A stretch of DNA of 64,000 nucleotides from a virus (IMGVR_UViG_3300031998_000007); one strand, 5' to 3'; positions 1 to 64,000 are shown, counted from the first letter of the stretch. The notes: generated by a model not told the origin, from the letters alone. Translations and numbers: made by a program.

Positions 1-450
1 GATAACGCTGACGATGGCCGACTGCAAGGAGGAATCCTTGTCCTGCTCCATGAGATCGTTGATACTCGCGGAAAGGATGGAAGCCATCAGCTTGCGCGGG
101 CCGATAAACACCTCGCCGTCCTTGACTTCAAGGGCCTTCGAGTTCGTCGGAGAGCCCTTCTCGTGCTCGTTGTCCGCATGGATGGTAACTCCGCCAACAT
201 CGACCGTCACGTCGAGCTTGCCGGACCTGCGTTTCGCGGCAAGGTAGCCCCAGCCGTCGTCGGAATTCACAAAGTCGGCGAGCCAGTCGCACACCGCCTG
301 GGACATCGCCCCGGCGTCTGGAGCCGGATCTGCCGGGGTTCCGACATCGGCCTCCACGAAGACAGGCCTTTCCCCCGCTTCGAGCAGGATGCTGTCCATT
401 TCGAGCAGCGCACTGCCCATGTCATAATCATATCCGTTATAGGCGCCCAT
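1..450 (-). CDS. Hypothetical protein, truncated at window edge; possible head-packaged protein
   Basis: Not in the ORF track. Manual translation from ATG 450 (GAGGAAGG upstream) gives MGAYNGYDYDMGSALLEMDSILLEAGERPVFVEAD..., open to base 1. Confidence 0.75.
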   Translation of the reverse strand, partial: MGAYNGYDYDMGSALLEMDSILLEAGERPVFVEADVGTPADPAPDAGAMSQAVCDWLADFVNSDDGWGYLAAKRRSGKLDVTVDVGGVTIHADNEHEKGSPTNSKALEVKDGEVFIGPRKLMASILSASINDLMEQDKDSSLQSAIVSVI

Positions 451-473
451 CACAAATCCTTCCTCATTCAGAT

Positions 474-758
474 TTAGCAAAATGGTATCAGCGCGTTTTC
501 GTGGCAGAACTTCCTGTCGCGCTGGACATACAGGCCAAGTTCCTTGAGCTTGCCGACAAGTCCCTTGAACGGAACCTGCACCGGCGACGACCCGTCCACG
601 GAGACCGTCGCAGTCTCCTGTTTCGGATCATATTCAATCGTTGCACGGAGCTTCCCATCCCGTTCATACTTGGAACGGGTGAAGTCTCCCGGGCACCATC
701 CCTGGAGGATGCCCTCGATTGTCTTGAATTTCCATAATGCGAAACGGTCAGGCGACAT
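474..758 (-). CDS. Hypothetical protein (94 aa)
   Basis: GGAGG RBS before the ATG; tightly coupled to the upstream gene's stop at 761. Confidence 0.7.
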   Translation of the reverse strand: MSPDRFALWKFKTIEGILQGWCPGDFTRSKYERDGKLRATIEYDPKQETATVSVDGSSPVQVPFKGLVGKLKELGLYVQRDRKFCHENALIPFC

Positions 759-760
759 GG

Positions 761-1864
761 CTAGTCCTCCAATGCCACCCGCAGCTTGGCCAGACGCGCA
801 TCGGCGGCTCGTTTCTTGGCCTTGACGATGTTACGCAATTTTTCCTTCTTGGCGCTCTCGGAACCCTTGACCTGGGCTTTCACGGCCTTGCGGACTTCCT
901 TGTTGTATTCGCGCTTGGCATCGGAAACGTTACCTTCGCGGATGAACTTCTCGATGTTCGGGATGACCCTACCGACCTTGATTTCTTCGTCGTTCATGAC
1001 GTTCATCGCGTTTTCACGGGCGGTCTGGCCTTCGTTCGCATACTTCACGGACGCGTCGATGTCGTCCCAGATACCATACAGGTCCTGGAACTTGTCCTTG
1101 ATGTACGCAAGCAACGCCTTCGCCGACATCGGGGACTGGTTCACCGGGCCTTCCGGCATGTAACGGTCGGCGTGCCAGTCCTTACCTTCCACGAACACAG
1201 GGACAATTTTCAGACGCCCGTCGGCGCATACGCGGACAAGCGTCTTGTGCTTCGTGTTGGCGGACCAGTTAATCGACCGGCTATCGGTTACTCCGTTATT
1301 GTCGAACTGCAGCGTAACCGTCTCGGGACACTGGAACACGATGCCCCAGTACATGTTGCTTTCCTTGGACGTATCGAGTTCGGCCAAACGGTGAGAAAAG
1401 ATATACCCGTTTCGACGGCCACCCACTTCTTCCGGCTTCGAGTTGGTATCGGATCGGAAGAAACTGTTCAGGTTCGGGCGCCCATGGTAATACTGCGTCT
1501 CGGCAATCTCACGGGCCCTGACTTCGGACTGCATCAGCTCGACATACCAGGTATCGTCCGGGTCAATCACCGGGTTCTTCGTATGGTAGAAGATGTTGAG
1601 CGTACCGTCGATGAACGAAAGCCACGCCTTGTCAGTCGTGTTCTGGAAGTCATATCCGTTGAACCACTCCTCGTAACGCTTCTGCGCCTCGGTAGGAAGG
1701 TCCACCACGCGGACCATGCGGGCAAACTGGCTAGGCTGATAGCCATAGTCCTTGCACTTGTAACCAATCCAGAAGTCAAGGATGATGTCCTTGTGCTCCT
1801 TCCAGTTGATCCCACCTTGCAGGTAGTTGAACAGTCGTTTGCCGGCAACCTTCTTTGATTTCAT
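761..1864 (-). CDS. Hypothetical protein (367 aa) with a basic helical C-terminus
   Basis: Long ORF on the coding strand; TTTG-TATTTT motif upstream (1886-1895). Confidence 0.8.
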   Translation of the reverse strand: MKSKKVAGKRLFNYLQGGINWKEHKDIILDFWIGYKCKDYGYQPSQFARMVRVVDLPTEAQKRYEEWFNGYDFQNTTDKAWLSFIDGTLNIFYHTKNPVIDPDDTWYVELMQSEVRAREIAETQYYHGRPNLNSFFRSDTNSKPEEVGGRRNGYIFSHRLAELDTSKESNMYWGIVFQCPETVTLQFDNNGVTDSRSINWSANTKHKTLVRVCADGRLKIVPVFVEGKDWHADRYMPEGPVNQSPMSAKALLAYIKDKFQDLYGIWDDIDASVKYANEGQTARENAMNVMNDEEIKVGRVIPNIEKFIREGNVSDAKREYNKEVRKAVKAQVKGSESAKKEKLRNIVKAKKRAADARLAKLRVALED

Positions 1865-1916
1865 CTAGCAGTACCACCCAATCGAAAAATACAAATTTAA
1901 ACTTCGGAACCCATGA

Positions 1917-2450
1917 CTACTCCGATGTCGATGAGGACGAGGATGCCGCGCTGCTGGAATCCCCGCCAACGTAGGTACTCACGGGAACGTTATACCCGTC
2001 GCGGCCCGAGAACGGCCCGACCTTGTTCGGATATACCTGGCTCGCGTTCGCCAATTCCATCGGCTGCTTGATGTGCGACTGTGCGCGTTCCATCATCTTC
2101 CTGATCGGAATCGACGTCAGGTGCGTAGGCTTCTTGAACTTCGGGTGTTCCCAGTTCTTCGGGTCAATCTGCCCGCTCTGGTCCTTCATCGACGGCGCGG
2201 GCTGGTTGGGATTAGTATAAGACTTTCCCGTGCAGTCGTTCCCGTCAACCGCCCCCGACGGAGTGAGGATGTTGAGCATGTCGGAATACCCCCAGACCAT
2301 GGCGTTCGCACGCATGGAGTCCGGGACCCTCAACGGGGGAGGGGCACAGTTTTCAAGATACGTCTGGTATCTCCGGCAAACGTTGTCGTAGCATTCCTCA
2401 CCGAGCTTGCCGCGCACCGTTTCGAGGAATGTCTCGAAACTCGACGGCAT
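1917..2450 (-). CDS. Hypothetical protein, candidate internal head protein
   Basis: 177-aa ORF behind a late-type promoter; YLE at residues 31-33; Ser-rich tail. Confidence 0.7.
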   Translation of the reverse strand: MPSSFETFLETVRGKLGEECYDNVCRRYQTYLENCAPPPLRVPDSMRANAMVWGYSDMLNILTPSGAVDGNDCTGKSYTNPNQPAPSMKDQSGQIDPKNWEHPKFKKPTHLTSIPIRKMMERAQSHIKQPMELANASQVYPNKVGPFSGRDGYNVPVSTYVGGDSSSAASSSSSTSE

Positions 2451-2452
2451 AA

Positions 2453-2845
2453 CTAGGCCTGCTGTTGCTGTTCGTTCTTCTCGGTAGTCACCGAGTTGGT
2501 GATGTCGGCAGCCGTCTTGGCGGCATCGGCGACAGCCTTGTCGGCATCGGCGAGCTTCGCCTCGTTCTCGGCGCGTTCAGAAATTTCCGTCGACTTGTCA
2601 ACGGCTTCCTTCGCCTCGGCAGCGGCATCCTGTGTTGCACCAAGGTTGGTCACCGCAGTAGCGATTTCCTTCGCCTTGTCACCGCTCACATCGGCCATCT
2701 CGGTAGGGAGCGACGTAGTTTCGGTCCCCTCGGCGCCAACACCCTCGAAAATAGCCCTTGCGCCCTTCTCGAAAGCCTCGGCAAGGATATTGTCATCGGC
2801 AATGTCGGCCTTGGTGGCCGCAATCATCTGGTCCAATTCGTTCAT
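2453..2845 (-). CDS. Acidic Ala-rich protein, candidate internal head protein
   Basis: GGAG RBS; TATAAACT motif upstream; N-terminus MNEL...AIFE shared with the divergent gene. Confidence 0.75.
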   Translation of the reverse strand: MNELDQMIAATKADIADDNILAEAFEKGARAIFEGVGAEGTETTSLPTEMADVSGDKAKEIATAVTNLGATQDAAAEAKEAVDKSTEISERAENEAKLADADKAVADAAKTAADITNSVTTEKNEQQQQA

Positions 2846-2867
2846 TTCATTTGTCTCCGTAATTACC

Positions 2868-2902
2868 CATAGTTTATAGCCGGAGCGCCGCTATAAACTA
2901 TG
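2868..2902. promoter_or_regulatory. Divergent pair of putative late promoters forming a 13-bp inverted repeat
   Basis: CATAGTTTATAGC-(9 nt)-GCTATAAACTATG; TATAAACT on each strand points at one of the two divergent genes. Confidence 0.75.
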
Positions 2903-2923
2903 TCAAAAGCACTTGGCAACACA

Positions 2924-3562
2924 ATGAATGAACTTGCACCGTTCTTCAAAGACATCCGGCAGGATTGCCCCGATGTCCCCCTCGTAGAAGCGACAATCAA
3001 GGCCGCAATGGCAATCTTCGAAGCCGAAGGTGACGGCAGCGTCCCGGCGACGGAAACAGATGCCCCGGCAGACACCACAGCAGATCCGGCAACGGAAACC
3101 GCCGATGCCCCCGCGACCGAACCCGCCTCAGACGACCCCAATGCGGTCGATACAAGCCTACCGGCGGACGATGCCGGTCTCGGCGGCATGGACGCCGGGG
3201 CAGACCTTGGCGGTGGCGACATTTCCACGGACGACGCGGCTGCACCAGACGATACCGCAGCGCAGGACACGGTTGACGCACCCCCTCCGACCGGAGACGA
3301 AACGCCTGGCGCAGTAAACCAGGAACAGGTCCCGGCAATGCCCACGGAAGAAATCGTCACCAAGTTCGTGCAGTCGGGTGCAGTCCGCGAAGCCCAGGAC
3401 GAGATGGTCCAGACAAAGGACACCGACAATTTCGAGTTTGCCAAGAAAATCGCCGCACGCCTAGCCAAATTCTGCAAGGACAACCAGATCACCACGCTCG
3501 GCGTAAAGGAAGGCGCCCGGATAGCACAGGCGCTCGCCAAGAAATACGGGGAAAAGAAGTAA
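2924..3562 (+). CDS. Acidic Asp/Ala/Pro-rich protein, candidate internal head protein
   Basis: Start moved from 2900 (abuts the promoter motif) to MNEL at 2924; N-terminus paralogous to 2453..2845. Confidence 0.75.
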   Translation: MNELAPFFKDIRQDCPDVPLVEATIKAAMAIFEAEGDGSVPATETDAPADTTADPATETADAPATEPASDDPNAVDTSLPADDAGLGGMDAGADLGGGDISTDDAAAPDDTAAQDTVDAPPPTGDETPGAVNQEQVPAMPTEEIVTKFVQSGAVREAQDEMVQTKDTDNFEFAKKIAARLAKFCKDNQITTLGVKEGARIAQALAKKYGEKK

Positions 3563-3566
3563 CAGC

Positions 3567-4229
3567 ATGGAAAACATAAAGGGGATAATCGCGCTGACTT
3601 CGTGGAAAGCCCGCATCAAGGGAGTGGGCCTCACGATTTTCAGCATACTGAAACACTGCAAGGGCTTCAAGGTAGTCCTCACCCTGTCCGACGAGGAGTT
3701 CCCGCGGAAAGAAGCCGAGCTACCGGCTGACCTGCAAGCGCTCGCGAAGACCGGTGTCGTCCAGATACTCTGGGTCCACAAGAACTACAAGCCCTACAAG
3801 AAAATCATCTTCGCAATGAAGGCCTACCCGGACCTCCCCATCATAAGCGCGGATGACGACTGCCTATACAAATATGACTACGCGGGGGAACTCTACAACA
3901 AGTGGAAACAAAACCCCGGCTGTATCATCGCGCAGACCGTAGGCGACGGGATCCCCTGGGGATATGCGACCCTGCATCCGCCCGGAGCATACAACCCCTA
4001 CATATTCGCGGCAATCGCTGACTACTGCCTGTCTCGTCAGTCATACCACGACGATCTGCTCTACCACCTGTATGCGAAGCGGAAGGGCATCAAGATTCTC
4101 TCGATGTTCCATGAAGTCCCGCACGTCGTCCAGTTCCACAACGGCGCATGCGGTCTCGTCAACGAGCGCCTGAAACACCACAACGACTGGCGGGTAATGA
4201 ACGAGGCGTTCGCGAAATTCTTCGGCTAG
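3567..4229 (+). CDS. GT-A fold glycosyltransferase (GT2-like) with intact DDD motif
   Basis: IIALTSWKARI, YKKII, IISADDDCLY and DDL motifs typical of small GT-A proteins. Confidence 0.75.
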   Translation: MENIKGIIALTSWKARIKGVGLTIFSILKHCKGFKVVLTLSDEEFPRKEAELPADLQALAKTGVVQILWVHKNYKPYKKIIFAMKAYPDLPIISADDDCLYKYDYAGELYNKWKQNPGCIIAQTVGDGIPWGYATLHPPGAYNPYIFAAIADYCLSRQSYHDDLLYHLYAKRKGIKILSMFHEVPHVVQFHNGACGLVNERLKHHNDWRVMNEAFAKFFG

Positions 4230-5191
4230 TCCTCGAACCACTCGCCGCGTTCACACTTGCTTGGCGACCATCCTATCGGGTGGTTGCCTTTTACGTTGCA
4301 GTGACGGCAGAACGGATGCGGCAGCCGGGAAAGAACAAGGACCTCGTCGGGATGTTCAACCTCGCGCAAGTCTATCCGGTCATAGCATGTCGCTTGCAAG
4401 TTCAACCCGAACGCGGCATTGGGATATTGAAGATATGAGACCGGACTGCACAGATACAGGTAGTTTCCGATTAGGGTAGGGCAGTTGGCCATGTAGCAGT
4501 CGGTCTTCCCGGTGGCCGGATATTTCGGGTCGACGCTCTTCAAGTAAGAAGTGAACTCCGGCGGATTGGTCCCGAACTGAACAAAGGGGAAGTGATGGGT
4601 CTCGCTGTCCTTGCGGGCAATCTCGATTACGCGCCGGTTGACCTCCCCGTAACAGCTATACCCGAGGGCCGTGCCCGTCTGGGGCAGCAAATCCCTGAAC
4701 ACCCCTCGCCACCTGCCATACAGCAGCATGTTGGAGACCACATAACGTTCACGATCCGGGAAGATTTCCCGGGTGTCCCGGATAATTGCCTCCAGGCCAC
4801 GGTGCAACAGCGGCTCCCCGCCAATGAGGAATACCGTAAACACGATGTCCCCGCATGCCCGTTTCAGCAGTTCCATCGAGGCAGCAATGTCCTCGCGGTC
4901 AAGAAACGGGGCGGAAGCCGCTATGGGGGCGAAATGCGAACATGACTTGCATGCAAGGTTGCACCGGTCGGTTATCGGGACATCAACCTTGATACGCGGC
5001 CACGTTTCAATCTGCGCCGGGACTGTCGGAACCTTGCCGACGGACCGCCAAAGCGCACCGCGAATTTCGGAAACCAATCTGACCGCGCCCGGAAAGTTCT
5101 CTTCCAACGCATCCAGCAGACCATAAAGAACCCCGGCGGTTTCCGGGGCATTGACTAGGCGAACATATCCTTCCACATCGAAACGCATCAT
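4226..5191 (-). CDS. Radical SAM protein with a Cys-rich C-terminal (SPASM/twitch-like) region
   Basis: CNLACKSC (CxxxCxxC), GGEPLLH, C-terminal Cys cluster ending FCRHC; start placed at the ATGA overlap with the upstream stop. Confidence 0.85.
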   Translation of the reverse strand: MMRFDVEGYVRLVNAPETAGVLYGLLDALEENFPGAVRLVSEIRGALWRSVGKVPTVPAQIETWPRIKVDVPITDRCNLACKSCSHFAPIAASAPFLDREDIAASMELLKRACGDIVFTVFLIGGEPLLHRGLEAIIRDTREIFPDRERYVVSNMLLYGRWRGVFRDLLPQTGTALGYSCYGEVNRRVIEIARKDSETHHFPFVQFGTNPPEFTSYLKSVDPKYPATGKTDCYMANCPTLIGNYLYLCSPVSYLQYPNAAFGLNLQATCYDRIDLREVEHPDEVLVLSRLPHPFCRHCNVKGNHPIGWSPSKCERGEWFED

Positions 5192-6663
5192 TCCTCTATA
5201 CATTTAAGCCGCAAGGTGATACCGCCGGACGAGTTAATCTCGAACGTGAGTTTCTTGCCGTTGCTAAGCTCAAATATAGCTTTTAAATACGTCTTTGAGG
5301 TATTGGTCGCAACCGTGGCAGGATAATTGTACCAGTAATAGAACGTAGTGTTGTCACCAACCGGGATGTCAAACGCAGTAGTAATAGTTTTCGTATTGTC
5401 GCGTTCCCAAGTGTCACCACCGTACTGCGTTTTCGCCTTCGCTACCATGGTCAGTTTGTTTACCCTTATGGTGCTACCGGTCGCTGACCGCAAACGAATC
5501 ATGGGCCCGTTATACTCACACTTGGCCCTGATATTCAATCCGCCCACATTACTAAACAGTTCATCTTCGCGTTCGCTGGGCTGCATGGAAATAGATGCAG
5601 TCTGGACATTATCCATATAGCCGTCATTGTCATAAATCCAGCCGTTACCCTTCGTGCCATAGAACAGGAACGCATAGTCAAGATCAACATGGAGCGTGGC
5701 CCCGGGTGCGTCAGACTTATAGGTAAACCCGGAAAGGTCAAGCCCCACAGTAGGCGCAGTCGTAGAAATATACGATGTCTGCGATTCACTACTCTGCATG
5801 TCAAACCGCATGTATGCAAGCATCTTGCCATCGGACGGGCACGTTGACGGGAACGCATCCTTATCGGTGAAACGAGTGCACCTAAACCAATCGCTATTGT
5901 TCGGATCGCTCAAAAATTTATGCCATGACGTACTGGAGCTCTCTTGCTGGCTACCCGTGTCCCAGACATAAAGCGGCCAAGTTCCGGTGCCGTGCATCAT
6001 CCCCATGGTGCCATGGTTAATATCGGTATAGAACTTGACCGGGTTGCTGTAATTCGGCGTGTAGCCAGTCGGAAGGTTTCGTATATCCGTATGGAACAAG
6101 TAATGTGCGGAAACATATCTAGTCGCATTGGATATACGATCAAGCCCCCAGAACTTAAACGTCATGGAGTTCGAAATCTGGTTATTCGACGTCATTGCAT
6201 AAGCACCGCCACCGTATGCAATCGACGGGACCACCGCATCGCCATTCCCGGTAAACCCCTTTGCAGTATAATCGCTTATTCCAGCCAGTGAAACAACAAC
6301 ATCCGCATACGGGGACGGGTAACCTTGTCCACCAGCAGGACAAGGATATTTCAGCATCCAGGTCATCTGCGAACTGGCACTCACAATGAGATTATTGGAC
6401 GAATCGCGCTGAAACTCTATCCACGAACGATTGGCCTGCGAAGCCGTTGCGTTCTTGTATATAACACCCGCGGCACCAAAATTATCAGTTTCGGGCCGGT
6501 TAAATGCTATATACTGTTTCAGCATCGGGTCACCCAAAATACCCAAATACGGGAATGACAGATGAGCGTCAGCTTGCCCAGAATGATTGGTCAATACTGT
6601 CCGAAGCCGGTCATTGACTACCGGCACAAATGGACGTTCATCGTCATAAACTATACCACTCAA
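5188..6663 (-). CDS. Putative tail fibre/receptor-binding-associated protein
   Basis: 491 aa, S/T/G/Y-rich; follows the tail fibre gene; TTG start after GAGG. Confidence 0.5.
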   Translation of the reverse strand: MSGIVYDDERPFVPVVNDRLRTVLTNHSGQADAHLSFPYLGILGDPMLKQYIAFNRPETDNFGAAGVIYKNATASQANRSWIEFQRDSSNNLIVSASSQMTWMLKYPCPAGGQGYPSPYADVVVSLAGISDYTAKGFTGNGDAVVPSIAYGGGAYAMTSNNQISNSMTFKFWGLDRISNATRYVSAHYLFHTDIRNLPTGYTPNYSNPVKFYTDINHGTMGMMHGTGTWPLYVWDTGSQQESSSTSWHKFLSDPNNSDWFRCTRFTDKDAFPSTCPSDGKMLAYMRFDMQSSESQTSYISTTAPTVGLDLSGFTYKSDAPGATLHVDLDYAFLFYGTKGNGWIYDNDGYMDNVQTASISMQPSEREDELFSNVGGLNIRAKCEYNGPMIRLRSATGSTIRVNKLTMVAKAKTQYGGDTWERDNTKTITTAFDIPVGDNTTFYYWYNYPATVATNTSKTYLKAIFELSNGKKLTFEINSSGGITLRLKCIEE

Positions 6664-6674
6664 AATCGCCTCGC

Positions 6675-8438
6675 CTACAACATGTAAATCGTGTTTCGCT
6701 CGTTGCCATAAGTTCCCGATATGTCGATTGGATACAAGGTCATCTCACGCGCATTCATCGTATTCGTACCTCGAATTGATGAACAGTTCACCAAATCCAG
6801 CTTTACCAGGTTGCTCGTCACAGACACGCCAGCAAATGAAGCACCCCACCCATTATTAGGATCGAAGAAATAATCCTGCAAATAGCACCTAGCCGACACC
6901 CCGGTTGGAGATGTATACACCATTCGTCCGTTGCGGACCATTTTCGATATTTTATCGTAAATTTCAGAATGGTACGATTCAAAATTCTCCACACTCACCT
7001 CATGCACCTGTCCAGGAATGTTACGCCACTGCACGCCAAGCAGCGGGGGTCTGCTGTTATTGTATTCCACCATTGCGACCACACGGTCCATCTCGTCCGC
7101 ATACGTCCGTCCATCCTGATCCAGTTCCATAATAGGAATTAGTGATGTCGTAACAGGCGGAAGCATAAATCCAATCGGTGTCTTGGAAGTCCCCAATGTA
7201 ACTTGCGGACCGTCATAATCAATGCCGGTCTTTTGGATAATGGTCATCGGGTAATCGTCGGTCGCCAGAATAGGCGACATTTCCGTTTCGTTTTCATACC
7301 GAACCGGCCCCTTCTTTACCGTCAACCGGCCTTCATAATTGGTTACGACAAACGCACTGTTGACCCCTTCCAACGACTGCGAAAACACCGGAATTTGTAA
7401 TCCGGCAAAATCCAAGAACCATCCACCCGTTGCCGCATCATACGTCGCTTCAAGCAACGCATCGCCTGTGTTTGCGTTCGTCTTCGTGTATGACCGCTGG
7501 CTGCTCCCGCTCACGGACGACGTGAACGGGAAATAGAACGACATCGTATCGGACACACCAGTCTTGGTTCCAACCCCAACAGTGTTCTTCGTATCGGTGT
7601 CCGTCCACGGAACCGCCACATAGGCATCGCCACTGGAATTTACCTTGACAGCATATTCCTTGGCGCCGGAAGCCGGAGAATAGTTCAAACGGATCAGGCC
7701 CAAGGCCGAGCTGCTTGCCTTCGTTGCCGGAATCTTTATCGTGCGGTCAGTCATCTTAGTCACATGGCCAAGCGCGTCGCTCTCGATCTGAGAAATGGTT
7801 ACCGTATCACCAAATCCCGGTGTCGCGTTTGCGGTCGGCTTTCCCGTATAGGCGGTATGACTCGGATGCTGATAGACCTGAACGTCAGTCCCATCAACAG
7901 TGACATTTCCGTTAGTGCTCGATGCTACAACGGAATGAACTGCGCTATGACCCTCGTCATACGCCTGCTTCACCGCATAGGCGGTAGCAGCCAACGAATG
8001 ACTGCTTGAATTGGTCGCATCCGATAATTGGACGACACCCTTTGCCGATGTGCTCGCATCGGGAACTTTCTTCCATTCACGAGTGATTACACCCTGCCGG
8101 TCCTGTGTCACATTGGAAACGAACGTGAAATCAGAAGTCGTAGCAACCGTGCCGGATGCACCGCCCTCCACCGGGTTCTGTGTATCTTTCTTTCCAGAAA
8201 GGCTTTCAGTCAAATTGGCAATGTCGGAAATGCCCGGTATAACAGCCTTGGGAACGAGGTTCCCGTTTTCGGTCGCAATGTGCGTCATGAAATAATGATC
8301 GCCAAGCCGGGGACCCGATAGACTGTCTACACCAATGTTCGTGCGGGCGCGGCTTTTCTTGCTGTCATCATAATACCCGGCGTCCTGTTGCGTATTGAAC
8401 AAGACCGACGGTATAAAATTCTTTGGATCATCCGCCAT
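6675..8438 (-). CDS. Tail fibre protein
   Basis: Phage tail-fibre repeat DASTSAKGVVQLSDATNSSSHSLAATAYAVKQAYD; YQHPSH, DALGHVT and VAVPWTDTDT fibre motifs; late motif at 8466-8473. Confidence 0.85.
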   Translation of the reverse strand: MADDPKNFIPSVLFNTQQDAGYYDDSKKSRARTNIGVDSLSGPRLGDHYFMTHIATENGNLVPKAVIPGISDIANLTESLSGKKDTQNPVEGGASGTVATTSDFTFVSNVTQDRQGVITREWKKVPDASTSAKGVVQLSDATNSSSHSLAATAYAVKQAYDEGHSAVHSVVASSTNGNVTVDGTDVQVYQHPSHTAYTGKPTANATPGFGDTVTISQIESDALGHVTKMTDRTIKIPATKASSSALGLIRLNYSPASGAKEYAVKVNSSGDAYVAVPWTDTDTKNTVGVGTKTGVSDTMSFYFPFTSSVSGSSQRSYTKTNANTGDALLEATYDAATGGWFLDFAGLQIPVFSQSLEGVNSAFVVTNYEGRLTVKKGPVRYENETEMSPILATDDYPMTIIQKTGIDYDGPQVTLGTSKTPIGFMLPPVTTSLIPIMELDQDGRTYADEMDRVVAMVEYNNSRPPLLGVQWRNIPGQVHEVSVENFESYHSEIYDKISKMVRNGRMVYTSPTGVSARCYLQDYFFDPNNGWGASFAGVSVTSNLVKLDLVNCSSIRGTNTMNAREMTLYPIDISGTYGNERNTIYML

Positions 8439-8468
8439 CGCTAAACCTACACATTCTTCTACCCTAGT

Positions 8469-9044
8469 TTATAACTGGCGGTAGTCCGCCCGGGCCTTGG
8501 CAAGCGCGGCAAAGAACTCCGCCTTGGCAGTAACCATGTATTGGGTGATGTAGGCTTTCAGCAGCTCATGGGCCACGGTACAGTGCGCCGAATTGTAGTA
8601 GATGACATTCCCTACCTGGCAGAAACCGCGGGTGTCCACCTGCTTTTCCACATAGGAATCGCAGTCACCCACCTCCTGTTCGGATATGCCGCCAACGAGG
8701 GACCAGGACAGCGCATAGATGGCGCTAGGCTTCGGGGGACGGCTGTCCACCTCGACCGTTATCTCATGGCCGGCCATGTCACGGAATATGACGGCCTTCC
8801 CGGTAGTGGTATTCGCCACCTGCACGACGGACAGGGAGTGCTCGTCCTTGATTGAGTGCTGCCCGCTCTTCGCGAGCGGATGGTAAATCATCTTGTGGTG
8901 GACGGGGCATAGCTGGATGGTTACATCCTTGTTGAGCTTCACCCCCAGTTCCTTCGGGTTCACATGATGAAACTCGATGAGCCTGCGCTCATCGGTCTCA
9001 TAGTTACATCCTGGGAAAACACACTTATACTTGATAGCCGGCAT
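8469..9044 (-). CDS. HNH endonuclease-domain protein
   Basis: CVFPGC...EFHHVNP...LCPVHH zinc-binding HNH pattern at the N-terminus. Confidence 0.7.
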   Translation of the reverse strand: MPAIKYKCVFPGCNYETDERRLIEFHHVNPKELGVKLNKDVTIQLCPVHHKMIYHPLAKSGQHSIKDEHSLSVVQVANTTTGKAVIFRDMAGHEITVEVDSRPPKPSAIYALSWSLVGGISEQEVGDCDSYVEKQVDTRGFCQVGNVIYYNSAHCTVAHELLKAYITQYMVTAKAEFFAALAKARADYRQL

Positions 9045-9053
9045 GGCCGGAAA

Positions 9054-10910
9054 CTAGGTTTCCGGCTGGTTCCAGATGCCCTTCATCCGGCCATAATATT
9101 CAGCGCCTATCCTAATCGGGCTCAGGTCACTGCGGGAGAACGGATCCTGGAACATCGGGAAACCCGCAGTTTCCGCAGAATCGGTAAACCCGTTCGGGGA
9201 CATGAAGATATGGTCCGGGAGCTGGTAGTAGTCGAATGTCTGCCAGGCGTTATCCGTGGCATTGTAGATGAACCGGGCCTTGTAGATTACCGGACGGTCT
9301 GGAATTGCGACGTTCTCGCCGAACACATAGAAGTTGGTCATCCTGGCCATGCTGAACTTCGCGATCGGCCACACGTTGTTCTTGGAGAACTGTCGGGAAG
9401 CGAGGTCGATGTCGGCATAGTCCATCACGTTATACACGTAGATGTGGGCCTTGTTCACAATGAGGTCGTTCACCTTGCCACCGTTCAGCTCCGGTGTCGG
9501 CCAGATGCGGAACATGAACTCGAACATGGCGCCATCCTTCGGCGACACCACCTCATCATTCTTGCCCACCACATTTACGGGAAGGAAGATTGCGAGGCCC
9601 TGGTCAAGGTCCGGCCCGTCATAGTTGATGATGTTGAGCCGGGAAACATCCTTGGACGCATGGCTGAACACCATCACGGAAGAATAGTCCTGCAACCCGT
9701 AAACGCCGATAGACGTATCGGTAGGACCGTAGGTCTTCCCCGAAACCCACTTCGCGTTCCTGGAATCCGGGTATTGAATATAGTTGCAGCTCGGGATAAT
9801 CTCCACGCCCTTCGGCTGCGCCGTGCGGCCTGCCGGGATGCGGAGGGAGCTGTGCATGCGGATTTCCGCATCCGACATGAACGGTTCGGACGAATTGTTC
9901 TTGACGATAAAGCCGGAGATGTCCGTAGCCAGCTTGTACCGGAGCGTCCCGCCATTGCCGACGGAGTAGTGCGCATCGAGCGGGAACATGCGGACCCAGT
10001 AGTCCGTATTCTCCACGAGGGCGCTGTCGCCTCCCTCGTCCTCGACCAGCTCCGCCGGGGCCACCGACGAATCGGCGTCGAACTGATAGACATAGAACAT
10101 CCCGTCCTTCTCCACCAGCGTTCCGTAGGAATAGACAGCTTCTTCGGAATAGCTCTCACAGAACTTCCTGAACCCGGACTTCGGATTGTCCGGTAGATAC
10201 GACATATTCCGGTCGGAAGCGAGCTCATAGACGACCCCGCGATACTTCACCAGCGTATCTTCCGTCGGTAACGGCAGATTGGACACATAGTCAATCACCA
10301 CCGGTCGGCAGTTGCTTCCGGTTCCGGTCCCAGACACAATGGCATCTCCCGCAACGACATCGGTCGTCGTCACATAGAGGGCGATTGACGCCGGCACATC
10401 CGGGTCGTCGAGACTGCCTATGCAGCGGGCGAAATACGTCCCGGCGGGGTAATCCTTGGTGAACTCGCCGGCCACGTAATATTCCGTGGAATTTGTGTCC
10501 GGGTTCCACCTTGAACACTCGTCATAGATTGCCGGGACGGCATACACCTTCGCCTTACGGCCAAAGTCGGAACCGGTAGTAATGCGGGCAACGACGGTGT
10601 CCGGGTTTGCCTGATCGTAGGTCGCGGAAACGCGGTGCATTTCCTTGTAGGCATACTTGCCCGCGCCGAGATACGGCGCCACCGCATTGTCGCCACCGCC
10701 CTTGTCGGCAGCGTGCTTCGTCGAAAGGACATAATCGACAAAATACGGGGGAGTGTTCGTGCTGAGACGGACAGTGACCTTGTCCATCTTGCTGTGCTCC
10801 CACTCGACCAAGGCATTGAGGATGGCCTCATAGTTGGCCTGTGAAACGGCAAGGCTACCCGTGATATGGCCCAGCGGGTTAGCTTCAAGTGTCGAAATCT
10901 TGCTTGGCAT
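9054..10910 (-). CDS. Putative virion (tail/baseplate) protein, 618 aa
   Basis: Position in the tail gene run; beta-rich composition. Confidence 0.55.
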   Translation of the reverse strand: MPSKISTLEANPLGHITGSLAVSQANYEAILNALVEWEHSKMDKVTVRLSTNTPPYFVDYVLSTKHAADKGGGDNAVAPYLGAGKYAYKEMHRVSATYDQANPDTVVARITTGSDFGRKAKVYAVPAIYDECSRWNPDTNSTEYYVAGEFTKDYPAGTYFARCIGSLDDPDVPASIALYVTTTDVVAGDAIVSGTGTGSNCRPVVIDYVSNLPLPTEDTLVKYRGVVYELASDRNMSYLPDNPKSGFRKFCESYSEEAVYSYGTLVEKDGMFYVYQFDADSSVAPAELVEDEGGDSALVENTDYWVRMFPLDAHYSVGNGGTLRYKLATDISGFIVKNNSSEPFMSDAEIRMHSSLRIPAGRTAQPKGVEIIPSCNYIQYPDSRNAKWVSGKTYGPTDTSIGVYGLQDYSSVMVFSHASKDVSRLNIINYDGPDLDQGLAIFLPVNVVGKNDEVVSPKDGAMFEFMFRIWPTPELNGGKVNDLIVNKAHIYVYNVMDYADIDLASRQFSKNNVWPIAKFSMARMTNFYVFGENVAIPDRPVIYKARFIYNATDNAWQTFDYYQLPDHIFMSPNGFTDSAETAGFPMFQDPFSRSDLSPIRIGAEYYGRMKGIWNQPET

Positions 10911-10920
10911 CTAAAAGCTC

Positions 10921-13900
10921 CTACGAGAAGTTGATTTGCCTGAACACGTTCCTGATCTGCGCATCGGTGACCGCAGTCTTCCCATCCCAGTATGACAGAG
11001 CAGACGAGTGATGGGAACTGAGGAAGTCCTCGGCAGACGACTTTACCGCAAATGCGCAAGGTCCCTGCAAGGTAATCGGCACAATCGGCGCTTCCGCGAT
11101 ATTGCCCCCGTTGATAAGGGCAGTCCACTGGATGTCCAATACCATCGCGCTCGTGCTGGTCGGGAAATATGCCGAGACCGTCATGCCGGAGCGATAGCCG
11201 TATGGCCCACCGCCGGTAAGCATCGGGACCTGGTATTTGTTGTCCAGGTACTTGATGTCGCCAATGGACGGATAGATCGGCAAGCGCAGGCCGCACATGC
11301 GGTTCGTCTTGTCGAGCTCCGCAGGATAATACGACGTTCCGCAGTAGTGCTGCAGGAGGGTAAGGTTAAGGATGAACGAGACCGTGATGATGTGGCCGGT
11401 CAAGGTAATGCAGAGCTTGTCAAGGAGCGGAATACCCCACTTGCCGTAGGACAGGCAGTAGCCGAACGAATTGGCGTCCCATGTGATGCCATAATCGCCC
11501 ATCATCTGGTGAACCTGCTGCTGGGCGGTCCCATCCAGGCCACCGCTCAACCACGGCGTAGTGAACATGCCTTCGACAGTCTTCTTGATAATGCCGGTCT
11601 TGTTGTCATACACATAGGCCGGAATTGTCTGGGAAGCCGTGGACGTGTTCGTCTTCACGACGCCATTTTCCACGCGGCAGAAAGTGCCGGTACCGACCCG
11701 TTCCTTCGGGGCGGTGTCAATCGCAGAATTCACGTCGCGCATGTAGGCGAGTTCCTCATACAGGGAAGCGCCTTCCGGGTTCTTACCTCCGTTGCCGTCA
11801 CCGAAGATGGTGTTGGAGAAGACCTGGACACGCGGCATGACATACATGTTGCGCATGATGGAATCCGTGAGCGCACCCGGGAGGATGAAGCCAGCCACGT
11901 CATAGGCGCTGTTCGACTGGGTGTCGTCGTGGTTTTCCTTGAAGTGGGTGGATGTCGTGGAATAGACATAGGAGCTGACGATGGAGTGGTATGCGTCGCA
12001 GTAGGAAGACTTCTGGAACGCCGCCGGGAGACCTTCGTTCGGAAGATAGCCGTCCGCCCAGTCGAAGTGGAAACCGCTGTGGCTTTCCCTGTTGTGGGCC
12101 ATGTATTCCGGGTTCACGAACAATGTATCGCCGCGGAGGCTGTAAGAACGGGACGTGCAGTCTGCAGCAAGGGCGCCGTATGTCTGGCCGCTCAGGATGA
12201 GACGCTCGAAATCCATGTCGATGTAGGAAGTCTCGTTACCATCCGTCCTGCGGGCAATCATCTTGATTGTCTGCGGGGTCTCCACAGTGATGCCGTCCTC
12301 ACCATAGATGTGAACACGGTTAATCGGTTCCGTACCAGCGTTCCGTGCCTGGATGTACTGGTAACGTTCCCACATCATCTGGTCCTTGTCCGGGTCCTTG
12401 CCCGACCAGATTACCGTGGAACCATGGGAACCGCCAAGCCTCGTAGAAATGTCACGGAAACCGAACTCGGCAGCACCGGAACGGTCGCCGGTCGGGATCG
12501 GGCGAACGAGAAGGCCATCGCCATTGACAGAGAACTCACCGCGGTCATAGCAAACGTGGCTGATACCCTTAATCTTCTCGGTCGGGTCCCAGGTAATCGC
12601 GTATGCGCCCGTCAGCTGGTAGATACCATACTTGGACGCCTCGTCCGCGACGACGGCAGTGTTGTAACCGCATGCCGGCATGTCGGCAGTATTGCGGTGG
12701 TCGGACACACCGACAATCACCTTGGAATTGGCCAGCTTCATGAACGAATATCTCGGACCGGCAACAAACGCATTCTCCAAACGGCCAGCAAGCCCGCTGA
12801 AATCGGATCCCGTTCCCGGTGGCATGCGGTCGATATAGCCACAGCCGACAATGAACCTCGGTTCAAGCATCGGGACGTTGTTGGCGCCGACCACGGTCTG
12901 GGCCATGCCCATCGCGGTAGTCTGGTAGTTCAGCGCGGCGCTATAACGGCCACACTCGACCGTATAGGTAATCGCGGCGTTCGCTCCCGGCGTTGTCCAA
13001 CCGGCAGCATTATACGGGTTCATGCCCGTAACTTCAACCTGGTATGCACAGATGTTACCGCCAGCGATAGCAAACCCTTCGCGGTTGGTAACATTCTTGT
13101 CGAGAGAAATAATCTTGTCGAGATTGCCGTTGGATGAAATTTCAGTAATCTTGCAGACGAAAGGCTTCAGGACGCAGCTTTCGGCCGAAATGTGCTTATT
13201 CGGCTTTCCGTCAGAACCGACCGTTTCCCAGTTGTAGAGATATACGGAATCTCCGACAGAGAGGTAGAACCTGTGCATGCCGGTGTCCCACTCGTCCTTC
13301 GCGATACGGATCTGGTTCGGGGCAAGCCCAGCCTTGGACACGGTGGCGCCCGTGGCACGGGTATAAGTACATCCGTCAACCACGATACGGCTCTGGCATT
13401 CGGTTCCGCTGTCCGCGGTATCGTCATCGTCGTCCGCGAACGTAGTGAACTTGTAGCGATAGCCGCCAGCCTGCGTCATATAGTTGAACGCGGCGCCGAA
13501 ATCGGCCGTGGCATGGATATACCCGCCTTCAGTAAACGAAGCAGTCCCGAGAGAATACCCAAACAGGCTCGCAATCGTCGCGGACTCCTCGCCATAGGCG
13601 ACACCGCCATAGCCGTATGAGAACGCCTCCCCGAGATACGAAACACAGCTATGGCCACCGGCAAAGGTATTCGGCCCGTAGCCATAACAATCGTCACCGG
13701 TCATGAACGCGAAGCGCTCGTTGATGTCGGTGTACGGCATCGCCTTCACTTCGTCAAACCGGTGCTTACCAAACAGGAACTTGTTGGCGTTCACGGTGAA
13801 CGTGTCGTCAATCTCGAAGCGCCAGTTCAGGCCACCCGCGAGGTGGTCGGTCCCGTCACCCTGGAAACCGAGAAGGTCAATCGAGTTGTAGCCGGCAGGG

Positions 13901-14394
13901 AACAGGTAGGTCTCATACTGGCTGTAATGCTTCGTCGAAAGGTTCTCGTCGTAAATCGGGGCGCGGAAGTTCAGCGGAATCGGCGCCGAGTTGGAGACCA
14001 GCTTCGGGTTGGTCGCAGTCTTGATCTTGTCGAGCCAGAACTGGTCATCGGTATGCTCCGCGTTCGTGGCACTCTTATAGAGTATCTTGGCATGCTTGAC
14101 GAGGACGTCGGACGCGGACGGACCACCAACCTGGATGTCGGCCTGTTCCATCGCCGTCTCGAACATGTCCTGTGCGAACGGGGTCTCCCCGGAACGGTAT
14201 TCCCATTCCTCATAGAACTTATACAGCTTGTAGATGTCCGCACGGTCGAGCGTTACCGTCTCGCCAGCGCGTTCAACGGTAAACCCGTTATACGACCCGG
14301 CCTTCATCACCGAGCGGTTGAGAGCGTTGATAGCCTGCCGCGCGTTGTAGGTCATCGCGTCAATCTGCTTAATCAGCTTGTCTTCATTCTGCAT
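10921..14394 (-). CDS. Putative tail fibre/spike protein with YadA-head-like repeats, 1157 aa
   Basis: Repeats such as GPNTFAGGHS, GTASFTEGGY and GRYSAALNYQTTAMGMAQTVVG; late motif at 14431-14438. Confidence 0.6.
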   Translation of the reverse strand: MQNEDKLIKQIDAMTYNARQAINALNRSVMKAGSYNGFTVERAGETVTLDRADIYKLYKFYEEWEYRSGETPFAQDMFETAMEQADIQVGGPSASDVLVKHAKILYKSATNAEHTDDQFWLDKIKTATNPKLVSNSAPIPLNFRAPIYDENLSTKHYSQYETYLFPAGYNSIDLLGFQGDGTDHLAGGLNWRFEIDDTFTVNANKFLFGKHRFDEVKAMPYTDINERFAFMTGDDCYGYGPNTFAGGHSCVSYLGEAFSYGYGGVAYGEESATIASLFGYSLGTASFTEGGYIHATADFGAAFNYMTQAGGYRYKFTTFADDDDDTADSGTECQSRIVVDGCTYTRATGATVSKAGLAPNQIRIAKDEWDTGMHRFYLSVGDSVYLYNWETVGSDGKPNKHISAESCVLKPFVCKITEISSNGNLDKIISLDKNVTNREGFAIAGGNICAYQVEVTGMNPYNAAGWTTPGANAAITYTVECGRYSAALNYQTTAMGMAQTVVGANNVPMLEPRFIVGCGYIDRMPPGTGSDFSGLAGRLENAFVAGPRYSFMKLANSKVIVGVSDHRNTADMPACGYNTAVVADEASKYGIYQLTGAYAITWDPTEKIKGISHVCYDRGEFSVNGDGLLVRPIPTGDRSGAAEFGFRDISTRLGGSHGSTVIWSGKDPDKDQMMWERYQYIQARNAGTEPINRVHIYGEDGITVETPQTIKMIARRTDGNETSYIDMDFERLILSGQTYGALAADCTSRSYSLRGDTLFVNPEYMAHNRESHSGFHFDWADGYLPNEGLPAAFQKSSYCDAYHSIVSSYVYSTTSTHFKENHDDTQSNSAYDVAGFILPGALTDSIMRNMYVMPRVQVFSNTIFGDGNGGKNPEGASLYEELAYMRDVNSAIDTAPKERVGTGTFCRVENGVVKTNTSTASQTIPAYVYDNKTGIIKKTVEGMFTTPWLSGGLDGTAQQQVHQMMGDYGITWDANSFGYCLSYGKWGIPLLDKLCITLTGHIITVSFILNLTLLQHYCGTSYYPAELDKTNRMCGLRLPIYPSIGDIKYLDNKYQVPMLTGGGPYGYRSGMTVSAYFPTSTSAMVLDIQWTALINGGNIAEAPIVPITLQGPCAFAVKSSAEDFLSSHHSSALSYWDGKTAVTDAQIRNVFRQINFS

Positions 14395-14454
14395 CTGCGG
14401 GTTCCGTTCGTAAATTCGTGTAACGCCAATAGTTTATATCCGCGGGGGCGGAAA

Positions 14455-15549
14455 TCAGTACCCGTAACCCTGATATTCCACCCTGGAACGGGCCCCGGCG
14501 CCGTTACCATACCATTCCTCGATACGGTCCGGCTTCATCGGCTTCTGCCCGAGGAAGGTGCTCTTGTCACGCGCCTCGTGGAGCATCTGCACGATCTTGC
14601 GCCGGTCGTAGATGTCCGGGTTAATCCAGGTCACCGAATCGGGGCGTGCGTTCAGCTTGAGACACTGGCGCATGCACTTCTCGGCCATGCTGTAATTTTC
14701 CTTGTGATACTGATACTTTCCGCGCCAGTAGTAGCCTTCCGGGCGTGTCGGGCTTTCCTGGATAAGCTGGAGGGAACGCCTGCCAATCGTTTCCAGGTCG
14801 CGGTTCGTTTCCGAAATCTGGCATATCATTTCCAGGGACTTGACGCGCTCCTCGGTAAAGTTGTCGGGGAACTCGTCCACCGCGACGTTATACCATTCCA
14901 GCGCAGCTGGCACATTCTTCATGTCGCGATAGGAGTTCGCGATGTAGAACGCGGTCCTCGGCGTCCTCCCGATGTTCCAGTCGGAAAGCAGCGTCTTCAA
15001 GTTGCGGGCCACGTCGCGCGTGGGCTTGAAGTTCCTGATGAACAGGCCGGTATCGACGGTAGGCGGGTTCGGGGCACAGTTCTTGAGGAGCTCGTGGATG
15101 CGGCCCTCGAAACGCGCGTTGCAGCGCTTGCATATACGCAGGCGCGGGAAGAAATACTTCGGGCTCGTGCGGGTGTAGATGAAAATGCTCGCGTCGGGCG
15201 TCCTTCCCGTGATTACGGTAAACGCCTTGCGGAGACGGGCCGGTTCCTCGACGGTCTCGTTCGCATCAATCCACATCACGTAGTCCGCCGTGGCACGGTT
15301 GATGGCGTGGTTCTTCGCCGCGCCGAAGTCAAAGTTGCCGCTCGCATCATGAAAACGGCTGCCGACAGCATCGACAACCGTATCCTTCTTATTGCGGGCA
15401 GCCCAACCACGAACCAGTTCGACAGTCCCGTCAGTAGAACCCGTGTCCACGACGACGACCTGGTCGGCCACCAGCAGGACACTGTCCAGACACGACAGGA
15501 CCGTCCTCCGGCCGTTCTTCACGACCAGACAGACAGCCAGCGTAGCCAT
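14455..15549 (-). CDS. GT2 glycosyltransferase-like protein with TPR repeats
   Basis: LAVCLVVKN, VVVVDTGSTDGT, DFGAAKN, WIDANE, RFEGRIHE; C-terminal TPR-like helices (AFYIANSY, EGYYWRG). Confidence 0.85.
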   Translation of the reverse strand: MATLAVCLVVKNGRRTVLSCLDSVLLVADQVVVVDTGSTDGTVELVRGWAARNKKDTVVDAVGSRFHDASGNFDFGAAKNHAINRATADYVMWIDANETVEEPARLRKAFTVITGRTPDASIFIYTRTSPKYFFPRLRICKRCNARFEGRIHELLKNCAPNPPTVDTGLFIRNFKPTRDVARNLKTLLSDWNIGRTPRTAFYIANSYRDMKNVPAALEWYNVAVDEFPDNFTEERVKSLEMICQISETNRDLETIGRRSLQLIQESPTRPEGYYWRGKYQYHKENYSMAEKCMRQCLKLNARPDSVTWINPDIYDRRKIVQMLHEARDKSTFLGQKPMKPDRIEEWYGNGAGARSRVEYQGYGY

Positions 15550-15552
15550 GGG

Positions 15553-16089
15553 TTACCCCTTGTTTTCTTCCTTGGCAGGTTCTGCCGCTTCGGCTTCCTG
15601 CGGAGGATCCTTGATGAGAGGCTTGAGGAGGTTCCAGTAATACCAGTTCTGCTGTTCGTTGGTCCCAGCAAATTCCGGCACGCGTTCAAGTTCGATTGTG
15701 CGGAGGTCGAGCTCGATTTCCTCGTCGCAGAACTCGTTGCGGTTCTTGTCAATGATGACCTCGTTCTCGTAAGCCTCCTTGCACTCTTCGCGAAGGTCAA
15801 GGATCTTGCGTTCGAGCTCCTCACGGGCTTCCGGCGTTGCCGTCTGGAAGTCAGCCGGGGTATTGAACCCAAGTTCCTTCTGGATAGCGAAACGGCGCTG
15901 TTCGGCTTCAAGGAAAGCCTTGTCGGGCGGGAAGGCTTCCACCGTGTTCTTGCGTTCTTCGCCGGTGACCTTCAAGTTGTGGGTCACGAAATAGCGGAAC
16001 CATGCGCTGACCGGGGCCTTGAATACCTGGTCGGCATGTTCGAGCATGAGGTTGAGGTTGATTGCGTATGCGCGTTTTACCTTTTTCAT
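15553..16089 (-). CDS. Hypothetical helical protein (DUF1617-like)
   Basis: Start moved to MKKVKR at 16089 (GAGG RBS); EEIELDLRTIEL...LLKPLI pattern; family call is tentative. Confidence 0.5.
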   Translation of the reverse strand: MKKVKRAYAINLNLMLEHADQVFKAPVSAWFRYFVTHNLKVTGEERKNTVEAFPPDKAFLEAEQRRFAIQKELGFNTPADFQTATPEAREELERKILDLREECKEAYENEVIIDKNRNEFCDEEIELDLRTIELERVPEFAGTNEQQNWYYWNLLKPLIKDPPQEAEAAEPAKEENKG

Positions 16090-16143
16090 CGGTTTCCTCG
16101 TTTGAAACGTTTCATGCGGGAAAACTAGGTTTTCCCACACGGA

Positions 16144-18945
16144 CTAACTCGGAAGCGGATTACGCTCGAAGAAGTAGCCAACCTCGCCATTTGCCTTCTT
16201 GACCGACACTTTCAGGAATACGTTCTTGGACGACGCAAAGGTAGAATCGCCCCAGGTCTGCAGGTTGATACCCCGCGTGCCCATGGCAGGCGATGTGCCT
16301 TCGCTGGCAATAGATGTCCCGGTCATGGTCAAGCACTTGGCAGTCACATACGGAGTATATCCCGAAATCGAGCTCAGATACATGTACAGGTAGAATACCT
16401 TGCCTACGTCCGCCTCGCTCGGGTCAGCCAGCGACACATTAAGTGTGTTGTTGGTGTATGAAAGATGCAATATGCCCGGATCAATGACAATCATCTCGTT
16501 CGCTTTCGGCGTAAGCTGGAAGGACGGCGACATAGCCTCGGTGTAAGAATCACCGGACGGGGTCTTGGTTGCCGTTGTCGTGACACTGGTAACTATCGCG
16601 TTATCGGCCGTAGAAGTCGCCGTAGCGGAACCCGTAGTCGCGCTTTCATCAGGGTATGTCACCTTCGGGCTCAACTGCTGGATCTGCGACCCGTCATAGT
16701 ATTCCTGATACCCAATAGTCAGTGTCCCGACGTAGGAACATGTAAGTTTCCTGACATGGTCATACAACAAGGTGTTCTCGACAATGTTCACATCCAGCTT
16801 CGGGTAGCCCACGCCGATGTGGAACGAGCCGTCGAGTTCCTGGCGGTCCTGGACGATGAGCGACATGCCGGCATACGGACACTTGTCGGTGCCCGGGGTC
16901 ATCACGACAGCACCCTTGAACACGTTGCCCGTGCTCACCTTGCCGTCAAGGATACTCTTGATGTATTCCTCAGTCTTCAAGCGGCGATAATCCGCAGCGA
17001 CATAGCCGCTCGGGATCTGGTCATCCGGGGTATTGTCATGGTAATACATGTTACCGAGCTTCAATACGCCGTATGCAGACTGGTTCCTGGTGGAAGCATT
17101 TGCACCGCCATACAGGGCAAGACCGCCGGTATAAATCATCGGGGTGTCCGGCTTCTTGCAGTTATACCAGGCAGCCTCGGTAATGTAGCCGCTCACGCCA
17201 TCAAGGATATATGCGGAACTACCGGTTATCTGACTTTCACCAAAACCAAGGCTAAGCGCCTCGGACTTGGTCATGGTGCCATAGAACCTGCCGTTATACA
17301 TGAAGCCGGAATTGGTGAACACGAACGCATCGGTGAAACTCGGTGTCGCCTCGTTGGCGTTCATGTCAGACAGGCATCCGTTTTCACCACTGCCTTCGGT
17401 GTTATTGCGGTTAGTATCTATCCACCACACGCCGCGAATGATATTCTTGTCGATCACCTCATCGCCAACTTTCATCTTCTTCGGCCCGCCAATACGCATG
17501 TGGTTGGCAACAAACACGCTGTCAGAAATGGTGGCGGTATCAAAAATCAGCTGATCGCCCCACAGCACAACATTTTCCGCGCCATCGGGAAGAGTATTGT
17601 AATCGCCGATGGACAACACGTTCTTCTGATTTGCCGGGAAAATCTGGTACCATGACCATTCTTCGGTATACCAAAGGACTTCGCCATCCGCTGTCGTCTT
17701 ACGGTTCGAGTTGGCTACCGCATTAGACGACGCATTTCCTGCCCAGCCGATATACATACAGGTTGCGCTATCATGGGCCACGATTGAATACGACACGCCA
17801 CCGTGTGTATAGGTCAAATCATTGTCACCAACGACAATCGCGCTAATCCCCTGGTCCGCATCAATCCGAGCCTGGGCTTCTGCATCCGTCAGGATTTCAT
17901 AATTAGAATACATGCCGCGGGCATGATACTTCTGGCTTCCCGAACTTGACGGATATTGGTAATACTCATTAAAATGGTCGCCAATAACGTTGACATTCTT
18001 ACTGCCGGCCGCGATATAGTTAGTTGAACCGGTTACTTTGACCTTGCTCGAGTTGAACCCGACCCAGTTTTCGGTACCATTGACTTCAATGTCGCCCATC
18101 GTGAGGCGGTTAGTGGAACCCCCTGGCAGCTTGACGGTATATTCATTGAACCAGCCAATGTGGTTGTTGAAACCCCTGATTTTCAAACCATCAACGGACC
18201 CCCACATTTCGTTGCCGGTGCCCTTGATGTCAGAATTGAGCAAATATCCCGGCCAGCGAGGAACACCCATAGCGCTGCACCACTTCTGTTCGAGCGCACT
18301 GTAATCGTTCAGCACAATGCCGCCGAGCACCGACGTATCAGTCACCGAGGCGAGGCGGGAATCGCGGACGAGACCAACCAGGCCAAACGCATCCTTGACG
18401 AAAGAATCCACCACGGAACCCATAACATAGTGCGAGTTCTGGAGAACGGAGTCGTTGCCGAGCACATTCACATAACTGGAATTCGAGTCGATATACATGC
18501 TCGGACCGTTCGAATACGAATAGTCGGCCTCGCACATCGATCCGGCACCCATGCCCAGCGTATCTACGCCGACACCCGGACTATCGGAATGGTAGCCATA
18601 AAGCGGGTCAAATACGGCGCTCTTCGTGCATTCGAGATACTCGAAATCGCTTGCGCCGGTATTCCCCGGCAACGCCTGGATTTGGCCGACCAAGGTGCTT
18701 TCCACGACATCCGACGCGGAGCCGTAGATGTTCACCTTCACCAAGCCATCGGAAGTCTTGAAGTAGTAGTTGCCGGCAACATGGTCGCCATCATAAACCT
18801 TCGTCTCGCTCCCGACCTTGTACTTGACACCCATGTAAGAGACATCGGGAAGTATCTTACCGCTAAGTTTTCCCGTGTTGCTCTTCCCGACAAGTTCCTT
18901 GAACTCGGCGGTAGTCATCAGTGTTTCGGTGACGTCTTTATACAT
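16144..18945 (-). CDS. Putative tail fibre/spike protein, 933 aa
   Basis: Beta-helix-like G/N/S repeats (IKGTGNEM, IRGFNNHI, VNGTENWV, VTGSTNYI); lies in the tail run. Confidence 0.6.
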   Translation of the reverse strand: MYKDVTETLMTTAEFKELVGKSNTGKLSGKILPDVSYMGVKYKVGSETKVYDGDHVAGNYYFKTSDGLVKVNIYGSASDVVESTLVGQIQALPGNTGASDFEYLECTKSAVFDPLYGYHSDSPGVGVDTLGMGAGSMCEADYSYSNGPSMYIDSNSSYVNVLGNDSVLQNSHYVMGSVVDSFVKDAFGLVGLVRDSRLASVTDTSVLGGIVLNDYSALEQKWCSAMGVPRWPGYLLNSDIKGTGNEMWGSVDGLKIRGFNNHIGWFNEYTVKLPGGSTNRLTMGDIEVNGTENWVGFNSSKVKVTGSTNYIAAGSKNVNVIGDHFNEYYQYPSSSGSQKYHARGMYSNYEILTDAEAQARIDADQGISAIVVGDNDLTYTHGGVSYSIVAHDSATCMYIGWAGNASSNAVANSNRKTTADGEVLWYTEEWSWYQIFPANQKNVLSIGDYNTLPDGAENVVLWGDQLIFDTATISDSVFVANHMRIGGPKKMKVGDEVIDKNIIRGVWWIDTNRNNTEGSGENGCLSDMNANEATPSFTDAFVFTNSGFMYNGRFYGTMTKSEALSLGFGESQITGSSAYILDGVSGYITEAAWYNCKKPDTPMIYTGGLALYGGANASTRNQSAYGVLKLGNMYYHDNTPDDQIPSGYVAADYRRLKTEEYIKSILDGKVSTGNVFKGAVVMTPGTDKCPYAGMSLIVQDRQELDGSFHIGVGYPKLDVNIVENTLLYDHVRKLTCSYVGTLTIGYQEYYDGSQIQQLSPKVTYPDESATTGSATATSTADNAIVTSVTTTATKTPSGDSYTEAMSPSFQLTPKANEMIVIDPGILHLSYTNNTLNVSLADPSEADVGKVFYLYMYLSSISGYTPYVTAKCLTMTGTSIASEGTSPAMGTRGINLQTWGDSTFASSKNVFLKVSVKKANGEVGYFFERNPLPS

Positions 18946-18948
18946 TGC

Positions 18949-20691
18949 TTAACTCCTGGGGGTGCCATGCACCGTGAAGAACTGGATTTTGTTTTGTGCG
19001 GAACGCTCGGAAACCTGCGTCGCCGTGTACAATGACTGGTTGAACGTATCGAATATGCTAAAGTCCACGGGAAGACTCTCTACCGCGCAGTCAACTCCGC
19101 GGACAGCGCCTGGGTTCACCGTGCCGTCAACCAAATTTTTCATGAAGTTGTGGGTGTGGTTCTTCGGCGCATACTCGTCACCGGAGTCATCGTTCTGGCA
19201 TCCGTTTACGCCCGCGGTCATGCGGTCCATGCGCTGCTTCATGATGGCCATGTCGAGGCCCACATCAGTGATGGCCTCCGCCTGGCTTGCCGTAGCGATG
19301 AGCTGGTTCTCGTACCAGGTTATCGCATTGTCCTCATACATGTTGTAGAAGACGGAAGCGTCGCGGATAACGGACCCGGTGTCCTTGTCGCCCAAGTTGA
19401 GGTCCACGTTTACCTTGTAGGTGCTGGTCTCGCCAGAACCTTCACGGAGATACACCGTCGTATCGAGGTCAACCACGGCAAACAGAATCGGCTCGGCATT
19501 GCCGTCGATTTCGAACTGCACACGGAAATCCTCACAACCGCTGCGATTTGTCGCATTGTTTTCGGACTTGTAGAAACGGTGGACAGTCATCTTCGCAGCA
19601 TAGATGCCGATACGGTTGAACTTGATGCTGCTTTCCTTGGTCTGGAACAGGTCGGCCCCGCCGATACTGGTAATTCCACTTGTACCCGACTGAGTAATAG
19701 CGCGAGTGGCAACCGTATTGTAAATGTCATCGAGTGACATGTTGATGCTGAAACGGAGCGTGCTGGCAATCTTCTTGCCAGGAAGGATGGAGGATGCCCC
19801 TTCCTTCGCGTTCACCACCTTGTAATGGCTAATCGGGAAGAGCCTCGTCACCTTCGCCATGTTGCGACAGGACGGTTCGTAATCGACCAGGAACCCCTCG
19901 GAACTTGCCGGGGCATGATAACGGTTGTAGTTGGAAATCGACTTGAACTTCCAGTATTGTTCACACAAGCAGTTGTAGTCCGGTTCCAACGGCTGGGTCG
20001 GATCGCCGTTCAGCCCATCCTGGGTGTAGGTCTTGTTGGCGGACAGCCACTGGCGGGTGTCCACGCCATTCACGGCAGCGTTGAACGGGTCACCGCCTTC
20101 CGGGACAGTGGCAGTCTTGCCGATATAGGCGCGGGTGTCCGTAGTCACGGCAGGCAAATCGCCATTCTTCGGGTAATCCGCGAAATCTCCCATGTCCTCA
20201 GCGGTCGCGGGCGGATTGTTGAACGGTTCGGCACCATCGGTAAAGAACAGCGGGGCGGGAAGCGGAAGTCCCGTCAAGTCACCGTCCGCACCAACGCCGC
20301 GGAAAACGCACGCGCCGGAAACGTCGGAGGCGGAACTGTCAGTAGTCCCGCGGAACATGACGAGGTTGTTGTTCCCGTTCTTGTCGAGAACATAACGGAA
20401 GCGGGACATCAGGTTGGACGTGTACATCGCCACGCCGCCAAGTTCCGCGGCGGACGTGCCCTGCGCATAGCCGCCCGCAACCATCGAACCCTGCCACAGG
20501 TTGTAGATGTGGTCGCCCTTCTTCGTGAGCGAAGTCATGGTGGCTTTCAGCTCATCGTCCTTGCCCTCCATGCGTTCTTCTGCCGGGACAAAGGCGAGAC
20601 CGTAATAGCCAATCCAATAGGTATCACCGCCGGCCTGCGGCACGGTGTTAAGGAGGTCCAAGCCTGCTTTCGTGATTACGGTACTAGCCAT
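18949..20691 (-). CDS. Tail-collar fibre/baseplate protein (DUF3751-like)
   Basis: MASTVITKAGLDLL N-terminus, FNRIGIYA...ILFAVV, C-terminal YAPKNHTH; start moved to 20691 because 20718 abuts the promoter motif. Confidence 0.6.
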   Translation of the reverse strand: MASTVITKAGLDLLNTVPQAGGDTYWIGYYGLAFVPAEERMEGKDDELKATMTSLTKKGDHIYNLWQGSMVAGGYAQGTSAAELGGVAMYTSNLMSRFRYVLDKNGNNNLVMFRGTTDSSASDVSGACVFRGVGADGDLTGLPLPAPLFFTDGAEPFNNPPATAEDMGDFADYPKNGDLPAVTTDTRAYIGKTATVPEGGDPFNAAVNGVDTRQWLSANKTYTQDGLNGDPTQPLEPDYNCLCEQYWKFKSISNYNRYHAPASSEGFLVDYEPSCRNMAKVTRLFPISHYKVVNAKEGASSILPGKKIASTLRFSINMSLDDIYNTVATRAITQSGTSGITSIGGADLFQTKESSIKFNRIGIYAAKMTVHRFYKSENNATNRSGCEDFRVQFEIDGNAEPILFAVVDLDTTVYLREGSGETSTYKVNVDLNLGDKDTGSVIRDASVFYNMYEDNAITWYENQLIATASQAEAITDVGLDMAIMKQRMDRMTAGVNGCQNDDSGDEYAPKNHTHNFMKNLVDGTVNPGAVRGVDCAVESLPVDFSIFDTFNQSLYTATQVSERSAQNKIQFFTVHGTPRS

Positions 20692-20715
20692 CTGGGCTGC
20701 CCAATTAAACTCGTC

Positions 20716-20765
20716 CATAGTTTATAAGTCGCCGTCCGCCAAAGGCAACCCGTTTTATAAACTAT
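20716..20765. promoter_or_regulatory. Second divergent pair of putative late promoters
   Basis: TATAAACT on minus at 20719-20726 and on plus at 20756-20763. Confidence 0.7.
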
Positions 20766-20789
20766 CAAGGAAATACCCAGAGTTTCAGC

Positions 20790-21293
20790 ATGCAGTCACA
20801 ACTTTCCGTCGCAATCTCGGACTTCAAGAACTCCGTAATCAAGCTCGCGTCGCACTTCCCAAGCGAACAGCTGGCTTTCAACGCCATCCTGGAAGCGGCC
20901 GGCGGTGCACCCAAGTGGTCCCTCCCGGACGACAAACGCTACATCAGCAAGGACAAGCGGAAGCTCCTCGCAATCCAGTGGTCGAACAACGGGGAAAACA
21001 TCAGCGACGAAGACTACGAGGCCGGGTACGACTGCTATGCAATCGGCGACCTCTACAATCTCCCGGAAGGGTTCGATGTCAGCACCCTCCCGAAGGGCAA
21101 CTACGAGCTCGACAAGTGGGACTACAGCGGCCCGGAGCCGGTGTACAGGGGGCTGGACCTCGAAGCCAACCTCACGCAGATGCTCTACAAGTCCAGCGAA
21201 CCTCAGCCGTCCGAGGCCAAGGTCGTCGAGGACATCATGGGAACCCCGCAGGCACAGTTTGCCGCGGAATGGGATCCGCTCCCCTGCGAATAG
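20790..21293 (+). CDS. Hypothetical protein, candidate internal head protein
   Basis: Has its own late motif and terminator; AILE at residues 32-35. Confidence 0.75.
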   Translation: MQSQLSVAISDFKNSVIKLASHFPSEQLAFNAILEAAGGAPKWSLPDDKRYISKDKRKLLAIQWSNNGENISDEDYEAGYDCYAIGDLYNLPEGFDVSTLPKGNYELDKWDYSGPEPVYRGLDLEANLTQMLYKSSEPQPSEAKVVEDIMGTPQAQFAAEWDPLPCE

Positions 21294-21310
21294 CCCTACC
21301 CAATTTCAAG

Positions 21311-21338
21311 ACGGGTCCGCAATCGCGGGCCCGTTTTT
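21311..21338 (+). terminator. Rho-independent terminator
   Basis: ACGGGTCCGC-AATC-GCGGGCCCGT followed by a T tract, between convergent genes. Confidence 0.8.
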
Positions 21339-21527
21339 CTATGCAGGCAATACCTGGCCTGTCTTGGCGTCATATTTCAGGCACTTCCTGAAATTCTTGG
21401 CAGCCTTCTTCATCAGCCTCTTCGCCTCGGCATGCGACAGCGGCCTGGTATCTATTTTGATGACGGTCTTATTCGCGTTCGGGTCGCGACCGCCCATTAC
21501 GATTCCTTCGTCTGGTAACTTGCTCAT
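21339..21527 (-). CDS. Small basic hypothetical protein (62 aa), probably leaderless
   Basis: TTTG-TATATT motif ends 6 nt before the ATG. Confidence 0.6.
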   Translation of the reverse strand: MSKLPDEGIVMGGRDPNANKTVIKIDTRPLSHAEAKRLMKKAAKNFRKCLKYDAKTGQVLPA

Positions 21528-21539
21528 ATCCTAAATATA

Positions 21540-21573
21540 CAAAAAGGCGGCAGGGCCGAAACCCTGCCACCTT
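21540..21573 (-). terminator. Rho-independent terminator after the major capsid gene
   Basis: Minus strand AAGGTGGCAGGG-TTTCGG-CCCTGCCGCC followed by TTTTTT. Confidence 0.8.
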
Positions 21574-21605
21574 AATATTGTCCGTCAGTAAACGGACTGG
21601 GCTGG

Positions 21606-23102
21606 TTACCAGTTGCCGCTTTCCTGAGTGAGGCCCGCCGGAGCGTTCACGAGCGCGTTGGACTGGAGCTCGTAGGAGAGACCCGGTTCGAGGCTTGCAC
21701 CGAGAGATGCGTTGCTTTCCCACGGGTTGGCGGTCACGTCGAAGCCAGCGATCACAGAGTTCATGTTGAGGAACTGAACCATGCGGTAGAACTGGCCGGC
21801 GCCGAGGAGGTTGGCGATCACGGCGTAACGGGACTTAACGATCAAGCGCGGAGAACCGTCTTCCTGACCGGCCGTCTTCACGAAGATGTACGGAATGTAC
21901 GGCATCATAATGATTCCGGATTCACCCTGGTTCTGACCCTTGAATCCCACGAGGGCGTAGGAAACGCTAGAGTAGATGTCCTGGTACATCTGGATACCGA
22001 CCGGGAGCTTACCGATGTTTGCAACACCACCGGCCGGCTGGTTGGTCATATCCTGCATGTTGCCGTTGAAGTAGATTGCACCCTGAACGGTAGAGATTGC
22101 AGCACCGACGTCCGGGGACACGATGGCAAAGTTACCGCAACCCATACGGGTCGTGAGGGAGATCTTGCGGCTCACAGCGATGAGGGTGGAGATGATGCCG
22201 GAAGCGATGCGTTCGGCAGGCCAACGACCCTGGGCAGGACCGTTGTTCACGATGGCGAGGTCAACCACGATCGGCTTTTCACCACCGAGGGCCGGGTTCT
22301 GGGCAACGATGCACATGGCCATGAGGATTTCACGGTCCTGTTCCTGCTGCACTTCGAACTGGAGAGCTTCGAGGAGGAGAGCTTCCACGTCCTGGCCATG
22401 GCCGGCAGCCATGTCTTGCTGGAGTTCGAGCGTGTAGTGGCTCTTGATTGCGCGAGTACCTACGCGGTAGGCACCGGAAATCACCTTGACAGAGGCCTTC
22501 TTGATGTTGTAGGAGTAACCACCGAAGGAGTCATCCCCATCCATCTGCTGGCCGGCAAAGCGACCGAAGTTGTTGAAGAGCTGGCCACCCGGTTCCTGCG
22601 TAGCAGCGAAGCCGTTGGCACCGCGGGCGCGACCGTAGATGTCAGTGCCTTCCGAGTAGTTGGAAAGCATTTCACCTGCGCCGGTAGACCACGGGTTCAG
22701 GAAGCCTGCGAAGGAAGTGTGGTCACCGACGAGGTCGTAACCAATTTCCTGCTTCTGGCCCTGACGGAAGGCAACGGACTTGAGCGGTTCGTTGTCATAC
22801 AGGTAACGAAGGGCGAAGTAGATGCCGTTCGGGGTCGTAGTCGGGATCACGCTGACCGTGTTCATGGCCAGGAGTTCCTGGAACTTACGACGGATCATCG
22901 GGAGGGCATACTGTTGGTACTGGGCAACGTCAGACGAGACGTTGGCACCTTCGGTAAGCACACCCTTGTTGCACTTGTTCTGGTTTTCGCACATCACAGC
23001 AAGGATGCTGGCTTCAGTGCGGGTCTTCGGAGCCGGACCCATGTTGCTTTCGAGGAAAGCACGCCACTTATGGGTAAGGCTGTTCTTCACTGGATTCTGC
23101 AT
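21606..23102 (-). CDS. gp23: Major capsid protein, T4 gp23-like
   Basis: LPMIRR, GIYFALRYLY, TRAIKSHYTLELQQD, DREIL, GNFAIVSPDV, PYIP, KSRY motifs. Confidence 0.95.
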   Translation of the reverse strand: MQNPVKNSLTHKWRAFLESNMGPAPKTRTEASILAVMCENQNKCNKGVLTEGANVSSDVAQYQQYALPMIRRKFQELLAMNTVSVIPTTTPNGIYFALRYLYDNEPLKSVAFRQGQKQEIGYDLVGDHTSFAGFLNPWSTGAGEMLSNYSEGTDIYGRARGANGFAATQEPGGQLFNNFGRFAGQQMDGDDSFGGYSYNIKKASVKVISGAYRVGTRAIKSHYTLELQQDMAAGHGQDVEALLLEALQFEVQQEQDREILMAMCIVAQNPALGGEKPIVVDLAIVNNGPAQGRWPAERIASGIISTLIAVSRKISLTTRMGCGNFAIVSPDVGAAISTVQGAIYFNGNMQDMTNQPAGGVANIGKLPVGIQMYQDIYSSVSYALVGFKGQNQGESGIIMMPYIPYIFVKTAGQEDGSPRLIVKSRYAVIANLLGAGQFYRMVQFLNMNSVIAGFDVTANPWESNASLGASLEPGLSYELQSNALVNAPAGLTQESGNW

Positions 23103-23238
23103 ATTTGCAATTCCTTTTGGTTAGGGTTTCTGAACCTGGCAGAAACCCGCATCCGCGACCTTCTACCGAAAATTCACCTCATGTTTAGTATTTCCGGGGG
23201 ACCCGTCCAAAAACGGTCGAAAATCATACATTGAAATG

Positions 23239-23274
23239 AAAAAAGCACCCGGAACGGTCGTTCCAGGTGCCTTT
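23239..23274 (-). terminator. Rho-independent terminator after the portal gene
   Basis: GCACC.GGAACG/CGTTCC.GGTGC stem with a minus-strand T tract. Confidence 0.75.
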
Positions 23275-23288
23275 CAGGAGGTCATGCG

Positions 23289-24980
23289 CTACCCTAACGG
23301 CGGTGCTCCGGCGCCTTCGCCACCCCCTCCGGCTTCGCCTTCGCCTTCGGCAGGGGCCTCGCCGGCAGCCTCGGCCTTCTCGCGGGCCAGCCATTCGGCG
23401 TTCTTCGTGTATTCGTCGTCGTTGAGACGGAGACCGTACTTCAAGGCGAACTTCTTGGAAAGCGGCGCATCCGGTTTTTCCTTGGAGATGGTGTTGTCCA
23501 TCATCTTCGAGAACGTTTCGAGGCGGGAACCCCACACATCGGCGTCGATGAAGTTCTGGAAGCCGTTGGAACGCCTGAACTTCACGCTGAAATTCTCGCG
23601 GACCTTGATGTCGTCGTTGTATTCCTTGTGGGTTTCGAGCACCATCACGAACAGTCGGATCATGATGTCCTCGACCGGCGCCTGATACTTCTGCACCAGC
23701 TTGGCGAACGAGACTTCGGCCTGAGTGACTTCGCCAATCTTGCCGTTGGAGTAGTTGTTGCTGTCCCCGGCAAGCGCGGTGATACGGCCCGGGGGCACCA
23801 TCATCGAGTTGACGAGGTTGCGCTTGAAGAATTTCAGGTCGTCGATGTTGCCGAGCTGCTCGCCGCCCTGCATCCTCTCGATTGTCGAACCGGTACGGCC
23901 CTTCGCGAGGGACACGAGATAGTGCTCCGTAAGGCCCACGACCTTGCCGAAGTTCGTAATCTCGCCAGTCATCGGGTTGTAGTCGAGGTGGCGGGAGAAC
24001 TGCTTGGCCTGATCCTTCATGAACTTTTCGGCCTGCATGCGGTTCATGCCCGACGTATCAATCTTCATCATCAGCTTCTCGGAACCCCAGAGAACGCGAT
24101 ACATGACCACGCTGTCCTCGATGGTGTTGAGTTGATTGTAAGGCTTCATGGCCGGTTCCAGGATGGAACGGGTGTCGTTGATGCCGCCCGGACCATACAT
24201 GCCGAGGGAGGCATAGAGGATCTGGTTCGGCGAATAGTCGATGTAGTTCTTTCCGCCCGTCTGGGAGAAGGCCGCGCCGCTCAACATCTGGCGGAAGCCG
24301 ATGATGAGGTTGTTCTGGTAGATAATGACCATGTTCTCCTCGGGGAGCATGTTCAGGCCGACTATCTGCCGGGTCTTCGGGTCATAGATGATTTCGTAGA
24401 ACAGGCGCCCGCGGGTGAGCAAGTAGCGCATCTGTTCCGCGCCGACACGGCGGAAGTTCATGATGCGGCGGAGGACTTCCTGCCGGAAGATGCGGCAGAG
24501 TTCCTTCTTGACCGGATCGCCCACGGCGAGGTCCTGGTCGATTTCAAGCGAGCAGATGTCGCCGATGTCGTCCTCATAGACCGCCTCGTTGCAAATCTGG
24601 ATGAGGGATTCGTTCACCTCGGCACGCTTCGCGACCGTATCGTATTTGAGTGCGCGTTCCACGTTCTTGCGCCAGAACAGGTTGACCTGGTTCTCGGCGA
24701 CCGCGTTCTGGAACTGCTGCGGGTCGAACCTCTCGTCGGAGAAGTTGTAGGCCGGAGTGTATGTGCTGAACCCGTCGGTCGCGCTGCCGTTCGGGTATGT
24801 CATCTGGGTGATACCTTCGCCGACAGTATTCTCGGCGGCAGTCACCTCACGTAGTCTGTCTTCCCTGTTGAAAAGACGTTCAAATACGGCACCCTTCGGG
24901 TTGCCGATGCCAAAGTCCCTGGCATGCTTCAAGACCTTGGTACTCCAGGTCTCTCTCGGTTTTTCGGGTTGCGTCAGCAT
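23289..24980 (-). CDS. gp20: Portal protein, T4 gp20-like
   Basis: ICNEAV, GRLFY, NQLNTIEDSVVMYR, IDTSGM, GGEQLGNIDDLKFF, EVSFAKLV motifs. Confidence 0.92.
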   Translation of the reverse strand: MLTQPEKPRETWSTKVLKHARDFGIGNPKGAVFERLFNREDRLREVTAAENTVGEGITQMTYPNGSATDGFSTYTPAYNFSDERFDPQQFQNAVAENQVNLFWRKNVERALKYDTVAKRAEVNESLIQICNEAVYEDDIGDICSLEIDQDLAVGDPVKKELCRIFRQEVLRRIMNFRRVGAEQMRYLLTRGRLFYEIIYDPKTRQIVGLNMLPEENMVIIYQNNLIIGFRQMLSGAAFSQTGGKNYIDYSPNQILYASLGMYGPGGINDTRSILEPAMKPYNQLNTIEDSVVMYRVLWGSEKLMMKIDTSGMNRMQAEKFMKDQAKQFSRHLDYNPMTGEITNFGKVVGLTEHYLVSLAKGRTGSTIERMQGGEQLGNIDDLKFFKRNLVNSMMVPPGRITALAGDSNNYSNGKIGEVTQAEVSFAKLVQKYQAPVEDIMIRLFVMVLETHKEYNDDIKVRENFSVKFRRSNGFQNFIDADVWGSRLETFSKMMDNTISKEKPDAPLSKKFALKYGLRLNDDEYTKNAEWLAREKAEAAGEAPAEGEGEAGGGGEGAGAPPLG

Positions 24981-25005
24981 GAGTTACCCAATCCTTTCCT
25001 TAAAA

Positions 25006-25209
25006 CTATGTTTTGTCACCGTATGTGACCATGATGTCGTTGCAGCGGACCACAAATTGCGGTTTTCGCTGTTTTTCGTAAAATTCGCGCAGTTTCTTGT
25101 CCACGATCTGCTTCGCGAGCAAACGCACCGAAGGCGAGTGCTTGCAACCCGCCACGAGGAGGAAATCACATTCCTCGACATCGAATATCGGCAAGCCGTT
25201 ATACGCCAT
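25006..25209 (-). CDS. Small hypothetical protein (67 aa, MAYNGLPIFD...)
   Basis: ATG at 25209 overlaps the end of the upstream gene; fills the gap to the portal gene. Confidence 0.55.
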   Translation of the reverse strand: MAYNGLPIFDVEECDFLLVAGCKHSPSVRLLAKQIVDKKLREFYEKQRKPQFVVRCNDIMVTYGDKT

Positions 25210-25942
25210 CTTTCCCCACAGTGGATAACTGTTTCCAGTTCCCGGACAGGTCGTCCTGCGTCCCGTCACCGGCAAGGAGGCCGTGGCCGACAATCCACTT
25301 GGCCATCCTGACCAGCGTCAGGTAGCCCTCGTTGGTAAGGTCGCGGTAATCGGCGACACCCGACGACTTCATCAGACCGAGTATCTCGTCGGCAGAACCG
25401 ATGGAACGGATGGAGAAAGTGGACTCCACCGCATCCTTAATCTTGCCGAAAATCGGGGCAGCCGGCGTCCCGTCGGTCTTCATGCAGTAAAGCATGGCGG
25501 TGGCGACGGTCAATGCGCGGGAAACTCGCTCCGGGTAGGTGAGCTCGGAATCCTTGTCGAGATACGGCTCCCCGGTCCAGCGCTGTTCGGGCGGGAGATA
25601 GGTCAACTCCTCGACGATGGACACGATGCCGTCATACTTCGAGTGGATTTTGGACGGATCCGACGCGGAAGTCATGAGCATTAGCGTCTCAGCATCGTCA
25701 AAATCTGCAGGTAACGCCTTCACCTGGTCGCCGAGGACAGCGCGGAGGTTGAAAATCAGCCGGTCCAAGGGCGTGTATGCCCAGAACGCCTTGATGTTGT
25801 CAGCCCTGGCCGCACCGAAACTGTCAACCGCACCCACCTGATAGGAGTCGGAGACGTTTATCGGCTCGCGCAAGCGCTTCACCAGATACGCATACACCAT
25901 GCGGTCAAATTCTAGCTTCCTGTTCTGGTATCTCTTCGCCAT
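25199..25942 (-). CDS. Hypothetical protein (247 aa)
   Basis: Coupled to neighbours in a late operon; GAGGA RBS. Confidence 0.75.
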   Translation of the reverse strand: MAKRYQNRKLEFDRMVYAYLVKRLREPINVSDSYQVGAVDSFGAARADNIKAFWAYTPLDRLIFNLRAVLGDQVKALPADFDDAETLMLMTSASDPSKIHSKYDGIVSIVEELTYLPPEQRWTGEPYLDKDSELTYPERVSRALTVATAMLYCMKTDGTPAAPIFGKIKDAVESTFSIRSIGSADEILGLMKSSGVADYRDLTNEGYLTLVRMAKWIVGHGLLAGDGTQDDLSGNWKQLSTVGKDGV

Positions 25943-25945
25943 ACT

Positions 25946-28123
25946 TTATCCTCTCGCTGCGGCTACCTGGTCATTGGTGAAGCACGCGTCAAACATGTCC
26001 TTGTTCAAAAGGTTCGCATTGGCAACCTTCACGTCCACCGTCGGCAGAGGCATCGCGCCACCTGCATCCTCGGGAACGTGCGGATGCCCGAAATCGCACC
26101 ACACCTCGATATGGAACGCCGGGTCGTCGCCCGGTCCGCCGTATTCGGCCTTCGGCGCAAGGAACGACCGGAGATAGCCGGCCTTCTTCGCCGCCATGCA
26201 GGCGCCGTGAAGGCGCATGAGCTGTTCGGAAGAATAGCGGAACCTCGACTTGGTGGAGTTCGGGCCGATGTCGATTGCCTGCATGATGGTACCATCGCTT
26301 ACGTGACGGGAAACAAACTTGCCCTCGTTCATGCACTTCTTGACCTGCTCGGTCATCGCACAGCGGGCTTCCTCCACTTCGGAACCCTGCAGCTTCACGA
26401 CGGCGCCGTTATGGTGCTTCTTGGAAACTTCGTCATACTTGTCGTCAACCGACCTTCCCGGCGGGGCGTATGTGACCGGGCGCCCGCCATTCGCGTTGAG
26501 GCGGTTGCCGAGCATGGTCTGCGCCTGTTTCTCGGGCGAACGATAAATCGACGTAACCACGAGCCCCTGTATGCCGGCCTCTCGGCAGATATAGCGCAAC
26601 GTGGCCATCGAGATGTCGGTAAGCGGGACCTCCGTCTGGCATGCGACATGGATGTCGATGTCACCCGGGTCGTTCGGTATCTTGATGGAGTCGTTCCCGT
26701 AAACCTTGAACGGGGCCTTGACCAGCTTGAAGAAGCCACGGCTTTCCACAGCCTCCTTCACGATGTCCTTGTTCGTAAGGACCTTGCCGTAAGTAATAGT
26801 CCCCATTCCGAGGTAGTCATAGATACGGTTCGCCTCGTCCACGCGACGCTTACGCAGCTCGTCCGCGTGCGGGTTGCTGCCATAGGTCATGCGGGAAATC
26901 ACGTCGGCGAGCATGGCAAAATACAAATTCGCCAGCTTGGTATTCTTCGGGACGCCATCGGGGCACTCGCGCCATTCGTATGAACCCTTCTTGACCTTCT
27001 GCTTGGTCTTGCCGTCCATGTATTCCGTCCCGTCAATCTCTATCAGGGCAAGGCTGCGGGTGGCGCCAGTATGATAGTTCATACCGGTATTCACCAGATA
27101 CGAAATCAGGCAGCTTTCCGGCGATGTGTCCGGGTTCAGCGCAAGACCGTTCGTCTTGATGTAGCTGCAGACGGCAGTCTTCACCGGTTCCGGGCAGGAA
27201 TTGTTCGTGAGGCATCCCCAATGGAGATATGCCCAGTTGTTGCGGTTGCTGATTACGCCCCACAGCGTCATCTGGATATACTTGAAATAGGATGCCCGCA
27301 TCTGCCCGTCAGTGAGCTCGAGCCCGGACACAGCTTCGTCCTTCTCGATTTCCGCCTCCGAAGTCATCTTGGATGCCTTCATCAGGATGTCGAACTGCTC
27401 GGCGGTAATGCCGTTGGCCACGTCGCCTTCCGGCATGCCGTCACCGTTCGTCGTCGGGACACTGAAAATCATCTTCAAAACAAGGACATTCGCCTTCCCG
27501 CCCAAAGTAAGCGGGATGCCGGCGCCGATGGACGGACTGCCGTCAGGACCGATATAGACCTTCTTGCTCTTGAAAATCTCGTGGTCGTAAAGGAATGTCC
27601 AGTCCGCATTGAAATAACCGGGCTTGAAGCAGGACGCGATGTCCACGGGAAGGCCCGGAAACCCGAGCGCAAGCGGCGGGATGAGATCCGGGTCGAACGG
27701 GTTGCCGCCCATAATCGCAGCAATCACCTGCTCCATCGACATAGTGGCGCCCTTGACGGCCTGGCCGCCCGGTATCGCAGACAGGATGCCAGTAACGGTG
27801 TCCATGGACGCCTTGTTCATCGTAGCACGCTGGTCCAGCTTGTCGACAATCTGTTCGAGGGTCGTAGTCATTACGCCATAATCCTCGTTCATCAGGAAAT
27901 CGGCAATCATGTCGGAAATGGAGTCGCACAACGCGGACATGCGGCGCTGATTGTATGCAGGAACACCGGCACGCTGCTCCGGTGTCAGGCCGTTGTTCTC
28001 GTCATCAATGTCATAGAAACCGCGCTCGTTGAGGATGCTATAAAAGGCGCCATCGCGTCCGCGTGTCGCCTTGTTGGCCCTCTCAATAGCCGATGTCAAA
28101 CGTCCACTAAAATGTCCCGGCAT
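25946..28123 (-). CDS. Putative baseplate hub/virion peptidoglycan hydrolase (lysozyme-like plus M15 zinc peptidase)
   Basis: HE...KVYIGPDGSPSIGAG and RRVDEA (GH24/pesticin-like); TSIYRSP..SRHVSDG..QAIDI..FHIE (M15); late motif at 28147-28154. Confidence 0.6.
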   Translation of the reverse strand: MPGHFSGRLTSAIERANKATRGRDGAFYSILNERGFYDIDDENNGLTPEQRAGVPAYNQRRMSALCDSISDMIADFLMNEDYGVMTTTLEQIVDKLDQRATMNKASMDTVTGILSAIPGGQAVKGATMSMEQVIAAIMGGNPFDPDLIPPLALGFPGLPVDIASCFKPGYFNADWTFLYDHEIFKSKKVYIGPDGSPSIGAGIPLTLGGKANVLVLKMIFSVPTTNGDGMPEGDVANGITAEQFDILMKASKMTSEAEIEKDEAVSGLELTDGQMRASYFKYIQMTLWGVISNRNNWAYLHWGCLTNNSCPEPVKTAVCSYIKTNGLALNPDTSPESCLISYLVNTGMNYHTGATRSLALIEIDGTEYMDGKTKQKVKKGSYEWRECPDGVPKNTKLANLYFAMLADVISRMTYGSNPHADELRKRRVDEANRIYDYLGMGTITYGKVLTNKDIVKEAVESRGFFKLVKAPFKVYGNDSIKIPNDPGDIDIHVACQTEVPLTDISMATLRYICREAGIQGLVVTSIYRSPEKQAQTMLGNRLNANGGRPVTYAPPGRSVDDKYDEVSKKHHNGAVVKLQGSEVEEARCAMTEQVKKCMNEGKFVSRHVSDGTIMQAIDIGPNSTKSRFRYSSEQLMRLHGACMAAKKAGYLRSFLAPKAEYGGPGDDPAFHIEVWCDFGHPHVPEDAGGAMPLPTVDVKVANANLLNKDMFDACFTNDQVAAARG

Positions 28124-28188
28124 CTACTGTTCCTTTTCTGGACTGTAGTTTATAGTCATTTTAGGGACAGTGGCTACAAAAACGTAGA

Positions 28189-28210
28189 AGACCCGCCGAT
28201 TGGCGGGTCT
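28189..28210 (-). terminator. Hairpin terminator after the scaffold-like gene
   Basis: AGACCCGCC-GATT-GGCGGGTCT. Confidence 0.65.
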
Positions 28211-28240
28211 ATTTCAAAGGAAGTTAGAGAATAAGTTCAA

Positions 28241-29878
28241 TTAGATCTGCTGGACGCGGTCGCGAATTGCGCTGAGGCGGGACTGGGCGGACTGGTCAAC
28301 GATGCTTTCGATGAGAGCAGTGCGCTTTGCAACCGGGTCAGCCTTCGGGGCCGGCTGTGCGGCGCTTTCGACCATCGGAGCCTGTGCGGCAGCGGCAGCC
28401 TTCGGAGCGTCGGCACTTTCGAGAAGGCTGTTGAGCTCACCCTGCAACTTGGTTGCAGCGTTTTCAGCAGCCTTGGCATGAGCGGCAGTGGCAGATTCGA
28501 CCATGGCCTGTTGCTGGGCGAGGGCCTTCATGCCGGCACCTGCCTTGGCAATGATGCCTTCAGTCATGGCATAGGCGCGGTCGCTAGACTTGCGATCAGC
28601 GATGAGGCTCTTGGCAGCGTTTTCAAGCATGGCCTTACGGTCATTGGCATTGATTACGCTTTCCATGATTGCGTCAGCCTTTGCGCGGCGACCGGCAGCG
28701 GCTTCGGCCATTGCGGCAGCCTTCTTGTCCTTGGCTTCCATCATAGCGGCAACGCTACGAACGAAGTTCTGGGCAGCGGCAGCATCTTCGCTGGCGTGTG
28801 TCTTGGCAACGTATTCGGAGTGGATGGTGTCGAGGGCGGATTCGAGCATCGGCGGAAGGCTGTCATCGTTGGCAGATTCTACCTTTGCGCCGTCCTTGTC
28901 CTTGTCGTCTTCCGGCTTCGTGTCGTCGGCAGCAGGTTCCGTAGCGGCAGGTTCGCCACCTTCCGGCGCCGGAGTTTCGGGGGCAGGCGATGCGTCAGTG
29001 CCCGCAGCCTCACCAGCACCATCGCCGGAGAACATGTTGTCGTCAAGTTTGTCGAGACCGGCAAGCGCGTTGTCAAGACCGGCAGTGTCGGTTGCTTCCG
29101 GCACACCGGCATCGGCAGCCGGGGCTGCATCAATGTTGTCAAGGGCGCTGTTTGCGGCAGCGAGATCGTCGTCGCTCACGCCGATGTCAGCAAGGCCGAG
29201 GGTTCCGTCACCTTCCGTGCCGGCAGCGTTCGGGTCTGCGGGCGGGACATCGTCCGGCGGGAGAAGACCGTTGATGTCGTCCACCGGGGCGCTCTGCTCA
29301 GTCGGGAGACTCGGCTCCGGGGTCGGGGCGAGAGGGGGGACCTCGGGGAGCGGTCCGGTCGCGGCATTGCCGGTCGGGTTGCCGAACTGGTCGACAGCCG
29401 GGCCTTCGCCCTGAACGCGTTCCTGGGTTTCCTTCGCCATTTCGCTGACAGCACCATCCGGGTTGAGCTCGGTCTTGTTCTGTTCGGCGAGGGTATTGAC
29501 GGTCTGCATCACCGTATTGGCAAGGAACGATTCGACGTCGCCCGTTGCACCGGTGCGCATCTGGACCGTAGCCGCGATTGCCGGGATGTCGGCAATTTCA
29601 ATCTTCTGGTCCGGGAGCTTGTTAAGCTCGGAAACGAACGCCTGCGTAATCATCTGGCGTCCTTCCTCGGTCTTGGTGTCGTCACCAAGGGGAGCAAAAG
29701 AGTCACCGAATGTCTGGGGCTGGTCGTTGGTGTTCACGCCGAAAATGTCATCGAGCGTGAGTTCCTTGTTGTCTTCCGGCGAATAATCATCAACCGGCAT
29801 TCCATCAGTGATGGATTCAACCTTGGCAAGGTCATCATCCATTGCGAGGATAGAATTGACTTTTTCCTGATTGGTCAT
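28241..29878 (-). CDS. Putative prohead core/scaffolding protein
   Basis: Very acidic and A/P/D-rich with a helical C-terminus; about 12 hydrophobic-x-Glu sites (KVES, MLES, IMES, MVES, LLES, LIES); AAGGA RBS at ATG 29878. Confidence 0.6.
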   Translation of the reverse strand: MTNQEKVNSILAMDDDLAKVESITDGMPVDDYSPEDNKELTLDDIFGVNTNDQPQTFGDSFAPLGDDTKTEEGRQMITQAFVSELNKLPDQKIEIADIPAIAATVQMRTGATGDVESFLANTVMQTVNTLAEQNKTELNPDGAVSEMAKETQERVQGEGPAVDQFGNPTGNAATGPLPEVPPLAPTPEPSLPTEQSAPVDDINGLLPPDDVPPADPNAAGTEGDGTLGLADIGVSDDDLAAANSALDNIDAAPAADAGVPEATDTAGLDNALAGLDKLDDNMFSGDGAGEAAGTDASPAPETPAPEGGEPAATEPAADDTKPEDDKDKDGAKVESANDDSLPPMLESALDTIHSEYVAKTHASEDAAAAQNFVRSVAAMMEAKDKKAAAMAEAAAGRRAKADAIMESVINANDRKAMLENAAKSLIADRKSSDRAYAMTEGIIAKAGAGMKALAQQQAMVESATAAHAKAAENAATKLQGELNSLLESADAPKAAAAAQAPMVESAAQPAPKADPVAKRTALIESIVDQSAQSRLSAIRDRVQQI

Positions 29879-29942
29879 AGCTATTGTCCTTTCACCGGAC
29901 ACTGCCGGTATCGTGTTTTGTAAGTTAGTTTAGAAGATGTCG

Positions 29943-31457
29943 CTAGTTTTCATCATACTCTATATGGAGCTGAGGGACGGCATAGCCTGGCTCGGCATCA
30001 CCGGGCACTTCCAGCTGCAAATAGACGTAGTCGGTCTCTCCCGCAAGCAGCGGGTTATACACGCCACCGCCAACACGGCACATGTTATACTGGCCGCACA
30101 TGAAGAGCGGGTGGTTATATACCACGTTACCCATATACGGGGCACAGACACACTGGTAGCCGCCGACCATCCGACTCGCCTTCAAGGCAGCCTCGACATC
30201 GATCGTAATCTCCTCCTCGTCAGTCCCGCCATTGAGGACAATGACGCCGTCGGTCACGACATCGTTGATGTCGGAGGCCATCGGGGAGTTGAAATTCCCG
30301 ACCAGACGCATCGGGAAAGCGCTCCCGGTATGGTTCACAAAATGGTAGATGCAGCCCGGATCAAAAATCAGCTGGGGAGCCCTTACCCCGTTCAGGTAAT
30401 AGACGAAATGACCACAGCCCTCGTCGCGGGCCTCGACATCGAACGAGATTACCGGCTTCTCGCCAGGCTGGGTAGTCGGTTCCTCGGTGACCTTGTAGGT
30501 CAGGTTGTCCCGGTTCTGGATGAACCAGCGGTGCGGAACGTAGGCCGGCTTGCCGAACCCGGTGGTGCTGTTGTAGAGGGGAACCCAGAACACCATGTAA
30601 CCGCTGTTCGGATGTTCCTTGCCGTCGAAGTTCGGGATGCGGTAGATGAGGCCCGCCGGGTATTTGGCCATGAGGTTGTCGTCGCCCTTCTTCACGGTAA
30701 GCGTGAGAAGTTCGCCATCGACGGTCTTCTTGACGGACACATAGGGGGCGCCGAGCAGTTCCTGCGTCCCGTCTTCCTTGAGGCCGAGGAACTCGATGAA
30801 GTTGGCCGGTTCCTGGGTATAGTCCTCGCTACGGTTGAAACTGCGATTGAGGAAGGTAACGACGATGTCCTTCTCGCTGTCAGTCTTGGTAGCGACCGGC
30901 ACCGCCACCTGACGCTCGCCATTGAGCGCAATCACGTTGCCGAACCCGTAGTCCTTGTATTCGACGGTGTACTCGGAGACCCCGAGCGACGGATCGGGAA
31001 CCTGGCCATAAAGGCCGGCGACTGTGAGGTAGAACGGGTGTTCCTTGCTAAAATCCCAGATGTTGTGGATGGCCTTCTGCGACTTCGTGTTGGTCGGCTT
31101 GGAATAGCCCACGGAGTTGCCGATACGGAGGATGGGGTGAACCTTCCCGTCCATCGGGGGCTCACCTTCCGGGTAAATCCTTATGTTGGAGAGCTGGACA
31201 TCGGGCGCCTTTTCGAGGTGGATCTTGAACACGCACTCCATCGAGTATGCGGTGCACTTCCGGTCCTCCTCGGCATAGATGCAGTAGTATGCCGCCTCGG
31301 ACGCGTCATCCGCCGGGATGACCTTTCCGCCGAGACGCTCGGACGAATAAACGGCGGGCACACAAGTGTCCACCCTCTTGATGCCGAGGGAAGAAACGAG
31401 GGTTCCGAAACTCCCGTCCTTTCCCGTGTATTTGCGTATGATTACACCCGCTGCCAT
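29943..31457 (-). CDS. Putative virion structural protein with inserted beta/cupredoxin-like modules
   Basis: YSMEC..APDVQLSNIRIY..DYVYLQLEV..EYDE frame; NGVRAPQLIFDPGCIYHF module; late motif at 31480-31487. Confidence 0.5.
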   Translation of the reverse strand: MAAGVIIRKYTGKDGSFGTLVSSLGIKRVDTCVPAVYSSERLGGKVIPADDASEAAYYCIYAEEDRKCTAYSMECVFKIHLEKAPDVQLSNIRIYPEGEPPMDGKVHPILRIGNSVGYSKPTNTKSQKAIHNIWDFSKEHPFYLTVAGLYGQVPDPSLGVSEYTVEYKDYGFGNVIALNGERQVAVPVATKTDSEKDIVVTFLNRSFNRSEDYTQEPANFIEFLGLKEDGTQELLGAPYVSVKKTVDGELLTLTVKKGDDNLMAKYPAGLIYRIPNFDGKEHPNSGYMVFWVPLYNSTTGFGKPAYVPHRWFIQNRDNLTYKVTEEPTTQPGEKPVISFDVEARDEGCGHFVYYLNGVRAPQLIFDPGCIYHFVNHTGSAFPMRLVGNFNSPMASDINDVVTDGVIVLNGGTDEEEITIDVEAALKASRMVGGYQCVCAPYMGNVVYNHPLFMCGQYNMCRVGGGVYNPLLAGETDYVYLQLEVPGDAEPGYAVPQLHIEYDEN

Positions 31458-31500
31458 CAATAAACCGTCGTTTTTCTCCAGTTTATAAGCGGGAGGGGCT

Positions 31501-32406
31501 CTAAATGTCTATGATGAAGTCCTCGTGGGTCGTCGTGACGATGTCCCGTTCGATTTTCCCGTTGACCACCTTCACCGTGTCGGCCTCGAACCGCCCCTCG
31601 CCCGGATAGCCGGACGGATTGCAGAGTATGCGGATATGCGCCCCGGACGAGTTCACCCAGTCACAAATCTTCTGGTCATGTATATGGCCACAAATCCATG
31701 TCGTCCCGTCAGGCAGCAAGTCGAGATACTTCTCCCCCTGATAGTAGAAGAATACGTTTCCACGGTTGTTGCGGTATTTCCAGTTCACGCCGACCTGGAA
31801 CGGGGCAAAGTGCGTCATCACGATCTTCGGCGCAGCCTTGCAAAGCCCGGTAAGCATCGCATCATAGTAGTTCCAAATCTTGCCCGGTTCCTGGTTCATG
31901 TAGCGCCAGTTACGTCCGTCGAACCACGACCTGCGCCACGCGGTCCGGTAATCGAACCCCGGCATGGCATCGCATTTCAAGTCGCACATGCCCATACACC
32001 CGGCGATACCGTCAACCTGGCGGCCCTCGATTATATGGACATTGTCATACTTCAAGTCCTGCATGAGGATAGCATCCAGCTTGTCCTCGGAAAGCGCAAA
32101 CTTCGCGTTCGACGCATACGGGGTGGCATGGCGCACAAGAATATCGTGGTTGCCCACACAGATATAGACCTTCTTGTATTTCTTGGAAAGCCATTCCACC
32201 GCCTGGACATACGACTGGTAGTCGTTGGCTATGTCGCCGGCAACTATCAACGCGTCAGTAACAGGATATTCACGGAATTTCCACAACCAATCCATCGTTT
32301 CCGAGACTACGCCCTTGCCCGGGTTGAGCCCACTCAGCCGTTTCCGGTCAACGGCATTTTCAAACCATGTGTCAACATGGATGTCGGATAGAATAAATGC
32401 TTTCAT
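31501..32406 (-). CDS. Calcineurin-like metallophosphoesterase
   Basis: SDIH, AGDIA, GNHD, THFAP, CGHIH, CNPSGY. Confidence 0.9.
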   Translation of the reverse strand: MKAFILSDIHVDTWFENAVDRKRLSGLNPGKGVVSETMDWLWKFREYPVTDALIVAGDIANDYQSYVQAVEWLSKKYKKVYICVGNHDILVRHATPYASNAKFALSEDKLDAILMQDLKYDNVHIIEGRQVDGIAGCMGMCDLKCDAMPGFDYRTAWRRSWFDGRNWRYMNQEPGKIWNYYDAMLTGLCKAAPKIVMTHFAPFQVGVNWKYRNNRGNVFFYYQGEKYLDLLPDGTTWICGHIHDQKICDWVNSSGAHIRILCNPSGYPGEGRFEADTVKVVNGKIERDIVTTTHEDFIIDI

Positions 32407-32422
32407 AATCCAAATCTACAAA

Positions 32423-35400
32423 TTATTTCCTTCGCATCAAATCGTTGCCCATCACCTTCTTTCCGTTGGTGAGAATGGCATAGATGCGCTCGACACTCAG
32501 GCCGTTGGATCTCGGAACCTCGGTAACGTGCTCCCTGGTCAGGCTCGCCAACCGGACACCGGAAAGCTGGGCATTGGACACGACCTTCTCGAACACGCTT
32601 TCAAGCGGGTTGCCGTTACCGTCAAGGTCGCCGTAGCTGTCGTCGCTCAACTTGCCCGCACCTGTTCCCAAAGTGTTCCCAGAACCGTTGATGCCCGACT
32701 TGTCAACCATCGCGCGGAGGGCATCGAAACTCATCAGCGTCTGGCCGGCAATAATGCCGAACTCGTTCTCCAGCATGTCGGCATTGTTGGCGTTCGGTCC
32801 GTCGGCAAAATGGTCATACATCACCGCACCGCCGTAGTCCTCGAACCTGGATTTCAGCTTCTCGTACTGTTCCTTGATCTGGCTTGCAGCAAGGGCATGG
32901 AGAAGCTGGGCATCGCCACCATCAATGGTCACCGAGCCGTCGGCGTTAATCGTGTAGCCACTGAGCACCGGCCCGTCGCTGACATATTCCACGTTCATGC
33001 CGAGAGCCTTCGCTTCCTCGACCGTGTAGAACACGCCATCGCGCTCGATGCCGCGGACGAGCTTGGTCGGGGTGACCTGGCGTTCGCCGAAAACGTTACC
33101 GCCGTAATTCTGGTCATAGGCGGAGCGGGTGCTCTCACCGAACACATGGATGCGGCCATCGGCAAGCGAGATAAACGCGCCACCGTCGCCGACATCGGTA
33201 AGGAACACCTTCGCCGACGAGTAGAGGTTGCCCAGCATAGCCTTGACGAACTCCACGATGTCGGTAGTGTAATACATATCGACGATTGTCTGGTAGCTTT
33301 CCACGAAGTCGCCGGATATGAGCGACTGCGCACCGCTGAGGTTCCCGACCATGCCGAAATACATGACCAGCTGGCGGAACGCGGTCTCGTTCACAGACTT
33401 CCATTCATAGATATTCGCGCGGTCGGTCAGGGTGCTGCCGTTCGCGGCCATCTTCAACTGCATCATCTTGATGAACTCGATGACGTTAATCAGCGGAAGG
33501 TCGTGGTGGACCTGTGTCTGGACATAGTTCACCACCTTCACCGGATCGACGTAGTGCTGGCCGTTCACCTGTTCTGCATCCTGATACGTTTCCGAACCGG
33601 ACAGGATATAGGGGACGCGGTCCTTCGGCGGGTCCGCCATCGCATAGCCCTTGGCATCGACGTTCACGAACGAACACCGTTCGACCGGATCCATCCGTTC
33701 AAGCAGCGCCTCGCGGAACTTCGGGGCATCCCTGTGCTCCACGCCAATCGGGAGGAACTCCCAGCAGAAAATATTGGCGCCCATGACAAGACGGCCACAC
33801 CACACGACATTGAGCGGCTTCGGACAGACCTTCGCCTCGCGGGCGTCTTCCGTGAACGCTTCCGCAATGTCAATCAGCTTCCTGAAATCGTCGCTATCTT
33901 CCGCGATAGGCGTCCGCAGGTCGTCCTGATAAATCAAAATCTTCATCCCGAGGCCATAGTTGTGCCATGAGAGGAACTCGGACTCCGGCCCGCCGGAACA
34001 AATCTGTGCCTCGTCCTCCGCAGAACGCATCGTCTCGCACAGCTCGACGCGCTTGTCGCCGAACTCCGCGCGGAGAATACCGAGCAGGCTCGCTGCCGCA
34101 TCGAACACGCCCATTCCCTTGCGCATGTCGGCAATGCTCATGCTACTCTCGTGGAATATGCGCCAGCCGTCCACCCTGTCAACGACAGGTATCAGGTTGC
34201 CGTCCTTGTCGGTGTCATAGATAAATTTCCCGTTGCCGTCCATGTGGCCCTTGTAGACGTCGCCCGCACGGTCAACGATTGCATACTTGGACTGGTCGAA
34301 CGGGCCATAGTCCACAAATGCGCGATGGCGGATTTCCGACGCTCTCGGGAGAGACGGCATGTCATAACGCAGCTCCACGGTCGTGCGGCTGTCGTCGTCC
34401 TTGCTTGCCGGAAGCGGAACCTTCACATTGAGCAACGTGGCACCGGACGCAAAATCGGATGCAACAAAGTCATCGTCCGTGATGTAGTAGGTCAAGTCCC
34501 CGTCCGGCGTAGCACCGTAGGAATAGACATACCCGTCGGACGCCATCAGGTCAAGGACTACCTCGGCCTGCCCGGAAATGTCACCCGGCTTGGCATCGTC
34601 CTCGCCCTCGATTGCAGACGGGACAGTAACTACATAGCCGTCGGTAGAGTTTCCGATAATCGTGGCCTTCTGGCCGACCGGATAGACGGTATAGGTATCG
34701 TCCACAAGCTGTGGATATTCCGCATAGATGTTCGTGTCGATCATGCGGACTTCCGCCCAGCGGATGCCGATGAACTGCTTCACCATGCGGTGACGGGTAA
34801 ACCCGAACCGGCGGTAGCGCCTGCGCACCTTCTTGTACATCGACACGGCAACCATGAACCGGGCCGGGACCATCTTGAAGTTGAGACCGGCGAAACCGCC
34901 ATACATGCTCGACTTGTTGTTGAACACGCTTTCGTGGGTGATATACTCGTAATAACGGATCCGTTCAATCGCGGTCTTCAACCGCCCGAACGCATCCTTG
35001 GCATCCTCGTATTCTTCCTTGCGCGTAGTAAATTCGAGAACGGATGCAGCTGCAGCCGCGGCGCCCCCGATCAGGGAACCGGCAAACAGTTTCACCTTCA
35101 AGTCATCGAGCCAGTCGCGCCATCCGGCGAGCATCTTCTTGTATGCCCACAGGAAAGTATCGACAAAATACGGCATGGACACGTCAACATCGTTCAAGTC
35201 AATGTCGTCGTCATACTGGTTATGCACTGCCGCATAATAGTCCAGGCCGGTCACATACCGCTTCCCGTCATTATTGAACAGGGCGTCGCCCAGCGGAAAT
35301 TCCGTTTCGTCCACGCCGAGCACGGTAAACTCCCCGGTAAGTTTCCAGTTGTCGTTCACCGGGTACCAGGAATGGACATTGGCAACGGTCCCGGAAGCGC

Positions 35401-37591
35401 TCGCGTCGCGCATGCCCCTGATGAGGATAGCAGCCTCGGTCGCGAACTGGGCAAGCGTATAGACGCTGAACCCGTATGAGGAATAGAACGTCGCATAGTT
35501 GATGCTGTTCATCCGGCAGTGCGTAGCGTCATTGCCCACGCCCACCGTATATAGCGATCCATCGGGCGCAGTGATGTCGCACCGGGCGGTAACATACCCA
35601 CCGCCAACATACCAGGTCACGTAATCATAGGCGATAGTAGAAACATTCACATGCACCAAGGAAATCATGCCACCCGCATACGGGTACTTCGTCATGGTCG
35701 CCTTGACCGCAGCATGGTTCCTGACAAAGCTGGAATCGCGATCAAAGTCCTCGACGCTTTCCCATATACGGCTACGGGACAGGTCTACCGAAATGCTACT
35801 GCTGTTCTTTGCGCTTACGTTCGACACCCATTCAACATACCAGGCCAGCAGCATCGACTTGATATACGACGCGTCCACCTTGGAACTTACCTTCTCGCGG
35901 ATGTAATCCTCGTAGGTATTGATGCCATCGTAATACATCGTCGGGTGATACTTCCAGAAAGCGGTTTCGCTTACGGATCCGGCCCAGACGACATTGCGCC
36001 CGCCCTTGTTGGCATAAAGGCATGCCGGTCCGGCAATCACCGGGACGTTACGGCCATAGCCGTCCTTCGTGTCATACCCCGTATAGTCGGTAGCATACTC
36101 GTTCGCCCCGCGGATGCTGAGCGCACGCAGGCGAAGGCTGATTTCGGCCGTATTGTCATCTACATAGTAGCCAATCCCGGCATAGTCCTGCTTGCTGCGG
36201 CCGACCGTATAGAGCGACCTACGGATTTCCCCGAGGTCGATTGCATACTTGCCGACACTGTCCGTGTTGAGCTGGAACGCGCTCTCCGCCACCGCGCCAT
36301 AGAAAGAACGCAGTGCGGCCCTGGCCGAACCGGGCGTCCCGTGGGCGTTCTTGAACTCGTCCGCGGTCTCGGTGAGCGCATCCGCAAGCATGGAACGCAG
36401 CTCTTCCTTGCTGTAGTAGAACGCCTTGAACGCGTCGCACACGTTCGGGATGAGCGCGGTGCCGGTACCACCGGTCTCCTCGGTCCCGGCAAGGGAACTC
36501 ACGAGCTTCTTGCTGTAATCAACCTCACCGCCCTGTGCAACGACTTCGGAATCTGCAACCTCGGCATAAATCTTGTTCTTCTCGTTAATCCAGCCGCTAG
36601 AATCCGTTCCCAGCATACTGCCGAGGGCGGAGAACTTCGTGCTGCCCTTCATCGAGGTAAGCGTGTAGCCAAGATCCTTCGACGCCGCATCGCGCATGTG
36701 CGCTTTCAGCTTGGCCCTCGCGGCCTTGCGGTCCAGCTGCCATTCCGCGCGGGTAGGCGCGTCCACGGTGACAGGCTGCTTGAACTTGTCGTCGTAGTAA
36801 ACGACTTCCAGGCCCATGCCGCCATCGTTGTAGAACGGGGACATGTATTTCAGCGTCTTCTGCAACGCATCATACCCGGTAATCGCCTTCCTGTCCTTCG
36901 GGGCAGTCTTGGTAAACCATTTCCGGCCATGCTCGCGGACCCGGTCAAACCCGAGGCACCCGAGCGCGGCGCGATATACGTGGACATTGTTGATCCAGCT
37001 GAAATTCTGGGACTGCTGCAGGGTGTCCTTGTCCACCATCAGGAGATAGCGGGGGATATACTCAAACGTCACGGAAGATACAGCGGTGACTACCGGGAAC
37101 GGGCTGTCGGCGGTATAGGTTTCCAGCGTGATCGTCAGCGGGCTATGGGTATCGGACGGGCCGTCGTCGGGGAGCCTGATGGCCTGCCCGTTTACAAGCG
37201 TGTCCGGCTTCCTGCGGTAAGGGGTAGTGTTCGCCTTGACGATGCCACTCTTCACGAGGTCATCGGCGACGAAACCCGCGGCAACGAACACGTCCGTATT
37301 CTCCGGCGTGCTGCCCGCAGTCGTAGTTGTCCAGTGAAGGTGTATCACCCGGTTTGTGGCGCTTGCGACATTCCCGAGAAGCATCACCTCGGACCCGGTA
37401 GAGGCGGCTGCCGTGATTTTCTGGACATACTCCATCACGTTGTTCGTCACCCTTTCATTGAGGGTGGTCTCGCCCTCCTCGTCCTGTATAGACGCGAGCG
37501 TTTTCAGCGGGAGGCCACTAAGGTCCAGCTTGACCTTCGCGGTGGCCTTCATCGGCTTGTAATACTTCTCGTAATCGTAGAGTTGGGACAT
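32423..37591 (-). CDS. Large virion protein (1722 aa) with a degenerate M15C-like peptidase segment
   Basis: Start moved to MSQLYD behind the late motif at 37632-37639; ETMRSAEDE...SWHNYGLG motif. Confidence 0.6.
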   Translation of the reverse strand: MSQLYDYEKYYKPMKATAKVKLDLSGLPLKTLASIQDEEGETTLNERVTNNVMEYVQKITAAASTGSEVMLLGNVASATNRVIHLHWTTTTAGSTPENTDVFVAAGFVADDLVKSGIVKANTTPYRRKPDTLVNGQAIRLPDDGPSDTHSPLTITLETYTADSPFPVVTAVSSVTFEYIPRYLLMVDKDTLQQSQNFSWINNVHVYRAALGCLGFDRVREHGRKWFTKTAPKDRKAITGYDALQKTLKYMSPFYNDGGMGLEVVYYDDKFKQPVTVDAPTRAEWQLDRKAARAKLKAHMRDAASKDLGYTLTSMKGSTKFSALGSMLGTDSSGWINEKNKIYAEVADSEVVAQGGEVDYSKKLVSSLAGTEETGGTGTALIPNVCDAFKAFYYSKEELRSMLADALTETADEFKNAHGTPGSARAALRSFYGAVAESAFQLNTDSVGKYAIDLGEIRRSLYTVGRSKQDYAGIGYYVDDNTAEISLRLRALSIRGANEYATDYTGYDTKDGYGRNVPVIAGPACLYANKGGRNVVWAGSVSETAFWKYHPTMYYDGINTYEDYIREKVSSKVDASYIKSMLLAWYVEWVSNVSAKNSSSISVDLSRSRIWESVEDFDRDSSFVRNHAAVKATMTKYPYAGGMISLVHVNVSTIAYDYVTWYVGGGYVTARCDITAPDGSLYTVGVGNDATHCRMNSINYATFYSSYGFSVYTLAQFATEAAILIRGMRDASASGTVANVHSWYPVNDNWKLTGEFTVLGVDETEFPLGDALFNNDGKRYVTGLDYYAAVHNQYDDDIDLNDVDVSMPYFVDTFLWAYKKMLAGWRDWLDDLKVKLFAGSLIGGAAAAAASVLEFTTRKEEYEDAKDAFGRLKTAIERIRYYEYITHESVFNNKSSMYGGFAGLNFKMVPARFMVAVSMYKKVRRRYRRFGFTRHRMVKQFIGIRWAEVRMIDTNIYAEYPQLVDDTYTVYPVGQKATIIGNSTDGYVVTVPSAIEGEDDAKPGDISGQAEVVLDLMASDGYVYSYGATPDGDLTYYITDDDFVASDFASGATLLNVKVPLPASKDDDSRTTVELRYDMPSLPRASEIRHRAFVDYGPFDQSKYAIVDRAGDVYKGHMDGNGKFIYDTDKDGNLIPVVDRVDGWRIFHESSMSIADMRKGMGVFDAAASLLGILRAEFGDKRVELCETMRSAEDEAQICSGGPESEFLSWHNYGLGMKILIYQDDLRTPIAEDSDDFRKLIDIAEAFTEDAREAKVCPKPLNVVWCGRLVMGANIFCWEFLPIGVEHRDAPKFREALLERMDPVERCSFVNVDAKGYAMADPPKDRVPYILSGSETYQDAEQVNGQHYVDPVKVVNYVQTQVHHDLPLINVIEFIKMMQLKMAANGSTLTDRANIYEWKSVNETAFRQLVMYFGMVGNLSGAQSLISGDFVESYQTIVDMYYTTDIVEFVKAMLGNLYSSAKVFLTDVGDGGAFISLADGRIHVFGESTRSAYDQNYGGNVFGERQVTPTKLVRGIERDGVFYTVEEAKALGMNVEYVSDGPVLSGYTINADGSVTIDGGDAQLLHALAASQIKEQYEKLKSRFEDYGGAVMYDHFADGPNANNADMLENEFGIIAGQTLMSFDALRAMVDKSGINGSGNTLGTGAGKLSDDSYGDLDGNGNPLESVFEKVVSNAQLSGVRLASLTREHVTEVPRSNGLSVERIYAILTNGKKVMGNDLMRRK

Positions 37592-37642
37592 CGGAAACCG
37601 GGGTTCGGGTACTAAAATCGAAGATACCCCTAGTTTATAACG

Positions 37643-37670
37643 AAAAAGGTGCCCGGAACTCCGGGACACC
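37643..37670 (-). terminator. Rho-independent terminator
   Basis: GGTG.CCCGG/CCGGG.CACC stem with a minus-strand T tract. Confidence 0.7.
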
Positions 37671-37691
37671 CCACTCCACACCAAGTTCTTG

Positions 37692-38432
37692 CTATTCGTG
37701 AGCCGAATAGACCCTGTGCATCTGTTCCGTCATGCTGTCGCGTATCCACTTGACGGCGCCACCCGACTTGCCGGTATAGGTACCCGTGAACTTGCAGATA
37801 TGCCCGGCAGACACGAAATCGGCCTTAATCGCGAGGATGTCGTCAGGCATTGCATATTCAATCGTCAAATGCGCCCCGATTATCAGCCGCAAAACCGTCC
37901 GGTCGTCATTCTGCGTAATCGTAAACTCGCCCATCCCGGACAGACCGCTCATCGCGAGGGCAAAAATCCGTGCAGGCAGGGCCGTATTCGGGCGCCCGTC
38001 GGCTGCTGCCTGGTCGGTAACCTGGCCCGCAACCCGGAACTTGTCGCCATTGGGAAGCATGTTTTCGGGGGTGACCTGGATGGGGTTCCCATTCATGTCA
38101 GTCGCCACCGCCGTCTGGAATTGGCAAGTGTCCTGGAAAACCGTCTGGAACCCGGGCTGAACGTTTTCGCCTTTCTTGGTAGCCTTTTCGAACTCGGAAC
38201 GCATGCGGTCGGCGCCCTTGTCGAAAATTTGCTGGACCGGCGGGGCATACTGCGCGGACAGCTTGCGGTCAAGCCGTTCCTGGGCAGTGCCAACCGGGGT
38301 TTCCTGGCCCACCGTAGCTGCGCCGGCAGGTTTGGCGCGTTTGACGTTAGTCTTTTTCTTGACAGACGGTTTCTTCGGCGTATCAAGCGCCTTGGTGATT
38401 TCCGTCAGAACCTTCTTGGAACGTGTTGCCAT
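37692..38432 (-). CDS. Hypothetical protein with Lys-rich N-terminus
   Basis: GGAGG RBS; directly downstream of gp46. Confidence 0.75.
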   Translation of the reverse strand: MATRSKKVLTEITKALDTPKKPSVKKKTNVKRAKPAGAATVGQETPVGTAQERLDRKLSAQYAPPVQQIFDKGADRMRSEFEKATKKGENVQPGFQTVFQDTCQFQTAVATDMNGNPIQVTPENMLPNGDKFRVAGQVTDQAAADGRPNTALPARIFALAMSGLSGMGEFTITQNDDRTVLRLIIGAHLTIEYAMPDDILAIKADFVSAGHICKFTGTYTGKSGGAVKWIRDSMTEQMHRVYSAHE

Positions 38433-38443
38433 GTCTGGCCTCC

Positions 38444-40918
38444 TTAAATTGCTTCAAGCTCGCCAAGGCGAGAGTATGCGCCATTGTTCTTGACTTCGAG
38501 CTTGTAGTCGAAAAGGTCGCGAACAACGCCGCCACGGTGGGTGATAACAAAGGCGCAACCGATGTCGGGCACCATGCCGCGGATCATTTCAAGCATTTCG
38601 CGCATTGCGTTGTCATCAGTGGACTGGTCGATGACTTCGTCGAAACTGATGAAGTTCAGCTTGAAGTTGCCGAGCATGGCAGCGAAGTCGCGGAACGCCA
38701 TGGCGATTGCGAAACCGACCTTGCGCTGCTGGCCCTGGGACAACTGCTTGTAGGTCGGGGCGATGCCCGGTCCGGCTTCGTATGTATAGTCCATCTTGCC
38801 GTCAAACTTAATCGTGACCGGAAGGTTGGTGCGAAGGAGGTTGTGGGCAACCGCCTTGTTGAAGCTCGGGATGAACACGTCAAACACCATCTTCTTCATG
38901 CCGTCATCGGCGCAGAGTTCAGTAATCGCATTGCAGATTGCCTTCGTGTCGCTCGTTTCGTTCATGCGTTCACGGGCGGCATCGCGGTCACGCTTCGCAT
39001 TGGCAAGGCTACGTTCCGTCGTCCCGACAGCGTCGCTTGCGTCGGCGCTTTCCATTTCGGCAATCTTCTTCGCAATGTCGGAGTTGCGCTCCGCAATCTG
39101 CGTGTTGCGGGAAAGAACCGTATTGCTGTTGGAACGGATTTCGGAAATCTTGGAACGGATTTCAGTGATTTCGCCTTTAAGTTCAGAAATCTTCACGCTG
39201 TTGGCGGAAATTGCCGCACGGATCTGCGCGATGCCATCGGCGTTCTTGTGGATTTCTTCGCGGATTGCATTGTTGTTGGCAAATGCGTTGGAAATGGAGG
39301 CAAGTTCACCTTCCACGGCGCTGACTTCGATACCCATGTTGGCAATCGTCTTGATACAGCCGTCATAGTTTTCCTTGGCGTTCTTTACCGCAGCCCTTGT
39401 CGGGAACAACGTAGTGTTTTCATAGGCGCCAATTTCGGTAATCTTGAACCCGATTTCAGTCAGACGGTGGTCAATCTGGACACGGCGGGCGTCGATGTCG
39501 GCGATTTCGGCATTGCCGTTGGCAATTTCGCCCATCTTGGCCTTCTTATCGACGATGAAACCACGACACTTTTCGCGGAGAGCGTCAAGCTGTCTGTTGA
39601 GCTCGGCCTTGGTATGTTCCACATCGTCCTCGGTGGACGGCTTGCCACACAACGGGCACGGAACACCGGGCTTCACTGCTTCCGCCTTGGCCTTCAACTC
39701 GTTGGCTTGCCTGGTAAATTCATTGATGTTGGTGTCAATGAAGGAGATTTCGGTCGTCAGCTTGGTATTCCGGTTGCCGATTTCGTTGCGGCGATTGGTG
39801 TCAGCCTGCTTTTTGCGTTCAAGTTCAGTCTGCTCGGCAACGAGCGCATCCTTGCCGAGACCGGCATATTCGGCATCGACCGTGGCAAGGCGTTCCTTGG
39901 CGGAATTATAGGCGATTTCAAAGTTGGACTTCATCGCAACGGCGTTCTTTCCGGCTTCAAGGACACGAATTCGGTTGTTCAGGTCGGTTTCGGACACGAT
40001 TTTCGCGTTCAGTTCCTTATTTTTAGCGTCAATCGCATCAATTTCGACCTGTTTTGATCCATTTTCGGCAGTTATTCCGTCAATCGACGACTGGATGGTT
40101 TCAATCCTGCGTTCATGTTCGGCAATCGGAGCCAAAATCGTGTTGGCCTCGGCCTTGTTGGCTTCAATCTGGGCATTGTTTCGCTCGATTTCGGCCTTCA
40201 TGTCGGCAATGTTGCCCTTCTTTTCTTCCTTCATCTGGACAAGTATCTGGTCCAGGTTGGCAATGGACTCGTTAAGGCGCTTGTATTCGTTGGATGCCAC
40301 GTCAAACGCGATGGTGGCCTCGTTGAGACGCTTGTTGTTGGCCTTCTTCCACGGGCCGAGCTGCATCATGATGAGGCTTTCGGTGATGTCACGGCGTTTC
40401 TGTGCCGGAAGGGACATGAACGGCTGAGCTTCCTGTGTATTGAAGGCGATGCTGCTCTTGAAAAGCGTCTCGTTGAACCCGAGGTAGTTCTCCTCGAAGT
40501 CGTCCTGGGAGAACCCGGCACGCTTGTTCTGCACAATCCACTTCCCGTCCTCGAGGAGGAAAAGGTCAAACTTGCTCTTGACAGTCTTTTCGCCCTTGGC
40601 ATTCGTATCGCCGGCCTTCATCGTCCTGAGAACGCGGCAATCCTGCCATTCATCGGTGCCCGGCTTGCAAATGGCAAATTCAAGCTCCACGCTGAGTTCG
40701 GCACCCGGGTTCATCGTGTTGATGAGGTCCGGCTTGTTGCCGCCACGATAGGAATTGCCGTAGAGCGCGAAGTTGAGGGCCTCGACGATCGTGGATTTTC
40801 CGAAACCGTTGGATCCGTAGCACATAACCAGGCCGTCCTTGAACTCGAACGTGTTCGTGGTGTTCCCGTAGGACATGAAATTTCTGAATGTGAGCTTCTT
40901 GAATTTGATTTGGGACAT
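38444..40918 (-). CDS. gp46: Recombination endonuclease ATPase subunit, T4 gp46/Rad50/SbcC-like
   Basis: NFMSYG, GSNGFGKST, coiled coil with CPLCG zinc hook, LSQGQ, FDEVID, ITH. Confidence 0.95.
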   Translation of the reverse strand: MSQIKFKKLTFRNFMSYGNTTNTFEFKDGLVMCYGSNGFGKSTIVEALNFALYGNSYRGGNKPDLINTMNPGAELSVELEFAICKPGTDEWQDCRVLRTMKAGDTNAKGEKTVKSKFDLFLLEDGKWIVQNKRAGFSQDDFEENYLGFNETLFKSSIAFNTQEAQPFMSLPAQKRRDITESLIMMQLGPWKKANNKRLNEATIAFDVASNEYKRLNESIANLDQILVQMKEEKKGNIADMKAEIERNNAQIEANKAEANTILAPIAEHERRIETIQSSIDGITAENGSKQVEIDAIDAKNKELNAKIVSETDLNNRIRVLEAGKNAVAMKSNFEIAYNSAKERLATVDAEYAGLGKDALVAEQTELERKKQADTNRRNEIGNRNTKLTTEISFIDTNINEFTRQANELKAKAEAVKPGVPCPLCGKPSTEDDVEHTKAELNRQLDALREKCRGFIVDKKAKMGEIANGNAEIADIDARRVQIDHRLTEIGFKITEIGAYENTTLFPTRAAVKNAKENYDGCIKTIANMGIEVSAVEGELASISNAFANNNAIREEIHKNADGIAQIRAAISANSVKISELKGEITEIRSKISEIRSNSNTVLSRNTQIAERNSDIAKKIAEMESADASDAVGTTERSLANAKRDRDAARERMNETSDTKAICNAITELCADDGMKKMVFDVFIPSFNKAVAHNLLRTNLPVTIKFDGKMDYTYEAGPGIAPTYKQLSQGQQRKVGFAIAMAFRDFAAMLGNFKLNFISFDEVIDQSTDDNAMREMLEMIRGMVPDIGCAFVITHRGGVVRDLFDYKLEVKNNGAYSRLGELEAI

Positions 40919-40931
40919 ATTTAACCTATAT

Positions 40932-40960
40932 AAAAAGTGCGCAGCACATTGCTACGCACT
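40932..40960 (-). terminator. Terminator hairpin overlapping the gp46 promoter region
   Basis: AGTGCG.AGCA/TGCT.CGCACT stem with a minus-strand T tract. Confidence 0.6.
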
Positions 40961-40961
40961 A

Positions 40962-40973
40962 AAATATAGCAAA
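40962..40973 (-). promoter_or_regulatory. Putative early/host-type extended -10 promoter TTTGCTATATTT
   Basis: Identical 12-mer also at 47637, 51040, 52773 and 56732, each upstream of a replication gene. Confidence 0.75.
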
Positions 40974-40987
40974 TTTCCCGGAGGATG

Positions 40988-42610
40988 CTATTTCTTGCTC
41001 TTCTTCGGTGCCGGCGCGGCCGGGGCTTCGACGACAGGGGCAGGCGTCTCGGGAACCACCGGGTCGATGACTACCGTCACCGGTGCCTTTTCCTCGTGGG
41101 TTTCCTCGATTGCCGCGATGGCTTCCGCACTCGGCATATCGTCGTCCGCACCGAGCGCGTCAAGGGCCTTGTCGAGGGCTCCCTGCTCGCCGCTGGAAAG
41201 GATGTCCATGGGGAGGTCGTCTTCGGCGGCCTTCTTCTGGACCTGCTTGCCGGCCTTCTTCGCGGCACGGTTCTCGCGGGACTTCTTCTGCGCGGCAGCA
41301 CGCTTCGCGTTGACTTCTGCAAACCGGGCGTCGTTCTGCTCGATTTCCTTTGCGGACATGGCCTTTTCCTCGGCTTCCTCAAAGGCACCGACTGCCTTGG
41401 CGATGACATCGTCCGTGATGACGCCGGTCCTGATGTCAAGGACCTTCAACGCAGCGGCCATGCGGTCGAGGGTCACTTCGGCGATGCCCGTAATCTTGGA
41501 GATTTCCTTGACAGAGCGCCCGTCGTCAATCAGTTCCTGCACCTGGCGATACACCGGGGAGCTGTCGACGATGGTCTGGCGTTCCCTGTCGAAGGCGGAG
41601 AGGAGGATGTCCTGGTTGAACTCGATGCCGCGGGCGTTCAGGTATTCGACCACGTCCTCGTAGTAGTTGCCTTCGAGGATGAGCTGGTCGAGCTTTGCGC
41701 GGGTGATCGGGAGACCCGGCAGGTTCACGTCGAACAGCGTGTCGGTGCGGGCGGGGCCGTTCTTCACAGCGTCGGCTGCCTCGTCGAAGTCAGCCGGCTT
41801 CGTGAAGAGCGTTTCGGACTCTTCCACCACCGGTGCGCCGAGAAGGAACTTGCGGAGGTTCTGCATGGAGAGGTCGAGCTGGGTATAGCCGACCGGGCGT
41901 TCCTCACCAACCGCATAGTTCATTTCCTTGTCGGAAAGCACCGCGTATTTGTAAATACGCATCGCGTAGTTGAGGGAGTTGAAACCGTTTGCGTTGACCG
42001 CGTCGAGCGCCTGCTTCGTGAGACGGGCTCCGTTGCCGTCAACCCATTCAGCGCAAGTAGGCTGGATAGGACCGGCAAGGGGCTGCATGCCCATGCGATC
42101 ATAAAGGAAGAAGGTTTCGCCACCGAACAGTGTCTTGCCGCTCGGGGCGACCTTGCCCTGCGGGTTCGGACGCGTGTGGGTAAAGCAGTCGATGACGGAT
42201 CCTACGCGGTTCGGCATCGGATTCTTGGCGCCCATATAGACGAAATAGCCGGTGATTGCCCTGCTACGGGTTCTCATACCGGCTATCTGGATATAGTCCT
42301 TGAGCGAACGCACCTGGTGGAAGTCAATCCACACGTATTCGTTGTCCATGAGGCAGATGCACCATTCCGGGCTCTTGCGCTTGGAAAGGTGGTCGGCCAC
42401 AATGTCACGGCGCTTGGTCCAACCGCCCTCTATGCGAGGCATGAGGCGCACCTTGTCGCCATAACGTTCGCAAATGCCATCAATCCAGGGACGGTTCCCC
42501 GAATCATAGACATAGACACAGTCAAAACCGAGGGCCAGGTGGAAATCCAGCCACTCGGTAAGTTCTAACGGGCGTTCACCCGATACGTGGAGAAGACAGT
42601 TAAGGTACAT
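40988..42610 (-). CDS. GT92/GT2-like glycosyltransferase domain fused to an HTH and a low-complexity tail
   Basis: LTEWLDFHLALGFDCVYVYDSG; WCICLMDNEY; HTH GRSVKEISKITGIAEVTLDRM; K/A- and E/P-rich C-terminus. Confidence 0.7.
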   Translation of the reverse strand: MYLNCLLHVSGERPLELTEWLDFHLALGFDCVYVYDSGNRPWIDGICERYGDKVRLMPRIEGGWTKRRDIVADHLSKRKSPEWCICLMDNEYVWIDFHQVRSLKDYIQIAGMRTRSRAITGYFVYMGAKNPMPNRVGSVIDCFTHTRPNPQGKVAPSGKTLFGGETFFLYDRMGMQPLAGPIQPTCAEWVDGNGARLTKQALDAVNANGFNSLNYAMRIYKYAVLSDKEMNYAVGEERPVGYTQLDLSMQNLRKFLLGAPVVEESETLFTKPADFDEAADAVKNGPARTDTLFDVNLPGLPITRAKLDQLILEGNYYEDVVEYLNARGIEFNQDILLSAFDRERQTIVDSSPVYRQVQELIDDGRSVKEISKITGIAEVTLDRMAAALKVLDIRTGVITDDVIAKAVGAFEEAEEKAMSAKEIEQNDARFAEVNAKRAAAQKKSRENRAAKKAGKQVQKKAAEDDLPMDILSSGEQGALDKALDALGADDDMPSAEAIAAIEETHEEKAPVTVVIDPVVPETPAPVVEAPAAPAPKKSKK

Positions 42611-42633
42611 ATCGTCAACCTTTCTTTTCCACG

Positions 42634-42646
42634 AAAACTAGGTTTT
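42634..42646 (-). promoter_or_regulatory. Putative promoter/operator motif AAAACCTAGTTTT
   Basis: Recurs at 9051, 16121, 54346, 55129 and as a variant at 25002, each just upstream of a minus-strand start. Confidence 0.6.
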
Positions 42647-42648
42647 GG

Positions 42649-44025
42649 CTAGAAGGACACACCCGGGCCCGAGAACATGTCGATGTTGTCGAAGTCCACG
42701 AGCTCCTGTTCGCTGACCTTGTCGCCCAGGGTCGGCGCCTCCTTGCGGTAGACATCGGCCTTGAAGATGGACGGATCGCGGTCAACGTCGGCCTTGTTGT
42801 TCAGCAAGTAGAACCCGAAGGAACGCAACTGCTTCACCGTGCTCGCCCTGGCGGAGGAAATCCCGGTCATCTCGATGGGACGCTCGTCGGGGACTTCCGG
42901 TTCCGGGGCAGAAATCGCCTCGGTGATGTTGTCCTTGACATCCTGTGGGACCATGCTGAGGTCAATCAGGGTCCTGTTGCGCATATACTGGTCCGCCCAG
43001 CCGTTCTCCTTGGCCACGTCGTAAACCGCGGCGCAGTTTTCGAGCAGCTTGATTGCGGTCGGCTCGCCCAGCTGGTTCGCCTTGCCGGGCTTGAACTTGC
43101 CGGTCTTCTCGTCAACGAACGCCATGCCGGAAATGTTATCGGACGTATCGCCCGAGAGCACCTTCGCGTCGAGGTATGCCTTCGGGTACTTGCATACGGT
43201 AAACGTTTCCGACACATGGTTGAAGATTTTGAGGTTCGGGAGGTCAATCTGGCTCAAGTCGGAATCGCGGGTGATGATGATTACGTCATCGCAATGCGGC
43301 GCATACTTCATGGCGGAGGCATAGACAATGTCGTCACCTTCCGCGCAATCCACGCCGATTGCCCGCGCACGGAACACCGGGGCGATTTCCTTCGCGAACT
43401 CGTCCTTGTAAGACATCCAGTAGGACTTCTCCACGAAGAACGGCCAGTCCTTGCTCTTGCGCTGTCCCTTGTATGCCGGGAGAATGGGCTTGCCGGAATC
43501 CGTGGTGATGCCCCACAGCATCTCCTGCTTCTCCTTCGGGAGCTTGCCGAGCTTGCGGTGCGCGGTAATCTTCGTCGGATCCTGCAAGAACTCGCGGTCC
43601 TTCGCCTTGATGGGTGTCACCTCGAAATTCTGGCCACCGTCCTCGTCCGTGGACAGGAGCCTTACCGCGTATGCGTAGTTGTCCGCGCACACGTAATAGT
43701 ATTTCTTGTCCACATAGACGTCGGCATGCTCGGCGTAATAGTCCTTGACGAACTGCTTGCGCCACGCATGCTTGCCTTCGAGGGCGAAGATGAGCTGACG
43801 CGGGTTGAACAGCGCGATATAGTCAAGGACGCGCTGGAACATCATGTTACGCCACCTGAGAAGTTCGTCGTCCGCACCCATAAGTCCGAGGGTCTTCTTG
43901 GCAGCGGGTGTCTTCATCGAGAACATCAGGTGGTACGACAGGGAAGCCCAGTCGATAATGACCAGGCGGTTCCCCACATACGGGTACGACGTCACCCTCG
44001 GCTCTGTCAAATACCCGGGCTGCAT
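42649..44025 (-). CDS. rnh: T4 RNase H-like 5'-3' exonuclease
   Basis: IIDWAS, EGKHAWR..YKGQRK, EGDDIV, ITRDSDLSQ, GDTSDNI, RNRTLIDL. Confidence 0.9.
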   Translation of the reverse strand: MQPGYLTEPRVTSYPYVGNRLVIIDWASLSYHLMFSMKTPAAKKTLGLMGADDELLRWRNMMFQRVLDYIALFNPRQLIFALEGKHAWRKQFVKDYYAEHADVYVDKKYYYVCADNYAYAVRLLSTDEDGGQNFEVTPIKAKDREFLQDPTKITAHRKLGKLPKEKQEMLWGITTDSGKPILPAYKGQRKSKDWPFFVEKSYWMSYKDEFAKEIAPVFRARAIGVDCAEGDDIVYASAMKYAPHCDDVIIITRDSDLSQIDLPNLKIFNHVSETFTVCKYPKAYLDAKVLSGDTSDNISGMAFVDEKTGKFKPGKANQLGEPTAIKLLENCAAVYDVAKENGWADQYMRNRTLIDLSMVPQDVKDNITEAISAPEPEVPDERPIEMTGISSARASTVKQLRSFGFYLLNNKADVDRDPSIFKADVYRKEAPTLGDKVSEQELVDFDNIDMFSGPGVSF

Positions 44026-44459
44026 TACTTGATCCCCGTGCTGCCGAAACCACCGCGGTCAGTGCCTTCGAGACGGCATTCTTCAAAGACGAGCTTCGGC
44101 TGGTTTTCCATGATACGGAACTGGGCGATGCGGGCACCCTTTTCGATGGTCACGTCGCGGGTTGCGTAGGCCGGGAAAATCCACCAGTCGTTCGGGCCGC
44201 AGTAGCTGCAGTCGATGAGACCCATGGAGTTAGCCTGGAGCACGCCGTAGTTCTTGAAAGTGGAGCTGCGCGGGATGACATGGGCTTCGAACCCTTCCGG
44301 GAGCTTCATTGCGACACCGAGCGGAATCTTCGCGAGTTCGCCGGCCTTAATCGTAACGGTTTCTGCCGCGGCGAGGTCAATCCAATCGGACTTCCCATCG
44401 ACATATTCGAGACGCTTGATGCTGTCATTGAGATACTGAATTTTAATCTGCTTAGTCAT
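44025..44459 (-). CDS. dut: Trimeric dUTPase
   Basis: [30 protein letters not shown]. Confidence 0.95.
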
Positions 44460-44460
44460 C

Positions 44461-46284
44461 TTAGACTACTCCTTGTTGTTGGAATGGATTTAGGAAAAAT
44501 TTCTTCTTGTACACGCTGCCGGATGCCTGCTGCTTGCCCTTCGCCGCTTCCTTCTTCGCCTTGGCAGCCTTCGCTGCCTCGATGGCCTTCAAGATGCGCT
44601 CCATGACATCCTCCTCGGTGATGTTCACGCAGTAAACGCCTTCGAGGTCGATACGGTTCACCGGGATCTTGTCGGCATCGTAGTAGGACTTGCGGAACTT
44701 GGCGAACTGACGCAGAAGTCCGTTCATCTGGAGCTGCGCAGGTTTCCCGCGCCACGGACGGCCCATGTAGGATGCGTCGTCAATCAGGTCGAACACCCTC
44801 GCAAGCGGCTTGGCCGGATGCTTGCGGACAATACGGCCGATGGACTGCACCACCATGTAGGGGCTCTTTGCAGGATCCGCCATGATGAGGTTATGAAGCA
44901 GCTTGATGTTCACGCCCTGCTGCATGCAGCCGTAGGTCGCGATGATGATGTTTCCCGTGCTCGCCTCGATGGACTTGCGAATTTCCTCGCGTTCGTCTGT
45001 CGGGACGTCGCCCTTGATTACGTAATACTTGAACTCCGGGTGGCGCTCCTTCAGGAAGCTCATCACCATTTCCAGATTGTCGATGTAGCGGAACAGGATA
45101 ACCGTGTTTTCCGCAGTCGTAATCTTCCCGGCACGGATAAGCATGTCGATGATGTCCTTGCGGGAGCTGTTCTCCGTGGCCATGTCGAACTCGGTATCGT
45201 AGTGCATGCTCTTAATCTTCGGGCGGAGCTTGGGCGGGTATGGGATGAACACCGCCTCCACCTGCACCGGGGTAAGGATGCCCTTCTCCACCAGTTCATG
45301 GAGATGGACAATCTCCTCCTTGCGCCCGAGACCGCTCTCGATATAACCGGCATCAAGGCCGTCGTCCGGGAGGGTTCCCGACACGCCAACCTTGAAGTTG
45401 TTGGCGTTCTCGCACAGGGACAGGATTTCGCGCAGCTTCTGACCTCGGGTGGAGTGGGCCTCGTCCACAATCACGGCATCGAACACCTCGAAAAAGGACG
45501 CTCGCTTGTTCTGCAACGTCTGCCAGGTTGAAATTGTAATCGGTTTCAACTTGGCCTCTTCGCCGAGGTTGAGCGCTTCCAGGCGTGCCTTCTCGGACTT
45601 CGTCAACTTGTCCGTCGACGTCGAGTGCAGCAACGTGCAATACAGGCCGGCATGGTCCCATCCGTAGTCATCATGGAAGTCGCTAAAAAGCTGTTCCACG
45701 AGGTTAGTGGACGGGACGATTATGAGAACACGGCGACGGTGCTCGCGTTCGAGCAGATACCGGGCAATAATCATCATAGAAAGCGACTTTCCCGCGCTGG
45801 TGCATGCCAGCAAGGAAATGCGCCTTCCGTTAATAGCACGGGTCGCAAGCCTAATCTGGTGGTCATACGGGACGAGCGGCTTGCCGGTCTTCGCGTTGTG
45901 GATATTCAGGGTACTCGCATAGGAACGGATGGCTTGCTCCGTCACCGGCCCATGCGGCGGTCTGAACATGTCGTCGATTTCCTTGGCGAGGCCAATCTTC
46001 ACGCCGACACCGAACTCGGTGCGCAGCAGCTTTGCCACACGCGGGATAAGGCCGACAGGAAGCATGCGCGTCTTGCGGTCGAAAAATTCGACCACACACT
46101 CGTGCTTGCTCATACCGAGCGACTTCGCCATGAAGCCCTTGCCCTCGTCATAGAACTGCATCGAGGTATAGACGTAGTTGTTGACCCTGTTCAGGTCCTG
46201 AACGGAACTGCCGTAATAATCGACGCGGCAGTTGAACGCGTCTGCTGGAACAAACATGACTGTCACCCTGGACGTCAGGCTCAT
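44461..46284 (-). CDS. uvsW: UvsW-like SF2 DNA helicase
   Basis: [41 protein letters not shown]. Confidence 0.92.
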
Positions 46285-46757
46285 TCAAGGACCCCCATAT
46301 CGGAGCAGAGTTCACGGATCGTCTTTTCGACCGTCTCGTCGTTTCCAGCGTCGAACACGGACTTGCGCACGAGATAGAACATCTTGCCGGCATCTGTATT
46401 CAATCCGACGAGGACCGCCTTGTAGCGGTGGCCGACAGCCAGCTTGTTGTCGGTGTCGTTGTAGATGTTCAGCGGCATGGCCGTCTTGGCCTGCTTCGCA
46501 TAGAGCACCAGGAGGTCGGCCACACATCGGTTCACACAGGATTTTCCGGCCTCCTGGATTAAAGTTGTCAGAACTTCAGGCGGAAGCGTCTCGCCTTCGC
46601 CACCGGCGAGCTCGGCCTCAATAGTGATTTCATACTGCGGCTTGCCGTCGGCAATATACGGACGCGGAGTTACCGACACCACGGCATCGGGCTTCGAGAT
46701 ACCCTTCCTGGCATTGCGGACTCCATACACCTCGATGAAATGGGAAGACCTGTTCAT
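46281..46757 (-). CDS. Hypothetical protein (158 aa)
   Basis: GGAGG RBS; ATGA overlap with uvsW. Confidence 0.7.
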   Translation of the reverse strand: MNRSSHFIEVYGVRNARKGISKPDAVVSVTPRPYIADGKPQYEITIEAELAGGEGETLPPEVLTTLIQEAGKSCVNRCVADLLVLYAKQAKTAMPLNIYNDTDNKLAVGHRYKAVLVGLNTDAGKMFYLVRKSVFDAGNDETVEKTIRELCSDMGVLE

Positions 46758-46765
46758 GCGGCCTC

Positions 46766-47611
46766 CTAGCGAACCATGTCAATATTTGCAATCGTAGCAG
46801 CTTCGGACTCGACCGTTCCGATATACACCATAATCGGCTGTCCGCCGGCACCCGGGATTGACGCATAGGAACATAGTGCCATCTGGCCACCGTTCGCGCC
46901 CGGGGCGTAGCGAAGTTCTACCGTATAGTCCATGCCCATCGAGTCCATAATCTTGAACATCTCGATCGGGAACATGCGGAGAACCGAGTTGGCGTAGGCC
47001 TGCTTGATGATTTCTGTATCGACTGTAATGTTCGGGTACGTGTAGTCGAGGTCAACCTGCTGGCCGACCGTGCCGCGGAGGGTCACTGTAATCTTGTTCT
47101 CGTAGCAGGTAATGGTCACGTTGTCGCAACCCGGAGCCAGCTTGCGGCTCCTGAACAAATCCTTGATTGCGTCCTGCGTAAGGCTCAACTTGCCGGCGAG
47201 CGCGAGCGGGTTTTCTTCCGGCATCGCCGGGATGTCCTTGCTGTCTTCGGTAAAGAAGGCCAGGTCCACCATGCGGCAGCGAAGCGTCTTCTTGTTGCCG
47301 ATGAACTTCACGAAGTCGTATGCGTGGCCGGACATGGAAATTTCGCGCACTAGGCTGATTTCGCCACCCTTCGGGTAGCCGATTGCGGTGACATAGTCAT
47401 TGAACTCGCGCAGCGAGGAAAGGCCAATCATCTCGCCTTCATAGTTGAAGTCATCGGGCGATGCCGCGATGTGGAAAAGCAGGCCGTTCTTTGAATAGGA
47501 CAAACGGGAAAACCCGTCTTCCTTGAACAGAAGGACCGGTGTCTGCGGCAAGGCCTTGACAACCTTCTGCAAGACCGCATAAAATTGTTCCGAAAATGTC
47601 AATGATGCCAT
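46766..47611 (-). CDS. gp45: Sliding clamp, T4 gp45-like
   Basis: LTFSEQFYAVLQKV..IGLSSLREF pattern parallels the gp45 N-terminus; size and replication context fit; start moved to MASL. Confidence 0.6.
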   Translation of the reverse strand: MASLTFSEQFYAVLQKVVKALPQTPVLLFKEDGFSRLSYSKNGLLFHIAASPDDFNYEGEMIGLSSLREFNDYVTAIGYPKGGEISLVREISMSGHAYDFVKFIGNKKTLRCRMVDLAFFTEDSKDIPAMPEENPLALAGKLSLTQDAIKDLFRSRKLAPGCDNVTITCYENKITVTLRGTVGQQVDLDYTYPNITVDTEIIKQAYANSVLRMFPIEMFKIMDSMGMDYTVELRYAPGANGGQMALCSYASIPGAGGQPIMVYIGTVESEAATIANIDMVR

Positions 47612-47665
47612 GGTTCGTCTCGTTTCAATTTTTATGAAATATAGCAAAAAATACAGTTAAGGTCA

Positions 47666-49843
47666 TCACTTGTGCCGATAAAACTTGATTAGGAGGTCCT
47701 CGATGCGGTTCCATTCCAGTGTTCCGGGCTTTATCGGCTGGTCGGCGCACATGGAGCAGTCAACCGGGATCTGCACCAGCTTCAAGCCCATTCGGCTGAG
47801 GACCATCGAAACGACCGCGGCCATCATACGCTGGCCGACATCGCCCTCAACCAGCGGCGAGAACTGGCGCAAGTCGCCGAGGACATCGCCATAGATGCCG
47901 CGGACGGCGATGAACGGGCCGTCGAGGACAACAACCTGATGCGAGCCGTTCACCGAACGCTTGCCCATTACCCACTCGCTAGACTTCAAGTCCGTCGGGA
48001 ACGTCGTGTAGATGCCGTAGGAGGGGCCGTCAACCCACGACCCGTTATGCAGGAAATTCTCGTAGCCGAAGGCGCCGACGGCAGCGACATCCGGCGGGAC
48101 GGCATCCAGCTTCTCCGGGAACCCCATGTCGTTGATGACGGTGTTCCCGCCGACAAGCACATACCACGCAGGGGGGACCGCCGGCTTGAACGAAATCACC
48201 TTGTCATAGGCATTGGAAACCAGGCTAAACGAGTTGGACTGCTCCTTGTCCGACTTTACCGGCAGATACAGCTCGGGCGACCTGACCACATAGGCGTCCT
48301 TCTCGGGCATGCGGTCGGTAAACATGCCCGACGAGTAGCCAAGCGTGTGAACGACATAGACATTCAGCGGGACCTTCGACGTCTGCAACAGCATCTTCGG
48401 CGTCACGCGCTCGCGTTTCGGGGTGATGCCCAGTATCTGGCGCAGTTCGTTCTGCTCCTTCTCCGCGGCATGCGCCTTCTTGCGTTCTTCCCTGTACTTG
48501 GCGTCGCGTTCCAATGCGTTCCTTTGCAGGGATGCCTTGATGCCGAGTTCAATCGAGTTCTTCCTGATCGGGAGAGGCGCCTCCGGTGCATGCTCCTTCG
48601 CGTCTTTCGCCTTGCGCTTCATCGTCCTTCGCATGCCGGCCGCAATCTTCGTCCTGATGCTCTCTTCCTTGGACTGGGTAAGCTGCCTGACCCCGTGCGG
48701 GTGCCGGTGGACACCCTCGCGGGCATCGTCGATTTCCGGGATGGTGTGCATCTCGGGGGAGGCCTTCACGATAGCTTCCACGGCAGGCTTGTGATACCCG
48801 TAGATGAAAGGATACTGGTCCGGCTTTCCTACATAGTTCTTACGAAATTCTGCCTGCGTCATCACATACCGGCGGGTCGTGTAGACGTCGCACTTGCCGA
48901 CGATGAACTCGTTCACCCACCCGACGGTGCGGTTGAACTTCGCGCATATCTGGGCAGGCGTGTAATAGCAGGAATGTTCCCCGTATGCCTTCATGCACCA
49001 TTCGCGCATATACCACCGGTCCATGCTCTCCCTGGTGTAGTAGCCCGGACGGCCGGGGACGCCTTCGAGGTGTTTCGTAATCTTCTTGAACTGCCACACG
49101 CTCCGGCGCATGTACATCGCCGCGAGCTTTACCGGAAGCGCATCGGGAAGCGGGTTCCTGCGGAAAGTCTTGCGGCAGTTGTCCAGCCACGACGCAAGGT
49201 CCGACTTGGTTATCTTGCGGCGGGCGCCCTTGACACCCTGGACGCGATGGACCGGCATCACCCCGCGGGTAAGCGCGGTAGTGAACGCGGCAGTGTCCTT
49301 GTAGCCGCAGAAAATCGCGGCCTCGCCGGACCCCAGGGGCTGGCTTCCTATCCACCGGAGACTGTCCGGGAGGAAGTAACTGCGGAGGAACTTGTCATAT
49401 TCGCCCATGTACACATACAGGTATCGCTCGCCAGGCCTGCGGTGGGGCGTGATGCGCCCGAGCTTGATCTGCTTGTAGAAGTTCTTCACGTCCACCCCGG
49501 TATCGGCAACGAGCGTGTCCACGTTCACCTCGGCCATCGGGTGGTCCGGGACCTTCACGGTGAACCCTCGCCGATACATCTCGGCCACGACCTGCTTCCA
49601 CAGGTATGCCTTCGTCCGGTTCTGGCAGACGATATAGTCCACGCTGGCAAGCAGCCCGAGCTCGGCCAGAAATTCCTGGCTTATGCCGAACACCTTCGCA
49701 ATGCGACGGGCGGTGAGATACTCGTCGTCACCAACGCGGGAGACGTTCTCGAAATTGGTGAACGAACCATACTGCACCTCGAACTTCACGAGGCGCTTGC
49801 GGACTCCCAACTTCATGTTTGCGATAGTAGTCTTTGCCGGCAT
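47666..49843 (-). CDS. Multi-HTH (Xis/MerR-like) protein fused to a degenerate GT-A domain
   Basis: About 5 HTH-like repeats (YLTARRIAKVFGIS, LGSGEAAIFCG, YYTPAQICAKF); C-terminal VAAVGAFG...VVVLDGPFIAV resembles Glyco_tranf_2_5. Confidence 0.6.
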   Translation of the reverse strand: MPAKTTIANMKLGVRKRLVKFEVQYGSFTNFENVSRVGDDEYLTARRIAKVFGISQEFLAELGLLASVDYIVCQNRTKAYLWKQVVAEMYRRGFTVKVPDHPMAEVNVDTLVADTGVDVKNFYKQIKLGRITPHRRPGERYLYVYMGEYDKFLRSYFLPDSLRWIGSQPLGSGEAAIFCGYKDTAAFTTALTRGVMPVHRVQGVKGARRKITKSDLASWLDNCRKTFRRNPLPDALPVKLAAMYMRRSVWQFKKITKHLEGVPGRPGYYTRESMDRWYMREWCMKAYGEHSCYYTPAQICAKFNRTVGWVNEFIVGKCDVYTTRRYVMTQAEFRKNYVGKPDQYPFIYGYHKPAVEAIVKASPEMHTIPEIDDAREGVHRHPHGVRQLTQSKEESIRTKIAAGMRRTMKRKAKDAKEHAPEAPLPIRKNSIELGIKASLQRNALERDAKYREERKKAHAAEKEQNELRQILGITPKRERVTPKMLLQTSKVPLNVYVVHTLGYSSGMFTDRMPEKDAYVVRSPELYLPVKSDKEQSNSFSLVSNAYDKVISFKPAVPPAWYVLVGGNTVINDMGFPEKLDAVPPDVAAVGAFGYENFLHNGSWVDGPSYGIYTTFPTDLKSSEWVMGKRSVNGSHQVVVLDGPFIAVRGIYGDVLGDLRQFSPLVEGDVGQRMMAAVVSMVLSRMGLKLVQIPVDCSMCADQPIKPGTLEWNRIEDLLIKFYRHK

Positions 49844-49849
49844 AGTGGA

Positions 49850-51031
49850 CTAGATAAAGGAAATTGAATGTTTGCTGTTCTGGATATGCGCGTTGTTCTT
49901 CATGGCGTTCCGCCGCGCTTCCATCTTCGCCTTGAACATATCCTTCTGGATATTGCCAAAGCGCATCGTCATGACGATGTCCGCCATATCCTTTTCGCGG
50001 ATGCGCCTTTCGAGGAACGCCGCGTCCACATAACCGGAACTGTCCAAGGGCATCTCCCCGGCAAGGACAGCGGCGTTGATGTCCTTCGAGGCTATCCCTT
50101 CCCAGTCGAACCACCTGAACTGCTTGGAAATAGCGGAAACGGAAGCCTGGCGTCCGGCGACATCGTTATACGGGTTATCCCATATAACTACCGCGTTGTT
50201 GATATACTTCCTGATTTTCGGGTTATCCGCCATCGTCTCGGCAAGATGGGAAATGCCACCAATGGCGATTGAATTGCGGATGAACGTCGAGTCCAACAAT
50301 CCTTCGAGGATGTAGAAGCGCTTGGTAAAATCGACAAAGTCGATGTTGTATGCCTCGCGCCGAACTCCCTTGAAGTTCAGGTAACGCTGTTCGCTTTTCG
50401 GATCCATGTCTCGGGCATCGAACTGTCCCCACAACCCACCGAACTTGTAATATGGCATGATGATGCGGTGATGATATTCGTTGCCGATTGGTCGCGTCGT
50501 TCCCGGATAATACTGGATGGAACCGTCCGGGTTGCGATGATAAAACTGTTCGCCCGTCCGGCAGGCAAACCATGTCTCATACACGTCCGGGCGGATCCTT
50601 CGCCCGGCACAGATGTCCCTGGCCTCCTTTGCCAGCGGGTCGGACGAGTCGGAAAGCGACACGAGCTCTCCGGGCATGAACGGCAGGGTCGGGACCACGC
50701 GCTGCACCAACGGTTTCTCGGCAGGCTTGTTGCCGTCCGTCCGTTTGTCGTCATCGGTTATGGCATAGGTGATAAGCTCATGGTATTCGTCCGGGTAATT
50801 TTCCTGCAGAAATTTCAACAGGGACCCGTCGAAACACCCCTTGAAGCACGTCGTCTTCCAGGTGTCCTTGTAAATCCATAACTTTCGCTTGTGCGCCTGC
50901 TTCATGTCCCCACAGAATGGACATACACATTCGTAGTGGTTCATCTTGTCCTGCAAATTCAGGTGGCCGAACAACTTGCGAAGGACCCCGTCATAGGCGG
51001 AAAGCGGTATGTTATCAAAACGTAAACCCAT
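49850..51031 (-). CDS. gp61: DNA primase, T4 gp61-like
   Basis: CPFCGD..CFKGC zinc finger, RIIMP, ILEGLLDS, WDN..D, KDIN; start moved to MGLRF. Confidence 0.9.
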   Translation of the reverse strand: MGLRFDNIPLSAYDGVLRKLFGHLNLQDKMNHYECVCPFCGDMKQAHKRKLWIYKDTWKTTCFKGCFDGSLLKFLQENYPDEYHELITYAITDDDKRTDGNKPAEKPLVQRVVPTLPFMPGELVSLSDSSDPLAKEARDICAGRRIRPDVYETWFACRTGEQFYHRNPDGSIQYYPGTTRPIGNEYHHRIIMPYYKFGGLWGQFDARDMDPKSEQRYLNFKGVRREAYNIDFVDFTKRFYILEGLLDSTFIRNSIAIGGISHLAETMADNPKIRKYINNAVVIWDNPYNDVAGRQASVSAISKQFRWFDWEGIASKDINAAVLAGEMPLDSSGYVDAAFLERRIREKDMADIVMTMRFGNIQKDMFKAKMEARRNAMKNNAHIQNSKHSISFI

Positions 51032-51049
51032 GTTGCATGAAATATAGCA

Positions 51050-51091
51050 AAAAACCAAGAACCGCCCCCGTGTATAGCACAGGGGCGGCTC
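51050..51091 (-). terminator. Terminator after gp32
   Basis: CCGCCCC.GTG-TATAG-CAC.GGGGCGG stem followed by a minus-strand T-rich run. Confidence 0.65.
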
Positions 51092-51109
51092 CGCTCAAAT
51101 CAGACCGTA

Positions 51110-52687
51110 TTAGAACGGGAGGTCGATGTCTTCATCGGCACCGCCCGGCAACTCGTTCATGAGCGGCTGGGTCTGGGCCTGGGAATAACCGGGCTGAGCC
51201 TGCGGCTTCATCGTGGGCGCGAAGTTACCCTGTTGCTGCTGGGCCGGGGCCGGAGTCTGGGCAGCAAAGCCCGGATTGCCGGCAGCCTGGAACTGCGGAT
51301 TGCCATACTGCGGCTGACCGCCGAACGAAAGCATGTCGTTCACCGGTTCGGACGGGTTGGCTGCGGGAGCAGTGTAGGCCGGCTGTGCCTGCTGCTGGAC
51401 CGGAGCGGCATAATTCTGCTGCACACCGCCACCGACCGCGAGCGGATCGGCTGCCTGTGCACCGAAGTTCTGCTGTCCACCGCCGAGAGCAAGCGGATCG
51501 TTTGCCGGGGCAGCATAGCCCGTCTGGACCTGAGTCTGACCGCCACCGATGGCGAGCGGGTCATTTGCCGGAGCGGCTGCGTTACCGAAGTATTCGGCAC
51601 CGCTGACCTGGTTCATCGGAGCACCCTGGTTGTAGCCAGTCTGCTGTTGCTGCTGTGCGCCAGGCATGGTGAACGGGGCCTGGGTATTCGGGATGATGCC
51701 GTTTGCGGCACCGCCGTTCTGGGCCTGGTAGCCACCATGCTGACCCTGCTGACCCTGGAAACCAGCAGCTGCCGGGTTCTGGGCTTCATTGACGAGGCGC
51801 CAGAAGTCTGCCCATTCAGCTTCTGCCTTGGCTTCGTCCGGCATATCCTTGTAAAGTTCGTTCAAGTCCGGGCATGCCTGGAGAATGGCGAGCATTTCCT
51901 GGTCAGTGTTGGCGAGCGGAGTGCTCTTCTCTGCCCACGAGCAGGTATTGTAAGTGACGCGATTGGTTTCGCTGTCCCAGGACGGGGTAACGAAGAAGTC
52001 ACGGCCATGACGCGGGTCATACGGAATGAAGAATTCCTGCTTATTTGCTTCGGCCTGCTTTGCCTTCTGCATAGCAAATTCGTCATTCGGATCGACCTGG
52101 GCGGCAGCCTGGGCCGGAGCGTTCGGGTTCACGCGGCAAGGTGCATCGAGCATCTGCTCGACCTTGGGGGTGTGCTTCCACCACTTAATCTGGTTGTTAA
52201 ATTCGGTATGCTGTGCATCGTTACGAACGAGCACGTTGGTGTACCAGTATTCGTCTGCCCAGAGGTTCTTGCAATAGGTCTTTGCAACTTCCTTGGCAGC
52301 CTTTTCATTGGCACCCTGTTGTTGCTGCTGTTTCTTGATGCTGTTGAAGATCTTGCCGATTGCCTTGCAAATCGGGCAAGTCTGTCCCGGGAGGGATTCA
52401 CGGCAAAGGACAACCTTGAGGGTCTTGCCGTCTGCCGGGTTCTTCAAGAAGTGGGTCTTGAGACACACGGACGGATAGAGATTCTTTTTGAGACCTTCGA
52501 GACCGCGGGGGAGAAGACGCACACGCGCCTTGTATTCCATGCCAGGTCCGGTAATGCCGGTCGGCTTCCACACGTTGGGGTTTTCTTTTCTTTCCCCGGA
52601 ACCGAGGTTTTCGGGAGCTGCAGCGGGAGCGCCGCAAGCGAGGACGTCCATCTGCTGGACGCTGGGATCGTTGTACTGTTGAGTCAT
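51110..52687 (-). CDS. gp32: ssDNA-binding protein, T4 gp32-like, with a very long disordered tail
   Basis: VRLLP, HFLK..C...CPIC zinc site, YTNVLV, YDP..GRDF; GAGG RBS at ATG 52687. Confidence 0.88.
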   Translation of the reverse strand: MTQQYNDPSVQQMDVLACGAPAAAPENLGSGERKENPNVWKPTGITGPGMEYKARVRLLPRGLEGLKKNLYPSVCLKTHFLKNPADGKTLKVVLCRESLPGQTCPICKAIGKIFNSIKKQQQQQGANEKAAKEVAKTYCKNLWADEYWYTNVLVRNDAQHTEFNNQIKWWKHTPKVEQMLDAPCRVNPNAPAQAAAQVDPNDEFAMQKAKQAEANKQEFFIPYDPRHGRDFFVTPSWDSETNRVTYNTCSWAEKSTPLANTDQEMLAILQACPDLNELYKDMPDEAKAEAEWADFWRLVNEAQNPAAAGFQGQQGQHGGYQAQNGGAANGIIPNTQAPFTMPGAQQQQQTGYNQGAPMNQVSGAEYFGNAAAPANDPLAIGGGQTQVQTGYAAPANDPLALGGGQQNFGAQAADPLAVGGGVQQNYAAPVQQQAQPAYTAPAANPSEPVNDMLSFGGQPQYGNPQFQAAGNPGFAAQTPAPAQQQQGNFAPTMKPQAQPGYSQAQTQPLMNELPGGADEDIDLPF

Positions 52688-52827
52688 TGTTTTCACCTCT
52701 TTGGTCAAATCGACCACGTTGTTTGGAACTTAGGTATTACAAGTTTATAATATAAAAGTCCCTGTTCCCGTGAAATATAGCAAAAATCACGAGAACTGGA
52801 ACGCTTTTAAGTAAAAAGATTTTTACG

Positions 52828-53079
52828 TCAGTTCTGGAACAGGTATCTCATGGCGGCAACTTCGCCGCCAAAGAACCCCGGCCACATGTAAGTGTAGTCC
52901 TTCGTGGCGATGACGTTGGTCGTCCGCCCGTTACGGCTGACCTCATACACGCCGCTGGAACCTTCGCAGATCGCGGCATGCGTATTGGACTCGGTCACAC
53001 TACACTTTTCAAGCCAGGGCATATCCTGGACAAGACGCTCCCGGCTACCGAACGGAGCCGGGCGTTTTTCACTTTCCAT
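52828..53079 (-). CDS. Hypothetical protein (83 aa)
   Basis: ATG 53079 overlaps the end of the upstream gene. Confidence 0.6.
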   Translation of the reverse strand: MESEKRPAPFGSRERLVQDMPWLEKCSVTESNTHAAICEGSSGVYEVSRNGRTTNVIATKDYTYMWPGFFGGEVAAMRYLFQN

Positions 53080-53896
53080 CGGAACTGGACTCCAGTTTTT
53101 CCGACACCTGTTTAGACTTTCCGGCAATGCGTCGACAGATGTCATCGACCGTTTCCGGCGCCTTGGCAGGTTCCGCCTTGGCTTCGGGCTCGGCGTTCCG
53201 CTTGGACTGGTCGGTCAGGCGCAGGCGGGTCTCTGCCACGCCGATTGCCTTCTGCACCTTCGCTTTCAGATCTTCCTCGGCCGGCATCTCGAAATCGAGG
53301 TCGTCGATGTGGAACTCCTTCAAATCGTCCATGACGCCGTCCATGACATCCTTGAAGTCAAAGCCAATGCGCTTTTCGACGGCGTTCTGGATGACGTAGA
53401 GGTCGGAGAGTTTTGCCGCGGCGCCGTCCAACTTCGGGTCGAAGTCCTTCGGCATGTACGGCTCGTAGTCGTCATTGATGTGGTAGCGCTTGATGCCGTC
53501 CGCATCCTGCTTGAACTGGCCAATCTGGTCGACGGTTTCCTGTGGCATCGGTTCCGACGCCTTGGTCTGTTCGTCGTCGGCCTCGTATTCCGGTGCGGAC
53601 TCGAACATGTCGCCGATGATGTTCCCGTCCTTGTCCTTGCGCTTGCGACCGATGAGCGGGTTGCGTTCCTGCACGGAAGCAAGCCACTTCGTGTATGCCG
53701 GCGTGGCGACAGCAACCGCAGTCCCCGCCGCATGAAGGTCGTTCGGGTCCATCGGACGTTTCGGATCGACCGGCAGGTTCAGCGTAGCCGCGACTGCCGG
53801 AAGCAGTTCGACAGCCTTTGCCTGGCTGCGTTCAGTCGCGTCGGCCCTGTAATTCGCTTCCGCCGTCCTGAAATTCGGTGCAACAAACTTACTCAT
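53069..53896 (-). CDS. Acidic hypothetical protein
   Basis: GGAGG RBS at MSKF (53896). Confidence 0.75.
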   Translation of the reverse strand: MSKFVAPNFRTAEANYRADATERSQAKAVELLPAVAATLNLPVDPKRPMDPNDLHAAGTAVAVATPAYTKWLASVQERNPLIGRKRKDKDGNIIGDMFESAPEYEADDEQTKASEPMPQETVDQIGQFKQDADGIKRYHINDDYEPYMPKDFDPKLDGAAAKLSDLYVIQNAVEKRIGFDFKDVMDGVMDDLKEFHIDDLDFEMPAEEDLKAKVQKAIGVAETRLRLTDQSKRNAEPEAKAEPAKAPETVDDICRRIAGKSKQVSEKLESSSDGK

Positions 53897-54317
53897 TGAA
53901 ATCCTCCATTCCGGCCGGAGCTTCGCTCGTCTCGGCCTCTTCATGAGACAGCACGTCAGCCGCGTGAACCTTGGCGTTCTCGATGTCGTCCTCGTCTGCC
54001 TTGATGTTGTGTTCCTTCGCGAGAATCATCTTGATGTCATTGTCAAGCATGAGCGCCAGGCGCTCGACCTCGACATACTGTTCGATGGCGACAAGGATGC
54101 GCGTCATCCCGGTCTTCTCGTCTTCGAGGTCGCGATACGCCTCGTAAATAGCTGCGTTGAACTTCTCGACCGCCTTGGCGATGAGGTTCGCCGGCATCGT
54201 GAGGACGATACATGCGTCGCCCTCAAACCGCGGTTTTTTCAGAGCTTCGTTAATTTCGTTAAAAATCTGCTCCGAGGTTGCGTCGGCAATCTTCTTCCCG
54301 TCGGGTGTCCTGAACAT
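53889..54317 (-). CDS. Hypothetical protein, weakly gp33-like
   Basis: GAGG RBS at MFRT; TGMTRILVAIEQY..LALML..IKMILAKE segment. Confidence 0.4.
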   Translation of the reverse strand: MFRTPDGKKIADATSEQIFNEINEALKKPRFEGDACIVLTMPANLIAKAVEKFNAAIYEAYRDLEDEKTGMTRILVAIEQYVEVERLALMLDNDIKMILAKEHNIKADEDDIENAKVHAADVLSHEEAETSEAPAGMEDFNE

Positions 54318-54348
54318 ACAGGCCTCGTTATACTTTCCTGCCCGGAAA

Positions 54349-55107
54349 CTAGGTTTTGAGGCCCGTTTCCGCCTTCTTGCGCTTCCTGGGCTTGCGCTTC
54401 GGGCGGTCGTATTCGACACCCTTCATTATAATCGGGGAATCCGCCAGCGAAGACGCCCCGGCAGTAGTGGTCGTAGTCAGGAACAGCATATCAGCCTCGG
54501 AAAGGGCCTCCTCACCAAGATACTCGTAGCGCAGGTGCTGGTGGAGAATTTCGCACATCCAGAAGGCGTCGCACAAGTCGGCCATCGGGGACTCGAACTG
54601 GCGCAGCTTGTCGAAAACCGCGGACGGGTAGTATTGGGGGAACCTCGCCTTGAACGCCAGGCACATCGGCATCTTCTCGTCGTCCTCGTTGGAACCCTTG
54701 CCGGTAGCATAGCGCTTGATTTGACGAATACCATAATTGAGGTAGCCTATTCCTGCCTGGAACAAAGCATATCGCACACCGCCGCAAAACTCGCACACCT
54801 GGACAATGGAGCCGGAACCCTTCTTCAACTTGGAATACGCATAGTCCTCGATACCCGCATACTGGACGCCATCCATGGCTTCTATGATGAGCGGATATGC
54901 AAGCGACATGCGGTGCGGCATCGACATCTTGTCATATTGCAGTGCAGGGGCAATGTGGGTAATCTTAACATTGTCCTCCTCGATGGCATACTTCTCGATT
55001 GTAGTATAACCGCGGAACTTAATAGAAGAGACCTCGAGCTTGTCGTCGAGGTCCATTATTACCATGCCTGTCGAAAAAATCGAAGGGTCTATACCGGCGA
55101 TGCGCAT
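54349..55107 (-). CDS. RuvC-like Holliday junction resolvase
   Basis: IAGIDPS..STG, IEDYAYS, IKRYATGKG, DLCDAF. Confidence 0.85.
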   Translation of the reverse strand: MRIAGIDPSIFSTGMVIMDLDDKLEVSSIKFRGYTTIEKYAIEEDNVKITHIAPALQYDKMSMPHRMSLAYPLIIEAMDGVQYAGIEDYAYSKLKKGSGSIVQVCEFCGGVRYALFQAGIGYLNYGIRQIKRYATGKGSNEDDEKMPMCLAFKARFPQYYPSAVFDKLRQFESPMADLCDAFWMCEILHQHLRYEYLGEEALSEADMLFLTTTTTAGASSLADSPIIMKGVEYDRPKRKPRKRKKAETGLKT

Positions 55108-55141
55108 AAATAACTAGCCTCCGCGAAGAAAACTAGGTTAT

Positions 55142-56668
55142 TTAAGACGCCTTTCTGCCTGTAAGCAAGTTGTTGGAAGTCCCTGGGCGGAGGTTTCCGG
55201 CAGAACCGGGAGACACCTGCTCGATGGACGGATCCACCGGGACGCGCTTGCCACCACCGCCACCGGCGCGGAGGGCACGCTGCTCTTCCATTTCCTGCTT
55301 CACGAGTACCTGCCACTGCTCCTCTTCCTCCGGCGTAGTAGCCTGCCACCGCATGGTGGTGAAGTCGCACTTCGTGGAGAAGGACTTGCCCGCCGGTCCG
55401 AAACGGCTTTTCAGGATGATGTTCATGCGGAAACAGTTCTCGTTCATCGCGTCGTTACTGGTGAGCGAATAGATAAGGTCGGCGGTGTTGTTGTAGCCGC
55501 TGGAACCTTCCACGTTCTCCATGCCCGCGAAGATGTTGTGATAGCCCGTCCTGTTGAACTGGACCGCGGAAAGCACCGCGATACGGCGCTTCTTCGCGAT
55601 GTCGCGGAGCTGTTCGCACTTTTCCACGCCATCCTGGAACATGTTGTTTCCGTTGGCGCCACCCTTGTTCGGCTTAGCGATGCCGAGGTAGTCAACGATG
55701 AGCAAATCGACCTTGCGTCCGGTAGCCGCCTCGATTTCGTCGAGGTATGTGTTAATCTCTTCCGGCGTGGTCGTGGTCGGCAAGTCGAGGATGCGGAACA
55801 TGCCATACGGCTTCCCGATCTTCGCGCTGACCATCGTCGCATAGTCGTTGAGTTCCTGCGCGACCTCTTCCTCGTTGCGGCCGAAGAACTCCCAGTGCGG
55901 CTTGCCGGTAACGTTCGCGGCAAGACGGTTCCAGATTTTCTCCTCGCCCATTTCAAGGGTGATATAGACCACGTTGTAACCGTTCTCTATCGCAAAGGCG
56001 CCTTCCGACACCATGCACAGGGTCTTACCCTTGTTAGGCTGGCCGAAAATAAGAGAAACCGCGGCGCGGTAATACCCGCCGTGGAACTTGCCCGGGTCAC
56101 GGTTCTGGTTTGTGAAAATCGAGAGCGCGGAAATGCGTGTCGGAATACTTTCTTCCGGGTTGTTCAGGCGCCGCATCATCTCGACGGCATCCTGGATGAA
56201 CTCCTGGCCGATGTTGGTGGAGAGCGAAAACGCGAGGACCCGCTGGACTTCCGGTATCATCGCCCGGACGGCATCCATCTCGTGGTTGTGCCAGTGCTCC
56301 GCCTGCTTGACCAAAATCCCGTGGAATTTCTTTTCCCTGTAAAAACTCTCAATCATGTCGGAACAATACTTGTCGTCCATCTTCTGCAGGGGAGACCCGC
56401 AGATGAACTTCAACCTGTCCCTGACCTCGCCCCCTATCCCGACCGGTTCCAGGCTCGTGTAGATTTCCTGCGAGTTCGGGAGCTTATTGTACTTCTTGAT
56501 AAACGTGCGGATTAGCTTGACAAGCGACTTGTTCCCATTATTGTCGAACAAGCCCACATCGAGAATCGGCAACATCGCCCTGGCAACGGTAGGCCGTGCA
56601 AAGAACGTCTGCAATATGAGTTCCTCGCGGCCAAAATCCAGGACCTGTGGTTGAAAAACGTCTGGCAT
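55142..56668 (-). CDS. gp41: Replicative DNA helicase, T4 gp41/DnaB-like
   Basis: GQPNKGKT, YITLEM, IVDYLG, SAVQFNR, TAD, KSRFG. Confidence 0.93.
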   Translation of the reverse strand: MPDVFQPQVLDFGREELILQTFFARPTVARAMLPILDVGLFDNNGNKSLVKLIRTFIKKYNKLPNSQEIYTSLEPVGIGGEVRDRLKFICGSPLQKMDDKYCSDMIESFYREKKFHGILVKQAEHWHNHEMDAVRAMIPEVQRVLAFSLSTNIGQEFIQDAVEMMRRLNNPEESIPTRISALSIFTNQNRDPGKFHGGYYRAAVSLIFGQPNKGKTLCMVSEGAFAIENGYNVVYITLEMGEEKIWNRLAANVTGKPHWEFFGRNEEEVAQELNDYATMVSAKIGKPYGMFRILDLPTTTTPEEINTYLDEIEAATGRKVDLLIVDYLGIAKPNKGGANGNNMFQDGVEKCEQLRDIAKKRRIAVLSAVQFNRTGYHNIFAGMENVEGSSGYNNTADLIYSLTSNDAMNENCFRMNIILKSRFGPAGKSFSTKCDFTTMRWQATTPEEEEQWQVLVKQEMEEQRALRAGGGGGKRVPVDPSIEQVSPGSAGNLRPGTSNNLLTGRKAS

Positions 56669-56746
56669 TTTGTATCTCTTTACGGTACAACCGGACGGCC
56701 CCGCAAGGACCGCCCGATTTTAACTCCACAGAAATATAGCAAAAAG

Positions 56747-58000
56747 CTATTCTTCAGAGACACCCGACTGTTCCATGGGAGGTTCAGCCGGACCGTAATC
56801 ATCATCGACGGACATCTTGTCGGCGTCGGTTGGGATATAGTCCTCGTCGGCATTGAACTCGCCGGTCCAGAGGGTCGGGGCCGTATACTTGAAGTTTTCC
56901 TTGACCCACTGGTTGATAGGATCGAGGATTGTGCCAATCGTTTCCTTGCGGCGGAGCTTCGTCTCGGGAACGACGAGCCAGGTCTTCGGGTCGCGGTTCG
57001 GGTCCTTCAAGACATAGCACTTCTTGCGGACAACCTGGCCGTTCGCGTCGCGGGCCGGTTCGAGGTCCGGGAAGTCCTTCTTCTTGTATTCGACGAGGAG
57101 GCCGGCAGCTTCGGCGAAACGCTGCAAGCCGTAGAAACGGTCAAGACCGTGCTTGTAGTCGAGATAGATAGGCACTTCGAGCTTGTCGCGGACAAAACGG
57201 CTCTTGATAATCTTCGCAATGAACACCACGCCCTGGATAACGCCGTTTTCAAACTTTTCGTAAGTCTTGCGCATGAGCATGATGATGGACGGGGAGTGCT
57301 GGCCGCCTTCGCCACCGGCGATGGTGGTCGGGTCACCGAACATCTGTCCGATCTGTGCATAGACGTGGTTCGTGACGAACACCGGGATGCCGAGGTTGCC
57401 GCAACGGTTCACGATGCCGCGATACATTTCGTTGAGGCGCTTGGCCTTGGTCTGGTCGGCGCTAATCTTTTCCTTGCTTGCATGGGCAAGGCTCTGGTTG
57501 GTAGAAAGCTGCCCCTGAGAGTCGATGATGATGCAGACCTTACGTTTCAGTTCGACGGAATCGCCGCGGTCCTTTTCGAGCTGGTCGAGAAGGCCGGCGA
57601 CAGAAATGAACAGCTGTTCGACCGTAGTGGCTTCCTTGATGAGCGAGAACTGGCCTTCGATGTAGCCGTTCTCCTCGATGAGCTTACGCTCGTTCATGCC
57701 TTCGTTTTCCGTGTCGTAGTGGAAAGCGTAGTAGCCTTCCTTCATCAACGGGCGGATGAACGTGTTCTTGCCGAGAACGGACTTACCGGTGCCCTTCTTA
57801 CCGGCAGCCATGATGAACGCGTTTCTCGGATAACCGCCGTAAATGTCACCGCACATGAGTGCGTTGAGTGCGTAGGAACCCGTGTCGAGGAAACCGAAGT
57901 CCGGGTGGTCAACCTTGGCGTCGACATACCGGTCGTGGGTCTTCATTCCGCGGCAGAAAGCGAAGTTGTCGTCTGCGACAGTAGCAGTTTTCTTTGCCAT
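56747..58000 (-). CDS. uvsX: UvsX/RecA-like recombinase
   Basis: DTGSYALNAL, GKKGTGKS, YDTE, IIDS, VTNHVY, KSRF. Confidence 0.93.
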   Translation of the reverse strand: MAKKTATVADDNFAFCRGMKTHDRYVDAKVDHPDFGFLDTGSYALNALMCGDIYGGYPRNAFIMAAGKKGTGKSVLGKNTFIRPLMKEGYYAFHYDTENEGMNERKLIEENGYIEGQFSLIKEATTVEQLFISVAGLLDQLEKDRGDSVELKRKVCIIIDSQGQLSTNQSLAHASKEKISADQTKAKRLNEMYRGIVNRCGNLGIPVFVTNHVYAQIGQMFGDPTTIAGGEGGQHSPSIIMLMRKTYEKFENGVIQGVVFIAKIIKSRFVRDKLEVPIYLDYKHGLDRFYGLQRFAEAAGLLVEYKKKDFPDLEPARDANGQVVRKKCYVLKDPNRDPKTWLVVPETKLRRKETIGTILDPINQWVKENFKYTAPTLWTGEFNADEDYIPTDADKMSVDDDYGPAEPPMEQSGVSEE

Positions 58001-58088
58001 ATCTTGTTATCTCCGTGATACAGTGTTTGGACTTGTTTTTACTAAAAATACCATTTTGGATTCGGGAATCCAAGGCCGGAACTGCCAT

Positions 58089-59006
58089 TTATTTTCCCGG
58101 AGGAGCCAACAGGTCAATTCCGCCCTGCAAACTCTCCCAGGCGCCCGAAAGCGACATTATCGGGGTCATGAAGACCGTCGTCTTGTCAAATGTCACCTTC
58201 TGGATAGGGAACCGCATCTCCCGGATGCGAAGCGGTTCCAGCGTCAGGACGACCATCGGGCGGTAATTCTTCGCCCCGCTAGTCTCCATGACGCCGGTGT
58301 GCCCAAATATCTCTATGTCGATGCGCCCGCCTACCGCGGAAACCACCCTGACCCCCAGCTTGCGGCCCGTCGGAAGCGCAAGCGCGAGGTCGGTGTCCGT
58401 CCCGGACCGGTCGATGAACAGCCGGCTCATGTCGGAACGCACCAGCTGCAGATAGTTCCGCAGGTCGAAGTAGCCGACGGCCTTCATCGTCCTCGGCATC
58501 TCCCTGGCGGCATAGACGTACCTTGCGATAACGGGAGTGAAGATGTGCCCGTTATCCTCGGCAAGCCGGGATGCGAGGCCGTTTATCGCCTCCACGTCCG
58601 GGTATGCGTCAACACCGACACGGAACGACGTCCCGTTCCGGTCATAGACCATCTGTCCGGGGCTGTTGCCCGTCTTGTACTTGCCGAAAAATGTCTTCCC
58701 GCCCAGCTTGAAGGAACTCGACGGGAAATGGTTCAACATGGTGACGAGGTCCGAGCTACGGCCGACCACTCCGGTGACCGACGCCTCGGTAATGACCATG
58801 TCAACGGAACGCCCGGTAACCCGGGTACCCGTCATGGTCTCGCCATACTCGTTCACCATGGAAAACCCTTCGCGGATTACGGTAGACGACAGCGGCTCGC
58901 CACCGCGGATCATGCCGAACTCCTCGGCGACTTTCCGCCAACCGGCCGAAGCACCGTCCATATAGACGATGTAGAACGACCCGACCCTCTGGACTATCCG
59001 CGCCAT
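58089..59006 (-). CDS. Hypothetical protein (305 aa)
   Basis: GAGGGG RBS; overlaps the end of the gp25-fusion gene. Confidence 0.7.
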   Translation of the reverse strand: MARIVQRVGSFYIVYMDGASAGWRKVAEEFGMIRGGEPLSSTVIREGFSMVNEYGETMTGTRVTGRSVDMVITEASVTGVVGRSSDLVTMLNHFPSSSFKLGGKTFFGKYKTGNSPGQMVYDRNGTSFRVGVDAYPDVEAINGLASRLAEDNGHIFTPVIARYVYAAREMPRTMKAVGYFDLRNYLQLVRSDMSRLFIDRSGTDTDLALALPTGRKLGVRVVSAVGGRIDIEIFGHTGVMETSGAKNYRPMVVLTLEPLRIREMRFPIQKVTFDKTTVFMTPIMSLSGAWESLQGGIDLLAPPGK

Positions 59007-61291
59007 CCGGTTCCCCTCTGCTTGAACGGAAGCCTGATGACCTGCCGGACGCCGGTGGGCATTATCAGGCCGAGCGTAATGACCATGCCGTTACCGCCCT
59101 CGTCAACGACGACGGACGAGTCGGGCATGGAAACCTCGACCCTCGGTTCGTGCTCGCGGAGCTCCCCGATGCACTCGGCAAGGATGTCGTCTTCCTCGCC
59201 ATCCATGAGGAGGTCGAAAATCTTGTCTTCCAGGGTCGTCCCGAAGGACGGCATGAACAGTCGCTCGCCCCTGCGCGTGAGCAGGATGCTGTACACATTC
59301 TGGATGAGCGAGTTGCCGTCGGTAATGTCAACGAACCCATCGAACGCGAAGTCCCTGGTGTATATGCCGCGGATGCCGACCTTGTTGGAACCGATCGTGC
59401 CCGGGACAATCTTGTCGGCCAGCTTGACCACGCGCATCTGCGGGTTGCCGTCAACATAGAAACGGCATGTGTCGTCGGTAAGGTCAATCTCGGAACCGTC
59501 CGCACGCTTCCCGCGCAGCACGGCAACGTAGTCGCCGTTCAGCCCGTCCGGGACAATCACGTCGATATACTTGTTGGAGCCGGAAACGATGAACGCCTCG
59601 GTCTCCGGGCGCTCCCCGCGCTGGCTTATGAACCAGAACGTATCGGAGAACACGCTGTCGTCAATCTCCGCGCCATCCTGGACGGTGAACCGGACAAGGG
59701 AGCCCGGCGCGGCATGCGGAACCTGCGGGGCAATCGCGAAAAGGTCCGGGTCCTCGACAGCCTTCGCGCCACCGCTGATGTCCATGTATGGCGGATGTTC
59801 GGACTCCGACGAAAGGACATAGGCCTTCCCGGTGCCCACATACATGACGGCAAAATCCATCGGGTAACGGTTGCTCTCGGTCATCCACCTGCGGATAACC
59901 GAGCCGGGTATCTGGACAGAAATGTAAGTGTCGGGTCCCCCGTCAAGTCCGGGGTTCCTTATGTCCGCGCTCGCGATGGGAACATCACTGATGAGGCCCT
60001 TCACGGTGTCGAGCGGCATGGAGTATTCCCACCCGGACGACTTCATCTGGTAAATGACGAGCGTACCCTGGCTACTGGTCATGCCGGTAACGAACAGGTT
60101 GAGGACTGCGCCCGCATCGTCAGTGGCGAGCGCAAGCGGAGGCGTAAAACCGAAGACGGCGACGGAACTCGAAGACACTTCGAGCTCGGTGTCCTTGCCA
60201 CGCGCAGTCCCGCCGGTGGCGGAAAACGCGGAGTCCCTCGTAGGGACTACCTTGACCGTGTTCACGGTGTGGTCATAGACGGTAGAGTTTTCCAGTATGG
60301 CCAGCGCATAGGCAGGCCAGTTCACCGGTATCGCCCGGGACGGGGCGGAACCGCAGAAACGGATCCCGTAGCCGCTGCCGGAACCGACGCCCGGCGGGCA
60401 GTCCAAGACGACCTTGTCATCGGTAACCACCTGCTTCACGGCAACGCATACGTCAAGTATCGGGCTGCCGTTATAGTCGGTGAGCATTACATAGTCGCCT
60501 TCACGGACAGACCTGCCCAACCCGGACACCTCGATAGACACGTCGTCGTCACCCGGCTCAATCGTGGCGTTCTGGAACGCGTAGGTGCACGGTGTCCACT
60601 TGGACGCCGTAGCCGAGGCCAGCGCGGAATAAGGCGCTGCCGGATTGGAATAGTGGCCGGTGGTATAGGTGAACCGGTTCGGCGTTGCCGGGTTGACCGA
60701 CACGCGGAAGGTTCCCATGTAGCGCTCTCCCGAAACACCCATGAGGTGGTCGGAAGTGTCCCCTTCCGGGATGCCGTAAATGCTAATCGCATCGCCGTCA
60801 TCGAAAGCATGGGGACCCTCGGTCACGACGGTGACGATGCCGCCCGCGCTAGACACGGACAGTATCGGGACGGAATGGTCCAGCTTCTCCACGAGGAACT
60901 GCGTGACAGTGTCCCCGGCAGAATGGCCGGAAAGCGTATCGGCCAGCGACACGGTCTCGCCCTTCTCGGTCCTGCCGGAAAGGGTAAGCTCGGCGACACC
61001 GCCGACAAACCCGACGATGACTTCGTTGTTGAACGCATCCGCGTCGGAACGCGGTGGCCTGAACGAGCTGTCCCAGTCGTCATAGCGGACATAGGAACCG
61101 TTGCCGGAACTACCAAATAGCCCGTAACCGGCCTTGCCGGAATACCCGTTCATCCCGGAGAAGTAGAAGAACGTCCGGGCGCGGTATTCGGCATCCGCAT
61201 CGGCGTTGGCCAGGGTGAGCTTGACGTAGTAGTCGTCACCCCGGTGCTCGCTATTGTTGACTGTCAGCTTAACGTATTCGGCCATAGCCAT
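58994..61291 (-). CDS. Baseplate wedge protein with a C-terminal gp25-like domain and a long N-terminal extension
   Basis: SLIQNVYSILLTRRGERLFMPSFG..IFD..HEPRV at the C-terminus; upstream beta-sandwich modules. Confidence 0.75.
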   Translation of the reverse strand: MAMAEYVKLTVNNSEHRGDDYYVKLTLANADADAEYRARTFFYFSGMNGYSGKAGYGLFGSSGNGSYVRYDDWDSSFRPPRSDADAFNNEVIVGFVGGVAELTLSGRTEKGETVSLADTLSGHSAGDTVTQFLVEKLDHSVPILSVSSAGGIVTVVTEGPHAFDDGDAISIYGIPEGDTSDHLMGVSGERYMGTFRVSVNPATPNRFTYTTGHYSNPAAPYSALASATASKWTPCTYAFQNATIEPGDDDVSIEVSGLGRSVREGDYVMLTDYNGSPILDVCVAVKQVVTDDKVVLDCPPGVGSGSGYGIRFCGSAPSRAIPVNWPAYALAILENSTVYDHTVNTVKVVPTRDSAFSATGGTARGKDTELEVSSSSVAVFGFTPPLALATDDAGAVLNLFVTGMTSSQGTLVIYQMKSSGWEYSMPLDTVKGLISDVPIASADIRNPGLDGGPDTYISVQIPGSVIRRWMTESNRYPMDFAVMYVGTGKAYVLSSESEHPPYMDISGGAKAVEDPDLFAIAPQVPHAAPGSLVRFTVQDGAEIDDSVFSDTFWFISQRGERPETEAFIVSGSNKYIDVIVPDGLNGDYVAVLRGKRADGSEIDLTDDTCRFYVDGNPQMRVVKLADKIVPGTIGSNKVGIRGIYTRDFAFDGFVDITDGNSLIQNVYSILLTRRGERLFMPSFGTTLEDKIFDLLMDGEEDDILAECIGELREHEPRVEVSMPDSSVVVDEGGNGMVITLGLIMPTGVRQVIRLPFKQRGTGWRG

Positions 61292-61294
61292 TCC

Positions 61295-63994
61295 TTAGAA
61301 GTCTAGCGTGTGTTCATCGTCGTTGAACTCATCGGCAAAATCATCACCAAAGTTGAGTCTTCCGGCGCCATCGTCGTCCAGTTCCTTCGGCGCGGGCGCT
61401 CCCTTCTTTGCGGTCGCGTCAGAAATCGTAGAAGACCAGTCATAAGTCTCCTCGGGCTGTGTCGGCTTTTCGGCAGACGGCTTGGCTTCCTGTGCCGGTG
61501 CCGGAGCTGCTTCCCCGTTTTTCTTCTGGAGCGCGAGCTTTCGTTCGGCCTTCATGCGGCGGATCTGTTTAAGGAGGGACTCCTCGTTTTCGTCGTTGTC
61601 GTTCGGCATCACGGAAGCAAGCCACTTGTCGTCATGCGCATTGCGGATGTTCCCGGCAGCGGCACCGGCACGGTCGATGTTGCGAACTTCCGTATTGAGA
61701 CGGCCGTCCGGCAGCGGCTTCGGCGTCGGACGCAAGCCAGGGATTGCAATGATTGCCTTGGACACGTTGTCTCGGTCAACTGCGTAGATGTGTTTCAGCA
61801 CATCGCCGAGGCCTTCGAGATTACCCGTCTTGAGGGGTTCACCGATTGCGGCCACCACACTATCGCCAAATCCATAGAGCTTACCAAGGAAGTTGTCAAT
61901 CAGGACACCAATCGGGCCCATGGACACGGTATGCGGCTCCTCGCTGTTGTAGTATTCGACACTCACCTCGAACAGACGGGCATATTCCGGTGAAGAGAGA
62001 ATTGTCGAGAGCGGAACAACCCCGTCCGAAAGCAGGTCACCGTCGATTGCACTGAGAACCGCGCCCATGCCCTTGTATGTACCGTTCACGACAGCCATGT
62101 CGAACAGTTCGAACATGATGCCATCGGCGGACGCGCGGCGCCTTGCCCGCTTGGTAGCATCCGCTTCCTCATCCAAGGAAGAATACATGTCAGCAGCAAT
62201 CTGCGCCAAATCGCCAAGCAATTCAGGATCGCTTTCGGTCATCTTCGTCCCGAGATCCGGCAGCTGGTCAATCCCGAGCACATCAAGAATACCGCTGCTC
62301 TCCTTGCCGCCGGTCAAATGGTCACGGTAGAACTTTTCGCGCTCCACCTGGTCGCGGTGCTTGTTCACGAACAGCGCACACACGAGGTCGTCATACCCAT
62401 CAACGGCGATTGTCTTCGGATCGGCATCCGAAAGCAATGCACCAAGGTTGCCGAGACTAATCTTTGCACCCAGTTTCTTGATTTCGCCGGAAAGCGCGAC
62501 CGCCTTTTCATCCGGCGTACCCTGGATGCCATCCATGACGGCCGTCTTGAACTCGCTGAGAGTCTTCCCGTTGTTCTCGTCGGAATTGTCCGGGCGGGTG
62601 GTCAAGTAGTCAGTAAGGTCGCTCTCGAACGCAACCAGGTCCCTGATTGCGCCGCTAACCCACTTGTTGTCGGTTGCGCCGAACTGACGTCCAAGGAGCA
62701 TGTACGGGAACATGTTACGGACACGGGCCGTCTCAAACTTGCCCCCGGCAAGCGCACCCTTGCGGTCTTCGACCTTCTGCACATAGGCATCCATCAGCTG
62801 CTCGCCACGTTCGGTAAGGCCCCAGTCGGCGATATACGGAATGCCAAGACGTTCACCGAGGCGGAACTTGGACGGATCGAAGAAACGCGTCACATACACG
62901 CCACGGCTATCGACCATCGCATGGATAGTTTCGGCAGCGAGCGTAGCGATTTCATCTTCATCGAGCGGGAGGTCCTTGTCATTTCCGGTAGAATGGAGTT
63001 CATGCTGGCCGGCACGGTACTTCCCGAACAGTTCCTTGTTCTCCTGGAAGACCTTGCTCTGCTGCAATTCAGGGAACTCCTTGAAAATACGGACCGCCGC
63101 ATCAAACACCTTGTTCTCGTTCGGAACGTTGATGATTTCGCGGAGAAGGTCGTCACCGCTCTCAATCGCGCCGTTCTTCATGGCCTCACTCATCTGGGCT
63201 TCCGCCGAGTCGGTCATCTCGTTCCCTTCCTTGCCGGTAGTGGCCATTTCCTCGACGGACACCGTCTTCTGCGGAGTCCTGAACCCGCTGGCCACACGAC
63301 CAAGCAGCTTCATGATAGCTCCCATCTTGGCTTCGGCATTCTTGCCAGTAAACGTAACCATGTATGGCGGCCGAACAGTAACGTTTTCCGAGCCGACGCT
63401 CAGATCAAGCAGTTCGCCCGCCCTTCCGCCGCGAAGCAAGTCAGCCATGACCTGCTGGCGAAGCATCTCGCCGTTCTTGCCCTCGCCAAATACTTCCTTC
63501 ACCGTATCGCCTGACATGCGGGCAATGTCGGAATAGACGCTTTCCCACTTTCCGTCAACGGACGAGGCCGCGTCGCCGAGGATGATGTTCTTGGAACCTG
63601 CGAGAATGCACTTTGCCGGAATTACCAGGCCCCAGCGAGGGAACCTGCGGTCGCCCGTGCGCTTTGCATCGGCCAAAAGGCCGATTGCATCAAATTCCGA
63701 ATGCGGCTTGCCCTGTTCGGCAAGATAATCCTTCGCCGTGCCGATGTCGCGGGAGAACACGAAGAACTGGACATGCTTGTTGTCGGTCCTGAACTCGCTC
63801 CGCATCTTCTGTCTGGCCTTCGCCGCGGACACATCGCCCATTCGGGCATACACGGAAGAATCAAAATCTTCCTCGGTAAACTTGCTAATGCTACCGGATT
63901 TCGCGGCAATCGCAGTTACTTCCGGGTGGCTCCCGTTCACTGCGGTAAGCGAGTTCATAGCGTCGGAACACATATCGAACATGTCGCCAAACAT
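61295..63994 (-). CDS. Large hypothetical protein (at least 899 aa), possibly truncated at the window edge
   Basis: Frame stays open to base 64000; helical, with an acidic tail ending TLDF. Confidence 0.75.
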   Translation of the reverse strand: MFGDMFDMCSDAMNSLTAVNGSHPEVTAIAAKSGSISKFTEEDFDSSVYARMGDVSAAKARQKMRSEFRTDNKHVQFFVFSRDIGTAKDYLAEQGKPHSEFDAIGLLADAKRTGDRRFPRWGLVIPAKCILAGSKNIILGDAASSVDGKWESVYSDIARMSGDTVKEVFGEGKNGEMLRQQVMADLLRGGRAGELLDLSVGSENVTVRPPYMVTFTGKNAEAKMGAIMKLLGRVASGFRTPQKTVSVEEMATTGKEGNEMTDSAEAQMSEAMKNGAIESGDDLLREIINVPNENKVFDAAVRIFKEFPELQQSKVFQENKELFGKYRAGQHELHSTGNDKDLPLDEDEIATLAAETIHAMVDSRGVYVTRFFDPSKFRLGERLGIPYIADWGLTERGEQLMDAYVQKVEDRKGALAGGKFETARVRNMFPYMLLGRQFGATDNKWVSGAIRDLVAFESDLTDYLTTRPDNSDENNGKTLSEFKTAVMDGIQGTPDEKAVALSGEIKKLGAKISLGNLGALLSDADPKTIAVDGYDDLVCALFVNKHRDQVEREKFYRDHLTGGKESSGILDVLGIDQLPDLGTKMTESDPELLGDLAQIAADMYSSLDEEADATKRARRRASADGIMFELFDMAVVNGTYKGMGAVLSAIDGDLLSDGVVPLSTILSSPEYARLFEVSVEYYNSEEPHTVSMGPIGVLIDNFLGKLYGFGDSVVAAIGEPLKTGNLEGLGDVLKHIYAVDRDNVSKAIIAIPGLRPTPKPLPDGRLNTEVRNIDRAGAAAGNIRNAHDDKWLASVMPNDNDENEESLLKQIRRMKAERKLALQKKNGEAAPAPAQEAKPSAEKPTQPEETYDWSSTISDATAKKGAPAPKELDDDGAGRLNFGDDFADEFNDDEHTLDF

Positions 63995-64000
63995 TTCGGC

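Follow-up and report, generated by a model that had tools for sequence, protein, structure and literature searches.

Glycosyltransferases (GTs) of the GT-A fold have repeatedly lost the DxD motif and the C-terminal His (C-His). The DxN of LtpM, a GT-A glucosyltransferase of Legionella, is conserved across its homologues; the enzyme needs no cations for activity, and replacement of the Asn by Asp inactivates it. BoGT6a, a GT6 enzyme of Bacteroides ovatus, carries NxN, is metal-independent and contacts the diphosphate through basic residues. COSMC (C1GALT1C1), a GT31 pseudo-glycosyltransferase, has a GT-A fold from which DxD and xED have both disappeared, and its role is that of a scaffold or chaperone. 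The SunS/ThuS S-glycosyltransferases and the flagellin O-GlcNAc transferase GmaR combine an N-terminal GT-A domain with C-terminal TPRs, an architecture shared by one of the phage proteins described here.

The window analysed is a stretch of 64,000 nucleotides from the viral record IMGVR_UViG_3300031998_000007 (213 kb, completeness ~56%), a jumbo T4-like phage with gp23, gp20 and gp46-like genes. Searches of the INPHARED phage records by DNA and by protein gave no match. Its relatives are ~350-kb phages in which all three GT-A-fold proteins considered below are conserved, and the genomes G001, G003 and G004 each carry all three families. The three ORFs lie on the minus strand: P0001 at 14455..15549, P0002 at 40988-42610 and P0003 at 47666-49843. 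The initial annotation had proposed that unrelated GT-A domains in these proteins underwent a convergent Asp-to-Asn change at the DxD motif. Translation agrees with the residues N97 and N173 (P0001), N90 (P0002) and N567 (P0003) and with the codons assigned to them, and the three GT-A domains are borne out by Pfam for P0001, by Pfam and the GT92 structure GalS1 (Z 15.9) for P0002, and by majastridin (Z 16.8) for P0003.

P0001 (364 aa) is a GT2 (GT-A) protein with TPRs, hereafter GT2-TPR, in which D95-A96-N97-E98 replaces DxD[DE]. It matches the Pfam families Glycos_transf_2 (7.5e-14; 52.4 bits, cut-off 23.3, and 53.9 bits in the genome search) and TPR_2 (6.9e-10) as well as PHROG 13126 (8.7e-28), and its matches among PDB sequences are GmaR (1.9e-10) and SunS (3.5e-6). 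Both the domain order (GT-A, then TPRs) and the sequence similarity are those of the SunS/GmaR type. N97 (W-I-D-A-N-E; codon 15259..15261, minus strand) stands where DxD has its second, metal-binding Asp and pairs directly with the second D of IDADE in GmaR and of IDADN in SunS. The column of N173 (I-R-N-F; codon 15031..15033, minus strand) is that of a C-terminal His conserved in related GT2-TPR proteins: most relatives beyond the clade of P0001 have H here (I-x-H-x-G-Y type), and every clade member has N. In many GT-A enzymes the C-terminal His is the third metal ligand and, judging from position and conservation, we infer that this column is the metal-binding C-His of the GT2-TPR subfamily. 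P0001 also has the Asp after strand 2 (D35 in D-T-G-S-T-D) and an xED-like acid in H152-E153 (codons 15091..15096, minus strand), a motif invariant in the clade and also present in the DxD relatives; D35 and H152-E153 presumably serve in nucleotide binding and catalysis.

A search of IMG/VR with the single P0001 protein found nothing; the alignment of the clade, used as query, found its loci there. The clade comprises 22 database and nine IMG/VR sequences, 31 in all, with identities of 32-98%. D35, D95, N97, H152, E153 and N173 are invariant in the 22 database proteins (32-98% identity), and DxN together with the downstream N was found in all nine IMG/VR loci. The remaining aligned viral segments, 72 in number, have Asp (68), Gly (three) or a gap (one) at the N97 column and never Asn. 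Of the 76 database relatives that fall outside the DxN clade, 74 have Asp; overall, about 145 relatives not belonging to the clade keep it. The DxN group forms one side of a tree branch with an SH-aLRT of 99, and a single change on the tree accounts for DxN together with the Asn that replaces the His. Within the clade N97 is encoded by both AAC and AAT, and the surrounding codons show synonymous change. Almost every clade member has K175 and R178, which relatives outside the clade lack at these positions.

With N97 and N173 fixed in 31 diverged sequences and the other active-site hallmarks unvarying, the GT2-TPR site looks re-tuned rather than decayed. We read the protein, from its conservation pattern, as an active enzyme, which by analogy with LtpM (DxN) and BoGT6a (NxN) is probably metal-independent. 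Our main reading, to which we give a probability somewhat above one half (about 0.55), is that GT2-TPR is a SunS/GmaR-type glycosyltransferase whose Asp and His metal ligands became Asn and which likely transfers sugar without a cation, that P0002 has altered its metal use, and that P0003 is non-catalytic. According to the proposed mechanism, GT2-TPR would have exchanged its second DxD Asp and its C-terminal His for Asn in a double replacement that occurred once, early in the phage clade, and purifying selection would since have held both Asn residues. The Asp for nucleotide binding, the motif's first Asp and the catalytic HE pair are retained, transfer would most likely need no divalent cation, as in LtpM and BoGT6a, and the clade-specific K175 and R178 beside N173 would be candidate neutralisers of the diphosphate. 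Motifs, folds, conservation, phylogeny and synteny are what the analysis shows directly; metal independence, acceptor and catalytic status are inferred.

All clade members have an acid immediately after the Asn (D-x-N-[DE]), as does the GT92-like family of P0002 (E20/D8). It could be argued from this that the enzymes stay metal-dependent, with the Asn carbonyl oxygen, which can coordinate Mg/Mn, E/D98 (E91 in P0002) or water as ligand, and that the substitution tunes metal affinity or preference. The GT92-like column, which alternates His, a good ligand, with Asn and Asp, would fit, as would the several GT-A families in which water or another residue makes up for the lost C-His. The acid is, however, conserved equally in DxD and DxN proteins and hence is not a new compensating ligand, both protein ligands of GT2-TPR turned into Asn together, and both characterised Asn-substituted enzymes are metal-independent; we consider continued metal dependence unlikely. 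The initial annotation held that its proposal would be refuted if DxN proved common among active family members; active, metal-independent GT-A enzymes with DxN (LtpM) or NxN (BoGT6a) do exist, but only outside GT2 and GT92.

The gene order [589+933 aa]-[195 aa]-[GT2-TPR]-[1157 aa]-[618 aa] is preserved in six relatives, gene contexts being read from IMG/VR loci, and a tail fibre gene lies near this block of late/structural genes. Since the block is syntenic and the subfamily glycosylates proteins, the likely acceptor of GT2-TPR would be a virion or assembly protein, for which the synteny is no more than suggestive. That a GT2-TPR protein may double as a protein-binding regulator is shown by GmaR (PMC9638930). 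The GmaR structure paper makes no mention of DxD or of a metal.

P0002 carries a GT92-like GT-A domain in residues 1-270 (41801..42610, minus strand), assigned by Pfam and by the model. Glyco_tranf_2_4 (PF13704) is matched at 1.6e-7 (32.1 bits, cut-off 27.5) and by all 28 family members; PF01697 itself is matched by a single relative (1.2e-3). The model of the domain has a pLDDT of about 85-95 and aligns with GalS1 at Z 15.9, whereas other GT-A structures reach about 10.5. N90 (L-M-D-N-E; codon 42341..42343, minus strand) is placed opposite N97 of P0001 by hhalign with an E-value of 3.4e-4 when both families are trimmed to their N-terminal domains; the sole match between the full-length families was spurious. 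The motif reads M88-D89-N90-E91 instead of D-x-D-E. This second DxD position is a labile column (D17/H8/N5/T1 among 31 sequences, or D14/H8/N5/T1 among 28) with at least four changes on the P0002 tree, and the column of the first Asp reads S14/D11/M2/E1. Many charged or polar residues are nevertheless invariant in the family, including D141, H145 and R147, and P0002 is probably still ligand-binding or catalytic, with relaxed or altered metal use.

The C-terminal part of P0002 includes a putative HTH region at about residues 350-395 (41426..41563, minus strand), which is helical in the model, resembles ArsR-type and GerE-type HTH proteins weakly in profile searches (E 0.1-0.6) and is followed by a K-rich and an acidic tail. 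Neither the P0002 nor the P0003 family profile recovered a glycosyltransferase from PDB sequences; only weak HTH matches were obtained. P0002 lies in the replication/recombination gene cluster of the phage. Both P0002 and P0003 are HTH/GT-A fusions that sit in this replication module.

In P0003, residues 488-725 (47669..48382, minus strand) form a majastridin-like GT-A domain, identified from the model and by structure search. The C-terminal model has a pLDDT of about 85-93, Foldseek matched 2nxv/2qgi at an E-value of 3e-5, and structural alignment with majastridin gave Z 16.8 (212 aligned residues) and Z 16.3 (202 aligned, rmsd 3.6), with other GT-A structures scoring 12-14; the fold is therefore nearest majastridin. 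P0003 has no GT match in Pfam, including the Glyco_tranf_2_5 profile named in the initial annotation, and PF13712 is matched by one of its 30 relatives (2e-4). The domain likewise gave no significant alignment with the GT2 and GT92-like profiles. N567 (V-G-G-N-T; codon 48143..48145, minus strand) follows model strand 560-565; its equation with the DxD position, and that of Q636 with xED, come from a non-significant alignment (E 0.26), supplemented for N567 by its secondary-structure position. The initial annotation, which aligned by eye, had already called its third alignment the least secure. In the 30 family members the N567 column reads T15/S7/N4/M3/L1 with no Asp, so that an Asp-to-Asn change did not occur there, and the xED-like column, whose position comes from the weak alignment, reads E14/Q5/R4/P3/D2/M1/Y1.

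The N-terminal part of P0003 (about residues 40-360; 48764..49726, minus strand) is an array of about five winged HTH units of the Xis/MerR type, followed by a coiled coil; the model has repeated strand-helix-helix units, and HTH_17 is matched by 15 of the 30 relatives (best 1.9e-7). Since its family appears to lack both a DxD and a conserved catalytic base, P0003, judged from sequence and model, most likely tethers a GT-A fold without catalytic activity to DNA. A role for HTH/GT-A fusions in glycosylating hydroxymethylated DNA bases was also considered; no gene of the thymidylate-synthase/dCMP-hydroxymethylase family (PF00303) was found in this record or in two relatives that are >90% complete, which leaves this route unsupported.

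The initial annotation had gone on to suggest a retained set of full-length pseudo-glycosyltransferases. In its fullest form, this would make all three proteins catalytically dead, with a retained function as lectin-like binders, as decoys of host envelope GTs or as scaffolds. The canonical second Asp is missing in all three, the P0003 family conserves neither motif, COSMC provides a known class with DxD and xED lost, and GmaR, the nearest PDB relative of P0001 by sequence, is described in PMC9638930 as a MogR-binding antirepressor. Yet the GT2-TPR clade keeps the nucleotide-binding Asp, D95 and H152-E153 together with N97 and N173, which is unexpected for a non-catalytic binder, and with HE retained P0001 does not have the COSMC-like loss of both motifs. 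Active DxN and NxN enzymes of the GT-A fold exist, the GT92-like family retains its invariant charged residues, and no link was found from any of the three to host envelope GTs. We therefore regard death of all three as improbable; the suggestion is not supported for the set, but P0003 alone fits it and is the only good pseudo-glycosyltransferase candidate among them.

The Asn at the second DxD position is thus direct for N97 and supported by alignment for N90, whereas for N567 the alignment is not significant; the Asp-to-Asn change likewise stands for P0001 and P0002 only. Conservation of the Asn in orthologues, proposed as a check, was found in the GT2-TPR sequences and not in the other two families. 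Three Asn residues in one genome might have been ascribed to a shared selective pressure, for instance a shortage of metal in the infected cell, and thus to true convergence; the lineage conserves the three proteins jointly, and D-to-N arose twice independently, in the GT2-TPR clade and in the subclade of P0002. The ages of the events differ greatly, however: in G001, G003 and G004 GT2-TPR has DxN and the GT92-like protein reads D-D-D-E or E-D-D-E. The P0003 family never had Asp, and another GT-A gene of the same record, outside the window, keeps D-G-D intact. The phylogenetic distribution contradicts a common pressure, which is largely refuted and in our estimate very improbable, and the three substitutions, differing in age and history, do not amount to one phenomenon of convergence.

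P0004 (3567..4229, plus strand), a small protein with A-D-D-D that had been named as the only glycosyltransferase keeping DDD, is a possible GT-A protein on the basis of an Atlas feature search (0.99 with viral clusters automatically named GT family 2, a lead only) and has no match in Pfam or PHROG. Its singular status applies within the window, but not to the record as a whole, given the D-G-D gene.

If the GT2-TPR protein works as in our main reading, its clade is a natural experiment in which both metal ligands became Asn once and were then frozen for a long time, with sister groups having Asp and His. The available precedents for Asn in DxD are GT6 and a Legionella effector family, and a GT2 case would show the generality of the route. 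As the gene lies in a conserved structural block of large uncultured phages, it hints at glycosylation of virion proteins outside the mycobacteriophages. A more speculative and rather doubtful extension is that metal-free GT2-TPR glycosylates virion or assembly proteins while the two DNA-tethered GT-A-fold proteins act as nucleotide-sugar-sensing or DNA-directed factors, not as ordinary transferases.

Compared with the known systems, P0001 shares the D-T-G-S-T-D, D-x-[DN]-[DE] and H-E motifs with SunS and GmaR. Unlike these, the phage clade has Asn for the second Asp and for the downstream His, and lies in a block of phage structural genes. LtpM has the same DxN, but belongs to another GT-A lineage (PaTox-like effector) and has no TPR; the likeness drawn here is one of mechanism rather than homology, and metal independence was measured for LtpM and would be predicted for the phage protein. 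In BoGT6a, as in the GT2-TPR clade, the Asn-substituted DxD is fixed across a whole clade, although BoGT6a is a retaining GT6 enzyme with both Asp replaced, whereas the phage protein is GT2-like and keeps the first. The best structural match of P0002 is the galactan synthase GalS1 (GT92, PDB 8d3t/8d3z; Z 15.9 over 214 residues, rmsd 3.5), from which it differs by an identity of ~10%, its M-D-N-E motif and its fused HTH and charged tail. The C-terminal domain of P0003 is best matched by majastridin (ORF6 of the Rhodobacter blasticus atp operon, 2nxv/2qgi), with ~11% identity, and differs in a family that has no acid at the DxD position and in the fused five HTH units and coiled coil. COSMC shares no homology with P0003 but illustrates what P0003 could be; COSMC arose recently by duplication of an active enzyme, while P0003 belongs to an ancient phage family that stands on its own.

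The main result concerns GT2-TPR proteins of one phage clade, in which a fixed pair of Asn residues takes the place of the metal ligands. All the Asn and motif residues that the initial annotation had assigned to particular codons were confirmed by translation. The GT2-TPR protein P0001 (14455-15549, minus strand) contains W-I-D-A-N-E with N97 and I-R-N-F with N173, the GT92-like protein P0002 (40988-42610, minus strand) contains L-M-D-N-E with N90, P0003, an HTH array joined to a GT-A domain (47666-49843, minus strand), contains V-G-G-N-T with N567, and the small protein P0004 (3567-4229) contains A-D-D-D. A 325-aa ORF adjoining P0004 (4226-5203, minus strand) showed a sub-threshold Radical_SAM match (25.6 bits vs a cut-off of 29.5).

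The window belongs to an IMG/VR record of 213 kb, for which CheckV estimates a completeness of ~56%; the GC content is ~57%. The window encodes a T4-type major capsid protein (21606-23102), a T4-type portal protein (23289-24980) and a tail fibre (6675-8438), and an SbcC/gp46-like protein and replication-type genes (primase, gp32-like protein, DnaB-like helicase, 5'-3' exonuclease and a helicase) are also encoded. No close relative was found in the INPHARED phage set; IMG/VR includes ~350-kb relatives with >90% completeness. In 2025 the 'moraphages' were described, a lineage of large phages from aquatic habitats whose core genes include four orthogroups of putative glycosyltransferases (PMC12619734). 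The lineage studied here carries at least four GT-like genes, has ~350-kb relatives and might belong to that group or to a similar one.

P0001 matches the Pfam families Glycos_transf_2 (7.5e-14) and TPR_2, and its closest solved structures, GmaR (1.9e-10) and SunS (3.5e-6), are of the same GT2+TPR type. HMMER pairs N97 with the second Asp of I-D-A-D in both. A search of 5.8 billion proteins yielded 97 relatives, 21 of which (32-98% identity) form a clade with the query; every member carries D-x-N-[DE], and Asn is also found clade-wide where relatives outside the clade usually carry His (I-x-H-x-G-Y type). D35 (in D-T-G-S-T-D), D95, N97, H152, E153 and N173 are invariant within the clade, and K175 and R178 nearly so. 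Conservation of Asn in phage orthologues, a check proposed initially, was borne out for this clade, as both residues are fixed in the 21 relatives and in nine further members from IMG/VR (loci L002-L010). None of the 72 other aligned viral segments has Asn at the N97 column (Asp in 68, Gly in three and a gap in one).

In a tree of 98 sequences obtained by a quick tree search, the DxN group lies on one side of a single branch (SH-aLRT 99), and a single change is thus sufficient. N97 is encoded by both AAC and AAT, with synonymous variation in the adjacent codons, and Asp, although one transition away, is never seen. Judged from these sequences, N97 appears to be fixed under selection rather than decaying, with the remainder of the active site retained.

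For P0002, the Glyco_tranf_2_4 match is found in 28/28 family members. The AlphaFold model is confident across residues 1-270 and resembles the GT92 enzyme GalS1 (Z 15.9; ~10.5 for other GT-A structures), and the C-terminal part consists of an HTH followed by a charged tail. A trimmed profile-profile alignment placed M88-D89-N90-E91 opposite D95-A96-N97-E98 of P0001 (E 3.4e-4), supporting the proposed register of N90 as the second DxD position. This column is labile, with Asp in 14, His in eight, Asn in five and Thr in one of 28 database sequences and Asp in three additional IMG/VR relatives; the tree requires at least four changes, and Asn is restricted to the four-member subclade of the query and one separate sequence. 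The first motif position (S/D/M/E) and the nucleotide-binding Asp column (D/N/S) also vary in the family, in which E19, W20, H24, D30, R135, D141, H145 and R147 are invariant.

P0003 has no Pfam GT match. Its homologues comprise 32 cluster representatives (exhaustive HMMER search); 15/30 relatives match HTH_17 and one of the 30 matches Glyco_tranf_2_5. In the model, about five strand-helix-helix units and a long coiled coil precede a C-terminal domain that is modelled with confidence and whose best match is majastridin (Foldseek 3e-5; Z 16.8 and 16.3). The N567 column, assigned to DxD from a non-significant alignment, is never acidic (T15/S7/N4/M3/L1), and the xED-like column, assigned in the same way, is E14/Q5/R4/P3/D2/M1/Y1. 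D572 and R648 are the only invariant charged residues. As the motif is absent from the whole family, no Asp-to-Asn change occurred at N567.

P0002, with one HTH and its charged tail, and P0003, with its approximately five Xis/MerR-like HTH units and coiled coil, are atypical GT-As fused to DNA-binding-type modules. Both lie in a replication/recombination cluster adjoining the gp46-like, 5'-3' exonuclease, helicase and primase genes, P0002 between the first two. That such fusions glycosylate hydroxymethylated bases is unsupported, PF00303 genes being absent from this record and from both near-complete relatives searched.

The initial annotation had interpreted the three Asn as one convergent phenomenon yielding a set of pseudo-GTs. 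All three families are present together in three related IMG/VR phages (G001, G003 and G004) and are thus conserved across the related phages examined. These phages combine DxN in GT2-TPR with D-D-D-E or E-D-D-E in the GT92-like protein and S-S-S in the third protein; it follows that the three states differ widely in age and are not coupled. The observation was thus accurate, and its unifying interpretation is unsupported. The pseudo-GT reading suits GT2-TPR poorly, given its otherwise retained active site; of the three proteins, only P0003 is better explained as a GT-A fold without catalysis, as far as its weakly aligned DxD and xED-like columns indicate. A further 302-aa GT-A-like ORF outside the window (G000:C1:160627-161535 of the phage's own record; L089:1192-2100, minus strand) has intact I-D-G-D and W-G-G-E-D motifs and a sub-threshold PF00535 match (17.5 bits), and the phage thus also has a DxD-bearing GT-A.

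The GT2-TPR gene belongs to a block, downstream of the capsid gene and close to a tail fibre gene, that is syntenic in six related contigs (589-aa + 933-aa ORFs, 195-aa ORF, GT2-TPR, 1157-aa ORF and 618-aa ORF). Given this synteny with structural genes and the relatives that glycosylate proteins, the acceptor may well be a virion or assembly protein; for mycobacteriophages, work cited in PMC12619734 reports that phage GTs glycosylate virions. The 589-aa and 933-aa ORFs (16144-20718) correspond to single ORFs of ~1400-1700 aa in relatives (L004:4846-9408, L003:4227-8714), and are either split in this phage or fused in the relatives; the 589-aa portion alone is well conserved. The acidic 195-aa protein (15553-16140, minus strand), directly upstream of GT2-TPR with a 3-nt gap, keeps this position in all relatives and has no family match; its homologue at L009:8949-9995 shows an apparent internal duplication.

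By analogy with characterized enzymes, GT2-TPR is probably active and dispenses with the metal, for which K175 and R178 would stand in. Alternatively, the metal site may be kept, with the Asn carbonyls and E98 as ligands. Activity without metal, the preferred reading, can be set beside other GT-A proteins. A survey of GT-A families found that DxD and the C-terminal His have been lost repeatedly and independently; its example of a true pseudo-GT is COSMC, from which DxD and xED have both disappeared (PMC7185993). Common DxN among active family members was regarded initially as an argument against pseudo-GTs; the precedents for it come from GT-A lineages other than GT2 and GT92: Legionella LtpM has a conserved DxN and cation-independent glucosyl transfer, and N-to-D kills its activity (PMC6393602), and BoGT6a, with clade-wide NxN, is metal-independent, with Lys/Arg residues in contact with the diphosphate (PMC3961637).
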